From: an uncultured Solirubrobacterales bacterium
GTDB taxonomy: Bacteria > Actinomycetota > Thermoleophilia > Solirubrobacterales > Solirubrobacteraceae
Direction: 5' to 3'
Assembly: GCA_963775645.1 (NCBI GenBank)
Contig: CAVZJR010000001.1
Span: 169,956-233,955, forward strand
Length of the DNA stretch: 64,000 bases
Shown: one piece after another, positions 1 to 64,000 of the stretch
Layout of the letters: the number at the start of each line of letters is the position of its first letter
How positions within the stretch are numbered: position 1 is the first letter of the stretch
Position numbers and translations under genes: made by a program
The notes under the pieces: model-generated
What the model was told of the DNA's origin: nothing
What the model saw: only the letters and a program-made list of their open reading frames with translations
Databases searched by the model: none

Positions 1-11
1 TGGTCTGTCTC

Positions 12-1235
12 TTGCCTTTGCTGTTCGACACCACGGTCCTTCTCTTCGACCGCTTCCAAAACCGGTTCCTGGATGGCCCCGCGACAGTTTTGGCTGTCAC
101 CGAGCTGCGAAATCCACGGACACGCATTCGCTCGCTCGCCGTCGCGCTGACTGGTGCGATCGCCGTGTTCGGAACGGTGGCCATCGGCGGAGCGCAGGTC
201 AACCTTCAACACGGTCTACAGGCTTCCGCGGGAGACATCGACTCGGGCGCCCAGGTCTGGATCAGCCCACGCAGCCAGACCAGCTTGCTGACCACAACCC
301 CCTTCCAAAGCGTCGACGCAGGCGCTATTTCGCGCTCGGCGGGCGTGGCAGCGGTCGGCGCCTATCGTGGAAGCTTTCTCGATTGGGGAGATCGCAGACT
401 ATGGATCTTGGCGCCACCCATCAACACCAGACAAGCGATTCCACCGAGTCAACTGGTCGATGAGAACGTCGCGATCGCCAACGCTCGGGTACGGGCAGGT
501 GGCTGGGCAATCCTCTCTCAAGCGCTTGCGGCCGAACACCATCTACACGTGGGAAGCCGGTTTACGCTCCCCGCTCCGATTCCCATGCCCTTGCGGGTTG
601 CGGCGCTCAGCACCAACCTGGGATGGCCACCGGGCGCGATCATCATCAACTCCCGGGACTATGCGAACGCCTGGGGAAGCGACGAACCGAGCGCTTATGA
701 GATCCAACCCAAGCCGGGAGTCTCAACGGCAGCCCTTCAGCACACGCTGGCGCAAATAGTCAAGCCTCAGACAGGACTCGCCGTCGAAACTGTGACCGAA
801 CGCCAGCATCGTCATTACGCACTGATCGATCAAGGTCTCGCACGACTCACCCAGATCAAGCTTCTTGTCCTGATTGCCGGTGCGCTTGCCATCGCGGGCG
901 CGATGGGCTCGATGATTTGGCAGCGCCGCGACCTGATCGCCTTCATGAAGGTCGACGGTTATCGCCGCGGCGTTCTCTGGCGGTGGCTTTTGTGCGAGAG
1001 CGTGATCATGCTCATCGCCGGCTGCTTGACGGGCGCCCTGTTCGGTCTATATGGCCAGCTACTGATAAGCCACGCGCTTGCAACCGTGACCGGCCTTCCA
1101 ATCGCTCTGGGAGCCGAAACTGTGATCGCGCTTTCGAGCGTCCTCTTGGTAAGCGCGATCGTGACCGCGATCATCGCGATGCCGGGCTACCTCGTGGTTC
1201 GTGTGCCCGCCAGCACGGTCAGCCCCGCCTACTGA
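12..1235 (+). CDS. FtsX/MacB-type ABC transporter permease (5'-truncated by window edge)
   Basis: C-terminal TM bundle; clear paralog of 5629..8145 (shared LSTNLGWPPGA, PSAYEI and WQRR motifs). Confidence 0.85.
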   Translation: MPLLFDTTVLLFDRFQNRFLDGPATVLAVTELRNPRTRIRSLAVALTGAIAVFGTVAIGGAQVNLQHGLQASAGDIDSGAQVWISPRSQTSLLTTTPFQSVDAGAISRSAGVAAVGAYRGSFLDWGDRRLWILAPPINTRQAIPPSQLVDENVAIANARVRAGGWAILSQALAAEHHLHVGSRFTLPAPIPMPLRVAALSTNLGWPPGAIIINSRDYANAWGSDEPSAYEIQPKPGVSTAALQHTLAQIVKPQTGLAVETVTERQHRHYALIDQGLARLTQIKLLVLIAGALAIAGAMGSMIWQRRDLIAFMKVDGYRRGVLWRWLLCESVIMLIAGCLTGALFGLYGQLLISHALATVTGLPIALGAETVIALSSVLLVSAIVTAIIAMPGYLVVRVPASTVSPAY

Positions 1236-2349
1236 CCAGCACCTGGGCACCGCAGTTGGCACCCTTGACCCCGCGCCAATCTCGATCCGGCAGCTGGCTA
1301 GTCTGGCCTCGTGCGCGACACGCGAGGTTCTCTGGGGTCTGCGCTACACGGCGCACGAGCTCGGTCTTTGGCGTAGCCGAGCGAAACTGATCCCCGATAG
1401 GACCATCCGCGAAGACGCGCTGAGCGCACTCGCCCGCAAGCGCGGCAACACCGACGGCGCCGCGCTGTTCTGGATCATCCCCCACTTTCGCAATCCAGCG
1501 CTGCTCAGGCTTCTGGTCACCTACCAAATCATGTGGGACTTCCTTGACACGGTGAGTGAGACGGGCGCAAGCGCGGGTCAGGCAAACGGCAGACAACTTC
1601 ATCTTGCCCTGGTTGATTCCGTCGATAGCGGACGACCCCTCTCTGACTACTATCGCCTGCACCCTTGGAGCGACGACAGCGGTTACTTGCGATCGCTCGT
1701 CGAGACATGCCGCGCGTTCTCCACCGAATTGCCTTCCTTTGAGTCCGTGCGCCCGCTCCTGATTCGTGAGGCCGACCGGGCGAATATCCAAGCCGTCAAC
1801 CACGATCTCGACCCCGTGCGAAGAGAGAATGCGCTGAGAGCGTGGGTGGCGCGCGAGTACGATCGCGGCGATGTGCAGTGGTTCGAGCTCGCGGCCGCAG
1901 CCGGCGCCGGCCTCTCGATCTATGCCTTGTTCGCACTCGCAGCGCAACCACGCTGTCGCGAGCCCGAGATTTGCAGCGTCTACAACGCCTACTTTCCGTG
2001 GGCCTCAGCGGTGGCAACGATGCTCGACAGCTACGTCGATCAAGTCGAAGACACCGCCAACGGAGATCACGTATACCTAGAGCACTATCGATCCCCCGCA
2101 TCGGCTGAGGCGTCGATGAGCAGGCTGATCCAACGAAGCCTGCACGAGGCGGGAGCGCTCAGCGATGGCGAGCGGCATGTTTTGCTCGTCGCCTGCATGG
2201 TGGCCATGTATCTCTCGAAGGACAGCGCCCGTCTGCCGGACAGTCGGGCGAGAACACGCACGCTCGTTCGGGCGGGCGGCTCGATGACGAGGATCCTGCT
2301 ACCGATCCTGCGCCTGTGGCGGGCGATTTATTCCCAGCGCTTCAATTGA
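1201..2349 (+). CDS. Tetraprenyl-beta-curcumene synthase-like terpene cyclase (DUF2600/YtpB family)
   Basis: Motifs YQIMWDFLDTVSE, AYFPW and MLDSYVDQVED resemble YtpB/DUF2600; start codon uncertain. Confidence 0.8.
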   Translation: MCPPARSAPPTDQHLGTAVGTLDPAPISIRQLASLASCATREVLWGLRYTAHELGLWRSRAKLIPDRTIREDALSALARKRGNTDGAALFWIIPHFRNPALLRLLVTYQIMWDFLDTVSETGASAGQANGRQLHLALVDSVDSGRPLSDYYRLHPWSDDSGYLRSLVETCRAFSTELPSFESVRPLLIREADRANIQAVNHDLDPVRRENALRAWVAREYDRGDVQWFELAAAAGAGLSIYALFALAAQPRCREPEICSVYNAYFPWASAVATMLDSYVDQVEDTANGDHVYLEHYRSPASAEASMSRLIQRSLHEAGALSDGERHVLLVACMVAMYLSKDSARLPDSRARTRTLVRAGGSMTRILLPILRLWRAIYSQRFN

Positions 2350-2538
2350 AGTTTCGGCTTGTCTTCGCTCGAGACCTTTCCAAGACGAACGATTCTTTTC
2401 CAACAAGAAGCGAATCCTTTACAACCACTCGACATCGGCCCACGATTAGTGGCGATGTACCGCAATGAGATACGGCCCAAGCGCTGCCTTAGATGACACG
2501 CAGCCGGCAGCCCCATACAGCGAAGGGACTACGCGCGC

Positions 2539-3330
2539 ATGGCTGATCATCCTGTTCGGCGTATCAGGCTTGCTCCCGAGCCCCAGTTCTCGCGCTCCCT
2601 GGAATACGGGTTGGCGCTCTTGGAATGCTTCACCGCAGAGCATCCGGCGCAACAGATCAGCGACCTCGCAGACATCCTCGAGTTGAGCCGCTCCACCACA
2701 CACCGCTACGCCCAAACACTACTCGCCCTAGAGCACCTGGAGCAAGACCCCAAACGACGCTACCGCCTCGCACACCAAGCAGCAGAACCGGGTATCAGCG
2801 CAATACAAACACTACGCGCAGAGACACCCAAGGCCACAGCAATCCTTGAGGAGCTGCGCGCCCAAACAGGACACACCGTAAGCATGGCCACCATCAACGG
2901 CACCCACGCCCTCTATACCCACCGGCTACACGCACACGGCCCCGGCCAATACGCGGCAGACCTCGACCACGGCACAGGCGCACACATACCCCTACACGCC
3001 ACCGCCATCGGCAAGGCACTACTCGCAAGCCTCTCCCAAACAGAACAAAAAGCCCTCATCGCCCTACTCACACTCGAACAAGAAGGACCCAACACCATCA
3101 AAACCAAGAAACACCTCGTCGAAGAGCTCAACGAAATACGCACCACAGGAATCGCCACCTGCAACCAAGAGCAAGCCTGGGGAATCAGATCAATCGCCAC
3201 ACACATACCCCAACCAGGACGCTCAAGACCACTAGCAATCAGCATCACCACACCAGCCACCCAACACACCACCCACACACTCACAAACACCTACACCACA
3301 CCACTCACACACGCAGCACAACACATCTAA
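2539..3330 (+). CDS. IclR family transcriptional regulator (copy 1)
   Basis: HTH (SLEYGLALLE..LSRSTTHRY) and IclR effector domain (PLHATAIGKALLA, GIRSIA). Confidence 0.9.
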   Translation: MADHPVRRIRLAPEPQFSRSLEYGLALLECFTAEHPAQQISDLADILELSRSTTHRYAQTLLALEHLEQDPKRRYRLAHQAAEPGISAIQTLRAETPKATAILEELRAQTGHTVSMATINGTHALYTHRLHAHGPGQYAADLDHGTGAHIPLHATAIGKALLASLSQTEQKALIALLTLEQEGPNTIKTKKHLVEELNEIRTTGIATCNQEQAWGIRSIATHIPQPGRSRPLAISITTPATQHTTHTLTNTYTTPLTHAAQHI

Positions 3331-3546
3331 ACCTTAAACCCGCCAAGACTTTGAGTCGATGCCCACCCTCGACAAGAAATCACCAGGCCCTGCTCGACGC
3401 CGTCGATGGTGTGATCATCGCTCCGCTCGCACGGCTCCGGCTCGCGGGCTGAGATCCTCACCGACCCGACCTTTGGCAATAGTCAGCATGCGTCCGATCC
3501 ACCGGAATTCAGCAGAGACACCCCGTTTTCAATACGATTCCACATT

Positions 3547-4176
3547 ATGACACGTGCGTATCGAGGGTCCGATGGGTTTGGGCGTGAGCTGATCCTGGGC
3601 CTGCTGACCGAGGAGCCCGCCAACTGCTACCAACTCGACCGACGTCTGGCGGAGCGTTTCGGCTCGGCCGGCTATACCCAGGGGACAGCCAGACAAGCGA
3701 TCAAGCGCCTCGTGGACGACGGACTGGCTCATGCCCGCGGTGGCGCCTCGCGCGCGGCATCCGGGGATGGCCTGCGCGCACGAGTTACCGTCTATGAGCC
3801 GACGCCCGCCGGCATCGAGCGCTTCGAAGAATGGATGTGGGCAGCTGTCTTCACTCCACCTGTGCGCGAGGAGCTGCACGCCAAGATCGCTTTGTGCCAG
3901 CCGCCCGATCTGCCACGCATGGTCTGCATCGTTCGCGAGGCCGAGAGTGTCTGCGCCGGGAAACTGCAAAGCCTGAACCTGCGGGTGCGCTCTCATCGTC
4001 AAGAGCTTGACGAGGAGGACTTCCGGGCACGCATGGATTTGGTCGTGAGCACCGGCGATCAGGCCTGGTGGGATAGCCGGATCAAGTGGCTGCAGCGAGT
4101 TCGCATCTACTTGGAAAACGAGTGCACGCGCTACGCGGCACAGCCGCGTACGCGGATGGCGGTCCGGCGGATCTGA
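3547..4176 (+). CDS. PadR-like winged-helix regulator
   Basis: LILGLLTEEPANCYQL...VYEPTPAGIERFEEW with helical C-terminus. Confidence 0.75.
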   Translation: MTRAYRGSDGFGRELILGLLTEEPANCYQLDRRLAERFGSAGYTQGTARQAIKRLVDDGLAHARGGASRAASGDGLRARVTVYEPTPAGIERFEEWMWAAVFTPPVREELHAKIALCQPPDLPRMVCIVREAESVCAGKLQSLNLRVRSHRQELDEEDFRARMDLVVSTGDQAWWDSRIKWLQRVRIYLENECTRYAAQPRTRMAVRRI

Positions 4177-4178
4177 CG

Positions 4179-4913
4179 ATGGACCCGCTGCTCGCCCTGT
4201 GCAGCGTCTCTTTGAGCTTCCCGCGCGGGCGTCGCCATGCGGTAGTTGTCCTGACCGACGTATCGCTCGATGTCGAGGCCGGTGAGCTGGTGGCAGTACT
4301 TGCTCAGCGCGCCCAAGGCAAGACCACCCTTCTTCGTGTAGCTGCCGGCATGGACCGGCCCGCCCGCGGTCAGGTGCTCTTCAAAGGTCAGGATCTCTAC
4401 GCACTCTCCGACAAACGTCGCTCAGGTCTGCTGGGCCACAAGATCGGCTTCGCCGAGCCCCTCGGGCCCGATATCGACCTACCGACGATCTCACATGTGG
4501 CGTTGCCTTTGCTCGCGACTCACACCAAGCGGGATGCCTATCGTCAGGCGCGCGACGCTTTGAAGCGCGTCGGCGCCGCGGAGTGCGCCGAGCAGTCGTG
4601 GAGCAACCTGGCCGACTCCGAGCGTGCCCTGGCGGCAATCGCTCAAGCGATAGTGCGCAAGCCCGAACTGCTGCTGGTTGACGACCTCACGGCGACTCTT
4701 GGCATCGGGGCGACCGAGAGCATCGGTCGACTGTTGCGCTCCGTCGCCCACGAGGACGGCTTGGCCGTACTTATGAGTGTCTCCGACGCCGACGCCAGTA
4801 CCTGGTTTGACAGAGTCGCCTCACTCTCGGGCGGCGAGCTGCTGCTGTCTCCCCCGAGTCCCGAGGAGAACGTGATCGACTTCCCCGGCAGCCCTTCCCG
4901 GCGTGCACTTTGA
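4179..4913 (+). CDS. ABC ATP-binding protein with degenerate motifs
   Basis: LolD-like sequence; Walker A AQRAQGKTT, Walker B LLLVDD, signature replaced by LADSE; ATG 4179 just after padR stop. Confidence 0.75.
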   Translation: MDPLLALCSVSLSFPRGRRHAVVVLTDVSLDVEAGELVAVLAQRAQGKTTLLRVAAGMDRPARGQVLFKGQDLYALSDKRRSGLLGHKIGFAEPLGPDIDLPTISHVALPLLATHTKRDAYRQARDALKRVGAAECAEQSWSNLADSERALAAIAQAIVRKPELLLVDDLTATLGIGATESIGRLLRSVAHEDGLAVLMSVSDADASTWFDRVASLSGGELLLSPPSPEENVIDFPGSPSRRAL

Positions 4914-5632
4914 TGCTCGAGATAAGCGACCTGGTGAAGCATTACCACGTCGGCGATGGCGAGCCGATCCGTGCCGTGGATGGTCTGTCACTCTCGATCG
5001 CTCCCGGCGAGCTTGTCGCGTTGTACGGGCCCAGCGGATCGGGCAAGACCACCCTGTTGATGCTAATCGCCGCGTTGCTGCAGCCGGACGCGGGGAAGGT
5101 GATTGTCAACGGTCGCGATCTCGCGTCACTCTCAGACGCCGAGCAGTCCAAGTACCGCCTGCGTGAATTGGGCCTGATCGACCAAACGGTCGACCTTCTG
5201 CCAGGCGGCACAGTCCTGCAAAACGCCGCCCTGAAGCTATGGATGCTCGAAAACACACGTCTTGCCGAACGGCACGTGCGACCGCTGCTCGAGCGCTTGG
5301 GCATGGGCGAGCGTCTGCGCCACCGCGTGGATCAGCTTTCGGTCGGAGAGCGTCAGCGAGTGATGATCGCCCGTGCCCTCTCCACTCGCCCCATGCTCCT
5401 ATTGGCAGACGAGCCCACCGGTAACCTCGACACGCGCCGCGGCCGCGAAGTCCTGGAGCTACTGAGCCAGACCTGCCGCGAGCGCGGAACGGCGGTGCTC
5501 TTGGTCACGCACGACCCTCAGGCGACCGCGTTTGCCGATCGTGTGCTGGCGTTGCACGACGGTCATCTCACCATCCTCGAGCAGGAAGACTTCTTCCCCG
5601 ATCCACACGAGGGCGAGGTCGTCGGCTCGTGA
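4910..5632 (+). CDS. ABC ATP-binding protein (LolD/MacB-like)
   Basis: GPSGSGKTT, LSVGERQR, LLLADEPTGNLD, VTHD. Confidence 0.92.
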   Translation: MMLEISDLVKHYHVGDGEPIRAVDGLSLSIAPGELVALYGPSGSGKTTLLMLIAALLQPDAGKVIVNGRDLASLSDAEQSKYRLRELGLIDQTVDLLPGGTVLQNAALKLWMLENTRLAERHVRPLLERLGMGERLRHRVDQLSVGERQRVMIARALSTRPMLLLADEPTGNLDTRRGREVLELLSQTCRERGTAVLLVTHDPQATAFADRVLALHDGHLTILEQEDFFPDPHEGEVVGS

Positions 5633-8145
5633 GAAGACTCGCGAACCTCGCCCATTTGTATCTGGTGCGCCTCAAAGCGCGTGCAGTACTGGTACAAGAG
5701 CTGTTCGCGGTCCTCGGCATCGCGGTGGGTGTGGCGCTCCTGTTTGCCTCCCAGGTCGCGAGCACGAGCCTTAACGGTTCGGTCGCGCAGTTGACCGGTA
5801 GCGTGATTGGCAAGGCCACCCTGCAGCTGGAGGCACGCGATTCGCGCGGCTTCAGCGAACGCCTGCTCGCACAGGTTCAGCACACTCGCGGTGTGCTGAC
5901 CGCGACGCCCGTGCTCGAGCAGCGCGTCGGGCTGATCGGCCCCAAGGGCAGTGAGAACGTTGACTTGATCGGCGCCGAAGCCCACATGGTGCGTTTGGCG
6001 AGTCCTCTGCTATTCCCCTTTGGCGCAAGTCCGCTGGCCCACCAGGAAGCTTTGGCTTTGCCGGTCTCAGTCGCTGCCGCCACTGGCGCCAGTCCGCTTG
6101 AAACGGTTCGCCTGCAGATCGGCGCCAAGCTCAACACGAGTCTGGTCGCCACCGAACTGAATGCTGACCAAGTTGGCGCCCTGGCCACTAGCCCGCTGGC
6201 GATCGCACCGCTCCCCTACGCCCAGAAGCTAACCGGTATGCGCGGCAGGATCACTCGCATCCTGGTCCGATCCCGAGCAGGCTCCGATCAGCGAGTCAAG
6301 GCAGCCCTGCTGGGGATCGCGGCTGGACATGAGAACGTCGAGCCGGCGAACTTTGACTCGACCGTCTTTAACCAGGCAGCGGGTCCGATCAATCAATCCA
6401 CCAGTGCCTTCGCGGCAATTTGCGCCTTGGTCGGATTCATGTTCGCCTACAGCTCGATGCTCTTGACTGTACATCTGCGCCGAGGCTTTGTCCGGGAACT
6501 GCGTCGCAACGGCGCAACAAGGTCGTATACGGTGCAAGCGCTCCTGCTCGATGCTCTGGTCCTCGGCGTCTTGGCTTCCCTACTCGGCCTAGCCTTGGGC
6601 GAGCTGCTGTCGGTGACCGTGTTTCGCGCCAACACCGGCTACCTCTCCTTCGGCTTCCCTGTCGGCTCCCGCCGGATCGTTACCTGGGAGAGTGTTCTCG
6701 TCGCGGTTTGCGGTGGGCTGCTTGCCGCCTCGATCGGTGTACTCACCCCGCTGCGCGATATTTGGGCACGTGCGCCCCGCGAGGAGTCCACGCGAATGCG
6801 CGAAACACGACTGGCGTGGACGCTCGCAACCACCCTGACTGGCTTCGCCTGCATCGCTGCCGCCACCGTCGTCTTGATTGCGGCCCCTCAGTCGGCAGTG
6901 CTCGGCATCTCGCTGCTGATTGTTGCCCTCGTCTGTCTGCTGCCACCTTTGCTCGACGGTTTCCTGGCCATCGTCGATCGCCTACCTGAGGCGATCTTTG
7001 CCGGGGCAAACCGTCTCGCGGTCATCCAGTTGCGCGAGCGAGGTAGCCGCGCTCGCTCGCTTGCAATCGCTGCAACCGGAGCAATCGCCGTGTTCGCCAG
7101 CGTCACGATCCAAGGATCGCATCGAGACCTGCAGAGCGGCCTTGACAGGCTCTTTCACGAAGTCACGAACGCCAGCTCGCTGTGGGTGTTGCCGTTCGGA
7201 TCTCAGAACCTGCTCGCCACCAATGAGTTTCACACGACTGTCCTGCCCAAGCTGGATCGACTGCCCGGTGTGCGTTCAGTTGGGCTGTATCGTGCAAGCC
7301 TGCTCGAATACGGCGATCGACGCGTGTGGGTGCTCGCACCACCCGGGACCATCCAGGCGCCCGTACCGGCTGAGCAGCTGGTCTCAGGCGACCCGACAAA
7401 GAGCGATGCCGAGCTGCGCCACGGTGGCTGGGCGGTGGTGTCCCAGGCACTTGCCGCCCAGAACCACCTGCAGATCGGACAGTCCTTCACGCTGCCTTCG
7501 CCGCAACCGGTCGCGCTGAAGGTCGCGGCGTTGAGCACGAATCTAGGATGGCCGCCGGGGGCGGTGATCCTCAACGGCCGGGATTACGCTCGTGCCTGGG
7601 GCAGCACCGATCCGAGCGCCTATGAGATCGCGCTCACGCATGGATACTCAGCCCAGGATGTCCGCAGCGAGATCCAGGGCGTCCTCGGCCCGCATAGCGG
7701 CTTGACGGTGGAAAGCGCCCAGCAGCGCGATGAACTGCAACGGGTCGCCTCACGCCAAGGCCTGGGACGCCTCAGCCAGATATCGACGCTGGTGCTCCTG
7801 GCGGGGCTGCTCGCCACGGTAACGGCGATGGGCGCGATGATCTGGCAGCGCCGTCGCAGGTTCGCGCGATTGAAGGTGCAGGGCTATGTGACTGGAGTGC
7901 TGTGGGCCGCCTTGATCTGCGAGTCGGCGTCACTACTGCTTGTGGGCTGCCTGCTGGGAGCGGTACTCGGGATCTATGGACAGCTCTTGCTCAGCCACGC
8001 CCTGCTCTCAGTCACCGGGATGCCGGTCATCTTCTCCTCACAAGCGGCGCTTGCAATCGGCAGCTTCGCCCTCGTCAGCGTGGCCGGAGCGATCATCGTC
8101 GCAATACCAGGCCATCGGGTCGCAAGCGTGGCGCCACACCCTTAG
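5629..8145 (+). CDS. FtsX/MacB-type ABC permease, 838 aa
   Basis: Two extracytoplasmic/TM repeats; translationally coupled to the ATPase. Confidence 0.88.
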   Translation: MRRLANLAHLYLVRLKARAVLVQELFAVLGIAVGVALLFASQVASTSLNGSVAQLTGSVIGKATLQLEARDSRGFSERLLAQVQHTRGVLTATPVLEQRVGLIGPKGSENVDLIGAEAHMVRLASPLLFPFGASPLAHQEALALPVSVAAATGASPLETVRLQIGAKLNTSLVATELNADQVGALATSPLAIAPLPYAQKLTGMRGRITRILVRSRAGSDQRVKAALLGIAAGHENVEPANFDSTVFNQAAGPINQSTSAFAAICALVGFMFAYSSMLLTVHLRRGFVRELRRNGATRSYTVQALLLDALVLGVLASLLGLALGELLSVTVFRANTGYLSFGFPVGSRRIVTWESVLVAVCGGLLAASIGVLTPLRDIWARAPREESTRMRETRLAWTLATTLTGFACIAAATVVLIAAPQSAVLGISLLIVALVCLLPPLLDGFLAIVDRLPEAIFAGANRLAVIQLRERGSRARSLAIAATGAIAVFASVTIQGSHRDLQSGLDRLFHEVTNASSLWVLPFGSQNLLATNEFHTTVLPKLDRLPGVRSVGLYRASLLEYGDRRVWVLAPPGTIQAPVPAEQLVSGDPTKSDAELRHGGWAVVSQALAAQNHLQIGQSFTLPSPQPVALKVAALSTNLGWPPGAVILNGRDYARAWGSTDPSAYEIALTHGYSAQDVRSEIQGVLGPHSGLTVESAQQRDELQRVASRQGLGRLSQISTLVLLAGLLATVTAMGAMIWQRRRRFARLKVQGYVTGVLWAALICESASLLLVGCLLGAVLGIYGQLLLSHALLSVTGMPVIFSSQAALAIGSFALVSVAGAIIVAIPGHRVASVAPHP

Positions 8146-8312
8146 ACCGCCACGGACCCTGAAAGCCGTGGCCGCTTACCGGCAGCCGGCTAGACAGTCG
8201 CACCCACGACTCGCCCCTCCGTTCGGATCTTTGGATCTCGGTCGTATACGCTCGACCGATAAGGCTCAGCTCGACATCGCGATCCGGCCTCAAGCTCCCG
8301 CCCAAACTGCCG

Positions 8313-9581
8313 TTGCCCGCTCCGGCGCAGACGTTCCTTTTCTGGAGATCCCCCTTTTTTTACCTACAGCACTGTCGCGATCGGTATGGGCCGACGTTCA
8401 CTTTGAACGCGACCAGTCAAGCCCCGCTCGTTTTCCTCAGCGATCCCGACGACATCCGCTCGACGATGGCCGCATCGGAGGATGCACTGCGCCCTGGCGA
8501 AGGCGGCGGCGCAGTGGAGCCAATCGTGGGAGCGCGATCGTTCATGCTCTCCGACGGCCCGGAGCATCGCCTGGGACGCAAGACAACGCTCTCGGCTTTT
8601 CACTCAACCGCGATCAAAAGTCACGTCGATACGATCGTCGAGCTTGTGGGGCGCGCCATGGCAGGCTGGCCAACAGACACTGAACTGGCCCTCCACCCAC
8701 TCCTGAGATCGCTGACGCTGGAGCTAATCTTGCGCACCCTCGTCGGTAGCTACGAAAGCCCTTACGGCGATCAAGCGCTCGCTCTACACCGTCTGGTTCT
8801 CGACATGCTGGAAGTGACCGCCAGTCCAGTCTTCATCGAGCCTCACCTTCGCCACGGACCAGGGAGGCGAACTTGGCAGAGCTTCCTGCGCTACCGCGCG
8901 GAGGTCGACCGGCTGCTCTACAAGCTCATAGAAGAGAATAGAGAAGCGTCGAAAGGTCTGATAGGCACCCTGTCCTCCCTGAGCAACCCCGACGGATCGC
9001 CGCCTTCCAACAGACAGGTGCGCGACAACGTCATGTCCTTGATCCTCGCCGGCCACGAGACGACCGCCGCACAGCTTGCCTGGGCCTTTCAACTGCTTGC
9101 CCACAATCCTGCGGTATGCGAACGCCTACACGAGGAGATCGATAAAGGTAAGGGCGAGACATACCTGACCGCCACAATCCAAGAGGTGCTGCGCCACCGC
9201 TGTGTGTTCGTATTCGCGATCCCTCGCGCAATCGTCCAACCTGTGAATATCGGTCGCTACTTGCACGGCCCTCCAGTGCACCTACTCGCTTGCATCTACC
9301 TGTTGCACCATGACCCGGCTATCTATCGGGATCCCCAAGCTTTTCGCCCGGAGCGGTTCCTCTCAACCCCGCCCGATCCTCGTAGCTGGATCCCCTGGGG
9401 CGGCGGCCGCAAGCGCTGCCCGGGTCTGCACCTAGCAATGCTCGAGATGAAGACCGTCCTGCGCACAGTGCTCGTGAGCAGAACGGTGCACACCACCGCC
9501 AAGCGCATCGAGCGTCCGCGCTGGCGTAGCGTGATCGTTGCACCCCACGCAGGCTCCAGAGTAATCCTGAAGCCACGTTGA
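8313..9581 (+). CDS. Cytochrome P450
   Basis: AGHETT, EVLR (ExxR), PERF, heme motif WGGGRKRCPG. Confidence 0.93.
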   Translation: MPAPAQTFLFWRSPFFYLQHCRDRYGPTFTLNATSQAPLVFLSDPDDIRSTMAASEDALRPGEGGGAVEPIVGARSFMLSDGPEHRLGRKTTLSAFHSTAIKSHVDTIVELVGRAMAGWPTDTELALHPLLRSLTLELILRTLVGSYESPYGDQALALHRLVLDMLEVTASPVFIEPHLRHGPGRRTWQSFLRYRAEVDRLLYKLIEENREASKGLIGTLSSLSNPDGSPPSNRQVRDNVMSLILAGHETTAAQLAWAFQLLAHNPAVCERLHEEIDKGKGETYLTATIQEVLRHRCVFVFAIPRAIVQPVNIGRYLHGPPVHLLACIYLLHHDPAIYRDPQAFRPERFLSTPPDPRSWIPWGGGRKRCPGLHLAMLEMKTVLRTVLVSRTVHTTAKRIERPRWRSVIVAPHAGSRVILKPR

Positions 9582-9703
9582 GCGCCGACGCCGGCATTTG
9601 CCGGAGCCGTCATTCGCTCGATCAGATTCAGTCGATCGGAATTCCAGGCTCAATAGGGACGCGTCCCTATTCAGAACTGAAGGCACACGTCATCGTGGCA
9701 GCT

Positions 9704-10510
9704 ATGAGGAAGCCAAACCAACTTGATCATCCTGTTCGGCGTATCAAGCCTACTCCTGAGCCCCAGTTCTCGCGCTCCCTGGAATACGGCCTGGCGCTCT
9801 TGGAATCCTTCACCGCAGAGCATCCCGCGCAACAGATCAGCGACCTCGCAGACATCCTCGAGTTGAGCCGCTCCACCACACACCGCTACGCCCAAACACT
9901 ACTCGCCCTAGAGCACCTGGAGCAAGACCCCAAACGACGCTACCGCCTCGCACACCAAGCAGCACAACCAGGCGTAAGCGCAATCGAAACACTACGCGCG
10001 GAGACACCCAAGGCCACAGCAACCCTTGAGGAGCTGCGCGCCCAAACAGGACACACCGTAAGCATGGCCACCATCAACGGCACCCACGCCCTCTATACCC
10101 ACCGCCTACACGCACACGGCCCCGGCCAATACGTGGCAGACCTCGACCACGGCACAGGCGCACACATACCCCTACACGCCACCGCCATCGGCAAGGCACT
10201 ACTCGCAAGCCTCTCCCAAACAGAACAAAAAGCCCTCATCGCCCTACTCACACTCGAACAAGAAGGACCCAACACCATCAAAACCAAGAAACACCTCGTC
10301 GAAGAGCTCAACGAAATACGCACCACAGGAATCGCCACCTGCAACCAAGAGCAAGCCTGGGGAATCAGATCAATCGCCACACACATACCCCAACCAGGAC
10401 GCTCAAGACCACTAGCAATCAGCATCACCACACCAGCCACCCAACACACCACCCACACACTCACAAACACCTACACCACACCACTCACACACGCAGCACA
10501 ACACATCTGA
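9704..10510 (+). CDS. IclR family regulator (copy 2)
   Basis: Near-identical to copy 1 from 9724 onward; ATG 9704 chosen within ORF 9578..10510. Confidence 0.88.
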   Translation: MRKPNQLDHPVRRIKPTPEPQFSRSLEYGLALLESFTAEHPAQQISDLADILELSRSTTHRYAQTLLALEHLEQDPKRRYRLAHQAAQPGVSAIETLRAETPKATATLEELRAQTGHTVSMATINGTHALYTHRLHAHGPGQYVADLDHGTGAHIPLHATAIGKALLASLSQTEQKALIALLTLEQEGPNTIKTKKHLVEELNEIRTTGIATCNQEQAWGIRSIATHIPQPGRSRPLAISITTPATQHTTHTLTNTYTTPLTHAAQHI

Positions 10511-10519
10511 AACTCGGCT

Positions 10520-11787
10520 CTACCCCCAAAGGACGGCAATTGGGGCGGCCATAATCTTCTCTTCGAGTTCGTACGCTCGTGGACCTGTGTGCAGGACGAT
10601 GCCGGCGATAAAGCGCTCGCCGAGTTCCTCACGCAGCCAGCGAAGATGCTTGGCGTCCTCGCTTGCGGTCGGGGCAGCGCTGGCCTTGATCTCTATACCG
10701 ACGACCCTTTGCCCCCCAGCTCCGCGATCAGATCGATCTCATGTCTTCCTTGCTCGGTGCGCAGGTGGTGCAATCGCGGTCGCGAAGCGGACATCGCGAT
10801 CGTCGAACGTATCTGTGCCGTGACGAACGTGTCGAGAATGCGTCCCAGCAGATCGCCGTCGTCGATCACCCCCTGCTCGTCGAGTCGCAACGCCGTCGCG
10901 ATCAATGCCGCGTCGATCAGGTAGCGCTTGGGTCGATGAGCGAGTCGCTTGAGCCGGTTCGACGTCCACGAAGGTACATTCTCGGCGATCAGCAGACCGG
11001 CAAGCAGATCGTCATATGAGGCGGCCGTCGCCTTGTTGACTTGAGCGGCGTCATAAATCGTCTTGTGCTCGGCGACACCGGCCGAGTTGAGCGCATACGC
11101 CTGCAGGTAACGGCGCAGACGCTGCGTATCCCGCCTCCTGCCCAAATGCCCTTCAAGTTGCTCCACGTCATGGCTGAGCAGGTCCTCAATGTAGCTCTCG
11201 AGCCACAGCTCTCGGGCACGACCAGTCAGTCGCAGACTCGCGTCGGGGAAACCGCTGCGCAGGGCAAGCTCTATGTAGCCGCGCAGATCCGGACAATCCT
11301 TTGGAACCGTAAGCTCCTCGCCGCTCGCGAGCTTGTCGAGTAGGGACGGACCTCCGCGACCTAGCTGCTCTGCCACCGTCATCGGATACATCGTCAGACG
11401 TACGATGCGACCAGTGCCTGGCCAGACCTCATGTTCGGACTCAGCGCGGACGGAGCCTGTGACATAGAAGCGATTTGGGCGAGGATTAGCTTCGACGGCG
11501 CGCCTGACCGCACCGAGAACTCCAGGTACACGCTGCCACTCGTCGAGGAGCACCGGCTCCGGTAGACCGCGCAGCGCCACATCCGGATCTGCTTCGAAGG
11601 CCGTCGCGCCTGCCTGCCTATCAAGCCTGACGACCGTTGCCGCACGTCGTTCCAAGGTGGTCGTCTTGCCGGACGCGCGGGGACCGAGTACAAGGATCGC
11701 GGGGAGCTGCTCGAGCAGCTCGTCCAACAATGGGTCGACCAGACGCTCCCGATATCGTATCGAAGTGGGACTAACCATCACACGCAC
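10520..11787 (-). CDS. AAA_14 + DUF4143 ATP-binding protein (one frameshift near 10710)
   Basis: GPRASGKTT, LLDEWQ, VTGS, HRPKRYLIDAAL, HEIDLI; C-terminus (GIEIKAS..APIAVLWG*) continues in another frame to TAG at 10520. Confidence 0.85.
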
Positions 11788-11871
11788 TATATAATAGCTG
11801 TTTCACGCAGCTGATACTAGCCACTAGGCGCAACGAAGCAAGCCCTGGCATGCCCTGCGGAAGATCACACG

Positions 11872-12360
11872 ATGATCCTGGCGGCAATAATCGGCTTCTA
11901 TCTCGCCGACCGCCAAGCGCAGAGCTCACACGTGCGCCTTACCGCGGACCAGGTTCTACAGGCGTGCGGCGATCATGCATTACCTGCACTACTAGTCCTG
12001 CGCTCCAGGCACATGCTGAGGCACCTCGTCACCGCCATCGGCAAGGCACTACTCGCAAGCCTCTCCCAAACAGAACAAAAAGCCCTCATCGCCCTACTCA
12101 CACTCGAACAAGAAGGACCCAACACCATCAAAACCAAGAAACACCTCGTCGAAGAGCTCAACGAAATACGCACCACAGGAATCGCCACCTGCAACCAAGA
12201 GCAAGCCTGGGGAATCAGATCAATCGCCACACACATACCCCAACCAGGACGCTCAAGACCACTAGCAATCAGCATCACCACACCAGCCACCCAACACACC
12301 ACCCACACACTCACAAACACCTACACCACACCACTCACACACGCAGCACAACACATCTAA
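11872..12360 (+). pseudogene. IclR C-terminal fragment (copy 3) fused to unrelated upstream sequence
   Basis: No HTH; identity to copy 1 starts abruptly at 12030. Confidence 0.8.
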
Positions 12361-12753
12361 ACCACCAGAACCCACACCAACCCTCACGGCGGGCACGGAC
12401 GCCCGCCCCCACCGGCGCCAGGCCCCACCACAACCCGCGCGGACGCGACCCAAAAGAACACGCACCCGAGCCCCGCGGGCGTTTGAAAGACGCAGCTCGC
12501 CCGCAGCCTCGAACCCGATTCATAGGTCATCGATCATGGCCAGGACGCCGTCGTATGGCGTTGCTATCGACTGTCCATTCGATCGCGCACGGCCTGGAGG
12601 AACCTCGCAACCCTACCAACACGCAAACGCGGCGCCAGCACGGCTCGCGGAACAAATGATGCACAGATCGCGGAAAATATGAGCTACGTCCTGCGGAAAA
12701 ACGGATAAGCTGTGCCCGCGCGCCAATTGGCAGCGGGCTAATGGACATGCGCC

Positions 12754-12792
12754 CATCTCGGCGCATGATGCGCCGCCAAGGGTGCATATAAT
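12754..12792 (+). promoter_or_regulatory. Palindromic operator-like site plus TATAAT -10 box (probable leaderless promoter)
   Basis: catctcggcgcatgatgcgccg at 12754..12775; TATAAT at 12787..12792, 6 nt before ATG 12799. Confidence 0.55.
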
Positions 12793-12798
12793 GCCCGG

Positions 12799-13974
12799 AT
12801 GCCCAGACAGCGCAGCAGCGACCTATTCCCCACCGACCAGCCGATCCCGGCCAGCCAGATGATCGGCCGCGCAACCGACGTGCGCGAGATCGCCTCGACG
12901 CTAGCGGGCGGATCAAGCGTGATATTGGCGGGCGCGCGCCGTACCGGCAAGACGAGCGTCTGCGACGCGGTGCTCGGACGGTTGGCCAGGCGTGGCTACT
13001 ACACGATCTCGATCGACCTCTTCCGCATCGCCACCGCGGCGGAGCTTGCCGAATCTTTGGTCGCAGCCACACTCTCCAATCGATCGGCCTTGCGACGGGC
13101 TTTGCACCAGACCCGCCGCGCTGGGCGCTTTGTGGCCGACGCGCTTCAGACATCGGCTGTCCTGAAGTCCAAGGCCCAGCTGGGGGAGGAGCTCGAGATC
13201 GCGTTCAGTCCGGGGCTTGCCACACGAGACCCGGAGCGCTATCTCGACTACGCGCTCTCTCTACCCGCCCGTATCGCGGCGACCGACAATAAGGAGGCGA
13301 TCCTCTTCTTCGATGAGTTTCAGGAGATCGCGAGCCCCCAACAGCCCTATGGCGATCCGGATCGTCTGACCAAGCGCATGCGCGCGATCTTCCAGCGCTC
13401 AGGCGGGGTCAGTTATCTCTTTGCGGGCAGCCTCGAGCACCTGATGCGAGACCTCTTCACCCCCTCCCAACGGGCGCTCCACCAATTCGGCGGCTTTCAC
13501 GACCTACGCCCGATCGACGCCGAGACCTGGGAGGCAGGGCTGGCCGAGCGCTTCCACGCCGACGACTGCGTGCTGGAGCCGGGCGCCCTCCCGAGGATCG
13601 TGGAGTACGGCGAGCTGCATCCCCGCACAACTATGCTGATCGCCCAGAAGTGCCACTTGGCAAGTGTCGAATTGGACACCCACCACATCGACATGCCTTT
13701 GGTAGACCAAGGCCTGCTCAGTGCCTTGTCCGCCGACAGGGTAAGCCACGAGCAGACCGTCGAGCGGATCCGCCGCCTGCACAAGCTCGGCCTGGTGGTC
13801 GCCGAGCGCCTCGCCCGCGGCGAGCAGGTGTACCCCGGCTTGCCCCGCGGAGCCGTGCGGCGCGCTTTGGAAGCGCTCCGCGAAGCCGCCATCATCGAAA
13901 GCAGAGGCCGCGCAGACTGGCGATTCGCAAGCCCGCTCCTGCGCCGCTACCTCGCCGGCATCGGCCTCTTCTGA
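12799..13974 (+). CDS. AAA ATPase (archaeal-ATPase-like) with C-terminal wHTH
   Basis: MIGR, GARRTGKTS, LFFDEFQ, FAGS, terminal WRFASPLLRRYL. Confidence 0.85.
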   Translation: MPRQRSSDLFPTDQPIPASQMIGRATDVREIASTLAGGSSVILAGARRTGKTSVCDAVLGRLARRGYYTISIDLFRIATAAELAESLVAATLSNRSALRRALHQTRRAGRFVADALQTSAVLKSKAQLGEELEIAFSPGLATRDPERYLDYALSLPARIAATDNKEAILFFDEFQEIASPQQPYGDPDRLTKRMRAIFQRSGGVSYLFAGSLEHLMRDLFTPSQRALHQFGGFHDLRPIDAETWEAGLAERFHADDCVLEPGALPRIVEYGELHPRTTMLIAQKCHLASVELDTHHIDMPLVDQGLLSALSADRVSHEQTVERIRRLHKLGLVVAERLARGEQVYPGLPRGAVRRALEALREAAIIESRGRADWRFASPLLRRYLAGIGLF

Positions 13975-13984
13975 GATATGTCCG

Positions 13985-14010
13985 CATCTCGGCGCATGAT
14001 GCGCCGAGAT
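13985..14010. repeat. Second copy of the 22-bp motif, forming a perfect 12-bp inverted repeat
   Basis: atctcggcgcat-g-atgcgccgagat. Confidence 0.85.
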
Positions 14011-14042
14011 TGGCGCATCATCGATCCCGGCCAACGGGGTCC

Positions 14043-14474
14043 TTAGGAGCTCAGCTCTCGCTCATCCAGATCGTCGGGGAGCGGCACCTCTTGCGGCGCC
14101 GCACCGCGCTCGTCCTCCCAGGACGCGAACGCCTCTCCATCTCGACCTATGTGCTCGCCGTCGCCGCCAAGCGCAAGCAGAACCACCCGGTCTGACCCAC
14201 GATTGACCAGCTGACGACGCAGCCGCGGCGCAACACGAATCAGCTCGCCCTGCCCGAGCTCGATCGGCTCGCCCTCGACCAGCAGGCTCAGCCGACCCTC
14301 CACCACAAGGTAGACCTCCTCCTGGCGGTGGTGCCGGTGAATGCGACCACGCTGGCCGGGCTGCAGCACGAGCTGGTTGAGCCCAAAGGCGCTGACCCCC
14401 AGCTGGCGGCGCAGCGCCACAAAGCGCTCGTCGGTGTCCAGGTCAAGGCGGGTACGTGCGATGCCGTCCTGCAT
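14043..14474 (-). CDS. Cupin domain protein
   Basis: HRHHRQEEVYLVVEG motif. Confidence 0.85.
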   Translation of the reverse strand: MQDGIARTRLDLDTDERFVALRRQLGVSAFGLNQLVLQPGQRGRIHRHHRQEEVYLVVEGRLSLLVEGEPIELGQGELIRVAPRLRRQLVNRGSDRVVLLALGGDGEHIGRDGEAFASWEDERGAAPQEVPLPDDLDERELSS

Positions 14475-14620
14475 GCGGGGATCTTTACACGAGCCAAGCC
14501 ACAAGCGGCGCGGCGGGGGTGCTCCCAATTGGCGAGCAGCTCGTGACGGTGCAGAGCTGTCCGACGAATTTTGCATCACCCCCTTGCATCTCTACATAAA
14601 GTTGATAAGCTTAGTGAGGA

Positions 14621-14827
14621 ATGATGATCCTCCTACTTGTCATCCCTGTTTGGGGCTTCTTGCTCGTGCTGACGCTCACGGTATGCGCGACAGCACGGCG
14701 AGGGGACTCCGACTGGAGAGCGGTCGGTGCAGCGCAGGCCGACCGCTCTCCGCGCCTACCTCTCTCCCAGGCGCCCGCAGAGCAAGGGCAGCCATCCGCC
14801 AAAGACACGCGGCGGGTGGCTGCCTAG
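14621..14827 (+). CDS. Small membrane protein
   Basis: GAGGA RBS; N-terminal TM followed by CATARRGD. Confidence 0.55.
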   Translation: MMILLLVIPVWGFLLVLTLTVCATARRGDSDWRAVGAAQADRSPRLPLSQAPAEQGQPSAKDTRRVAA

Positions 14828-14873
14828 CTCTGGCCTCGAACCTGGAGCCACCCATTCCAAGTAACCTCACGGA

Positions 14874-16944
14874 GTGCCGGTGGGAGCGCTCCAAAGCACA
14901 ACCGCGGCGCTGGATGCGCCTCTGAGCGAAACCGCTTCGCGCTCGACCTTGGAGCGGGTCGGCTGGGTCGCCTTGATCGCGCTGGCGCCCGGCCACGCTG
15001 ATCTACCTGAGCTTCGAAGCGGGTGGCTACTTCCCGAGCGCTCCTGGGTACGTGGCGATCGTGCTGGCCGGGGCGCTCGTGCTGAGCACCACTTTGGCCG
15101 AGCGCCCATTCGAGGGGCTTGACCGCTCGCTGGCGATCCCACTTGGGGGCCTTGGTCCTATATGCGGCCTTCACGCTGGCCTCGGCGGGGTGGTCTCAGG
15201 CCACGGCCCACACCTTGGACGCCTACTCGCGCGTGCTGCTCTATGTGCTGGCCTTCTTGTTGTTGGCTCGGTCAGATACACGCGCGTCGAGGGCCGCTTG
15301 GCTGGTGAAGGCGGTGGCGGGCGGACTGGCGGTGGTCTGCCTGGTGGGGCTGGTCTCGCGCGTGCTGCCCCACACGTGGCCGACGGCGACCAGCTTCTAT
15401 GCAGACCGCTTGAACTATCCGCTGACCTACTGGAACGCGGAGGGGATGGTGGCCGCGATCGTGCTGATCTTGGGCTTCCACCTGAGCGCCGACCGAGCCG
15501 AGCACCCGGCGGTCAAGGTGATCGCGGCAGCCGTCTTGCCGGGCGTGGGGGCGGCCTTGCTGCTGACCTTCTCGCGCGGGGCGCTGGGGGTGGCGGGGAT
15601 CGGGCTGATCGCCTACTGCCTGCTGACCCGCTTCTCGACCTTGCCGACGGCCCTGCTGGCGGCGGTCCCGGCCACGGCGATCGCGATGCGCTCGGCTTGG
15701 GACGCTACCGAGCTGGCGAGCAAGCATCCGACCGACGCGCTGGCGGTCTCCCAGGGCCATCACGTGGCGGTCGTCGTGGCGCTCTGCATGGTGGGCGCAG
15801 GCGCATTGCGGGCCGTGCTGCTGTTGGCCGACCACCAGATCGGATCGCTCCCCGTGGTGCGCGAACCACCGCGCTTGGCGGTCAGGGCCGGCGTGGGCGC
15901 GGCGGTCGGCGTGGTCGTGGTGGTCGTGGCGCTCGCACTCGGCGCGGGGGGCTTTGCGAACAGGGAGTACGACAAATTCGTGCATGGCACCCACGAAGCC
16001 CACAAGATCCAGACCAGAGACCGGCTCACCGACCCGGCCAACGACGGCCGCTTGCCGCTGTGGCGCGTGGCTTTGGACATCTATAGGACCCAAAAGCTGA
16101 GGGGCACGGGCGCGGGCACCTACCAGCAGTACTACCCGCGCTACCGCACCGAAAAAGGCTATGTGGTCGATGCCCATTCGCTCTACCTGCAAAGCCTGGC
16201 GGAGCTGGGGATCGTGGGTTTCGTGTTGATCGGGATCGTCGTGCTGGGCATGCTCGTGGGCTTGGCCGCGCGCATCCGCGGGCCAGACCGCGGGATCTTC
16301 GCCGCCCTGTTCGCGCTGGTCTTGGCTTGGGCGGTCCACCAAGGGTTCGACTGGGATTGGCAGATGCCCGCCGTGACACTTGGCGTGTTCATGCTTGCGG
16401 GGCTTGGCTTGGCGCGCCGCGAAGACGGCAAAGCGGGTCTTGCGGGCCTGCCGGCCGGGCGCACGCTCTGATCGCAATCGGATGGCTTGTGTTGGCTGTG
16501 ACTCCCCTGCTCGTGGCCACCTCCTATGCGCGCCTGCATACGGCCGGCCAGGAGCTGTTGCATGGCGAATGCGCGAGCGCCAAGGAAGAGGCGCTGTCCT
16601 CGCTGTCGCTGTCGGCCAAGCGCCCGCAGGCCTATACGATCGTGGGCATCTGCGACCTCAAGCAGGGCTATGCCCAGGCGGCTGTGCCGGCGATGAGCCA
16701 GGCGGCGAGCTTGGAACCGCAGAGCTGGGAACAGTGGTTCTGGCTGGCCGTCGCCAAGGCAGGCGCAGGCGTGGACCCGCACGGAGCGATCGACCGCGCG
16801 ATCGCGCTGAACCCGCTTGAGGGGGGCCTCAGACACGCGGCACGGATCTTGCGCGGGCACGACCCCCGCGTGTGGGAAAGGGCGGCCCCGCGCTTGCGCA
16901 TCGAAGCGCTGACCTCGGGCAAGTTCGCGATCACCAACCTCTGA
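14874..16944 (+). CDS. O-antigen ligase (Wzy_C) family protein with TPR-like tail, split by indels
   Basis: RLNYPLTYWNA, TFSRG, GTGAGTY, DAHSLYLQSLAELG, HQGFDWDW; pieces lie in several frames. Confidence 0.8.
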
Positions 16945-17124
16945 GCAAGGCCCCACGCGCGCGTAGGCACCACCTTGGCGCGCACATACCACCCGCCCCA
17001 CCACCCGGCCGGTGGGGGCGCAGCAAACATTTTGTTGCGCATGTCGGAAAAACTGGCGCTCGTTCGTATAGGGCCATAACGAGACTTCCCTCAGCAAACC
17101 GACTCAGGAGGCCAGGAAACCAAA

Positions 17125-17873
17125 ATGCCGCGCAAAGACGACGCACACATGGATGAGTTGGAGGGCGTCGCTAAGCGCCTGCGCGATGAGCGCCCCCAGG
17201 CCAGCCCGCTTGACCTCGACCGCATCAAGACCACGGCCATGGCTCGCGCCAAGTCCGGCGCCAAGGGCGGCAGGGCCGGTGCCCGCAGGCTAGCGGTGGC
17301 CGGTCTGACCGTTGGCCTCTTGGTCGCCACAACCGGGGGCGTGCTCGCCGGTGAGGGCGGTCACGGCAAAAGCAAAGGCAACGGCGGCGGCAACGCAGCC
17401 AACGCTCAGTACGGCGGCGAATGCAACATCAAAACGGCAGCGGCAACGTCGGTGATAACAACGGGCAGGGCTCCGAAAACAACGCCTGCAACGAAAACAC
17501 CTTCATCACCGAAACGATCACCGAAAACAACAGCTCGACGAACAACACGACGAACAACATCACCAACAACTACAACTCGTCGACGGTGACGGTCGCCGGC
17601 CCCGCCAACAGCGGCGTGCTGGCAGCCAGCACGACCAAGAAAGCCACGACCAGCAGCAAGCACATCAAAATCCACATCAACCTGCCGGGCAAATCCAAGC
17701 TCCGCCGGGTCACGCTGAAGGTCAACGGCAAAATCGTGTCGGTGCTCAAGGGCAAAAAGGCCTCGAAGAACATCACGCTCGTGAGCCTGCCCTGCTCGGC
17801 CAAAGTCACGATCACCGCAGTCACGGCCAGCGGCAAAACGGTCACGCAGTCCCACACCTACAACCTCTGCTAG
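17125..17873 (+). CDS. Membrane-anchored Asn/Thr-rich protein, possible anti-sigma factor (frameshift ~17430)
   Basis: Short cytoplasmic N-terminus, TM, Asn/Thr linker, Lys-rich beta domain; ORFs 17125..17589 + 17421..17873. Confidence 0.55.
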
Positions 17874-17929
17874 GGACGCGGCAGTAGGACAAGTACGGGT
17901 GGAGCACATCGCTCACATGAGGCACAGGC

Positions 17930-17960
17930 AAGGGCCCCGGGATCGACTCCCGGGGCCCTT
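17930..17960 (+). terminator. GC-rich hairpin, probable terminator
   Basis: aagggccccggga-tcgac-tcccggggccctt. Confidence 0.65.
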
Positions 17961-18026
17961 GTGCCCATCCACACCGATGTTGCAAGACAGCCGATCACTT
18001 CGCCGGCGCACACGCAAGGAGAGCCA

Positions 18027-18587
18027 ATGGCCCACGAACTGACACCCAGGACCCCGGCTCGTCTCGGCACGGGCCAACCCGCCAGAATGGGGTTGCGCAT
18101 GAAAGCGGACAACTTCGAGAGGCTGTTCGAGGAGCACTCCGAGCGGCTGTATGCCTTCTTCGCCTACCACACCGGCAACCGGACGTTGGCCGAGGACCTA
18201 TTGTCGGAGACTTTCGAGCGCGTGTTGCGCTCACGCGGGCGCTTCGACCCGCGCAAGGGCAGCGAGCGGCGCTGGCTCTACACGATCGCTCTGAACCTAT
18301 TGCGCGACAACGCGCGGCGCAAGACCCACGAAGACAGGGCCCTGCAGCACGTGGGTGCGGGCACGGCCGAAGAGCAAGCCGACCCGGCCTTGAGCGCGGT
18401 GGAGCAGCGCGACGAGCTGCAAAGAGCCTTGTTGGCGCTCAACGAAGACGAGCGCGAGGCACTGGCCCTGCGGTTCGGTGCTGATCTGAAGCTGCGTGAG
18501 GTTGCCGGCGTACTCGGCGAGGGCGAGAGCGCCATCGAGGGCCGCATCTATAGGGCCCTGGGCAAGTTGCGCAAAGAGCTCGACTGA
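18027..18587 (+). CDS. ECF sigma-70 factor
   Basis: AEDLLSETF, WLYTIALN, region 4 LREVAGVLG..RIYRAL; AAGGAG before ATG 18027. Confidence 0.9.
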   Translation: MAHELTPRTPARLGTGQPARMGLRMKADNFERLFEEHSERLYAFFAYHTGNRTLAEDLLSETFERVLRSRGRFDPRKGSERRWLYTIALNLLRDNARRKTHEDRALQHVGAGTAEEQADPALSAVEQRDELQRALLALNEDEREALALRFGADLKLREVAGVLGEGESAIEGRIYRALGKLRKELD

Positions 18588-18676
18588 CGCCTCTCCGGGC
18601 CGGGGATCGCTGGACGGGGCCCCGGAGTCGCTAGACCCGGGGGGCATCACGGCAGCACACGGGCATCACAGCAGCA

Positions 18677-18709
18677 GACAGCACGACAGCACGACAGCAC
18701 GACAGCACG
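18677..18709. repeat. 8-bp tandem repeat (gacagcac)x4
   Basis: Read directly between convergent genes. Confidence 0.9.
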
Positions 18710-19102
18710 CTAAGGAGCTACGCAGCAGCCTTTGATCGTGAGCACGCCCCGCAAGGGCTTGCCTTCGGGCTGGCCGGAACCGAAGATCGAAAGGTCGCCG
18801 CGCACGAGGACGCGATAGCGCACACGGGGTAGGCGGGGATAGCGCACCACGCACGTCCAAGGGTTGGCCAAGGCGCCGGAGCCGCCTGCCACACAATGGG
18901 CGGCCTTGGCCCGACCGGCGTAGCCGGGGCGAGGGTCGCTCGTGGTAGCGACCAGGCTCGCCAGCTGGACAGAGCCGACCGGCGCGAGAGACTGCTGGGC
19001 GGAGACGAACTGGGTGGGCGCTTCGTGTCCGTGCACGGCCACCACCGTGCCAGCCAAGCCCACCAGCAAGATCGCGGCGACGATCAACCAAGCGAATCTC
19101 AT
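18710..19102 (-). CDS. Secreted hypothetical protein
   Basis: GGAGG RBS, signal peptide, Cys residues. Confidence 0.55.
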   Translation of the reverse strand: MRFAWLIVAAILLVGLAGTVVAVHGHEAPTQFVSAQQSLAPVGSVQLASLVATTSDPRPGYAGRAKAAHCVAGGSGALANPWTCVVRYPRLPRVRYRVLVRGDLSIFGSGQPEGKPLRGVLTIKGCCVAP

Positions 19103-19224
19103 GCGCAATCCTCCACCATCGCGCCAAGCATAAAGCCGCAAGGCCGCTAGGGTGCATCCCTGCAACCGCGCATAAGCAAGCCAAACCCCTAAAACAAGAG
19201 CGCCGCTCGGCCGATAGGCCAAGC

Positions 19225-20030
19225 ATGAACCGCTCCCGGGCACTTCTTATGGCAACGATCTTGAGCATCGCCTGCGCCGCGATCCCTGCCAGGGCGCTCG
19301 CACAGAGGACGGACCGGCGCCATGGCAAGCATGTGCGTGTCGCTTGCACAGCCAAGACCAAAGACAAGCGCCACGGCAAGCATGCAGCCAAGGGCGCCCG
19401 CAAGTGCGTGCGTCGGGCCAAGCACGCCCAGGGCGCCCGCTCGGCCAAGCACGCCCAGGCGCCCTCGGCCAAGCAGCCAAGCCAGACCAAGGAAACGACA
19501 GGTGCATGTGGTCCCCTCGACCGCGGCCACGATCGCGAAGGTGCTGGGGGCGACTTGCGAAAACACCGAACTGATGCCTGAAGCGGGCAACTTGGAAGCG
19601 GTCGAGCAGGGCACCCTATGTTTGGTCAACCAGGTGAGAGCCCGTAACGGGGAGCTGCCTTTGCAAGTCAACGCGGAGCTGGCTCAGGCCGCCGAAGGGC
19701 ATTCTCAGGAAATGGTGCAGGACGACTACTTCGCCCACGTCTCCCCTGGGGGCGAGACCCCGTTGCAGCGGATCGAAGCGAGCGGCTACATCCCCAACGA
19801 CCAGGTGGGTTATACACTCGGCGAGAACATCGCCTGGGGCACTCAGTACCTAGCGACCCCGAAGGCAATCGTGGCGGCCTGGACTGCCTCGCCGGAGCAT
19901 CTGGCCAACATCCTTAATGGGGCTTACACCGAAACGGGGCTAGGTGTGGCGCCTGCCGCACCGCCTTCCTTGCCGAAGGCCAACCAGGGGCGATTTATCG
20001 CAGGAGTTCGGCGTTATCGAAGCCTGATTC
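19225..20030 (+). CDS. CAP (SCP/PR-1) domain protein, frameshifted
   Basis: CLVNQVR, HSQEM..YFAH, GENIAWG, WTASPEHLANILN, QEFG. Confidence 0.85.
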
Positions 20031-20101
20031 CAGCCCACCGCCCTTGGTGCAACGAGTTCGGCGTTATCGAAACCCGATTCCGGGGCACCTCCCCTGGTGC
20101 A
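20004..20101 (+). repeat. ~50-bp imperfect tandem duplication of the CAP gene 3' end
   Basis: gagttcggcgttatcgaa at 20004 and 20054; each unit ends with tggtgca. Confidence 0.85.
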
Positions 20102-20577
20102 TCGGCTGGCCTACCCGATCCTGATCAGGCCTGAAACAACACAATTAAGGCCCTCGTTGCGATCCGCGAGCGCGACTTGGGTGTTAGAGCAGATAGAGCC
20201 GGTAATCACAAGTTGGACAGGGGTCGGGAAGTATTGGACATATGTTCGGTCTGGCGCGTCGGGTATCAATAGAGACATATGTCCGACATAAGGGGCAAGG
20301 GCGTGTAGTCCTAAAAGGGCAATCACTGTCGGGCCGGCTGGGCAATCGTCGTATCGGAGCTTTACGGAATCACCGAGGAATCGAAGCGAATCAACGAAAT
20401 AGGACCAATGCCGAATGACCATCTGTTGATCTCGCTCATCTGGTTTGGCTGCCTGGCAGCGCTCGTGTGCTCTTGCGAAGCGTCCGCGAGCGGATCCCGC
20501 GAGCGCCGAGCGTTCGCCACGCCTGCTCAAAGAGGACCCGCGGGGACTTCGAGGCGGCGATCGGGGAGATACTTGCC

Positions 20578-22047
20578 TCAGAGACCGCGACGGCAAAGGA
20601 CGTGCGGGACGTTCGCAAGAGGATCTTTACGTCCGTCCATAGCGACCAGTTGGCGACGTAGAGGTAGTCCATCGCCACCATTTCCCGCAGGGACACGGTC
20701 GCGGGGCCGAGAATCTGCCAGTGGCCGGTGATGCCAGGATGAAGGGCAAGGCGACGGCGATGCCAGCCCTCGATGCGCTGGTCCTCGTCGAGGATCAAAG
20801 GACGCGGCCCGACCAAGCTCATCTCGCCGCGCAACACGTTGAACAGCTGGGGCAGCTCGTCCAAGGCGGTCTTGCGCAGGAAACTTGCCGACGCGCGTGA
20901 CGCGAGGGATCCTCGGCGATCTTGAAGAGGCCCTCTTGGGCCTCGTTGAGGTCGACAAGCGTGTGCTTGAGCTGCTCGGCTTCGGGGACCATCGTGCGGA
21001 ACTTGAATACGCCGAAGCGACGCTCGTCACGGCCGACCCTCATCTGGCGGAAGAAGATGGGGCCTTTGCTGTCGAGCTTGATCGCGATCGCGATCGCGAT
21101 CATCAAGGGCGAGACCACTAGCAGGCCCAAAGAGGCGCCGACAGATCGAAAGCTCGCTTGACCATGGCCGAGGAGCGAGTCAGATCGAAGCGACGCACCC
21201 CCATGAAAGTGACGCCGTGCAGGTCGTCGAAGATGACCGAGGAGCCGATCACTTGCAAAAGACGTGGCACCACGCTGACTCGTATGCCGGCCGCTTTCAG
21301 AGTCCTGACCAGGTCGAGCATCTCCCCCGCTTCGCTGTCGCTGGGAGACACGATCGCGCTGTGTACGTCCAGCTTGGTGGCCAGGTCACGTATCTCGCCC
21401 AGCTTGTCTGGGAGAAAGTGTCGGTTGACCAAGGCTCGATCTCGTGCAGGTCGACGTGGGCGACGATCTCGGCCTTGACGCCGCCGTGTTTGACCAAGCG
21501 CGAACGGATCGCCTGTTCGGAGGCTGCGCTGCCCACGAACAGGCAGCGTTCGACCGGTGAGACCCGCAGGGCCAAAGCCGCGCGCTGAGCAGCGCCCCAC
21601 GACCAGGAAGACCGCCAAAGCCACCCACAAGAAGAGCACGTCACTGCGGGTGAGCATGCCGTAGCCGAGCGGTCGCTCGGCCAGCCAGGCCAAGAGGGCA
21701 CATAGGGTGGCGACCTGAACCAACTTGGGTACCTCGTCCAGGGTGGTCTTGCGGATTACCGCCTCGTCGCGGTCATACAAGCCGAATAGCTTCGCGCCCA
21801 AGACCACCAAAGGCAAACCGATCAGGCAGATGCGCCCCAGGTGCAGACGCCCGCCGGAAATCTCGATCGTGACCGCGAAGGCAGCCACGATCGCCACGAT
21901 GTCGGCGCCGAGCAGCATGCGCCGGAAGATCGAGTCCCTCGCCAAGCTCGCGGCGGGCCCACGCGTCTCGAGGATCGGCCCAGGTCCGAGCCTCCGCCCC
22001 AGACCTCCCCGGCGGGCCGGCCTCGTCGTTATCGAACCTGTGGCCAA
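20578..22047 (-). CDS. Exopolysaccharide priming glycosylphosphotransferase (Bac_transf), frameshifted
   Basis: KRAFD, FFRQMRVGRD, KFRTM, DELPQLFNVLRGEMSLVGPRP, PGITGHWQ. Confidence 0.9.
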
Positions 22048-22463
22048 TCGAGGCGTCGAAATCGGCTTGAGTAGCCGGCTTTCGCTCTACCTGACCGCTG
22101 GTTGCCTCCAACCTTGTCTCCCGTGACGCGCGTTGAATCAAATCCAGCACGACACCCGTATCCGTCCGAGTCGTCAACGATTCGTGCTGGGCCTTCGTGT
22201 GCTGGTTTTTTCCTTGGCGGACTTCCCCAGTTTCCGTCTTTATCTAACGCTGATCGGGCGGCACGCTAGCCGCGCGAGTTGCGAAAGTCAAGAGCCATGG
22301 ACGCTATTCGGATCAATGGGAGCAGCCGTCCCAATTTAAGCAAAGCAGTTCATCCATATGGCCAACACCTGAGGGGCTTCGGAGCGACTCGATCGGGCAC
22401 CTTGCCGGCCAGCCTGACACGTCCGGCATAGGCGTCTTGGTCGTATGGGCTCGACGTGGCTGA

Positions 22464-23736
22464 TCAGGCAGTGGGGCGTGCCTTGAAAGGCTCCTCCACA
22501 CCGACCGTTCCGGGCCCGGACAGTTCGAAGGCGGCGTGAAGGGACTGGACGGCCTGCTCGACCCGGTCGCGCGCGATCACGCAGGAGATCTTGATCGGAG
22601 AGGTGGAGATCATCTCGATGTTGATGCCCTCAGAGGCGAGCACGCTGAACACCTTCGCCGCGACGCCCGGGTGTGAGCGCATGCCGGCGCCCACGATCGA
22701 GACCTTGCCCATCTCGCTCTGGGTCTCCATCCGCTCGCAGACGGTCTCGCCCTCGCCTCCAGGGCGGCGGTGGCGAGATCAAGATCTTCGTGGGGGACGG
22801 TGAAGGAGATCTCGGCCCGGCCGCCGGCGGAGGTGGGGACGTTCTGGTCGATCATGTCGACGTTCACGTTGGCTTCGGCCAAAGCCTCGAAGATGCGCGC
22901 GGCGGCGCCTGGCTCGTCGGGCACGCCGATCAAGCGTGACGCGCGCCTCGGCGGTCGAGTGGGTGACGGCTGTAATGAGTGGTTGCTCCATGGTTTCTCC
23001 TTCGGAGAGCACAACGGTACCGGGGCGTCCTCAAATGAGGAGCGGCAGTGGATGCGTACGCCCTCATTGCGGGCATACTCGACCGAGCGCAATTGCAGGA
23101 CACCCGCGCCGGAGGCCGCCATCTCAAGCATCTCCTCGAAGGACACACTGGGCAGCTTGCGGGCATCGGGGACGATGCGGGGATCGGCGCTGAACACGCC
23201 GGGCACGTCGGTGTAGATCTCGCACACCTCGCGCGCCCACGGCCGCGGCGAGCGCCACGGCGGTGGTATCCGAGCCGCCGCGCCCGAGCGTGGTGACATC
23301 GCTGGAGCGGTCGAGACGCCCTGAAAGCCAGCGACGAGCACGATGTGGTCCTCATGCAAGAGCAGCGCGGATGCGCTCGGCGCGTACGTCGAGGATGCGT
23401 GCCTTGGTGTGGGAGGTCGTCGGTGACGATGCCCGCCTGGGAGCCGGTCAGGGAGATCGCGCGGTGGCCGAGGTCGTTGATCGCCATGGCGCACAGGGCG
23501 CAGGAGATGCGCTCGCCGGTGGACAGGAGCATGTCCATCTCGCGCGGGTCGGGCGCGACGGAGACCTCCTCGGCCATCGAGATCAGCTCGTCGGTGGTCT
23601 TGCCACGCGCAGACAGAACCGCCACGACGCCGAAGCCGGCCTCGCGCTTCTCGACGATCCGCTTGGCGGCGTGCTTGATGCGCTCGGCGTCGGCCACGGA
23701 GGTGCCGCCGAACTTCATGACCACGATCTCAGACAC
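22464..23736 (-). CDS. ask: Aspartate kinase (with indels)
   Basis: [35 protein letters not shown] domains ending ISTSPIKIS. Confidence 0.93.
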
Positions 23737-23822
23737 GAACGGAGGATAGATGGCCAGGGCCGCATGCGGCCCTGGCCCGACCCGTACATGTACGGGTCGG
23801 CCGGCGGCATGCGCCGCCGGAA

Positions 23823-24473
23823 CTACAAGGTGCGGCGTCCGGCGAGAGCCTTGCCGAGAGTGACCTCATCCGCGTACTCGAGGTCCGAGCCGACAGGCAG
23901 GCCGGAGGCCAGGCGCGTGACCGTGAGACTCGGGCGCCCGATGGCGCAGCTCCTCGGCGATGTGCAAGCGCCGTGGCCTCGCCTGTGGTGGTGGGATTCG
24001 TGGCGAGCACGACTCGCGCACGCGCGCACCGTGGGCACTCAGGGCATCCACATCCGCCCCACGGTCCTCCGACCCGTCCCGCGTCACGCATAGCTCCTCG
24101 ATCTTGAGGTCCTCCGGCTCGATGCCGTCGATTGGAGACAAAGCGCCCCCCAGGACGTGGTAGAGCCCGTGAAATTCGTGGGTGCGCTCCATCGGGATCA
24201 CGTCGGAGGGCTCCTCCACGACACAGATCATGGAGGCGTCACGCCGAGGGTCCTGGCAGATGCGACAGCGTGGTTCGTCGGCGAGGTTGAAGCAGACCTC
24301 ACATAGGCCCACCTTTTCCTTGACCTCCTTGATCGCCTCAGCCAACCCGAAAGCGTCCTCGCCGGAGGCCCGCAGGATGTGAAAGGCAAGCCGCTGGGCG
24401 GTGCGATTGCCGACGCCAGGCAGCTTGGAAGCTCGGTCACAAGCCGCTGGACGGGAGGGGCGAAAGAGCTCAA
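23823..24473 (-). CDS. recR: Recombination protein RecR (with indels)
   Basis: [43 protein letters not shown]. Confidence 0.93.
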
Positions 24474-24534
24474 CGCCGGCAGCGTCCCACGCCGCGTGCC
24501 TGCGCTATCGACGGCAGATCGCTCGACATCCGAC

Positions 24535-24894
24535 TTATAGCCCCGGCAAGCCGAGACCGCCGAGGCCACCGAGCGCGCCGGGATCAAGGCCACCGGTGAC
24601 GGCGCCCATCTTGGAGGCCGCGAGCTCCTGGGCAGCACGCAAGGCCTCATTGGTGGCCGCGAGCACGAGGTCGCACAGCATGTCGACGTCCTCGGGATCG
24701 ACCGCGTCGGGAGCGATCTTCACCGAGCGCACCTCCAAAGCCCCGGAGACGGTGACCGTGACCATGCCCCCGCCGGCCGAGGCCTCGACGGTCTCATCGG
24801 CAAGCTGGGCTTGGGCTTGCTCCATGTCTTGTTGCATCTTCTGAACCTGCTTGAGCATCTGTTGCATGTTGGGTCGCTGCTGTGGTGGGGCCAC
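24535..24894 (-). CDS. ybaB: YbaB/EbfC nucleoid-associated protein
   Basis: MQQMLKQVQKMQ..SAGGGMVTV..DPEDVDML; dnaX-ybaB-recR synteny. Confidence 0.92.
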   Translation of the reverse strand: MAPPQQRPNMQQMLKQVQKMQQDMEQAQAQLADETVEASAGGGMVTVTVSGALEVRSVKIAPDAVDPEDVDMLCDLVLAATNEALRAAQELAASKMGAVTGGLDPGALGGLGGLGLPGL

Positions 24895-26861
24895 CTGCTC
24901 GCACCTTTCTGTTGTGGAAGCCAATCCTCCGGGAGACTCCTCCGCGTCGAGCTCGCCACCAGGCGCGCCACGATCTCCTCCTCGGTGGGGGACCCCGTTC
25001 TGCGCCTGGGAGACATGGAGATCCTCGCGCAACTCGAAGGCAACGCGATAGCGCCGGCCAGTGAGACGCTGGAGCGTGTCGATCAAGACGACTCGGTTGG
25101 CGGGATCCTCGGCTTTGCGCTTGAGAAAAGCGGCCGAAGGTGCGAACGCGAGCGTGAGCTCGGTCGTCGGTGAGAATCGCGGGCACCGCCTCGTTGAAGA
25201 CGGCGCCAAGCAGACTGTGCTCGGCCATCAACCGACTCGTGCACAGCGGGCCACAGGCCGAATCTAGATCGCCGGCGGGCGGGAATGCCACGACGGCGAC
25301 CGGGGCGACGGCTCTTGCTCCTCCTCGGCGGACGGCTCGACTGCCCGCGCGGGCACGGCGCCGCACGGCACCTCGGCATCGAGACCGGCTCAGCCGGCTG
25401 AGGCATGGCTGTCCGCTCGACGGGCGTCGGCTCGACCGGCGCGGGCTGGGTCGGCGCGGGCCCAACAGGTGCGGACTCGACGGGCACGGGCCGGACTGCC
25501 GAGTCCGACCGGTGTCGGCTGAGGCGGGTCGACTCAACCGGTGCTGGCTGGGCCGGTGCGGTCACTGACGTCGGCTGAGACGGCGCGGCGCACTGGCACC
25601 CGCACCTCCCTCGCGGGCGCGTGTGGCGGGGGCTGCGAGCGTCCGTTCGAGCGGGCGAAGGTGCCGCTGATACGGGGCAGCGGAGCGGCCTGCCAAGGCC
25701 TGCTCGAGCCGCTCGATACGTGCCAGCAAAGCTCGCGTGGAGCCGTCGGCTGGCGGGAGTGGCGGCCTTTACCAAAGCGAGCTCCAGCTGGGTGCGCGGG
25801 TCGGCGCCGGCGCGTACCGCCTCGAGCGCGCCCCGAGCAGGTCGAGCACGCGCACCGCCTCGGCGGGTCCGATGCGCTGCGCCTGGGCGCGCAAGCGCTC
25901 GTCGATCTCCGGCGTGAGCGATAGCTCCGGGGGCACATCGCCAAGCGTCTGTACAACCAACAGCTCGCGCGCACGGCCCTCCAAGTCGCGCGTAAACGAG
26001 CCTGCGTCGCGGCCCCCCTCGGCGCAACGGGCCACCGTGAGCAAGGCCCCACGCGCGTCCCCCGCCTGGACGGCGTCGAAAGCGTCGGAGAGCAGTTGCT
26101 CGTCGGCCACGCCGAGCACCGCCAAGACATCCCCAGCTCGATCGTGGGTGCCGCTGTAGGTGACCAGTTGCTCCAAAGTGCCGAGCGCGTCACGGAAGCT
26201 ACCCGTGGCCGAGCGCGCGATCGCGGCGACCGCCTCAGGCGGGATCTCGATCGACTCGGCCTGCGGCGGCGCGCAGTACCACCGAGGCGATCTGCTCGAC
26301 GGTCGGGTCTGTGGAAGTCAAAGCGGTGACAGCGATCGACGACAGTGGCGGGCACCTTGGATGCCTCAGTCGTGGCGAGCACGAACACGGTGTTCGGGGG
26401 AGGCTCCTCAAGCGTCTTCAGGAACGCATTCCAAGCGGCCTGGGAGAGCATGTGGGCCTCATCGAGGATGTACACCTTGTGGCGTCCTGAGACGGGAGCG
26501 AAAGCAACCGAGTCGCGCAGTTCGCGGATGTCATCGACCGAGTTGTTGGACGCCGCGTCCATCTCGATCACGTCCAAGGAGGTGGCGGAGGCGATCGAAC
26601 GCACGTCGCACGAATCGCAGGGACCGACATGGATCTACCTGGTGGGGGTTGCGGGACCAGCACTTCCTCGCAGTTCAGGCAGGAGGCCAGGATCTTCGCC
26701 ATCGAGGTCTTGCCGGTGCCGCGCGAGCCCACGAACAGGTAGGCGTGATGGACATTGCCCCGTTCCACCGCATGGCGCAAGGTACGCACGACGGGCTCCT
26801 GGCCGACCACGTCGGCAAACGAGCGGGGGCGATGCTGGCGATAGAGCGATTGTGGGGCCAC
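24891..26861 (-). CDS. dnaX: DNA polymerase III gamma/tau (multiple indels)
   Basis: LYRQHRPRSFADVVGQ, GSRGTGKTS, EMDAASNNSVD, DEAHML, LKTLEEPP. Confidence 0.93.
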
Positions 26862-27000
26862 CTAAACGCCAGTCTACCCCTGCGCGCGGCCCGCTCAGAT
26901 AGCGTGCGCCGCGTGAGGAGTGCGAGCAGCAGGCATTCGGGGCTGGGGCCACGAGCGAGGTTGAGGATCAAAAAGAGGGTCCTACCCGCGCGCATAAGTC

Positions 27001-28553
27001 ATGCCATACGGCAATACCCGACCCGCTGGGGTCCCGCCACGTTCGCGATCTCTGTGGGCGCGCATTCTGCTGTGGCTGATCGCAGGAGTGGGCTTCTCAA
27101 CTACGACACCCTCTATGCCCTCGTCTGGGGCCAGCAAATCACGCGCGGGGAGACGCCCGAATACGGGCTGCCAATCGCGCCCACGCCCCATCCTTTGGCC
27201 GAGCTGCTCGGCATTCCCTTGGCCCCCTTGGGCGCGAGCGCGGAGAGCACGATCGTGGTGGCACTCGGCGTTCCTGGCCTTGTCGGCATGCGGATGGGTG
27301 CTCTACAGGCTCGGCGAGGCTTGGTTCGGGCGTGCCGCCGGCGTGGTCGCCGCGCTCGTGTTCCTGACCAGGGTGCCGGTGCTCTCATATGGAGTTAGGG
27401 CCTACGTGGACATCCCCTACACCCTGCTCGTGCTGGGCGCCCTCTTGTGGAGACGCGGCATCGCCGGGCGGGCGCGCCGGTGCTGGTCCTGCTCGGACTG
27501 GCGGGCTTGTTGCGACCCGAGGCATGGCTGTTCTCAGGGATCTATTGGCTCATGCTGGTCGTGTCCTCCGAGCGCTCGCGCCCGGAAGAGGCGCCCGACG
27601 CACGCGCACCCGGCGAACTCGGCGCTGACCCCGCATGTACGCACGGAGGCCTTGTGCGCGCGGGAGACGGCCCGGCGCGCTGAGCGCACAGACACTGTGC
27701 GCTCACGCCGAGACCTGGCGCGGCTGGGCCTGCTCGCGGCGGCCGCGCCCTTGCTTTGGATCGTGAGCGACCTGGCGGTGACCGGCAACGCGATGTGGTC
27801 CTTGACGAACACCAAACACACCGCCGCCACCCTCGGGCGCGCCACCGGGATCGGCGACGTGCCCCAATACATTCCGCGGCGCATCGGCGAAATATTGCGC
27901 CCGGCTGTGCTCGCCGGGGCGGCCTTGGGCGGCATCTTGTCCTTGTTGTGGCTGCGAGAGAAGGCTCGCCTGGGAGCGCTCGCGGGCGTGGTCGCCGTCC
28001 TCGTTTTCGCTCTGATGGCGACTTTGGCCTGCCGATCGATACGCGCTATGCGTTCCTCACCTCCGCGATCCTGTGCCTGTTCTGCGGCGCCGGAGCGTTC
28101 GGCTGGATCGCCTTGGCCAAGGATGACCGCCACCGCATACCTTGGATGGCCGCCGGCGCGGTCGTGCTCGTGGCGCTCGTGGTGACCTTGCCCGGGCAGA
28201 TCAAATCGGCCCACAAAGAGCTAAGCAAACTGGCCCACCAAGAAAGCATCCAAAGCGACCTGTTGGCGCTCGTCAAAAGCAAAGCGATCGCCTTGAAGTG
28301 CGGTCCCGTCGGAGTGCCCAACCACGCGCCTGTCCCCCTGCTCGCGCTCTACCTGAAAGGCAGGCCCGGCTTGATCGTGAGCGCCGAAGCGAAACAGATC
28401 GAAACGGGCACCTACGTGGACCCGGCGAGCATAGAAATCGAACGCGACTACATTCTCGACCTGAAAGATCCCCACGCCGCTGTTTCCATCCCTCCAGGCT
28501 TCCTCGCCACGCAAAGCAACCGCTCCTGGTTGATATTCCAGAAGTGCGCTTGA
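27001..28553 (+). CDS. Polytopic membrane protein, GT-C/glycosyltransferase-like (indels)
   Basis: NYDTLYALVWG, PTPHPL, AGLLRPEAW, many TM segments across frames. Confidence 0.55.
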
Positions 28554-28642
28554 GGCCCGCCAGCCGTCCCCATCCGAGCTCCGACCGACCGATATTTCGG
28601 TGGGCCCGGACTCCAAGCCTGTACGAACAACAATCCAAAAAA

Positions 28643-28916
28643 GGACCGTGCACCCCTCGTCGAGAATCCGGATTCCGAACGCCTACCGCCACCGAGGACT
28701 CCGGTTCGGGGGCTCCCAAACGCGCCTGCCAGTGATCGCTTAAGGCTGCTTCCTTCCGGATCTGACCTGGTTCACGAGCCGACACCGCGAGGGACCCGAG
28801 CCATCGACGCTCCCGGCGGCGGAGCGACCGGAGCGGAACCCCTCGGAGGGGAGTTCAGCCCCGCTAGAGCGGATTGCGGATTCAGGGCGCCGCTACATCC
28901 CCGCCTAGCACGGTCC
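28643..28916 (-). ncRNA. ffs: Large (Alu-domain) bacterial SRP RNA
   Basis: Minus strand begins ggaccgtgctaggcggggatgtagcggcgccctg, contains aggtcagatccggaaggaagcagc, ends pair, followed by a U-tract; upstream of dnaX. Confidence 0.92.
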
Positions 28917-29002
28917 GCGCCCGATCCTAGCGCGATTGGTCGCCGAGCCGTCGGGGCGCGGTGCGGCGCGCACCGGCCCGATGCGTTAGGCTGCCCGCCG
29001 TT

Positions 29003-29608
29003 ATGAACTTCACTCCTTCGCATACCTCCAAGCATTCCCGTGCCCGCATCGGCTCGGTCCTGGCCGCTTTCGGCCTCGCCGCCCTGATCGCCGGCTGCGG
29101 CTCCAGTGGCTCCAGCTCGATTACCGTCGGCAACGAGTCGGACACCAGCTCCGTACCCCATGTAGCCGGTGAAACGACGCCCACCAGCACGACCCCGACG
29201 ACGCCAACCGCGAGTGCCAAGACGCCCACCAGCGGCCCCTTGGCGACCAAGCCCACGGTCACGGTGCCCTCGGGCGCAGCTCCCACCACACTGGTTACCA
29301 AGGAACTGATCAAAGGCACAGGCCCCGAAGCGAAGGCGGGCGACCCGGTCACGGTCAACTACGTCGGCGTGCTCTACAAGGGCGGCTCCGAATTCGACTC
29401 CTCTTGGAAGCGCTCCGAACCGTTCGCCTTCACGCTCGGCAAGGGCCAAGTCATCAAGGGTTGGGACCAAGGCGTGGCCGGCATGAAGGTGGGTGGCCGG
29501 CGCGAGCTGATCATCCCGTCCGAACTGGCCTACGGCAAGACCGGCTCGCCTCCCACGATCCCGGCCAACTCGGCGCTGGTGTTCGTGGTGGACTTGCTCG
29601 CCGTCTAG
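29003..29608 (+). CDS. FKBP-type peptidyl-prolyl isomerase lipoprotein
   Basis: Lipobox IAGC; FDSSW, VIKGWDQG, LAYG, IPANSALVFVVDL. Confidence 0.93.
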   Translation: MNFTPSHTSKHSRARIGSVLAAFGLAALIAGCGSSGSSSITVGNESDTSSVPHVAGETTPTSTTPTTPTASAKTPTSGPLATKPTVTVPSGAAPTTLVTKELIKGTGPEAKAGDPVTVNYVGVLYKGGSEFDSSWKRSEPFAFTLGKGQVIKGWDQGVAGMKVGGRRELIIPSELAYGKTGSPPTIPANSALVFVVDLLAV

Positions 29609-29609
29609 C

Positions 29610-30272
29610 GTCCTGAAGCTCCGCTCCGCAATCGTCGCGCTAGCCCTCCTCGGGCTAGCCGGCTGCGGTATGGGCTCCTCGGACGGACCCAGCGCGCGCG
29701 AACTAGCATTGGAGCGCACTCAGCTCCTCCAGGTGAGTGCCAGCCTGCAAGCCGCGGAGGGTCCAGTCCACGAAGAGGTGACGGCCTCGCGGAGCGCTTG
29801 GCCTTCGGTGGCCTCCGGCTTGCCCGCAATGCCCTCCCCCGCTTTGCGAGGCGCCGTGGCCAAAGCAAGCACCAAGTCTGCCGCGATCCCAGTGCCCCCC
29901 TTCCTGGCCGAACCGCGCAGCTTGACCGGCCCGGCCGCGGGCATCGCGGGGCTCTACGAAAGCTATGAGCGCCTCGCCCCTCGTTCGTGGCAGCTGATTT
30001 TGGCTGCCCTCGACGCAATCAAGACGGGCCCGCCGATGGCAGCCCAATATTCGCGGAGGAACTCCTCTTTCTATATAGACGCGATCTACGACGCCCACTA
30101 CAACCTGTCTTTGGTCAGCAAGAGCTTGCTCTCTGGCTACGAAAAGCTGGGCGGCGCCGGCGCTTTTGGGACCAGGCTGCCCCCGAATCGCTTGGCTGCC
30201 TTGGCCGCGGCCTATTCGATCCCAGCGGTGCGCCTGGAGCCCCATCCGGCGGGGGCCGCCAAGGAAGGGTAA
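29610..30272 (+). CDS. Hypothetical lipoprotein
   Basis: LAGCG lipobox-like sequence upstream of ORF 29670..30272; start uncertain. Confidence 0.5.
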   Translation, partial: VLKLRSAIVALALLGLAGCGMGSSDGPSARELALERTQLLQVSASLQAAEGPVHEEVTASRSAWPSVASGLPAMPSPALRGAVAKASTKSAAIPVPPFLAEPRSLTGPAAGIAGLYESYERLAPRSWQLILAALDAIKTGPPMAAQYSRRNSSFYIDAIYDAHYNLSLVSKSLLSGYEKLGGAGAFGTRLPPNRLAALAAAYSIPAVRLEPHPAGAAKEG

Positions 30273-30377
30273 GGCGGTTGTGTGCCGGATCTGTCAGCCA
30301 TGTCCGGGGACGTAGCGCTGAGGTTGTGGTGCTACAAAGCGGTGCCCCACGCGCGCGTGCGCGAGGGCCCTTGGAGC

Positions 30378-30436
30378 CAATAGAATCAAAGTCCCGGACG
30401 CGTAGCTCAGTGGGAGAGCGCTCGCTTCACACGCGA
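30378..30436 (+). repeat. Promoter (ccaatagaatca) + 5' fragment of tRNA-Val (30396..30436), att-like junction
   Basis: Identical to 32682..32722 up to cacacgcga, then diverges. Confidence 0.9.
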
Positions 30437-30637
30437 AACGGCGGCTGGGCGTCGAACGCCGGATTTCCAGCGCCCGCCAGGGTCTTTGGCCTGTTGTCCG
30501 TCAAACGGATACGCCTGGATTGGGCGCGATATGACGGGGTTTGGGCAGCGGAATCGGGCTGCTGCCCAAACGCATAGATGTTCTCCGAGCTAGTCAACCT
30601 CTATGAACGCGTCTGGGTCCAGGGTGATGATGTTGCT

Positions 30638-31385
30638 GTGTCTTCAGCCGTGACCAGTGGCCTCTTTGGGCTTGGTGGCGTGGTGTTGGGCGTCGTGCTC
30701 AACGCGGTTTGGCTCCACGCGCACCCGCAAGCAGATCAGTGCGGAGGAGCGAGAGCGAGAGCGCCGACAGCGCGAGCTACTGGTCGCGGAACGGCTTGAC
30801 GAGGCCCTGGTGTACGCCTCGGCCGCACTCGACCGAGGCGTCACGCGTGAACGGGGCGCTCCTACGCTCGAAGACCATTACCGGAATGCGTACGATCACT
30901 GGGCAGAGGCCTGGGCCGCTTACTCTTCGCGTCTGCGTCAGCCGGAGCTACTGCGTCGCTACGAAACCATCGGGCCGCTGCTCATGGAGGTCGTGCACGG
31001 AGATCGCACCCCCGAGGAGATTCCGCGCCACGTGGTAGTCCGCGCCATAGCCAACGCTCGCGCAACACTCGCCTACTTCATGCGAGGCGAGGAGCGACTG
31101 CCACCAACCACATTCCCCCGAGCCGGACGAGTTGCGGCGCCTCCTCGGCGAAGGTGACGGCCAGATTGACCCGTCGCGTCCACTCAAGCAATGGTTGAGC
31201 CAGCACCCTATACCCAAGTTTCATCCCTCTTAAGCGGTCCACTGCCGGGGGCACGCTGGCATGATCGTGAGCCTCCGACCCTCCTGGTCGACTGGGCGTG
31301 GAGCGTCGAGCGTCCGATCCCGCGCGCGGGGCGCAACCAGCTGCCACCTGACCGCCACAACTTCCCGCCGTCGGCGCTGCCGTAG
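30638..31385 (+). CDS. Hypothetical protein, N-terminal TM + helical domain (indels)
   Basis: Contiguous coding-like pieces 30578..30799, 30657..31157 and onward; boundaries uncertain. Confidence 0.4.
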
Positions 31386-31471
31386 TCCTCGCGCGCCCTC
31401 GACCACCCACTCACGCCTCCCCTGAGTGCTGCCGCTCCCAGCACCGCCTCGCGTCCTGGGATCATCAGGCC

Positions 31472-31775
31472 ATGCCCAAGGACCGGATTCGGCGCTACCG
31501 CCTTGCCCCAGACGTGCGCGTCGTGATCCAGCGCTCAAGCGCTCATCCGGTCGAGTACGCGATCATGCTGCTCGTCGAGCGCGACGGGGAGTGGCACACA
31601 GTGCGCACCTTCGACAACGCCCACGATCCGACGAGACGAGCACCGCTACATCGGCTCCGAGAAGCAGAAGCCAATCGTCACGCATGGGTCCGTGAACGAC
31701 GCGATGCACGCCGCCGAAGTCAAGATCAGGGGAGGCTGGTCCGATATCGTTCGTAGCTGGGAGAACACTCGATGA
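31472..31775 (+). CDS. Small toxin-like protein (DUF7718/TumE-like), frameshifted
   Basis: VEYAIMLL..WHTVRTFDNAH motif; coupled to next ORF via ATGA. Confidence 0.45.
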
Positions 31776-32113
31776 GCGTCGTCTATGACAAGACCTGGGA
31801 TCTCTTTATGGCTGCGTCGCTCAGCGACGATGACCTCGGCTACCCCGATGAGGTCGAGTTCATTCCCGGGGATCAGGAGTGGGCCGACGAAGTGCTCTGG
31901 CGCAACCTCACCGAAGGCCATCCGACCGTCCTCGTCAGCGAGGATGCCGAGCTGCTGCTGCTCCCGCGGCCCCGCAGCCTGGTAGACCGGCTGCGGGGCC
32001 ACGTCGTCGTCAACGTTGCCCATCGCACCCACGGACACGCCTCGCCCTACGCGATTGCGGGCCGGTTGGGCCGCCATCCCGTGCGCCAGATGCGCGAGCT
32101 GGCCCACGCGTAG
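31772..32113 (+). CDS. Hypothetical protein, putative partner of upstream ORF
   Basis: 113 aa with acidic N-half; overlapping start. Confidence 0.5.
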   Translation: MSVVYDKTWDLFMAASLSDDDLGYPDEVEFIPGDQEWADEVLWRNLTEGHPTVLVSEDAELLLLPRPRSLVDRLRGHVVVNVAHRTHGHASPYAIAGRLGRHPVRQMRELAHA

Positions 32114-32681
32114 ACGTGCTTGCGCGGCGCGCGCAGTCCAAAACTCCAAACTACGCCCGACCAGTCCACTCGTCGGGCGCCGCACCCGGCACCCATGCTC
32201 GCGTGACGCCGCCACCATGCCCCCACCGATCGCCGCGAGACTAGATGACGACCTTAGGGTGCTTATATCCGACTATGAGCTGGGAACGCAAACAGCTATG
32301 GCCAGTATCGACATCGCTGCTCGGGTCGTCGTTGATCTGGTGATCGACCAAGATTCTGGCGCATTGCGATCACTCGCGACCGTCTCCCGCTTCGAGCCCC
32401 TTGACTGGGATACGAGGATGGACGCCACATAGCGTAGGGCGCGCTGTGGTATCAAGGCTCATCTGCGGTCGCCACCGAACTTCCGACAGGGGCCGACTGC
32501 AGGGCTCTCAGCTGCCCGCACTGGCGTGATTCGACGAGCAGACGGCTCCGTCGCGGCCTCAAGCAGCGCTTCAGCGCTCTCGTGAAGCGCACCTATCGGG
32601 CAGCAATGGGCAGCAGCTCTGCCTAGAGGGGCCATGCCGAGGCTGCCGGCAATGCGCAGGCCCAATAGAATCAGGGCCCCA

Positions 32682-32753
32682 GGACGCGTAGCTCAGTGGG
32701 AGAGCGCTCGCTTCACACGCGAGAGGTCGCAGGTTCGAAACCCGCCGCGTCCA
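32682..32753 (+). tRNA. tRNA-Val (CAC)
   Basis: GGACGCG/CGCGTCC acceptor stem, ctcgc-TTCACAC-gcgag anticodon arm, GGTTCGAAACC T-arm; TAGAAT -10 upstream. Confidence 0.96.
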
Positions 32754-33159
32754 TTTCCTTGTTTCCCCTGCAAATCGGCTGGTTCTTGCCCGTGACGAGT
32801 GTCGGCAGAGTTGGCTCAGATTTGTGGGCGGTGGGCTAAACGGTGGGCTAAAGTCCTGCCCGAGCCGCGATAAAGTCGCCCCTTTCGAATCAGGACAGGG
32901 ATGCCGGGGCTCACGATGAGATCGGCAACGCCAGCTACAACCGCTACGGGAAGGCTAGAATTGGCCTCAGCACTGGGCTTTGATGGCTCGCGGCAGGGCG
33001 TGCCACGGACTGACCCGTAAGGTTTCGAATGGACGAGTTCTCGTCCTGACAACGGTGGGTCGCTGAATCGATATAGATATGCAATGGCCTATCAGCTAAG
33101 TATTGCGATATCCCCCCCGAATATGCTGCATTTCGATTTTTCGCTATACTTAGAGAACA

Positions 33160-34172
33160 ATGCTTGATAATTCTATAGCGCAAGCTGCTCTGATCGCGCT
33201 CCGCCCTGACGTCGACCCCCAGGTCGCAGATGCGTTTGCCCGCCTACCCGATGTGAATGTGGTCGGTAACGCACCGGAGTCCGCCGTGATAGTCGCCGGG
33301 CAAGCCTTTCCCGTAGAGGTCGAGATCGTCGAGAACCGCGCGTTGGCCGGGCTGCTTGAGGGTGACGGGGCTGATGGTAGGCGCCTGGTGATGATCAAGG
33401 CCGTACTGGACGACGTAACGGCCGCTCGCCTCCAGGACGCCGACATCGGCTTTGTGGATGGCGCCGGTCGGGCTTGGCTTCCCGGCCAGACGCTGACCAA
33501 GCGCACACGCGACCGACTGCCAGCCCGCCGGCGTGCCCTACGCGCAGGCAGCCTGCGGCCCGCACAGCTGATCTCCGACCACCCCGAGGAAGCCTGGACG
33601 ATCCGGCAGCTCGCCGAACGAAGCTCTAGCAGCGAGGTGACCGCCCATCGCCTGCTCAAAACCCTGGAGGAGGCGCATCTGATCGAGCGACATGGGCATG
33701 GGCGCGGGATGCAGCGGCATGTGATCGATGTCGAGGGCGTGAGGCGCTGGCTCGCCGAGCATGGCCGTCCCTCCTCCCCGCAGCGATTGACGTGCTTCGT
33801 GCGAGATCCCGACGCGATCCCAGAAGCTGTCGCCGGTAATCAGATAATTCTCACCGGCGCCTTGGCGGCCGAGCGGATGGGGCTGCCGGTACTGACCGGG
33901 GTGCAGCGCCCGCTGTACCGAGTACAGGCTTCCGGTGAGGATCTCGAGCAGATCCCTCGAGCGCTCGGTGGATTTCGCACGGATACGGGGAGCCAACCTC
34001 ACGCTGATCGCCGATCCGGACCACCTGGCCGGCAGCGACGCCCGCACCGATGCAGATGGACGAATGTCTGGCTCCGCCCAGCCGAGTCATGCTGGACCTG
34101 TACCTCGAGCCCAGGGGAGAGGCCGCGGTCGGAGTCTTCCTCGATCTGTGGGGATCGAAGGACATCGCGTGA
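33160..34172 (+). CDS. Type IV TA antitoxin-like wHTH protein (AbiEi-type), indels near 33990 and 34065
   Basis: GFVDGAG, wHTH WTIRQLAER..AHRLLKTLEE, C-terminal VMLDLYLEPRGEAA; GTGA overlap with next gene. Confidence 0.65.
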
Positions 34173-35053
34173 CCAGCGAGATCAAGCACCCACCGAACGC
34201 GTTGATAGGCGAGGTGGCAAGCCTCTTCCATCTCCTCGGAGGCATGGCTGCCAAGCATCTTGTCATCGTCGGCGGCCTAGTTCCTCCGCTGCTTGTCCCG
34301 GAAGCTGCCGATGCGCACATCGGCAGCGCGGACATCGATTTGTGTTTGTCGCTCGCCATCACCGGCGGCGCAACGCGCGAGTACTACCGCTCGATAGAGG
34401 AGATCATCGAGCGGTACTTTGAGCCAGAGCGCGCAAGCGGATTTCGCTGGCGCAAGAAGCACGGTGCACCCGGCCTGCCCCTCGTCCTCGACTTCCTCTC
34501 GCCCGCCGCGGAGGACGACACGATCCTCGCCAGCGGAACACGCGGGCTTGATCAAGAGACAGCAGCCCAAAACGCCGGTCCACACCTTCGCCCGTTGCCA
34601 ATCCGCGCCGGTGGACTGATCGACGAAGACGCCATATCGAGCACCCTCGAAGGTGTACCACTCGTGTATCGACCCGGAGCGCGAGCCGATGTTCAAATCC
34701 GTCACGCTGGCCCGGTCGGATTCCTCGCTGCCAAGGCCGACGCTCTCGCAGGCCGCGACGATTCCAAGGACGGCTACGACGTATCCTGATGGTGCCTCAA
34801 CGCTAGGCCGTCCGGCACGGAGGTAGCCACCCTGGTCACCGAACGACCCGCCTTCAAGCAGGAGCTCTTTCAGGAGAGCATGGCGCAACTACACGCCGCT
34901 TTCCGCGCTCCTGACTACCCCGGACCAGACGGCTACGCCCGGGAGAAGCACCCAGATCTTCAGCCGGGCGACGAGGAGTACGAGCAGGATCGTAACGCCG
35001 CATACGTGGTTGTTGGGGAGGTCATTGGGATTCTTAAGGAACAACTCTGGTAG
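34169..35053 (+). pseudogene. AbiEii-like nucleotidyltransferase with in-frame TGA at 34787
   Basis: VIVGGLVP, SADIDL, LAAKADA, KDGYD; reading frame resumes after the TGA and runs to TAG 35053. Confidence 0.7.
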
Positions 35054-35345
35054 CACGCCGCTTACCTCAGCCACGCACCGGACAGAGCCAACTGTCGAAC
35101 CCGGTGTCCCCCTCGCCCGTGCTTACCTCTCGGTAGCGAATGCGGAAGTGCGCCTCGCCCTGTGCCAGATGCCCGGATCTCGTCCAAAGCGATAATGCCC
35201 CAGCGTGTCGTTGAGACGACTGCTTTGCCACCGAAGTGGGCAGCAGCCCGACCACGCGACACCGCACCCGTGATGTCCACGATCCTCTCCCTCGTCGGCT
35301 GGGAAGCGGTGCGGCGCGAGGCTCAGAAACGCCTATTGGCGCGGA

Positions 35346-36248
35346 CTACGGCAGCAACTTGCAGAGGTAGGAGACGGCTACCGCGGCGGCAGCGATTACG
35401 GCCTCCGCTATCTCCTGCGGCACGTCGTGGGGTGCTTCACCCGCGCCGTGCCCGCCGCGCTTGTTGCGTGGCGATGCGGCGGCAAGGACGCAGTACTCCA
35501 TGAACCGCGGAACGATTTCGGCGTTCACGAGGTGGTCAAAGAGCTTGAAGGCGGCGTCCTTCTCGTCGTACGGCACACCGCGCTGCGTGAGCAGCACCTT
35601 CATCGCGCCCTCAACGGCGCAGGCCGACTCGTGGACTGACTGGCGCAGCGACGTTGGCGTGCCGAGCGCCAGCTCGGAGCGGGCCGCGTCAAAGTGGCTC
35701 CTGGCGCCGAGGAGCCGCAGGTCTTCTACCGCGCTCAGCGCTGGGCGCATCGCGGACATCTCCACCTCCGCGTCGCCGATCCAGCGGAACCCCTCGCTCG
35801 CCGTAAACTCCCACGGGATGCCACGCCTGCGGCAGATGCTCGTGATGCGCTCAACAGGGCTAGTGGCGAGTCGTTGCTGGCGAACCGCCTCAAAGACGGC
35901 GCCGCGGAAGTCCGGCTCGGGCATGTGGAGCAACACCGCGTTTGCCGCTCGCTCTTCCGCGCGCTGTGTGTCACCGACGGCGACGATCGTTGACTGTTCG
36001 TTGATGGCGCGCGTGAGGGCGCTGTTCATGCGATCAGCCGGTGCGTCGCCCCAAACTTCGCGGATGCCCCGCGAGTAGTCGTCCACGTTCGCGTAGCGAT
36101 CCGTCAGGAACCCGTTCAGCACAGCGCGTTCCGGGGCGCCTTCCAACGTGTGCAGGATGAGCTGCCGGGCGTCCCTGTCCATACCGGTCGCCGGCCGCTG
36201 GGTTGCCGTGTCAAGCATTGGGTTCGCCGCGTTCATCGTGGTCATCAC
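35346..36248 (-). CDS. Abortive-infection-like protein with C-terminal HEPN/Abi_C-type domain
   Basis: SACAVEGAMKVLL and RNKRGGHG (RxxxxxH-like) motifs. Confidence 0.65.
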   Translation of the reverse strand: MMTTMNAANPMLDTATQRPATGMDRDARQLILHTLEGAPERAVLNGFLTDRYANVDDYSRGIREVWGDAPADRMNSALTRAINEQSTIVAVGDTQRAEERAANAVLLHMPEPDFRGAVFEAVRQQRLATSPVERITSICRRRGIPWEFTASEGFRWIGDAEVEMSAMRPALSAVEDLRLLGARSHFDAARSELALGTPTSLRQSVHESACAVEGAMKVLLTQRGVPYDEKDAAFKLFDHLVNAEIVPRFMEYCVLAAASPRNKRGGHGAGEAPHDVPQEIAEAVIAAAAVAVSYLCKLLP

Positions 36249-36349
36249 AGTAGCGGCCTGCTCACGCGGTTAGTGAAGGCGCAAACCGCCTGGGGTCAGT
36301 GGCCGGCCGCGGAAGCGGTTATCAACACTGGCAACGATAAGGTACTTCG

Positions 36350-36848
36350 TGTGCCGATTTCCGAACTAGTCCAAGCACTGACTGAGAACAACCTCTCCGC
36401 GGAGGAGGTATATGGCTTTGAGCACGCTGGCGTATTGGGGCTGATACCGGATCGCGTCTACAAGGTTGATGGGCAGCTCGTCGCGTCCTTCCGTCCTGAC
36501 GCGCAGGCGATCCGTGTCGCTGCTCAAGCGGCCGGCATAACGGTGGAGATGGTGGCGCCCGACGGTGCCGAGTTTGCCATGCGCTCGCAATACGCGGTTG
36601 ATTGGGTACTGCCAGTACTGGCGGGGGCCACAGCCGGCGTTCCGTGTCAGATTCTGGCGACACTGATAGCTGCCCGAATCGAAGGCTGCATGCGACGGTC
36701 GGAGAAGCCGCCCGAGGTTGCGTTCCGCGAGGTGATCGTTGAGGACGGCAAGGTGCAGGAACGGGAGTTGCGGGGTCCAGCACGAGAGGTCGAGCAGTTG
36801 CTACGCAAGCGTGCGGAGTTCGGGGACGACTCGCGGAGCGAGCCATGA
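36350..36848 (+). CDS. Hypothetical protein with one hydrophobic segment
   Basis: Part of ORF 36150..36848; ATGA-coupled to next gene; start uncertain. Confidence 0.5.
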
Positions 36849-37609
36849 GCAGGCTCATGATCACGTCCGAGTTCCAAATGAACGGGACAACCGCTCTGAT
36901 CAGCGGTGCGGCGCTCTACGAGGGCGAGCAACGGCCCGATCCAGCGGCACTGCGTCGGCGCGGGCAACGTCGCGCAACCCACGGCCTCGTCGTGCTGGAG
37001 CAAGCCCCGAGTCGCGCAGAGGTGCTGCTCCGTCAAGCGATTGAGGACATGGTCGATGCCTTCCTCCTCGACCGTGTCCAGAATGCCGACCTTTTCGCCC
37101 GCGCCCACCAAATCGGTGCCCTCATAGAGCAAACCTTCTCCTGCGCGTGTGTAATTGACCGCGACCACGGCACCCTTGTGAACGACTGCGGAATCTTGGC
37201 CCTTCATAGCCGGCTTGGCTTGAGCCCGGGCGGCACCACTTGGGGGCATTGCTCGCTCTGCGGCGAAAAGGACTTCATGTGCGATCACATACCCGGCTCC
37301 GTCTACGAGGGCGAGAAATGCGTGAGAAATATCGATCGCTGGGACGCAGAGGAGGTGTCGATGACTCAGAGACCGCGCGAGCCTCGGTGCTTTCGCACTT
37401 GGGCGCACACCAAGGACTCCTATGCGAGACGCGTGGGGGGCAACACGCCCGGACGCTGTTGGCACTGTCGCACATGTCGAGGGCGAGGGGGACCAACTAC
37501 CGATAATCTCGATCCGGCTCAGTGGTCGGATGACGGTTGGAAGATGCTTGAGGCGGCGATTGCAGTCGCCCAACACGCAGTGACGCGCCCATCAATCATC
37601 AATGACTAA
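36845..37609 (+). CDS. Cys/His-rich putative Zn-binding protein
   Basis: CSLCG..CDHIPG..Y.G..C and CWHCRTC. Confidence 0.6.
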   Translation: MSRLMITSEFQMNGTTALISGAALYEGEQRPDPAALRRRGQRRATHGLVVLEQAPSRAEVLLRQAIEDMVDAFLLDRVQNADLFARAHQIGALIEQTFSCACVIDRDHGTLVNDCGILALHSRLGLSPGGTTWGHCSLCGEKDFMCDHIPGSVYEGEKCVRNIDRWDAEEVSMTQRPREPRCFRTWAHTKDSYARRVGGNTPGRCWHCRTCRGRGGPTTDNLDPAQWSDDGWKMLEAAIAVAQHAVTRPSIIND

Positions 37610-38262
37610 CCGCGAATGGGGCGTCATGCTACCGGCGTTGGTTCTGGCTCGGTGACGGACCTCACAGGGACCCTGTCACTCCTGCGTTGTTCCATCACCT
37701 ATTCCGCACCTTCACCGGGTGAATATGACCCTGACCGAAATGCCCGGAGTCGCGTCCTCGGGTCAAGTGACGAGCAGCTTGTACTTCCGGCTGACGCTCT
37801 CGGATAGGGTCACCTAGAGCTACACCGACCTAGCGACCCGCCACGCTAAGAAGGGCCCGATTAGCGAATCGGCCTTCAGCTGAATACCCGTCGCCAAACA
37901 GCCAGTGTCGGCTCTACCTACCGGGAGGCACAGTCAGTAGAACTTGTGCTTTCCCGGCTGAGCGAGCGTCTGAGCATCGCCTGCGCTCACGATCGCAAAG
38001 GACGAGGAGCAGAATTCCGTCGCGCTGAGTCGCACACTCCCGCTTGGACGACGACCAGGTGGAAGGTGCGGCGAATGCTTCCATTTCGTCTGGCGCAACC
38101 GGTGCGTCGCTCCTCAGTCGCCGGGCCCGAAGGTCGTACGGGGCACGTGCCTTCCCAGAAGTCAATCGAGATAGCCGCGCAGATCTGCCCGTGCCGGCGT
38201 CTAGCCTTGAGGAGCATGGTGATCGATGGCAAACACGCAGCGCGGCTAGCGGGCAGGCGGCC

Positions 38263-39966
38263 GTGTCGTTGAACCGCGAGACGGAGCTGCGAATCGCCGC
38301 ACTTGAGTGGCAGGAGTTCGAGCAGCTCGTGTTCGACCTCGCGTTCGCGGAGCATCCGGGGGCCGTCAAGACAACCCCGCCGGATCTCGGAGCGGACACA
38401 CTCGTGTTTGACGACGGCGAGTACGGCCGGCACGTCTTCCAGGCGAAGAACTACAGGGAGCGCATCCGCTGGGATGCCTGCGTCGAGTCGCTCGACACCT
38501 CGCTCGCTTATGACCCCGCCCGCGTCACGTTCGTGTTCCCTAGGGATCTCACCGGCAAAGAGATGAAGTCGTTCGACGAGAAGCTCCGTCAGCGGTACGA
38601 GGGCGTGGCGGTCGATCTCTGGTCGCTGAGTACACTGCGTGCGCTCTTGGACAAGCACCGGCACGTCCTGATCGGAGGTCTGCCGGCGAATCTGAGCAGG
38701 GTGCTCGACTCCCTGCAGCCTGAGGCGCCGAGCGCGAACGCTATTGACCGGCTCCTCGATCAGGTCGGCGATCTCAACGATCCCGACTTCCAGTACGCGG
38801 TCACTTCTGGTCACGGGCGAGAGGCCCCGCCGATCATGCCGCAGCGCGACTCGTTCATCTCAATCCGCGCTGTGCGTGAGCAAACGCAGATGAATGTCCT
38901 AATCGAGCCGCGCGAAGGAGTGGATGAGCCGATCGTTGGCTGGCACTTTCGCGATGATGAGTCCGGTCACCGCGCCCGGATGGACGCACTGCGAGCTGCC
39001 GGTCGCGGCGAGGAGGAGATCCTCATCCAGGACGGCATCGCACCTGTGTGGAACAAGACGCCGGTGGTGCTGAAGGGCGCCGGGGCGCTCGATGAGGTTA
39101 CGTCCCAGATCCGCTTCACTTTTAGGCCCGGACCGGGCTTCGACGCGAAGCTGACTATGAGCCGCGACCGCGAGCAGGTCGAGTACCCGTTCACGATGTA
39201 CCCGTTTCCGCCCTCGCCGGGGTTTGCGTACGCGTACGTCGGCTACAAGGACGGCGCGATGCCTGTGCTTGAGATCAGGAGCATCGGCCCTGACCGGGGA
39301 GAGATGCACCTGCGTCCGCTGTTTGACCTCACCAGCGACGCCCGGCAGAACGTAGCCGCCCTCACGTTCCGGTCCGCATTCCTGAACGCAGACGAGGTGA
39401 CTCTCACCGCCGAGCTGTTCGAGTCCAACGGCATGCGTATCGGTAGGCCGGCGGACCGGACGCGGCCCGGTGTGCGCGAGGAGGTCGAGCACGCGCTCGC
39501 GATCTACGAGGAGGTCACGTTCCTTGAGGAGCGTCTCGGCGTGTCGCTACCTGTGCACGACCCGCCGATCACGGCGGCGGAGATCCAACTCCTCGCGCAC
39601 GCGACGGCGACCGTGCGCAACCGCACCGGGTACGGCAGCCTCGGCATGGCCGAGTGGGAGGTCGAGCCGGAGCAGGCGGAAGCGCTCCGCGCCACGCTGC
39701 TCTCCAATCCGACGATCTCGTTCGACGTGAACGCGCTCGTCCTCGGACACAAGATCACGCTCGGCACCGCAGCGGCGACCTTCCCCGACATGCGAGTGGT
39801 CGTGCGGCCGCCGCTACTCATCGTCCCCAACCCGATGGTCAAGGTCGCCGCCTACCCGAGTGGCGATGGGCGAGTGGCATTCCGCTTGCTGGACGACGAC
39901 GAGGAGCCGCCGACGACCGCGATTCGCATGCCGCCCCTACAGGCTCAGTCGCCGAGCGTCGGGTGA
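38263..39966 (+). CDS. Mrr-like PD-(D/E)xK nuclease fused to an unknown C-terminal region
   Basis: EWQEFEQLV, DLGAD, FQAKNY. Confidence 0.65.
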   Translation: MSLNRETELRIAALEWQEFEQLVFDLAFAEHPGAVKTTPPDLGADTLVFDDGEYGRHVFQAKNYRERIRWDACVESLDTSLAYDPARVTFVFPRDLTGKEMKSFDEKLRQRYEGVAVDLWSLSTLRALLDKHRHVLIGGLPANLSRVLDSLQPEAPSANAIDRLLDQVGDLNDPDFQYAVTSGHGREAPPIMPQRDSFISIRAVREQTQMNVLIEPREGVDEPIVGWHFRDDESGHRARMDALRAAGRGEEEILIQDGIAPVWNKTPVVLKGAGALDEVTSQIRFTFRPGPGFDAKLTMSRDREQVEYPFTMYPFPPSPGFAYAYVGYKDGAMPVLEIRSIGPDRGEMHLRPLFDLTSDARQNVAALTFRSAFLNADEVTLTAELFESNGMRIGRPADRTRPGVREEVEHALAIYEEVTFLEERLGVSLPVHDPPITAAEIQLLAHATATVRNRTGYGSLGMAEWEVEPEQAEALRATLLSNPTISFDVNALVLGHKITLGTAAATFPDMRVVVRPPLLIVPNPMVKVAAYPSGDGRVAFRLLDDDEEPPTTAIRMPPLQAQSPSVG

Positions 39967-40255
39967 GGGCGCCACCCCACTGGTCCACTACTGCTCCCAT
40001 TCGGCGAGCAGGCGCAACCAGCCTCGCGATCGAGACGCCCGAGCTGGACGAACTCGGAGCGTATCGTCCGGCGCTCTCAGGACGCCTGCTTTCGCATCGG
40101 GGAGCAGAAGCACGGGTTCGACGCCAGTTCGCAGCTGGAGTTCGCCGGGACCAGGTGCCGACAGTCCGGACGGACGCGACGACCGGAATGTGGTCGGGTA
40201 CGATTCGCGGGTGCGCTCGTCACGGTGGTGCCGCAGAAAGGGTCCGTTCACGATT

Positions 40256-42679
40256 ATGCGCTGCTCGCGCAGCGTGTGTGGTGGTGCGGAGACATCTGCC
40301 TGGTTCTCGCGGGCCATGCGTGCCTCTCGCTCGGTCTGCCTTGCTGGCGCGGCCGCGGTTTTGCTGGCATTGGTGGGTTCGTCGACAGCGCTTGCCGCAC
40401 CGACGTGGTCGGCTGCTGACCCGGTCGACCCGGCGATCTACGCGCCTTCGGTGTCGTGTGCGTCTGAATCCTTTTGCGCGGCGGTGGGCTGGACATCTGG
40501 GTATGGTTCGGTCGCGGTCTACAGCGATGGAAGCTGGAGCGAAGCGACCCTGATCGACCCCGATGGCCAGATGTTCTCGGTGTCCTGCCCGTCGTCCTCG
40601 TTCTGCATGGCCATCGACGGCTCGGGGCACGCGTTTGTCTACGACGGCAGCAGTTGGGGTTCGGCGGTGGCATCGCCTTCCACCGATCTGACGTCGGTGT
40701 CGTGCGTATCGGCTTCATTCTGTGTCGCGGTCGGTGGGGGAGAAGACGCGTCTATCTACAACGGAAGTACTTGGAGCGCGCTAACCCGTCTCGGCACCGA
40801 CATCCGCTCGGTGTCGTGCACCTCTGAATCGTTCTGCATGGCTGTGGGGGACCCGAACGGTGGACCGGCGTTCGCGGTCACCTACAACGGCTCGACTTGG
40901 AGCGCGCCGAGTGAGATCGACAGCGAATATGAGAACGCGTTGCACGGGGTGTCCTGTGGTTCTCCGTCTTTCTGTGTCGCGGTGGGGAACTTCGGCGATG
41001 AGGTCACCTACAACGGCAGCGGCTGGAGCGCGCCCACAACGATTGGCATTCTCGGTTACATCCAGTCCGTGTCGTGCCACTCAGAATCCTTCTGCATTGC
41101 TGAGACATCTGAAGGCGAAGCTGCGGCATACAGCGGGACCACCTGGAGTGTGGTGGGTCATATAAGCGAAAGGGCAGCGTCAGGCGGTTTGTCGTGTGCG
41201 ACCCAATCCTTCTGTATGGCGATTGGGGGTTACGCCTCGACGTATAACGGGAGCAGCTGGAGTGGCCCTGTGCCGGTGGGTGGTGGCGGCTTGAGTTCGG
41301 TGTCGTGTTCGAGCTCATCGTTCTGCGAGGCGGTGGACGGTCACGGCCGGGCACTGCACTACAACGGGTCGACATGGACCGCTCCGACTCAGATCGACGC
41401 AGAAGGCGGCCTTGAGTCGGTGTCGTGCCCGACCGAAGCGTTCTGCATGGCGACCGGTGGTCGCCAGCACGGTTACGCGCTGAGCTATGACGGCTCAGGA
41501 TGGAGCGCACCGAGCACGATAGACCCCGAAGGCGACGTAAACGCCGTCTCCTGCCCCACCGCATCCTTCTGCGTGGCACTCACAGAACACTTCGTGGAAA
41601 AACACGAAGTAGGGTACGCCCTCACTTACAAAGGCGGTGTCTGGAGCGTGCCGAGTGAGATCGACACCGAACTCGCCCTACGGTCGATTTCGTGCGCATC
41701 TGAAAGCTTTTGCGTCGCCGTAGGCCGTCACGACGCCCTGATCTACAACAATGGTTCGTGGGGCTCGCCGCAGCAGATCTACACAGAAGGCAATCTGTGG
41801 TCGGTGTCATGCGTCTCATCGTCGTTTTGTGTCGCGGTCACCGAACACTTCGAAGGGATCGGGCCACCGGCCTACGGAGAGGCGCTTGTCTATGACGGCT
41901 CGGGGTGGAGTGCGCCCACCGAAATCCCCCGGCTACCGGACCATGGATGGATCGACGCCGGCTCGGTGTCCTGCGCGTCAACCTCTTTCTGTATGGCTAT
42001 CCCGAGATTCGACGGTGCCGCCGCGATCTTCGAAAACGGCGTCTGGGGCGCGTGGGACGAACTGGAGATCAACGGCGGCTTCTCGTCGGTGTCATGTCCT
42101 GTCGTCTCGTTCTGTGTGGTCGTAAGCGGCGCAGGGCAAGCCTTTACATATGGGACTCCTCCCACGGCGCCACCGACGACTGGCGGCGTAGGCGGTACGA
42201 CGGGCAGGCCTTCGATGAACCCACCGATCGCAAAGGGCAAGCCCCTCGTCAATGCCAAGACGGGTGAAATAACGCTCGAATACGATTTCCCTGAGCCCGG
42301 CGAAGCCGAAGCGTACGGGGAAGCGAACGACAGGGCCGTCGTTGCGGCCAAGCACGAGCGGACCAATAAATGCAAGAAGCGACACGCCGCAAAGGACAGG
42401 AGCTGCGTCGAGAACACCCCCATGCACTACAGGCGGACGAGGCTTGCCATCGACGTCGCGGGTACCTACAAGCTTCACATAAAGCCCGGCGGCGAGGTAC
42501 TTGCGGCGCTCAGGAAAGGCAAGACGCTCACGGTTCGCGTGTTGCTGATCTTTACGCCCGCGGGCACAACCGACCATATCCAGGAGACAACCACGGTCAG
42601 GGTGCGTCTCGGAAGGCGCACCAAAGCCGCAGCAGATCACCGTCGCCAAGGAAGCCGGGGCGGCTCACATCCCGCATGA
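40256..42679 (+). CDS. Secreted Cys-repeat (probable beta-propeller) protein
   Basis: Signal peptide; many SVSCxSxSFCxAV..YxGxxWS repeats; Pro/Thr linker; basic C-domain. Confidence 0.8.
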   Translation: MRCSRSVCGGAETSAWFSRAMRASRSVCLAGAAAVLLALVGSSTALAAPTWSAADPVDPAIYAPSVSCASESFCAAVGWTSGYGSVAVYSDGSWSEATLIDPDGQMFSVSCPSSSFCMAIDGSGHAFVYDGSSWGSAVASPSTDLTSVSCVSASFCVAVGGGEDASIYNGSTWSALTRLGTDIRSVSCTSESFCMAVGDPNGGPAFAVTYNGSTWSAPSEIDSEYENALHGVSCGSPSFCVAVGNFGDEVTYNGSGWSAPTTIGILGYIQSVSCHSESFCIAETSEGEAAAYSGTTWSVVGHISERAASGGLSCATQSFCMAIGGYASTYNGSSWSGPVPVGGGGLSSVSCSSSSFCEAVDGHGRALHYNGSTWTAPTQIDAEGGLESVSCPTEAFCMATGGRQHGYALSYDGSGWSAPSTIDPEGDVNAVSCPTASFCVALTEHFVEKHEVGYALTYKGGVWSVPSEIDTELALRSISCASESFCVAVGRHDALIYNNGSWGSPQQIYTEGNLWSVSCVSSSFCVAVTEHFEGIGPPAYGEALVYDGSGWSAPTEIPRLPDHGWIDAGSVSCASTSFCMAIPRFDGAAAIFENGVWGAWDELEINGGFSSVSCPVVSFCVVVSGAGQAFTYGTPPTAPPTTGGVGGTTGRPSMNPPIAKGKPLVNAKTGEITLEYDFPEPGEAEAYGEANDRAVVAAKHERTNKCKKRHAAKDRSCVENTPMHYRRTRLAIDVAGTYKLHIKPGGEVLAALRKGKTLTVRVLLIFTPAGTTDHIQETTTVRVRLGRRTKAAADHRRQGSRGGSHPA

Positions 42680-42884
42680 TCAGACCGGTGCCGTAGCCAA
42701 AAAGAGGCGAGCCTGCGCAGCCCGGCGGAGACCGCCGCATCGCGCGGGTAAGGAGTTGTCTCGACCGACTCTCCGTGGACTGCTGGTCCGGACGATCTGC
42801 AAGCACGCCGACCGAGGATCGGCACACATCCGCTCGCGTCAGGCGAAGCGCATCGGCTCCCAGATCGCCTGGCGCTGCGGTCGG

Positions 42885-43787
42885 TCAGGCGGCGGTTGCG
42901 GGTCTGTTGGTTGACCATTCGCCTACTCCCGGATCCCACGTCCCGGAGGCCAGTTCGTTCTTGAGGATGGGGTCAAGGAGGGATGAGGCCGTCGCGTACC
43001 CTATGCCGACATCTTGATCAGCCGGGACGTTCGCGACGAGCCTGCGCCAACCGGGGCCCCAATCGCCGGGCGGAGATGGCACTGCGTGGGGCTCAGGATG
43101 GGTGCCTCGCCGCTGGAAGATCTCCCTGATCGCGCGTGTGAGCCGGTCGGCGTCGACCGTAGTGGTGTGGGCGATCACGACGAGATCGACGAGGTCCTTG
43201 ACTCGCGAGCTGGGCATGTCTGCGGTATAGGTTCGGGTGTAGGCGTGGAGCTTCTCGGCGACGTGCTGCTCGATCGCGACCGTGGGGATGTAGACGGGCG
43301 CTATGTCCGCGAAGTCCAGCAGGTGCGAGGAGGCGATGGCCTCTGCTTCGAAAACGGGCTCTATGGCGAACCCGATGTCGATGGCTACGCGCTCGAACTC
43401 GCGCCCGGCGAGCGTCGCGGCGACGGCCCAACGCTGGCCGCCTCCCGGCAGGTCGTCATCCGCCTGCGCCCGTTCGATGGCGAACTCGAAGCGATCGTCG
43501 AGCGTCACTGCCGCGGCATCCAAGAGCAATCTGACCGCCTCGTCCTCGCCGATTGCCCAGTCGACGTCGATGTCCTTGGTGGTGCGGGCCTGAGCACCGA
43601 GCCGCAGCTCGAGCGCGAACCCTCCCTTGAGCACCCAGGCACCCGGCGCCACAGCATGCAGGCGCGCGAGCAAGCGCTCGAACACCACGCGCTTGCGCAG
43701 TCGCGCCAAGCCAACGCCATCGCGCTGCGCCGCCTTGAGCCGAGCCTCGAGAGCTGTGCGAAACGCCACGGACGTGCGGTACTTCAC
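42885..43787 (-). CDS. AbiEii nucleotidyltransferase toxin (intact)
   Basis: WVLKGGFALE, TKDID, AEKLHA, SRVKDLVDL. Confidence 0.9.
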   Translation of the reverse strand: MKYRTSVAFRTALEARLKAAQRDGVGLARLRKRVVFERLLARLHAVAPGAWVLKGGFALELRLGAQARTTKDIDVDWAIGEDEAVRLLLDAAAVTLDDRFEFAIERAQADDDLPGGGQRWAVAATLAGREFERVAIDIGFAIEPVFEAEAIASSHLLDFADIAPVYIPTVAIEQHVAEKLHAYTRTYTADMPSSRVKDLVDLVVIAHTTTVDADRLTRAIREIFQRRGTHPEPHAVPSPPGDWGPGWRRLVANVPADQDVGIGYATASSLLDPILKNELASGTWDPGVGEWSTNRPATAA

Positions 43788-44404
43788 GTCGTCGCGTCCC
43801 GGTCGAGGACGCCGTCGAGCCGCGAGCGCCACTTCGCCGGCAGCTCCGCCTCCAGCCGCCTGCGTGTCGTGAGGCCACGCCGGAGGGCTTGACGGACGGC
43901 GAGGTCGGTCTGCTCCGTCCATCCGCCGCTGCGCAGCATGTCGGTCACGGTGCGCTCGACGCTGGTAACCGGGATACCGAGCACAAGGCGTCGAGCACGC
44001 TTGTCGATCAACCTATCGGTGAAATGGACGCGCACACCGGGCGGGGTGCGCAGCCCTCGCTTTGCGCGTGGCAGCGTGATGTGGACCTCATCGGCGATCA
44101 GGTCAGTGAGATCGAGGAGCTCCAGCGCGCTCTCGTGGGAGACCACGCCGTCGGCGCGCGCGAGCGCAACCCATCCAGCGATCACGTGCCCGTGCGGTGG
44201 TGCTGGAAACCGTCGCATTCGATAGACGCCATGTCCGACGCGCTCCAGCGCGCCGCCCTCGGTAGCGTGGTAGGACAGCGTGGAGCGTGGAATCCCCGCG
44301 GCCACAGCCTGGTGCGCGGCGAGGAACCCGCCCTGGGCCTCAGCGATCTCATACAGCCGGTCCATCACCGAACTGTCACTAGAATCTACGGATATTCCGG
44401 ACAT
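43784..44404 (-). CDS. AbiEi antitoxin
   Basis: AQGGF, LERVGHGVYR, VSHESAL, TSVERTVTD. Confidence 0.88.
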   Translation of the reverse strand: MSGISVDSSDSSVMDRLYEIAEAQGGFLAAHQAVAAGIPRSTLSYHATEGGALERVGHGVYRMRRFPAPPHGHVIAGWVALARADGVVSHESALELLDLTDLIADEVHITLPRAKRGLRTPPGVRVHFTDRLIDKRARRLVLGIPVTSVERTVTDMLRSGGWTEQTDLAVRQALRRGLTTRRRLEAELPAKWRSRLDGVLDRDATT

Positions 44405-44500
44405 ATTCGTGACAATATCACCGCTCCCGGATGCCAGGGTTCGTCGCTGCGATGGGTAGCCGAGGGAAGGTGTTTCAGCCCGCCTCGCCGACCGCACGTC

Positions 44501-45013
44501 TCAGAATGGCTCTCCTCGCAGATCGACGCGTCCGGAGGGCCACCTGGCTTCGTCGTCGAGCGCCTTCCACATCGCTCGCAGGGGCATCTCGATCCGGCCG
44601 CCGGGCTGGTCGGCCCATACCGGCGCATCGATCGCCACGAACCCGAACTCGCGGTAGAACGGCATCAGCTTCGGTACGCAAAAGAGCATCGTTCGCCGCG
44701 CCTCGAGTTCGCCCGCAAGCTCGATCAACCCGTGGCAGAGCATGCGTGCCAGTCCGCGCCCTCTCTCGCTGCGAGTCACGATCAGGCCACCCAGGCCCGC
44801 GACCTCGAAAGATGGCTCCCGCTCGATCCTGACTTCCGCAAGGACCACGCCGGCGGCAGCGACCAACCTGCCATCGTCCTCACGAACTCCGACGTTCCGA
44901 GTCTTATCCCGCCAGAGCAGATCTTCGCCGATGCCACCAAACGGCTCGCGCTCGCCGGCCACCAGCTCCTCCCAGTAGGGCTCCGCGAGCCTGTCCAGCT
45001 CAACCAGCCGCAT
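44501..45013 (-). CDS. GNAT acetyltransferase
   Basis: ERGRGLAR, FYREFGF. Confidence 0.8.
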   Translation of the reverse strand: MRLVELDRLAEPYWEELVAGEREPFGGIGEDLLWRDKTRNVGVREDDGRLVAAAGVVLAEVRIEREPSFEVAGLGGLIVTRSERGRGLARMLCHGLIELAGELEARRTMLFCVPKLMPFYREFGFVAIDAPVWADQPGGRIEMPLRAMWKALDDEARWPSGRVDLRGEPF

Positions 45014-45338
45014 CGCTTCACTGTAATGTGGCCTGCCCGCCGATGATCGGAGTGTCACACAGCACGACCAGCAGCCAAACCGGCTTGACGCCCGGCCTGC
45101 CCGTAGCGACGCACGTCCCCAACACTGATACAGCGCCCTCATGCCGAAGACGAGAGCATCCCCAAGGGGCTGCACAGGACGCCGTATGGACGCCGCCCGA
45201 CTTTAGCCCACCGGAGCCGTTTAGTGGGCTAAATCCACGGGGAACTCCAGGGTATCTACGGGGATCAACAGATCGGAGCACGTTCTGCATGTGGCTTGTT
45301 AGAGCCGTTTCTTGCGCTTCCTCAAACCTTTCCCAGGC

Positions 45339-45385
45339 CGCTTCACACGCGAGAGGTCGCAGGTTCGAAACCCGCCGCGTCCATT
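45339..45385 (+). repeat. tRNA-Val 3' fragment (attR-like)
   Basis: Identical to 32709..32755. Confidence 0.95.
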
Positions 45386-45503
45386 GGTCGTTTCCTCTTT
45401 ATTCAAGCCAATCCCGCCCATAAGTTCAGGTCTCTGACTGAGCTAATATCGGCCGGTTGGTGGGCAAAAGTGGCAAAAGTACAGCCCGTCATATGGTCCG
45501 CAA

Positions 45504-45524
45504 AAGTCAAGCTATACTTGTCTT
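45504..45524 (+). promoter_or_regulatory. TATACT -10 box inside an imperfect inverted repeat; probable leaderless, autoregulated promoter
   Basis: aagtcaag-ctata-cttgtctt directly before ATG 45525. Confidence 0.5.
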
Positions 45525-46124
45525 ATGACGGACAAGCACAGACCGGACATGCTCGGGCTTGAGGCCGAGGCATTTCAACAGAGCGGCTACTTCAATGCTG
45601 GTCAGGCCCGCGCGCATGGAGTTAGCCGCCAGCTCCTGGAGCATCACGTACGACGAGGGCGCGTCGAACGCATACGACGCGGGCTCTACCGCGTCCACTG
45701 GTTTCCGACCGTCGAACACGACGACCTGCGTGAGGCATGGATGGCTATCGGCATACCCGATGCGCTCATATCTCACGAGAGCGCTCTCGCACTACTCGAT
45801 CTCAGCGACCATATCCCTAATGCCGTTCATATCCTCGTGTCGCGGCGGCACCGAGGACTGCGCCCACCGTCCGGCGTCGTCGTTCACACCCGCCCCGACA
45901 GCGAAGATGTCCCCACCGTTTGGCGCGACGGTCTACCACTGACCGCTCCTGCGCGAAAACTGGCCGATGTTGCCGACCGGCTTCAGCCTGACCAGATGTC
46001 GATGGCTGTACGCCAAGCTCTGCATCGCGGACTGGTGACGGTAGACGAGCTACAAGAGGAAGCCACCCGTCGCGGCAAAATGCAACTGATCGACTTCATT
46101 CCGGATACGGACGCATACGTGTGA
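45525..46124 (+). CDS. AbiEi antitoxin
   Basis: QQSGYF, RIRRGLYR, ISHESAL. Confidence 0.88.
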   Translation: MTDKHRPDMLGLEAEAFQQSGYFNAGQARAHGVSRQLLEHHVRRGRVERIRRGLYRVHWFPTVEHDDLREAWMAIGIPDALISHESALALLDLSDHIPNAVHILVSRRHRGLRPPSGVVVHTRPDSEDVPTVWRDGLPLTAPARKLADVADRLQPDQMSMAVRQALHRGLVTVDELQEEATRRGKMQLIDFIPDTDAYV

Positions 46125-46568
46125 AGTACGCCAGCGCTGTCGCGTTCCGCCAAGCGCTCGATCAGCGCCTTAAGAATGAAGCCGCCAACACCGGTCTCGG
46201 AGTGGCCCGTCAGCGCAAGCGTGTCGCTTTCGAGCTATTCCTACGCCGCCTGCTGGTCGTAGCCCCAGATCGCTGGGTGCTCAAGGGCGCATTGGCTTTG
46301 GACTTCCGCCTCGCCGTCGCGACGCGCTCCACCAAGGACATCGACCTTGGACGGGACGATGACGAGCAGACTGCAACCCGCGACGTCGCCGCCGCACAGC
46401 AGCACCTGGGCCGGCCCTTACGGGCGCTTGGCTGAAACAGTCTCTGTCGAGAGCAACCTATCCAGCGCCTTTACCCGCGCGAGCGCATTCCTCGACCCTG
46501 TGCTAGGTGGGTACGCCCGCGGAGGATGGGAGTCGCGCCGCCGCAAATGGGTCACACACACTGGATGA
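46121..46568 (+). pseudogene. AbiEii toxin with internal deletion
   Basis: N-terminus (WVLKGA, TKDID) joined near 46405 to C-terminal FLDPVL..W; middle (EK, KD motifs) missing versus 42885..43787. Confidence 0.8.
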
Positions 46569-46792
46569 CCAACGGGTCTGGACGACCGTCCCCCGCCAAC
46601 GAACTGGCGGTGTAGCCCGACAGGTAGGACCCAGGCGTCCGGCGCCACGGCATGCAGGCGTGCGAGCAGGCGCTCAAGGTTCCTTCGGGTTTCAAACCCC
46701 GCCTAGTGCCGTAATCGCTAACGTATTCCAGCATCTGGTACCTTGCCTGTCGATGGCCTGGGGGCAAGTCGAGAGATGAAGCGCTGAGACAG

Positions 46793-49636
46793 ATGGCACG
46801 TTTGCGCTGGGGCAGGGTCGTACCAATATGCCGTAAGAGCTCATCTTTCCTACTCACTGCGCGAGCATCGCGCATATTCGCGGTGCTCGCTACGATCGCC
46901 CTCCCGCTGGGCTTCGCACCGAGCGCCCCTGCTGACGGAACAACCCAGATCACCGGGACGGTGACGAGTGCCGTCACGAAGGCGCCGATAAAAGGGGTCG
47001 AAGTCTGCGAGTACCCGGATGAAGGAGGCACCGGGGACAGGTGCACCCAGACCGGCCCGAGCGGCGAATACGTCCTCGAAGTGGGCCGTGGCGGGGAGTT
47101 CGTCGTCTACTTCGACACGACCGTCGAGGGGCTCGTCCCCCACACTTTTTACAACGGGGTCTTCGTCGACCATGAAGCGACCCGTGTGCAGGTCGCCGAA
47201 GGCGAGACGGTGTCCGGTATCGATGAGGCCATCCAGAAAGGCGGCCTTATCACCGGCCGCGTGCAAAACAAGTCGACCAAGGCTCCGATCCAGGGAGTCC
47301 AAGCCTGCGCGGAATTGCCGGATGTCGACCAATCGGGGGTGGAACCCCACCGGACGTGCGCCACGACGAACGTCAGCGGGGAATACGAGATCGCGGGCCT
47401 CACGCCCGGCGAGGGAGAGCCAGAAGGCGGCTATGCGGTTGAATTCACCAGCACGCTGGACTACATCAAGCAGTTCTACGGTGGCGGGCTGGAAAACTAC
47501 TCGTCCACACTGATCCCGATCGTCCTGGGCGAGACGGTTCCGAACATCGACGCAGAACTGGAAGAAGGCGGCGAGATCGCCGGCAGGCTCGTCAGCGCGG
47601 CCACGAAGGCCCCCATCGAAGGCGTGCGGGTGTGTGCCAGCCTTCCGCAACACGGCGAAATCTGCGCCAGAACGAACGCGAATGGCGAATACGTGATCTC
47701 GAGACTGGCAAGCGGTCAATACGCGGTGTGGTTCGGTAGCCCGACTGTGAATGGGGTTGAATACATCGGGCAGTACTACAAGGGAAAGGAATGGCCCAAC
47801 ACCGAATCCGTGGAAGTAGTCGCGCCAAATACCACCACGGGAATCGACGGGGAACTGAAGGCACGCGGCCAGATAGCGGGAATCGTCACCAGCAAACTCA
47901 CCCACGAACCGATAGCGGGCGTAAAGGTGTGCACCGAATCGCAGACGCCGGGAGGGTCCTACGAAACCTGCGAAAATTCCAACTCAAAAGGCGAATACGA
48001 GATTCCCGGACTGCTGGCAGGTAACTACGCGCTGGCCTTCTGGGCTACGCGGATAAACGAAGAAGGATCGAACTACCTCAGTCAACCGCATGGCTACGCG
48101 ATCAACCCTCAGGCCAATTCAGTATCGGTTGCGATGGGATCGACCACGACCGTCGATAACGAACTGGTGGCGGGGGGCAGCATCAGCGGCGAAGTGACGA
48201 ACGTCAAGACCAAACAGCCCGCCGGTGGTGGGCCGTGCGTCGAAGATCTCTCTCAGCCCGATCCGCACCTGGCCCAAACATGCGCGCTCTCGATGTCGGA
48301 AGGGAAGTACACCATCTCCGGACTCCAACCCGGCGAATACCGGGTCGTGTTCGCGAACGACTTCTCTCCCGGTGACGAATTCTACAAGCAGTATTGGAAT
48401 CATGTGAGCTCGGAATCCGAAGCGACGCCAGTCGTGATCTCTGAAGGCAGCACGATCACGGACATCGACGCCGCGCTCGAAGAACGCAAGCCGTATTACG
48501 GCGAGGGTATCGAAGGTCGCGTAGTTGAAGCTGCCACAAACGCCAGAATCAAGGGCATAGAGGTCTGCGCCTATGCAACGAGCAACGGCATCGAACCGGA
48601 AGGGTTGTACGGCTCGTGCACAGAAACCAACGCGGCGGGCGAATACGCTCTTCTAGATCTGAGCGCTAGCACATATGTAATCGAATTCAGTACACCGTTT
48701 GGCAGCGAAGTCAATTACGTGACCAGCTACTTCAACGAAACCGCGTCCGCCGCCGACGCTACTCCGATCACGATCGAAGCACACACGATTCGCACCGAAA
48801 TCGACGCTTCACTGCATCACGGCGGTCGTGTGACGGGCAGAGTGACCTCGGCAGCGACGGACACTCCGATCGACGGTATCGTCGCCTGCGCACTCGGCAT
48901 GAACACGGAAAGCGTGGGATGCGCCGCGACGAACAGAAACGGCGAATACACTGTGTCGGGGCTTGCCACCGGCTCCTACACGGTCGGGTTCTCGGCGCCG
49001 TCTGAAAGCGACCTCAACTACCTGACGCAGTATTACAGCGGGCAATCGTCCGTAAGCACCGCCGATCCGGTGACGGTGAGGGTAGAAGAAACGATCTCGG
49101 GGATCGACGCGGAACTGGGCACGACCGCTTCGGGACCTCCAGTTGTTCATCAGCCCCCACCCGTGTTCACTCCGCCCGTACCTGCTTCTCTACCCCTAGC
49201 TGCGGTCACGCCTTCCAGCGCGCCGGCGAACATCGGCACGGAGACTGGGCTGTCGTCGACAAGCGCCCCCACGCCGAGCGCCAATGGCTCGAGCAGCCCG
49301 CTCGTGGTGCTGGCCTCGACAGTCGTCGTGTCCGGAAGCTCGGCGTCGATACATGTGAGATGCGACAAACAGGCGTGTCACGGGTCGGCGGAGCTGGTCA
49401 TGCAGATCGTGACGAAGAGCCGCAGGGCGGGGAAGATGGTTTCGCACACGGCAACGCTCGTACTCGCCCGAGGATCGTTCTCACTGGCGGACGGAAGCAC
49501 CGACTCCGTCGCGCTGCGGCTGACCGAGTCGGGCATGAAGCGGCTCGCCCACGCTGGAATCCACCCGATTGCCGCACGATTGACGTTTGACCTGCAGGGC
49601 AGGAAGCCGACCACCAGGCCGGTGCTGGCAAGTTGA
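46793..49636 (+). CDS. Secreted carboxypeptidase-regulatory-like (CnaB-type) repeat protein
   Basis: Signal peptide; repeats IxGxVxSxxTKAPIxGVxVC..TNxxGEYxIxGL..GIDAEL; basic C-domain. Confidence 0.85.
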   Translation: MARLRWGRVVPICRKSSSFLLTARASRIFAVLATIALPLGFAPSAPADGTTQITGTVTSAVTKAPIKGVEVCEYPDEGGTGDRCTQTGPSGEYVLEVGRGGEFVVYFDTTVEGLVPHTFYNGVFVDHEATRVQVAEGETVSGIDEAIQKGGLITGRVQNKSTKAPIQGVQACAELPDVDQSGVEPHRTCATTNVSGEYEIAGLTPGEGEPEGGYAVEFTSTLDYIKQFYGGGLENYSSTLIPIVLGETVPNIDAELEEGGEIAGRLVSAATKAPIEGVRVCASLPQHGEICARTNANGEYVISRLASGQYAVWFGSPTVNGVEYIGQYYKGKEWPNTESVEVVAPNTTTGIDGELKARGQIAGIVTSKLTHEPIAGVKVCTESQTPGGSYETCENSNSKGEYEIPGLLAGNYALAFWATRINEEGSNYLSQPHGYAINPQANSVSVAMGSTTTVDNELVAGGSISGEVTNVKTKQPAGGGPCVEDLSQPDPHLAQTCALSMSEGKYTISGLQPGEYRVVFANDFSPGDEFYKQYWNHVSSESEATPVVISEGSTITDIDAALEERKPYYGEGIEGRVVEAATNARIKGIEVCAYATSNGIEPEGLYGSCTETNAAGEYALLDLSASTYVIEFSTPFGSEVNYVTSYFNETASAADATPITIEAHTIRTEIDASLHHGGRVTGRVTSAATDTPIDGIVACALGMNTESVGCAATNRNGEYTVSGLATGSYTVGFSAPSESDLNYLTQYYSGQSSVSTADPVTVRVEETISGIDAELGTTASGPPVVHQPPPVFTPPVPASLPLAAVTPSSAPANIGTETGLSSTSAPTPSANGSSSPLVVLASTVVVSGSSASIHVRCDKQACHGSAELVMQIVTKSRRAGKMVSHTATLVLARGSFSLADGSTDSVALRLTESGMKRLAHAGIHPIAARLTFDLQGRKPTTRPVLAS

Positions 49637-52600
49637 TGCTTCAACGCGTGCGTGCTGCGGTGAGCCTGCGTGCTACAGGGCGGGGGGCCGCTGTCTTTGG
49701 CGTTGCGCTGGCGCTCGGGCTGGCCGCGGCGTCGCCGGCTGGGGCCAGCCCGTGGACAACAGCGACCAACCTCTCAGAAGAAGGCCAGAACGCATTCGCA
49801 CCCAAGGTCGCAGTTGACGGCGTGGGCGGCGCGATCGTCGTGTGGACGCGCTATAACGGCAGCAAGGACGTCGTACAAGCGGCGCTCAAGCCCGATGGCG
49901 AACCCTGGGGCAAACCAGCCACCCTCTCCGAAGCAGGCCAGGAAGCATCCGAACCCCAGGTCGCAATGGATCCCGCGGGCAACGCGGTCGTCGTGTGGCG
50001 GCAGTTCAACGGCAGCGACTACGTCATACAAGCGGCCGTCAAGCCCGATGGCGAACTCTGGGGCAAACCAGCCACCCTCTCCGAAGCAGGCCAGGAAGCA
50101 TCCGAACCCCAGGTCGCAGTGAATCCCGCGGGCGACGCGGTCGTCGTGTGGCGGCGCTTCAACGGCAGCGACTACGTCGTACAAGCGGCCGTCAAGCCCG
50201 CGAGCGAACCCTGGGGCAAACCAGCCACCCTCTCCGAAGCAGGCCAGGAAGCATCCCAGGCTCATGTGGCGGTGGACGGCGCCGGAGAAGCGACCGCCGT
50301 GTGGAGGCGCTACAACGGAAGCGACCATGTCATCCAGGCGGCGGAGGAGCCGGCTGGTGAATTGTGGAGCAAACCAGCCACGCTCTCCGAAGCGGGCCAG
50401 GAAACATATGAACCACAGGTCGCCGTGGACGGCGCGGGCAACGCAACCGCTGTCTGGGGGTACGACAAGGAATACCTCGACTCATTTGTGCAGGTTGCGG
50501 TCAGACTGACGGGCGGGCCCTGGGGCAAGCCGGCGATCCTCTCCGAAGCAGGCCAGGAAGCATCTGAACCCCAGCTTGCGGTGGACGCCGCGGGCTACGC
50601 GGCCTCCGTATGGGATAGCTTCGACTACGGTGACTGTTACTGCGTGCAGACGGCGGTCAAGCCGGCGGGCGGAGCCTGGGGAGGAACGGACTGGCTCGCG
50701 AGCGGCTACCACCCACGAGTTGGAATCGACGACGCCGGCGACACAATGGCGGTCTGGAGTGAATACTCCGGCCCCGGCGACATCGTGCGAGCCGCGCTTA
50801 AACCGGCAGGCGAATCTTGGGGCGTTGCAGCCAAGCTCACAGAAGCAAACGCGGAATCCAATCCCCAGGTTGCGATGAACGCCGCAGGCGACGCGACCGC
50901 AGTGTGGACAAGCCAGATCGGCCCTGGCCTTGGCCTCGACAACTACGTCGTGCAGACGGCACAGTTCTCCCCCTCCAGTGCGTTCACGATCGAAACGCTT
51001 CAGAAGCTCTCGAACGAACCCACCTACACCAAGACCGAACTGAACGGCAAAGTCGCTGACACTGTGGACTACGAGATCGTCGTCAAGAACACTGGCAGCA
51101 CGAGCTTGAAATTCGGGGCGCTGAAGGACGGCGCATGCGAAAGCATTAGTCCCGCCGGTCCCACGGAACTCGAAGCCAGCACCGAAGAGACCTTCACCTG
51201 CACTCACAAACTCACGGCCTTTGTCAAATACAGCAACGAAGCGTCGATCGAAGGCGACCAAGGAACCAGCACCAAAACGTCCAACGGAGTGGCTGTGGCG
51301 TTGGCGCCCGTCTACGAAGCGCCCGCGGGAACGGCTGACTCAAGCAGCGGTACTTGTGTGGAATTGCGCACTGCTGTCTTTATCTGCTCGGACCTGCGAG
51401 CAGCGGTGGCCTATGCGAATGCCGCTCCAGGCTCGACGGTAAAGCTTGAACATGGTGTCTATCAGCTTGGTGAAGCGCACGGGTATCCGTCTGGAACGCG
51501 TGCCTTTCTCGAAATCACAGCGAGCGTCACGATCCAAGGCCCAGGACCCGGAGAGACGACGATCGAACAGACGGACGGCCGCGATCCGGTGATCGTCATC
51601 CCATATGACGCCAGCTTCTCGCGGATCCAGATAGAAGGCATTAAGCTCACCGGCGGTGTAGCAGCGGGTAACGACGACGGTGAATTCTTTGGCTGGGAAC
51701 AGGGTGGTGGCGCGCTGAGGATCCTGGGCAGCGGGGCACCAGCCTCCTCGGTCACGCTCACCGACGACGATCTCACCGGCAACCTCGCGCACGCCAAAAA
51801 CGCCAAGGGGGGCGCGATCTTCAACAAGCGCACACTCAACGTCATCGACTCTACCGTCGCGCACAACACCGCGCTCGCCGAGGGCGCCGCCAACAACACC
51901 GAACTGGGCGAAGCCAACGGTGGTGGCATCTTCAACCTTGGTCATCTGCTCATCGCAGGTTCGACGATTACCGACAACACGGTTGAAGCGGGTGGCGTCA
52001 ACAGCAAGGCGGTGGGTGGTGGTGTAAACAGCGGTGTCGAAAACTTCACCAGCGAAGCCACTGCTGCGATCGCGAACACGACGATCACCGGCAACACCGC
52101 CAGCGCCGGCACCACCACTAACCCGCCGCTCGTCTACGGCGGCGGCATCGCCATAGACGGCGGCGCCCTCAACCAGGTGACTCTCTATGGCAACACCGCG
52201 AGCCCAGTGAACGCGTCGGAGTCATGGGGCGGAAACGTGTACGAGCCTCAGGGAGGCGGCGCCTGGATCAATAACTCCATCCTCGCCGACGGTAGCGCGT
52301 CCGAAGGACCCAACTGCATGTTCACGAGTGGCGGGTCCAACGCGGAAGACAATCGCAACGACCTCGAGAACGATCCCAGCGCCGAATGCGGCTTCTCGGT
52401 CGACTACAGCTCGCTCGTCGGCATCAGTCCAGAATTGACGCCACTTGCAGATAATGGCGGACCAACCGAAACACTCGCACCGATGCCGAGCAGCCCCGCG
52501 ATCGACGCCGGAGCTGGATGCGAAGGGACCTTCGCAGAGAGCGGCTCGGGCGGCTGGACGACCGCGACGGTTCCTCTCGATGTCGACCAGCGCGGTATGC

Positions 52601-53430
52601 CCCGCAACGGTCACTGCGATATCGGCGCCTTCCAGACACAGCCGCCATTCGCGACCTCGCCGCCAGAAATCTCGAGTGATCCCGAAGTCGGTCACACGCT
52701 CACCTGCGATCCAGGCTCGTGGACCGGGGAAGGAACGCTCTCCTATAGCTACGAATGGCTGCGCGACGGAGTCTCAAGCGGCGATCAGACGACGGCTTAC
52801 ACGGTCCTCCCCGCCGACGCCGGCGCTCAGCTCGCCTGTCTGGTCACGGTCACCGGAACGTACGGCCCCACGGAAGCGACGAGCGCTGCGCTGGAGGTGC
52901 CCAAACCCCCGCAGAGCCCTCCGAGCCGTCCTCCGGAAGATCACTCTGGCCCTGCCGGCTCCAGTGGCGACAGCGACGGCGCTCCAGACAGCGACGCGGG
53001 ATCGCCGCCGACCGCCGACAGCGGTGCCGAGGGCACCGGGACAAGCGAGCCAGCCAACGCAAACTCCGCGCAAGTCGCGACCCTACTAGCCGCGCAGCTC
53101 GCACCCTCGCGGAGTGCGTCAAAGATCGCTCAGCTGGTCAGGCGCGGTGGACTGACGATCACGTTCACGGCAGCACTACCCGGCACCGTCACAATCGACT
53201 GGTACCGGATGCCAGCGGATAAGGCGCACGCGACCAAACCACTGCTCGTCGCCACAGGACGCTACACCTTTGCGGCCGCCAGCGCCGCAAAGATCAGAAT
53301 CAAGCTGACTGCCTCTGGCAAACTGCTGCTGCGACACTCCAGCCAGCTCAAACTCACAGCCGAGGGAGCGTTCACGTCGATCGGGAAACCAACCGTCAGC
53401 GTCTCAAGGACGTTCTACCTCAACTGGTAG
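49633..53430 (+). CDS. Large secreted multidomain protein (propeller repeats, beta-helix/choice-of-anchor-Q-like, Ig-like)
   Basis: WGKPATLSEAGQEASEPQVA repeats; LADNGGPTET..SPAIDAG..DQRG..CDIGAFQ; GHTLTCDPGSW. Confidence 0.85.
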   Translation: MMLQRVRAAVSLRATGRGAAVFGVALALGLAAASPAGASPWTTATNLSEEGQNAFAPKVAVDGVGGAIVVWTRYNGSKDVVQAALKPDGEPWGKPATLSEAGQEASEPQVAMDPAGNAVVVWRQFNGSDYVIQAAVKPDGELWGKPATLSEAGQEASEPQVAVNPAGDAVVVWRRFNGSDYVVQAAVKPASEPWGKPATLSEAGQEASQAHVAVDGAGEATAVWRRYNGSDHVIQAAEEPAGELWSKPATLSEAGQETYEPQVAVDGAGNATAVWGYDKEYLDSFVQVAVRLTGGPWGKPAILSEAGQEASEPQLAVDAAGYAASVWDSFDYGDCYCVQTAVKPAGGAWGGTDWLASGYHPRVGIDDAGDTMAVWSEYSGPGDIVRAALKPAGESWGVAAKLTEANAESNPQVAMNAAGDATAVWTSQIGPGLGLDNYVVQTAQFSPSSAFTIETLQKLSNEPTYTKTELNGKVADTVDYEIVVKNTGSTSLKFGALKDGACESISPAGPTELEASTEETFTCTHKLTAFVKYSNEASIEGDQGTSTKTSNGVAVALAPVYEAPAGTADSSSGTCVELRTAVFICSDLRAAVAYANAAPGSTVKLEHGVYQLGEAHGYPSGTRAFLEITASVTIQGPGPGETTIEQTDGRDPVIVIPYDASFSRIQIEGIKLTGGVAAGNDDGEFFGWEQGGGALRILGSGAPASSVTLTDDDLTGNLAHAKNAKGGAIFNKRTLNVIDSTVAHNTALAEGAANNTELGEANGGGIFNLGHLLIAGSTITDNTVEAGGVNSKAVGGGVNSGVENFTSEATAAIANTTITGNTASAGTTTNPPLVYGGGIAIDGGALNQVTLYGNTASPVNASESWGGNVYEPQGGGAWINNSILADGSASEGPNCMFTSGGSNAEDNRNDLENDPSAECGFSVDYSSLVGISPELTPLADNGGPTETLAPMPSSPAIDAGAGCEGTFAESGSGGWTTATVPLDVDQRGMPRNGHCDIGAFQTQPPFATSPPEISSDPEVGHTLTCDPGSWTGEGTLSYSYEWLRDGVSSGDQTTAYTVLPADAGAQLACLVTVTGTYGPTEATSAALEVPKPPQSPPSRPPEDHSGPAGSSGDSDGAPDSDAGSPPTADSGAEGTGTSEPANANSAQVATLLAAQLAPSRSASKIAQLVRRGGLTITFTAALPGTVTIDWYRMPADKAHATKPLLVATGRYTFAAASAAKIRIKLTASGKLLLRHSSQLKLTAEGAFTSIGKPTVSVSRTFYLNW

Positions 53431-53479
53431 ACACATGCTCACACCACCGAAACGTTTAGGCCAGTGGACCGCGCATTGG

Positions 53480-53660
53480 CTTGACCGCGTCCCGAACTCC
53501 AGAGCGGCGAGCAGATCGTCGCGTTCGAGCCCTGAATGATCGGCGACGATCTGCTCGATCGTCATGCCCGAGGCCAGCAGCTCCAGCAGGCTCTCGACCA
53601 GGCAGCGCAGACCACGGATCGTAGGCTGCCCGTGGCAGACATCGGGTCAGTGGTGATTTT
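53480..53660 (-). pseudogene. DUF433 (VapB45-like antitoxin) remnant
   Basis: Manual translation ITTDP/DVCHGQPTIRGLRCLVESLLELLASGMTIEQIVADHSGLERDDLLAALEF; frameshifted, no start, abuts att. Confidence 0.75.
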
Positions 53661-53667
53661 CCCGGAC

Positions 53668-53713
53668 CGCTTCACACGCGAGAGGTCGCAGGTTCGAAAC
53701 CCGCCGCGTCCAT
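53668..53713 (+). repeat. Second tRNA-Val 3' fragment (attR-like)
   Basis: Identical to 32709..32754. Confidence 0.95.
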
Positions 53714-53996
53714 GGCTGGACTGCCTGCAGGACCCATGGCTCAGTCAACGGGCTAGCCGCCACGACATGGGAAGTGAGCAAAACATCCCCGCCTGCAGGG
53801 AACACAACCCACGATGGCCTCGACGTGTCGGCTGAGAGCAGCCCGCAAGCCCCGTACGCCGCCTAGCGGCTTGGGGGCCAACCTAAGCCCCGTCCGCTAA
53901 GGCCAGCATACGGCCCGCCACACGGTCCCGTCAGGGGCCTTCTGGTGCAAACCCCAACCCCATTCTTCGGAGCCAGGGTTTTACACAAGACATCCG

Positions 53997-54030
53997 TGGT
54001 GGAGCTAGCCCGGACTCGAACCGACGCCCT
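53997..54030 (-). other. Degenerate tRNA-Ala/tmRNA-like 3' end
   Basis: Minus strand reads ggttcgagtccgggctagctccacca. Confidence 0.45.
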
Positions 54031-54047
54031 TGCAGATACCGTTCCGG

Positions 54048-54572
54048 TCACAGGTTTTTGATCATTGTGGTCGACCTATCTGAGGAAAAGCCGTCCGAAG
54101 AACGGCTCGAATAGAGGCGAACAACGCTCTCGGTCTGATCGAGCGCCAGCAAGTCTGTGGCGCCCACCTCAGCCAACGCGCGATGGATGACGCGCGACCC
54201 GGGGATCACCGCAAAGTCATGTCCTCGCCTTCTACAAGCGGCGCCACAGAATGCGATTGCCGTGGCCCCGGTTGGATCAAGCGCGTCGAGCCGACGAAGG
54301 TCGAGCGTGAGGATCGTGACGCCTTCTTGGCATAGGCACTCGATCTCCTCCTCAAGCTCAGAAGCCGAACGATAGTCCAACTTGCCTGTCAAGATCAGCC
54401 TGTGCCTCCAGACGGGCATACTCGCAAGCGTCAGGTGCGGCCGGGAGTGCGCAGCAACTGACAAGTTAGCCTCACCGCCGCCGGCGCGGGTTCGATCCGA
54501 GGCTGTTTCCACCTCGTTGCTCTGACTACGTGCATGCTGGCTTGCCGTTGACAATGTCAAATGATGCGTCAT
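54048..54572 (-). CDS. STAS-domain anti-sigma factor antagonist
   Basis: LTGKLDY, LTLDLRRLDALDPTG; AAGGAG RBS. Confidence 0.8.
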   Translation of the reverse strand: MTHHLTLSTASQHARSQSNEVETASDRTRAGGGEANLSVAAHSRPHLTLASMPVWRHRLILTGKLDYRSASELEEEIECLCQEGVTILTLDLRRLDALDPTGATAIAFCGAACRRRGHDFAVIPGSRVIHRALAEVGATDLLALDQTESVVRLYSSRSSDGFSSDRSTTMIKNL

Positions 54573-54666
54573 ATCAATACAGCTCCTTTCAACAGAACTT
54601 CGATCTGATAGCCAATTGGCCTGGATCAGGAGTGATCCAGGACCGAGGTAGAGAGACCGGAAGGAG

Positions 54667-55926
54667 CTAGTCCGGTCGCTCTGGGATCAGAACGAAGAAC
54701 GACGTGCGCCACGATGGCTGCGCAAGGCGCAACCGTCGCATCGCGCGCGGCGCTGCTTGGAGGAGAACATCCACGAGTGTGGAGGATGCCGAGGAGGCGG
54801 AGCCTGAACCGCCTCCCGCAGCCGATCCGCCGCCGCCTCCACCGCCGGACCCAGATCCGGGGGCGGAGGGATGGTTCTCAATCGTAGAACCATCGCCTAG
54901 GCTGCCGGCAGGTACACCTGCCGCGATTGCTGTCGACGAGGTGTCGGCAGTGGTGAAGGGGATGTTCGATATCGACGAAGCGGCCGAAATGTCCAACCAG
55001 CCACCGACGTAGCCTGCTGTGATCGATGCTCCGACACAGCTCATCTGCCCAGCGCGGCGTGCCGAGATCGTTTGCGGCCTTAAGGCGAGGGGCGACTGGT
55101 CCTGCCCAGGCGACGTTGAGATTTCAGACGCGGCGGTTGGGGCAACAGAAGTCATCACACCAATCGAGATTTCCGGCGCGACTTCGCCCGCCGCGTCTTT
55201 GTGAGTCAGTCCCGAAGCGCCGGCAGGCACCTGCAAGCCTTCCCCCGGCCCTTGGGTGGGTTCGGAGCCCGCTTCAGCGACCACCTCGCCGGCAGTCTGT
55301 TCGACGGACTTTTTTTCGACCACAGCGGGGGCTTCTTCAGCTAAGGGGGGCGGCCGTTCGACCACAGACGGAGCTTCCTCAGCCACGGGTGGCGCCTGTT
55401 CGACGACAGGCGGGGCTTGTTCGGCCACGGGCGGCGCTTGTTCAACCACAGGCGGCGCTTGTTCAACGACAGGCGGCGCTTCTTCAACGACAGGCGGCGC
55501 TTGTTCGGCCACGGGCGGGGCTTCTTCAACGACAGGCGGCGCTTGTTCAACCACAGGCGGCGCTTCCTCGGCGACAGGCGGGGCTTCTTCAACGACCGGC
55601 GGCGCTTGTTCGGCCACGGGCGGGGCTTCTTCAACGCCATGCGAGGCTTCTTCTGGAGGGGCACCGCTTTTCGTTGCCGCTTCGCCTATTGGCGTCTCCG
55701 TGGCGCCGTCGGGGGCGTTCGTCTCCTGCGCTTGAGCGCCGACGGCGAAGAGGAGCGCCGCGAACAGGAGCGAGACAACCAGCCAAAGAGCAAGACAACC
55801 TTTGGAGAGGACCCGCGTCGAAGGACTCTTGACCAGCTCGATCATGTTCGCTTCTATAACCATAACGAGCTTTCGGCTCCAGATCGTCATTCCAGCGCTA
55901 AGCTTGTACGAGAGATGACATCGCAA
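54667..55926 (-). CDS. Membrane/secreted Pro-Glu-rich repeat protein
   Basis: Hydrophobic N-terminal segment, heptapeptide E(E/Q)APPV(V/A) array, Gly/Ser tail; start uncertain. Confidence 0.65.
   Translation of the reverse strand: MRCHLSYKLSAGMTIWSRKLVMVIEANMIELVKSPSTRVLSKGCLALWLVVSLLFAALLFAVGAQAQETNAPDGATETPIGEAATKSGAPPEEASHGVEEAPPVAEQAPPVVEEAPPVAEEAPPVVEQAPPVVEEAPPVAEQAPPVVEEAPPVVEQAPPVVEQAPPVAEQAPPVVEQAPPVAEEAPSVVERPPPLAEEAPAVVEKKSVEQTAGEVVAEAGSEPTQGPGEGLQVPAGASGLTHKDAAGEVAPEISIGVMTSVAPTAASEISTSPGQDQSPLALRPQTISARRAGQMSCVGASITAGYVGGWLDISAASSISNIPFTTADTSSTAIAAGVPAGSLGDGSTIENHPSAPGSGSGGGGGGGSAAGGGSGSASSASSTLVDVLLQAAPRAMRRLRLAQPSWRTSFFVLIPERPD
55320..55660 (-). repeat. 21-nt coding tandem repeat
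   Basis: Recurrent ggcggcgctt(g/c)ttcaac units. Confidence 0.9.
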
Positions 55927-56017
55927 AGGGAAGTCGATGCCGCCGATGGTCTGACCGATGCGTCCGTCTTAAACTTGAAGTCCGACTGAGTTGGATCAAG
56001 TCGGGGAACTGAGGCTC

Positions 56018-56227
56018 ATGCTCGTTCTGACACGGAAGGCCAAACAGAGCATCATGATCGGCGACGACGTCGTGGTCATGGTCCTATCTAACGATGGCAC
56101 AAAGGTGCGCCTCGGTATCCAGGCACCCTCAAACGTTTCGATACACCGAACGGAGATTTATCTCGAGATCCAGGCGCAAGGCCAAGAGAGCGCCGGCTCA
56201 GAGCACGACCTGCCTCGCGCGGGTTGA
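56018..56227 (+). CDS. csrA: Carbon storage regulator CsrA
   Basis: [29 protein letters not shown]. Confidence 0.93.
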
Positions 56228-56282
56228 AGACAAGCAGTACTGGAGGCGCTCCCAGGCGCAAAGGCTGAGCTAGGCCGCTCGG

Positions 56283-56759
56283 GTGAGGCGTAAGCTCTCT
56301 TATGTGATCGTGCGCCCGGCCTTGCTCATTCTCGCATCGATCTTCTGCTCGACTGCTTCGGCAGAGGCTTTGCCCGGAGTGCTCACACAGATCGGACACG
56401 GTCCACCATTTGCGGTTAGGCCCGCACAGATCATTTACACGGGGGACGGCTCGGGCATTCTCGGCGGGTTCACCGGCAAGGGACCACTTCGCCACTTCGG
56501 ACGTTTGCATTGGGCTAGCTGGACAGGAAGCCAAGCGCGTGGATCAGGCGCAGTGTGGCTCGACGACTGCACGCCCAACTGCGCCCAAGGCACTTTCCAC
56601 TCCTCGCCAGTTCAAATCCGTGCGTTCGCTGAGCAAAGCGGACATTTCACGCGGCTCACACTCCGCTACACCCATAACGGCAAGCATGTCCACGACCAAC
56701 TTGACGTTGCCAAGTTTGGGGGCGACTATGGCTACTACATCATCGGCAACGACAAATAG
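56283..56759 (+). CDS. Secreted hypothetical protein
   Basis: Signal peptide; VRPAQI..GDGS, LHWASW, DCTPNCAQG. Confidence 0.65.
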   Translation: MRRKLSYVIVRPALLILASIFCSTASAEALPGVLTQIGHGPPFAVRPAQIIYTGDGSGILGGFTGKGPLRHFGRLHWASWTGSQARGSGAVWLDDCTPNCAQGTFHSSPVQIRAFAEQSGHFTRLTLRYTHNGKHVHDQLDVAKFGGDYGYYIIGNDK

Positions 56760-56865
56760 CCACGCCTGCGAAGGAGCGCCCAGCCGTAGTCGCCAATGTG
56801 CTTGAGGATGCCATCGATCTTGGCGGGAGGCGACGAGCGCCAGTCATCTGCTGCACCGGCAAGGC

Positions 56866-58290
56866 CTACCCTGCATTCTTGTAACCGAAGTGCCCCACGG
56901 TCACGCGACCGGAATGCCTTCGTATGAAAGGCCCGTACGAGCTGCCCGAAGAAACTTCATAGGAAGGAACGGAATAGCTGACGGCGCCGTGGGCCATCCC
57001 GGGACAGCCTGGGAAGAGACTGCCCGAGTCGGCGTATCCCGAGGACAGCACCAGGCGGATGCGTTCTCCTGCGCGAACATTGCGCCCAACCTGTGCATTG
57101 GCTTGCTCTGGCCGGCCCACACACCGACCTGTGTCGGGAGCGTCAAGGGTCACGCTATAGCCACTCAAGGCACTGTGCACCGGTACACGGGCAAAAAATG
57201 ACACGGCCAGCTCGCGCACCAGACCGGAGCTTAGGCTTCCCACAGGCGGACGACCAGAGGTCGCTTCGGACTTGACAGCCGAGGCGAGTTCGCTGGCACT
57301 TGGCAGGCGGACATCTTGAGGTGCGTAGCCGACCGGGGGCAAGCAGTCTCCACCGTGCTTGTCATGGGCAGCAAACTGGGCGATCGTGCAAGTGCGACCA
57401 TGCGTGTAGGTGACCTTGCGGATCGGCTGAGGAAGCTTCATCCCGTCCAGCGTGCCGCCTCCCGCGGGCAGAGCGCTCGCGACTCCCGCTCCTACCCCAA
57501 GCGAGATGACCTTGGCCGGCGTCCGCTCGACAAACAGGTAGGCGCCATCGCTGCCCACGGTTGGGATGGTGCGCGCCTTGCCGTCTAGCGTGTAAGTGAT
57601 GCTGCGAGCATCCGGGCCGAGCAGTCCGTAAAAGATGTCGCGCGGATCGCCGCGACCACAGCGCTCGCTCGCGGATATCGAACTGAGCAAATGACATTGG
57701 TGGGGCAAGCCACTGGCTGGCACGCCATAGTTGCCGACTCCCAAGAAAGCGTGCCCATGGCCGTCGAGCAGAGCACACTCTCCTTCGGCCTGGCTGACCT
57801 GGGCAGGCAATGGATGAAAGCGACCGTCGTCGCCGAAGGCGCCGTCTTGGCCAAGCACACCGATGCGTCCTCCCACTAGCCGCCCTACCTGGACGCAGCC
57901 CAGGCCGCGGCTCGTGTCATACACCCGCATCGTCCAAGGCGGGCCTCCCGCGGGATCAGGTGCCGCGATGCCGAGCAGGCCTTCGGTTCTACCGATCGCC
58001 ACACCTGCCCCCGCATTCGGGTTGAAGCCTTCTTCTGACTCCACCGGCGCGCCCGTCTCGATCAAGTGCGTAGCGGCATATGCGACCGCGGCCAGGCCAA
58101 GCGCTCCGGCGAGCAACAGCACAAGCACAGGCATGCGCTGCGCCAGGACTCTTCGACGCCGTCCCAGCCAGCCCACACGGTGAGCGTGCTCAGGCCGGAC
58201 GAGCGCGTCAGAAGAGTGCTGCTGGGAGGCCCTGATCTGTCGCTCGGCTGCAACCATCAGCGACTCGCGCAATTGCGGAAGGCGGCTCAT
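56866..58290 (-). CDS. Membrane-anchored putative anti-sigma factor
   Basis: ATGA-coupled to ECF sigma; single TM; paralog of 58921..60297. Confidence 0.7.
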   Translation of the reverse strand: MSRLPQLRESLMVAAERQIRASQQHSSDALVRPEHAHRVGWLGRRRRVLAQRMPVLVLLLAGALGLAAVAYAATHLIETGAPVESEEGFNPNAGAGVAIGRTEGLLGIAAPDPAGGPPWTMRVYDTSRGLGCVQVGRLVGGRIGVLGQDGAFGDDGRFHPLPAQVSQAEGECALLDGHGHAFLGVGNYGVPASGLPHQCHLLSSISASERCGRGDPRDIFYGLLGPDARSITYTLDGKARTIPTVGSDGAYLFVERTPAKVISLGVGAGVASALPAGGGTLDGMKLPQPIRKVTYTHGRTCTIAQFAAHDKHGGDCLPPVGYAPQDVRLPSASELASAVKSEATSGRPPVGSLSSGLVRELAVSFFARVPVHSALSGYSVTLDAPDTGRCVGRPEQANAQVGRNVRAGERIRLVLSSGYADSGSLFPGCPGMAHGAVSYSVPSYEVSSGSSYGPFIRRHSGRVTVGHFGYKNAG

Positions 58291-58889
58291 CGTGCATACC
58301 CCGCAAGCGAGCGAAGCGCCCTCAAGCCGCGGCTCACGCGCTGGCGAACCACCATCTCCGAGCAACCCATCGCCTCGGCCAGCTCGTTGTAGTCGCGCTC
58401 TTCGATCACACGACCACGTACTGCGTCACGCTGCTCCACCGGCAACACCTCCAGCAACGAAAGCGAGTCCAGACGCGCCGTGCGCCCCAGCTCCTCCACG
58501 CGCTCCAAGTCGTCCTCGCTCAACACGATTGCTTCCATCCCCAAGCGCCGACGGGCCTGAGCCTCCACGCGGCCCCGCCTCCAACTCTGGGCCAGTTCGT
58601 GACGCGCGATCCCAAACAGCCAAGCCCGCGCGCTCCCGCGCTCGGAGCGGAAGGAGCCGAGCGAGGCGAGCGCAACCGCGAACACCTCAGCGGCGAGGTC
58701 AACGGCAAGCTCTGCACAGCCTGTGGCACGCACAAAGAACGCGAGCAGAGGCTCCTCGTAGCGGTCATAGAAAACCCCAAATGCGCGCCCATCGCGCAGG
58801 CCGACTTCAAGCAGTTGCTCATCCGTGCACCTCGACAAGTCCGTTGACCGCACTAGCTCATATTGGAGCGAGCACGAAAGTTGTGACAA
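58287..58889 (-). CDS. ECF sigma-70 factor
   Basis: AVDLAAEVF, AWLFGIAR, VVRQRVSRGL. Confidence 0.9.
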   Translation of the reverse strand: MSQLSCSLQYELVRSTDLSRCTDEQLLEVGLRDGRAFGVFYDRYEEPLLAFFVRATGCAELAVDLAAEVFAVALASLGSFRSERGSARAWLFGIARHELAQSWRRGRVEAQARRRLGMEAIVLSEDDLERVEELGRTARLDSLSLLEVLPVEQRDAVRGRVIEERDYNELAEAMGCSEMVVRQRVSRGLRALRSLAGYAR

Positions 58890-58920
58890 GCGTTAGGCCT
58901 GCCCGCCCCGGACCATCGGC

Positions 58921-60297
58921 CTAGTTCGCCGCGGGATGGGTGCCCGGCAGCTCTCGCACAGAAGTCCTCCCCACGATCACCGGCACCGCCCCTGCGTAGC
59001 TTTGGTACAGGACTTCGACTTCGGCTGAGCTCCTGGGGATCACCCTGTGACGCCCAGGCAGGCCGCACACGGGCGCAAACAGCTCCCCGGCCGAGAAGTG
59101 GTGTGTGACTGTTGCCCCCTTGGACAAGTCACGACCAACAGTCGTCTCGTCATAGCCGGTCGCGATCCCTTCGGGGCGACGCTGGGCAAACGTCTGCTTG
59201 CCACACGAGACCCCCGGAATCCGGATCGTGTAGTCCTGCTTGGCGCTCTTCACCGCGAAGGGCGCCTTGAAGCTGAGGCGTGCACCCACGATCAAGCGAT
59301 GGCTGACCTGTAGGCGCACCTCCAGCGGCAGGTGAAGTTCCCGCGGCGGCAAGTCCTGGACCGCCGGCCAATGCGGCTCGGGACAAGGGTCGGCGATCTG
59401 GGCATGCCCACCGGGCGCTATGACCGGGCCACGTTGGCAGAGCTTGCCTTCGAGCCGGTAGGCGATCGCCGTGAGTGGCGCATACGCAGGCAAGTCGTCC
59501 GCAGTGCCGATGCTTTCGTTGCCGATGCCCACCTGCTCTCGAGGCTCGGCCCGCCGCACTATCAAGTAAGCGCCGAGCGGCTCCAAAACGGGGATGCTGT
59601 TGAGCAGCTTGCCCGCCCGGAAGCTGACGCTCACGGCCTGCGGACCGAGCAGCCCGAAATAGACGTCGCGCAGCTCATTCCTCGGGCGGCCACCTTCGTG
59701 TCCGTTGGCCCCGCCCGCACTGCGATCCACGCCCCGATGCTCGCCCTCGACGGCTTGGCCGACCAAAGCACATCCCACGGTGGCGGTCGCATCGTTCTCG
59801 CCCCTGTTCACTCCCTGCCTGATGCTCCCAGGCAGGATGTCCGATGGCATCGGGTGAAAGCGCCCATCGTTGTGGAAGACCCCGTCGATCCCCAACTGTC
59901 CCAGCTGGCCGCCTTGGACGCGCCCGATCTGAATGCACAGCTCCCCTCGCGTGGTACGTACGATCTTCATCCCCCACGACAAACCACCTTCGGGATCAGG
60001 CACACGCAGCGAAAGCAATCGGGACGCGCCCGGCACGGGAGCACCTTGTCCAACATCCGGATTCGGCTGTGTTTCAGGGCGAACCGGTGCCCCAGTGAGA
60101 ATCATTCCGGTCGCGGCCAGCGCGATCGTGGCGCTTGCCAGCAGACAGCCACACGCAATCAAGGGTAGGCGCCAACCCGTTGTCCTACGCCCCCGCGATC
60201 CTCTCCCGGCAGGTCCAGGCTCGCGCTCGGCGCTATCGGCGAACTTGCGGTTGGCCGCCTCCAGGAGGTCGCGCTCCAATTGCTCGAGAATGCTCAT
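58921..60297 (-). CDS. Membrane-anchored putative anti-sigma factor
   Basis: ATGA-coupled to ECF sigma; PDPEGG..W, DGRFHP, GLLGP shared with paralog. Confidence 0.7.
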   Translation of the reverse strand: MSILEQLERDLLEAANRKFADSAEREPGPAGRGSRGRRTTGWRLPLIACGCLLASATIALAATGMILTGAPVRPETQPNPDVGQGAPVPGASRLLSLRVPDPEGGLSWGMKIVRTTRGELCIQIGRVQGGQLGQLGIDGVFHNDGRFHPMPSDILPGSIRQGVNRGENDATATVGCALVGQAVEGEHRGVDRSAGGANGHEGGRPRNELRDVYFGLLGPQAVSVSFRAGKLLNSIPVLEPLGAYLIVRRAEPREQVGIGNESIGTADDLPAYAPLTAIAYRLEGKLCQRGPVIAPGGHAQIADPCPEPHWPAVQDLPPRELHLPLEVRLQVSHRLIVGARLSFKAPFAVKSAKQDYTIRIPGVSCGKQTFAQRRPEGIATGYDETTVGRDLSKGATVTHHFSAGELFAPVCGLPGRHRVIPRSSAEVEVLYQSYAGAVPVIVGRTSVRELPGTHPAAN

Positions 60298-60848
60298 CTT
60301 CCACCAGCCAATCTTGCTCGTAGTGTGCTCAGCCCGCGGCTGACCCTCTGTCGCACGACCGCCTGCGAGCAACGCAGCTCACCCGCGATCTCTCTGTAGT
60401 CGAGGCCTTGCACGACGCGCGCCTCGACGGCGCGCCGCTGCTCCTCGGGCAAACCGGCCAGCGCCAGCTCCGCCTTCTCGCCGCCCTCGTTCAGGCGCGC
60501 AATCGCCTGGGCGGCATGGTCATCGACAACCAAGACTCCCATGCCCAACCGCTCGCGTGCCCCTGCTTCGACGCGACCCTCTCGATAGCTGGAACCGAGC
60601 ACATTGCGGGCGATCCCAAACAGCCACTGATCGGCCCTCCCCCTGGCCGGGTCATAGCGGCCGAGCGACTCGAGCGCCCTGGCGAACGTCTCGGCGGCCA
60701 GGTCGGCCGCTAGCTCGGGACTGCCGGTGGCCTTCATAAAGAAGCCGAGCACGCGCCGCTCGAACAGGCGGTAGAAGGACGCGAACGACTCTGGATCCGA
60801 GCCGGCCGCGGCCAGTAGCCTCTCTCCGCTTAGCTTGCCCCGCTCCAT
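60294..60848 (-). CDS. ECF sigma-70 factor
   Basis: AADLAAETF, WLFGIARN, VVRQRVSRGL. Confidence 0.9.
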   Translation of the reverse strand: MERGKLSGERLLAAAGSDPESFASFYRLFERRVLGFFMKATGSPELAADLAAETFARALESLGRYDPARGRADQWLFGIARNVLGSSYREGRVEAGARERLGMGVLVVDDHAAQAIARLNEGGEKAELALAGLPEEQRRAVEARVVQGLDYREIAGELRCSQAVVRQRVSRGLSTLRARLAGGR

Positions 60849-60931
60849 CGTCCTTACCTATTAGCCGACGGGCCGGCTTTGTGACAGCCTCAAGCAAGCT
60901 GCCGCGTCCTCGATCGCTGTAGTTTGCGTCC

Positions 60932-61741
60932 ATGGCGGTCGATCTCGGTGAAGCCACCCGCGTCCTCGGCGGCAATGGCCGGTTTTCCACGACGCTGTCG
61001 GACCAGTGGGAGATCTGGGGACCCAACGGGGGCTATCTCGCGGCGATCGCCCTGAGGGCAGCCGGCGAGATGGCACAGATCCGAAGACCCCGCAGCTTTT
61101 ACTGCCATTTCCTGAGCTCGCCCGCGTTCGCGCCCGTCGAGATCGAAGTCGCTTCACTCAAGCGTGGATCGCGCGCAGAGTCACTGTCGGTCGGGATGAT
61201 CCAGCAAGGCAAGCCGATTTTGCAGGCTCTCGTCAAGACGGCGGCGGACGGCCCTGGACATGCCCACCAGCATCCGGACATGCCCGACATCCCACCGCCG
61301 GAGCAGGTCGACACGTACGAGTACGTCCCCACACCCAACCGCCCAGCATTTCGCTTTTGGGAGAACTTGGAGCGACGACCAATCCTCGCCGGGGCTGAGG
61401 ATCGTTCCCCGGTCCTGCGGGAGTGGACGCGGTTTCGTCCGAATGCTTGCTTCGCGGACCCGTTCCTGGACGCCGCCCGTTGCTTGATCTTGCTGGACAC
61501 GTTCGGCTTCCCCGCCGCCTACCAGAGCTACCGCTCGTGGGACTACCTCGCGCCCAATCTCGACACGAGCCTGTGGTTGCATCAATTCAATCCAGCGTGT
61601 GAATGGCTCTTGGTCGACCACGAGTGCTCGGTCGCGGCAGGCGGCCTGATGGGCGTGAGCGGCAGGATCTGGGATACCGAAGGGCGCCTGCTCGCAACCG
61701 GCTCGGCACAGCTTTGCTGTATCGAGACTCCGGCTCCCTAG
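60932..61741 (+). CDS. Acyl-CoA thioesterase (TesB-like double hot-dog)
   Basis: WGPNGGYLAA, GRIWDTEGRLLA. Confidence 0.85.
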   Translation: MAVDLGEATRVLGGNGRFSTTLSDQWEIWGPNGGYLAAIALRAAGEMAQIRRPRSFYCHFLSSPAFAPVEIEVASLKRGSRAESLSVGMIQQGKPILQALVKTAADGPGHAHQHPDMPDIPPPEQVDTYEYVPTPNRPAFRFWENLERRPILAGAEDRSPVLREWTRFRPNACFADPFLDAARCLILLDTFGFPAAYQSYRSWDYLAPNLDTSLWLHQFNPACEWLLVDHECSVAAGGLMGVSGRIWDTEGRLLATGSAQLCCIETPAP

Positions 61742-62262
61742 GCGTCGGCGAGGTCTCCCTTGTAGCCCTCCGGCGCCCCCTCCTGGGGACCGAGCGCCGA
61801 CTCGAAGGCAGCCACATAAGCATCGAAGTGTCCGCGCCAAGCGCCCGGATCGGGGTCGAGCCCAGCCAGGCGGTCCAAGCACGTCTCCCAGCCCGCCCCG
61901 TTGCGGGCGGCGATGCTCGCAGCCAGCTCGTCGATGAGGACCAGGAGCGTCCCTCCATCGAGAGGAGTCAACTCGAACCGGAGCGTCTCCTCACCCCAGG
62001 TGAAAGCCAGCCGGATAGGCTCCTCCACTTCGAGCACCTGGCCGGTAATCGTCAGGTCGATCACCTCTGGAGGGAAGGGGAAGGAGATGGAAGAACCAAC
62101 CTCCCACTTTCCGTCGGCTAGGACAACGTCGCAGGGAAACCACGAGCGCAATTGCTCGCGCTCGGTGAGCGCTCGCCACACTACCTCCGGTGGGTCGGGC
62201 AGATGGCGCTCAAGACGCACGGCCGGCTGGGCGCCGTCGGTGAGGAGAGTTCCAGTGTTCAT
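61738..62262 (-). CDS. SRPBCC/AHSA1 domain protein
   Basis: VVWRALTEREQLRSWF, LAFTWG, GWETCLDRL. Confidence 0.85.
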   Translation of the reverse strand: MNTGTLLTDGAQPAVRLERHLPDPPEVVWRALTEREQLRSWFPCDVVLADGKWEVGSSISFPFPPEVIDLTITGQVLEVEEPIRLAFTWGEETLRFELTPLDGGTLLVLIDELAASIAARNGAGWETCLDRLAGLDPDPGAWRGHFDAYVAAFESALGPQEGAPEGYKGDLADA

Positions 62263-62576
62263 GTTTGCCTCCGCTTGTCCAGATGGTCTTCCAGTAGATC
62301 CAGGCTCTTTGACCAGAGTCCGCGATAGTCGGCCAGCCACTCGTCCAGCTCGGCCAAAGGCTCAGGCCGGATACGGTAGAGACGTCGCTGTGCGTCTGGA
62401 CGGGTCTCGACCATGCCCGCTTCCTTGAGCACCTTTAGGTGCTTAGACACAGCCGGCTGACTCAACTCGAGCCGCTCGACCAGCTCACCCACCGGTCGCT
62501 CCCCATCCCGTAGGAGATCAAGGATCGCTTGGCGGCTGGGCTCGGCCAGGGCCTGGAAAGTAGTGAGGGTGTCCAT
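62259..62576 (-). CDS. ArsR/SmtB regulator
   Basis: FQALAEPSRQAILDLL, SQPAVSKHLKVL. Confidence 0.9.
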   Translation of the reverse strand: MDTLTTFQALAEPSRQAILDLLRDGERPVGELVERLELSQPAVSKHLKVLKEAGMVETRPDAQRRLYRIRPEPLAELDEWLADYRGLWSKSLDLLEDHLDKRRQT

Positions 62577-62583
62577 CTACTCA

Positions 62584-62603
62584 ATATAGCTAATCAGCTA
62601 TAT
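62584..62603. promoter_or_regulatory. Palindromic ArsR operator candidate
   Basis: atatagct-aatc-agctatat just upstream of arsR. Confidence 0.65.
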
Positions 62604-62717
62604 AGCTGTCAAGGCACTTAGCTAAGGTGGCTAGTGAGGCTTGCCGCCAAGACGTCACCCCTTACAACCCTCACCGACCCAGTCAAGAATGTAACCCGGC
62701 GAGAGTAAGGTGGCGTC

Positions 62718-63152
62718 ATGGACCAAAACGTGGCGGCCGACTTCGTCAAGCGCTTCTCAGAGTTCTGGAAGTCTCCAGCACCCGAGCGCCTGGGCTCCTT
62801 GATCGCGCGCGACGCGCGCTTGTCAGCGCCGATGATCCCAACCACCGTAGGACTGGAGGCCGGCAAGCGGGCCTTTGCGGACCTGTTCGAATTGATCCCC
62901 GACATGACCGCTGAAGTCCACCGTTGGGGCGCGACCTCCGACGGTGTCTTGATCGAGTTCACAGTCAGAGGCACCACCAAGGGATCGCCGATCGCTTGGG
63001 AGTCCGTCGACCGCTTCGTACTTGACGAGGACGGGCTCGCCAACGAAAGATTCACCTACTTCGACTCCCTACCGCTCGTCCTGACTTTGATGCGCCGGCC
63101 CAAGACTTGGCCGGCGTTCACACGCAGCCGGATCAAGCAGCTGCACCGCTGA
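62718..63152 (+). CDS. SnoaL/NTF2-like protein
   Basis: FVKRFSEFW, VDRF, ERFTYFD. Confidence 0.8.
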   Translation: MDQNVAADFVKRFSEFWKSPAPERLGSLIARDARLSAPMIPTTVGLEAGKRAFADLFELIPDMTAEVHRWGATSDGVLIEFTVRGTTKGSPIAWESVDRFVLDEDGLANERFTYFDSLPLVLTLMRRPKTWPAFTRSRIKQLHR

Positions 63153-63181
63153 CGTCACAAAGCAGCTCGCCAGCTACAACA

Positions 63182-63418
63182 TCAGCCAGGGCAATCAATC
63201 CAGCGATACATCAGCCCCCCGTGCACCTCGTGATAAGAGGGAGGCGCCGGGGGCGGATCGTTGGAGAGACGTGCGATCACCTGGTCGACGCCATGCAGCT
63301 GCTCCTCAACAGCGGTGGTCCAATGAATGTCGGGATGGAGCAGCCGTCGCAGGCGCGTCCAGTCGCGACGCTCTATCGCGTCGAGCACGTCGCACACCGC
63401 GGGGACCTGATCGGCCAT
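63182..63418 (-). CDS. Small NTF2/SnoaL-like protein
   Basis: AIERRDW..LLHPDIHW. Confidence 0.6.
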   Translation of the reverse strand: MADQVPAVCDVLDAIERRDWTRLRRLLHPDIHWTTAVEEQLHGVDQVIARLSNDPPPAPPSYHEVHGGLMYRWIDCPG

Positions 63419-63481
63419 GGGTTGCAACGCTAGAGCACGAGCCAACATGCATACCTATGCGTCTCGATCGACTACGGTCGC

Positions 63482-64000
63482 ATGATGCGCTTATGGTCGA
63501 AGCCGGCGCGACTGTTCGCTCTCCTCTTGCTCCCTGCCCTCCTTGGGCTCGGTGGCCTTTTGACGTTGGCATCCGCCCGCAGCCAGTCACCCACGGCTAT
63601 CGAGAGCAACAGCAGCCAAAACGCCAATGTGAGTGCAGGCGAGCGCGCCAACAAGGCCTCGGCCCGCCAAGACACCCAAGCCCTGATCGCCGGGCTCACG
63701 CTCCCCGCGGACGCCCGGCGCACCCGGGGGGCGCCGGTCCCGTCGGTGCTCTACGCCCGCTCTCTGTCCGTGCTGCTGGTGGCTTTGCCTGGAGGGTCCA
63801 CCGCGATCCGGGCCGACGCGGCAGACATGTGGGATATCCCGAGACCGGCCTCCGAGCGAGTCCCCTCGCAAGCATCGGTGCTAGACGTGTCCGTGACCCG
63901 ACCTTATGCGCGTCCTTCGCTTTCGCTCACCGTTACCGATCGGGTCAAGGTCAAGAAGATCGCAAGGGCGATCGACCGCTTGCCAACCGTGCAGCCGATC
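63482..64000 (+). CDS. Secreted hypothetical protein (3'-truncated by window edge)
   Basis: Signal peptide; frame appears open to window end. Confidence 0.5.
   Translation, partial: MMRLWSKPARLFALLLLPALLGLGGLLTLASARSQSPTAIESNSSQNANVSAGERANKASARQDTQALIAGLTLPADARRTRGAPVPSVLYARSLSVLLVALPGGSTAIRADAADMWDIPRPASERVPSQASVLDVSVTRPYARPSLSLTVTDRVKVKKIARAIDRLPTVQPI

What the first reader, a model, noticed from the sequence alone, without database searches (positions are those of the whole stretch)
30378..53713. Two-sided tandem array of integrase-less islands at one tRNA-Val anticodon att core
Seen: four copies of the core cgcttcacacgcga (30423, 32709, 45339, 53668). One belongs to a promoter+5' fragment, one to the intact tRNA and two to 3' fragments. 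They divide ~23 kb into islands of about 2.2, 12.6 and 8.3 kb, and I recognise no tyrosine or serine recombinase in any of them. Known: tyrosine integrases often cross over in the anticodon loop and can accrete in tandem. Inference: non-autonomous cassettes are loaded on both sides of the tRNA by an integrase acting in trans, making a tRNA-anchored, integron-like platform for defence and surface genes.
Basis: partly seen in the sequence, partly recalled or inferred. Interest (0 to 1): 0.85.

Follow-up and report, generated by a model that had tools for sequence, protein, structure and literature searches.

The report
Decayed islands flanking one tRNA-Val
Three blocks of foreign DNA sit on both sides of one valine tRNA gene in a soil bacterium; they are likely leftovers of mobile elements that arrived with their own integrases and lost them, a known way genomic islands grow, though one integrase-dead block has likely still moved between species.

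Summary
In detail: four copies of the 14-nt core bound islands of 2,286, 12,630 and 8,329 bp, and no intact recombinase lies in them. The integron reading does not hold. Relatives in the same genus (Solirubrobacteraceae) carry islands at this site with their own tyrosine integrases, from at least seven groups: two restore the tRNA 5' half plus promoter (left side), five the 3' half (right side). Island 1 matches an integrase-bearing left island of G089 minus its integrase. Island 2 has the same arm repeats as an 80.7-kb element with integrase, coupling protein and relaxase (G154), and holds an 80-nt integrase remnant (42837-42916). Island 3 has lost its right arms. This fits the known CIME / tandem-accretion model. 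Two twists remain. The site is used in mirror image from both sides (8 of 55 relatives read). And island 2's ends, with the same integrase deletion junction, are 96-97% identical in G047, whose core genes share only about 60% of fourfold sites, so the integrase-dead form has likely moved with a helper. No cognate helper was found in this 79%-complete genome. Novelty is modest.

The parts
28961..30272 (+). Conserved left flank: FKBP-type PPIase and a 200-aa ORF (not part of the islands)
   Evidence: Pfam FKBP_C; precede the tRNA in most relatives read
30381..30436 (+). attL of island 1: original -10-like box TAGAAT (30381-30386) and displaced tRNA 5' fragment (30396-30436)
   Evidence: promoter role inferred from conservation (the sigma-70 scan found no site)
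30540..30570 (.). Inverted arm-type pair of the left (L) class, TTTGGGCAGC-N11-GCTGCCCAAA
   Evidence: shared with integrase-bearing left islands of G089, G011, G151
30657..32113 (+). Island 1 cargo: 166-aa ORF, DUF7718-like ORF (weak, E 9e-4) and 113-aa ORF
   Evidence: 79-84% nt to G089's left island; two-gene module 92-93% to G009, G151
32576..32681 (+). Right end of island 1: last ~35 codons of an L-group integrase, direct arm pair (32597-32615) and the island-supplied -10-like box (32666-32671)
   Evidence: ALV..AAMGS frame matches the G089 integrase tail by eye; 78% nt
32682..32753 (+). Intact tRNA-Val(CAC); inferred 5' half from island 1, 3' half from island 2; overlap in the loop TTCACAC (32712-32718)
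32831..32851 (+). Direct arm-type pair of the right (R) class, GTGGGCTAA x2 (attL of island 2)
   Evidence: same motif and position in integrase-bearing G001, G002, G014, G097, G242, G353, G379
33160..35060 (+). HTH protein plus AbiEii-like nucleotidyltransferase, a predicted type IV toxin-antitoxin pair capping the integrase-less left end; reading frames broken by indels in this assembly
   Evidence: HTH_IclR; Atlas 0.97 to AbiEii clusters for the G160 homolog; no PADLOC hit; 25 of 400 genus genomes
35346..42679 (.). Island 2 variable cargo: DUF7014-like ORF, two unknown ORFs, Mrr_cat-domain protein (38044-39966), secreted-looking repeat protein (to 42679)
   Evidence: replaced by other cargo in G047
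42837..42916 (-). Remnant of a D-group tyrosine integrase (helix following the catalytic Tyr), fused to the end of abiEii
   Evidence: 86-93% nt to 9 relative loci, E to 1e-24; same junction in G047
42885..45175 (-). AbiEii, AbiEi and GNAT genes
   Evidence: Pfam and PADLOC
45203..45232 (.). Inverted R-class arm pair (attR of island 2)
   Evidence: same in G154's 80.7-kb element
45339..45384 (+). Core plus tRNA 3' fragment: junction of islands 2 and 3
45386..45505 (.). Left end of island 3: B-group integrase tail (minus strand) with a variant direct arm pair (45460-45477)
   Evidence: tblastn 40-44% over 54-58 codons, partly the tRNA itself
45525..53430 (+). Island 3 cargo: AbiEi, truncated AbiEii, CarboxypepD_reg/SdrD-repeat protein (947 aa), 1265-aa surface-type protein
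53487..53658 (-). DUF433-type gene fragment (family recognised from recall) abutting the core; the right arms present in G164 are deleted
   Evidence: 88-90% nt to G164; alignment shows a gap of several hundred bases over the arm region
53668..53713 (+). Outermost core plus tRNA 3' fragment (armless attR of island 3)

Best explanation
This is a composite genomic island of three integrase-less elements at one tRNA-Val(CAC) anticodon loop, likely built by successive site-specific insertions of elements that each brought their own tyrosine integrase and later lost it by deletion (CIMEs). Mechanism: the integrases likely cross over in the 7-nt loop. Right-class elements carry the tRNA 3' half and push older ones downstream; left-class elements have the same att layout in mirror image, carry a promoter plus the 5' half, and so sit upstream. 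Internal deletions removed integrase and transfer genes but spared the arm sites in islands 1 and 2; island 3 also lost its right arms. Islands 1 and 2 are predicted to stay excisable only when a related element supplies the matching integrase (L group for island 1, B or C group for island 2), most simply by inserting next to them and carrying them along (cis-mobilisation). Toxin-antitoxin pairs near the ends would help retain them. Shown: ends, arms, remnants, parent-like elements in relatives, cross-species identity. Inferred: crossover point, arm function, order of events, mobility.
For: (1) Of 54 att-bounded islands in 34 relatives, 9 have an integrase in one frame, 14 split or partial, 31 none (G100's integrase crosses the att and was missed by my filter, so 10/14/30; one 'partial' is G047's unrelated small recombinase): a decay series. 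(2) In 10 of 10 right-side tandem arrays with any integrase, the tRNA-proximal island has the most of it, the rule reported for CIMEs (PMC7563491, passages). (3) Island 1 is colinear with G089's 3.5-kb left island, which has an intact integrase. (4) Island 2's arms match B- and C-group elements; G154's 80.7-kb element has the B integrase, a VirD4/TraG-type coupling protein, a TrwC relaxase and the same right arm; G242 and G353 have integrase plus coupling protein. (5) Integrase remnant at 42837-42916. (6) Both R-class arm pairs and the L direct pair occur only here in the assembly. (7) Fourfold-site identity to G047: core 31/50 and 30/53; island 2 genes 174/174, 66/74, 132/155, 119/132, 84/87.
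Against: No excision, circle or empty site was observed; no run holding this organism was found (best share 0.26) and laid contigs showed no attP joint. Arm function rests on conservation and position only. The relatives were chosen for multiple cores or for the island-2 module, so the proportions are not genus-wide. G047's left genes (89-100%) and right genes (85-97%) differ in divergence, so its island may be a mosaic, not one transfer. The assembly has indels even in dnaX, so frameshifts here and 'split' integrases in relatives may be sequencing errors. No VirB4 was seen among the 59 proteins scanned from the three parent-like elements, so ICE versus IME is open.
Confidence: 0.8

Rival explanations
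1. Island 2's lineage is a true non-autonomous mobile family: arms plus a toxin-antitoxin cap, excised and re-integrated on its own by a B/C-group integrase acting in trans from a co-resident element. This is compatible with the best explanation and differs only in how the dead form moves.
For: The left end runs straight from tRNA through arms into the HTH gene, with no room for an integrase, in G047, G192, G164, G358 and G203 (83-98% nt). No island with this left end and both ends seen (G047, G141, G153, G160, G164, G262, G310, G043) holds a cognate integrase. The same module with related arms sits at tRNA-Arg(CCG) in G309, G351 and G023, a tRNA that B-group integrases also target.
Against: Cis-mobilisation gives the same end state once the helper excises alone, and helpers lie in tandem with such islands in G141, G153, G160 and G164. 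No oriT-like match to G154's relaxase region was found. No circle was seen. The module also occurs away from a typical left end (G415).
Confidence: 0.3
2. An integron-like platform: one resident integrase loads cassettes on both sides of the tRNA.
For: Variable content across relatives; defence-type and surface cargo; many integrase-less islands.
Against: Two unrelated arm classes; at least seven integrase groups at the site; integrases lie inside islands and are absent at sites without islands (G017, G016, G020, G087); no B-group integrase in G000 (cut-off 1e-60; best identity about 28%); the closest L-group relative (C1:728928) sits in a tRNA-Ala island without these arms.
Confidence: 0.05
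3. Fully dead scars, inherited or spread by homologous recombination, with no further site-specific mobility.
For: Island 3 lacks right arms; no helper found in the assembly; synteny with G017 and G008 resumes only about 55 kb further on, so the area is a graveyard of older accessory DNA.
Against: Similarity to G047 starts at the tRNA and ends at the 3' fragment, while flanking core DNA is only 74-82% identical; arms are intact in islands 1 and 2.
Confidence: 0.12
4. Misassembly at tRNA repeats.
For: No reads of this organism could be laid; the assembly has indel errors.
Against: Repeats are at most 47 nt in a 1.07-Mb contig; the junction types recur in independent genomes: 5' fragment to island 1 (G089), tRNA to island 2 (G047, G192, G358), island 2 to 3' fragment (G047), and the whole two-sided integrase-less layout (G262).
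Confidence: 0.03

Closest known systems
CIMEs and tandem accretion of ICEs/IMEs (ICESt1/ICESt3 model; PMC5704250 and PMC7563491, passages read)
   Same: Integration and transfer genes lost, att ends kept, 1-13 kb cargo islands, most decayed elements farthest from the target gene, cis-mobilisation by a related element.
   Different: Here the array extends on both sides of the gene through an anticodon-loop core, no functional partner is present in the assembly, and the host is a Solirubrobacteraceae soil bacterium.
Islander tDNA islands (PMC4383910, parts 1-2 of 3 read)
   Same: Anticodon-centred attP (2083 of 3919 islands), 5'-fragment islands (159 of 3919), tandems (125 of two or more, 4 of three or more), integrase genes extending across attP (Mx8, SSV).
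   Different: Islander requires an integrase in every island, so this array would be rejected; a 5' and a 3' island on the same gene is not mentioned in the parts read.
Dehalococcoides ssrA genomic islands (PMC3146451, passages) and Prochlorococcus tycheposon islands (bioRxiv 10.1101/2020.12.28.424599, passages)
   Same: Tandem islands at one RNA gene across a genus; 15 ssrA islands without integration modules; new elements push old ones outward and leave fragmented integrases.
   Different: One-sided in the passages read; different integrase families and hosts.
Integrons (features recalled)
   Same: An array of variable defence and surface cargo at one site.
   Different: No fixed intI, no attC hairpins looked for or needed; lambda-type arm sites; multi-gene islands in both orientations; several integrase groups.

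Membership tests
CIME | No functional integrase or transfer genes | tested here: met
   No PF00589/PF00239 match in the window; no relaxase or coupling-protein family among 31 window ORFs scanned; assembly indels could hide short genes
CIME | attL and attR retained | tested here: met
   Core plus both arm pairs for islands 1 and 2; island 3 keeps the cores and left arms only, so it meets this in part
CIME | Derived from an ICE/IME by deletion | tested here: met
   Island 2 ends match G154's element with integrase, coupling protein and TrwC relaxase; island 1 matches integrase-bearing G089, for which no transfer genes were seen
CIME | Cis-mobilisable by an element inserted in tandem | not testable with these tools
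   Indirect only: helper-plus-island tandems in G141, G153, G160, G164 and cross-species identity
Integron | Fixed integron integrase next to the insertion site | tested here: not met
   None in the window; none at island-free sites of G017, G016, G020, G087
Integron | One recombinase and one class of cassette site | tested here: not met
   Two arm classes in the window; at least seven integrase groups at the site in relatives
Integron | attC sites that fold as single-strand hairpins | not tested
   Not folded; junctions are tRNA halves with double-strand arm repeats
Islander-type tDNA island | tRNA plus displaced end fragment in the correct configuration | tested here: met
   5' fragment upstream, 3' fragments downstream, same strand
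Islander-type tDNA island | Own integrase in each island | tested here: not met
   Remnants only

The most novel reading that the evidence does not exclude
Solirubrobacteraceae host a genus-wide family of integrase-less, toxin-antitoxin-capped satellites built on lambda-type arm sites. They are moved in trans by B/C-group integrases of conjugative elements, cross species boundaries and switch between tRNA-Val(CAC) and tRNA-Arg(CCG), whose anticodon stems match and differ only in the loop. A mirror-image family does the same on the 5' side, and mixing the two can mint extra complete tRNA genes (four in G192).
Probability: 0.3. Interest if true: 0.55.

Novelty: new variant of a known kind. Interest (0 to 1): 0.3.

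Why it matters
It gives a clean natural test set for how integrase-dead islands keep moving: named arm sites, cognate integrases in relatives, and a dead island shared by two species with near-saturated core divergence. It also shows one anticodon loop used in both orientations, a layout that integrase-requiring island finders miss. It does not reveal a new recombination system.

Tried and rejected
Pfam PF00589 and PF00239 over the genome: nothing in the window. tblastn of the genome's own 18 recombinase frames against the window: no significant match in the part of the output shown, which was cut. A profile of cognate integrases did not detect the remnants. No B-group integrase in G000; no matching arms beside other G000 integrases. 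G047's internal recombinase is a small Xer-like protein about 30% identical to the host Xer proteins, taken as cargo, though a role cannot be excluded. Sequencing runs: none holds the organism; four soil or rhizosphere contig sets cover short pieces of island 2 at 99-100% and show no circle joint; uncovered parts prove nothing. Two metagenome pattern scans found nothing. One viral contig with the 3' half looks like a chimera with an unrelated phage and was dropped; no viral relative of the B integrase. The sigma-70 and terminator scan found nothing. The idea that the last core is a secondary site inside the DUF433-type gene was dropped: G164 shows the arm region deleted between that gene and the core. 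Core-only junctions between right- and left-class elements were sought in G192 and not found. Williams 2002 (PMC100330) is not held. Searches for a two-sided array in print found none; the library lacks most subscription journals.
Full report
Observation. The 14-nt core occurs exactly four times, at 30423, 32709, 45339 and 53668, and nowhere else in the 2.8-Mb, 78.7%-complete assembly. ARAGORN finds one tRNA-Val(CAC) at 32682-32753. The first copy ends a 41-nt 5' fragment preceded by the same TAGAAT box as the intact gene; the last two begin 45-47-nt 3' fragments. Spacings are 2,286, 12,630 and 8,329 bp. No PF00589 or PF00239 match lies in the window, against 15 and 4 elsewhere in the genome. 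A relative's record title names the family Solirubrobacteraceae.

The site in relatives. The FKBP gene was found in 37 of 41 genomes searched. I read the locus or an island-2 match in 55 same-genus genomes, chosen for the FKBP match, multiple cores or the island-2 module, so they are not a random sample. At least seven integrase groups use this site (tree, labels B, C, D, E, F, G, L are mine; placement). L and E restore the 5' half and bring a promoter box; the rest restore the 3' half. Islands on both sides of the gene occur in 8 of the 55 (G003, G009, G011, G023, G064, G089, G151, G262); G262 has an integrase-less island on each side, like the window. Across 401 genomes, 46 of the 349 with a match have two or more copies of the 5' half (hand count; this includes the unpublished G405 among the 46 and G056 among the 349, and it includes whole-gene duplicates). 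Of 54 islands with both ends seen, in 34 genomes, 9 have an integrase in one frame, 14 split or partial and 31 none. G100's integrase crosses the att and was missed by my filter, giving 10/14/30. In 10 of 10 right-side tandem arrays with any integrase, the island next to the tRNA has the most of it. Island-free sites (G017, G016, G020, G087) have no integrase beside them.

Anatomy of the ends. Right-class elements have a direct pair GTGGGCYAA about 75-90 nt past the tRNA 3' end and an inverted pair about 118-139 nt before the distal core; these are shared by integrase-bearing B and C elements and by integrase-less islands. Island 2 has both (32831-32851, 45203-45232). Left-class elements have the mirror layout with another motif, TGGGCAGC: direct pair beside the promoter, inverted pair at the far end. 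Island 1 has both (32597-32615, 30540-30570). The R pairs and the L direct pair occur only here in the assembly; one other L inverted pair lies at C2:213906. That these repeats are arm-type integrase sites is inferred from position and conservation, by analogy with lambda att sites (recalled). The mirror layout suggests that left-class elements integrate in the opposite orientation at the symmetric anticodon stem-loop and so must supply the 5' half and promoter.

Each island is a deletion derivative. Island 1 matches G089's 3.5-kb left island at 79-84% over its cargo; G089 has an intact integrase in the place where the window keeps only the last ~35 codons. Island 2's arms match G154's 80.7-kb element, which encodes a B integrase, a VirD4/TraG-type coupling protein, a TrwC relaxase, ParB and RecA; G242 and G353 have integrase plus coupling protein. 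Inside island 2, 42837-42916 is 86-93% identical to D-group integrases in 9 relative loci. It is the helix after the catalytic tyrosine, fused to the end of abiEii. Island 2 is therefore probably two fused elements; G164's first island has the D integrase, AbiE and GNAT pieces and a similar right end. Island 3 keeps a B-type left end but has lost the right arms by a deletion relative to G164.

The dead form has likely moved. The island-2 left end (arms, then HTH plus AbiEii-like nucleotidyltransferase) matched 25 of 400 genus genomes. In G047 both ends are shared (97.4% over 1.9 kb from the tRNA; 96.2% over 2.6 kb to the 3' fragment), including the same integrase deletion junction, while the middle differs (23.7 kb in all) and flanking core DNA is 74-82% identical. 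Fourfold sites: core 31/50 and 30/53, island genes 174/174, 66/74, 132/155, 119/132 and 84/87. For G192: core 43/53, 30/51, 51/92 against 171/173 (island 2) and 61/64 (island 1). Against a single recent transfer: the two halves differ in divergence, and modules can be swapped by homologous recombination. The same module with related arms also sits at tRNA-Arg(CCG) in three genomes, a target of other B-group integrases. No B-group integrase was found in G000, and its closest L-group relative lies in a tRNA-Ala island without these arms. So no helper is on record now, with a fifth of the genome missing.

Mechanism. Shown: cores, arms, remnants, parent-like elements, polarity, cross-species identity. 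Inferred: loop crossover, successive insertion, loss by deletion, retention helped by toxin-antitoxin pairs (AbiE is named as an ICE stabiliser in PMC11062541, of which I saw only the search listing), and occasional remobilisation by an incoming related element. Cis-mobilisation needs no new assumption: a helper inserts at the tRNA, the composite excises and transfers, and the helper later leaves alone. Helper-plus-island tandems exist in G141, G153, G160 and G164. Trans action stays possible and is untested. No reads of this organism were available and laid contigs showed no circle joint.

Comparison with what is known. The definition of a CIME, an element that lost integration and transfer genes but kept attL and attR, and the three-step accretion model are in PMC5704250 (passages). 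PMC7563491 (passages) gives CIME sizes of 1.2-13 kb and the rule that the most decayed lie farthest from the target. Islander (PMC4383910, parts 1-2 of 3) lists 159 of 3919 islands with 5' fragments and 125 tandems. Similar arrays are described for Dehalococcoides ssrA (PMC3146451, passages) and Prochlorococcus (bioRxiv 10.1101/2020.12.28.424599, passages; supplements not seen). PMC9897764 (passages) added only that integration leaves tRNA fragments. I found no paper on an array on both sides of one tRNA, but Williams 2002 was not available and may cover it. Earlier notes of this scan reached the CIME reading for other genomes; they are unchecked and are not counted as support.

Verdict. A real, well-delimited CIME array; not an integron. 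New variant of a known kind because of the mirror-image two-sided use and the evidence that an integrase-dead island crossed species. Interest 0.3.

Noticed in passing
L075:7355-7426, L075:15674-15745, L076:4766-4839, L077:11920-11991 (G192); L042 (G067): Four complete tRNA-Val(CAC) genes in tandem in G192 and two in G067, separated by islands; G276 has four and G131 three copies of the 5' half. A 5'-restoring element entering a displaced 3' fragment would create such extra genes, but no core-only junction was found.
   Followed up: partly
L096-L114 (G154, G242, G353, G283, G049, G390, G282, G349, G059, G083, G379): One integrase group (B; 62-86% identity) targets three tRNAs, Val(CAC), Arg(CCG) and Ala(CGC); its reading frame runs across the att into the antisense of the tRNA, as reported for Mx8 and SSV integrases.
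   Followed up: partly
G000 C1:723735-740008 (outside the window): tRNA-Ala(TGC) has three tandem 3' fragments with integrases in the first two islands and none in the third; other tRNAs (Met, Lys, Leu, Pro, Arg) also have displaced fragments.
   Followed up: partly
L017 (G021), L038 (G157), L053 (G117): The tRNA plus its right-side island is inverted relative to FKBP, with the 3' fragment next to the 200-aa ORF.
   Followed up: no
L040:1968-2016, L055:10706-10756, L086:1990-2006: A degenerate tRNA-Val-like stretch lies inside the coding region upstream of FKBP in G097, G139 and G310.
   Followed up: no
G000 C2:213906-213933: A lone L-class inverted arm pair about 7 kb from tRNA-Thr(TGT), with no integrase match nearby.
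   Followed up: no
window 53714-61000 and on to about C1:278600: Accessory-looking DNA (STAS protein, 21-nt repeat proline-rich ORF, CsrA, ECF sigma factor with partner ORFs) continues about 55 kb past the last core before synteny with G017 and G008 resumes; 56-61 kb is shared with G117.
   Followed up: partly
window 25500-26900, 33160-35060, 42876: Frameshifts in dnaX and in island genes; the one at 42876 is absent in G047 and in two soil contig sets, so indel errors in the assembly are likely.
   Followed up: partly
L102:6992-10703 (G242): ThiF, JAB and patatin genes in a row inside a B-group element, a CBASS-like layout (recalled).
   Followed up: no
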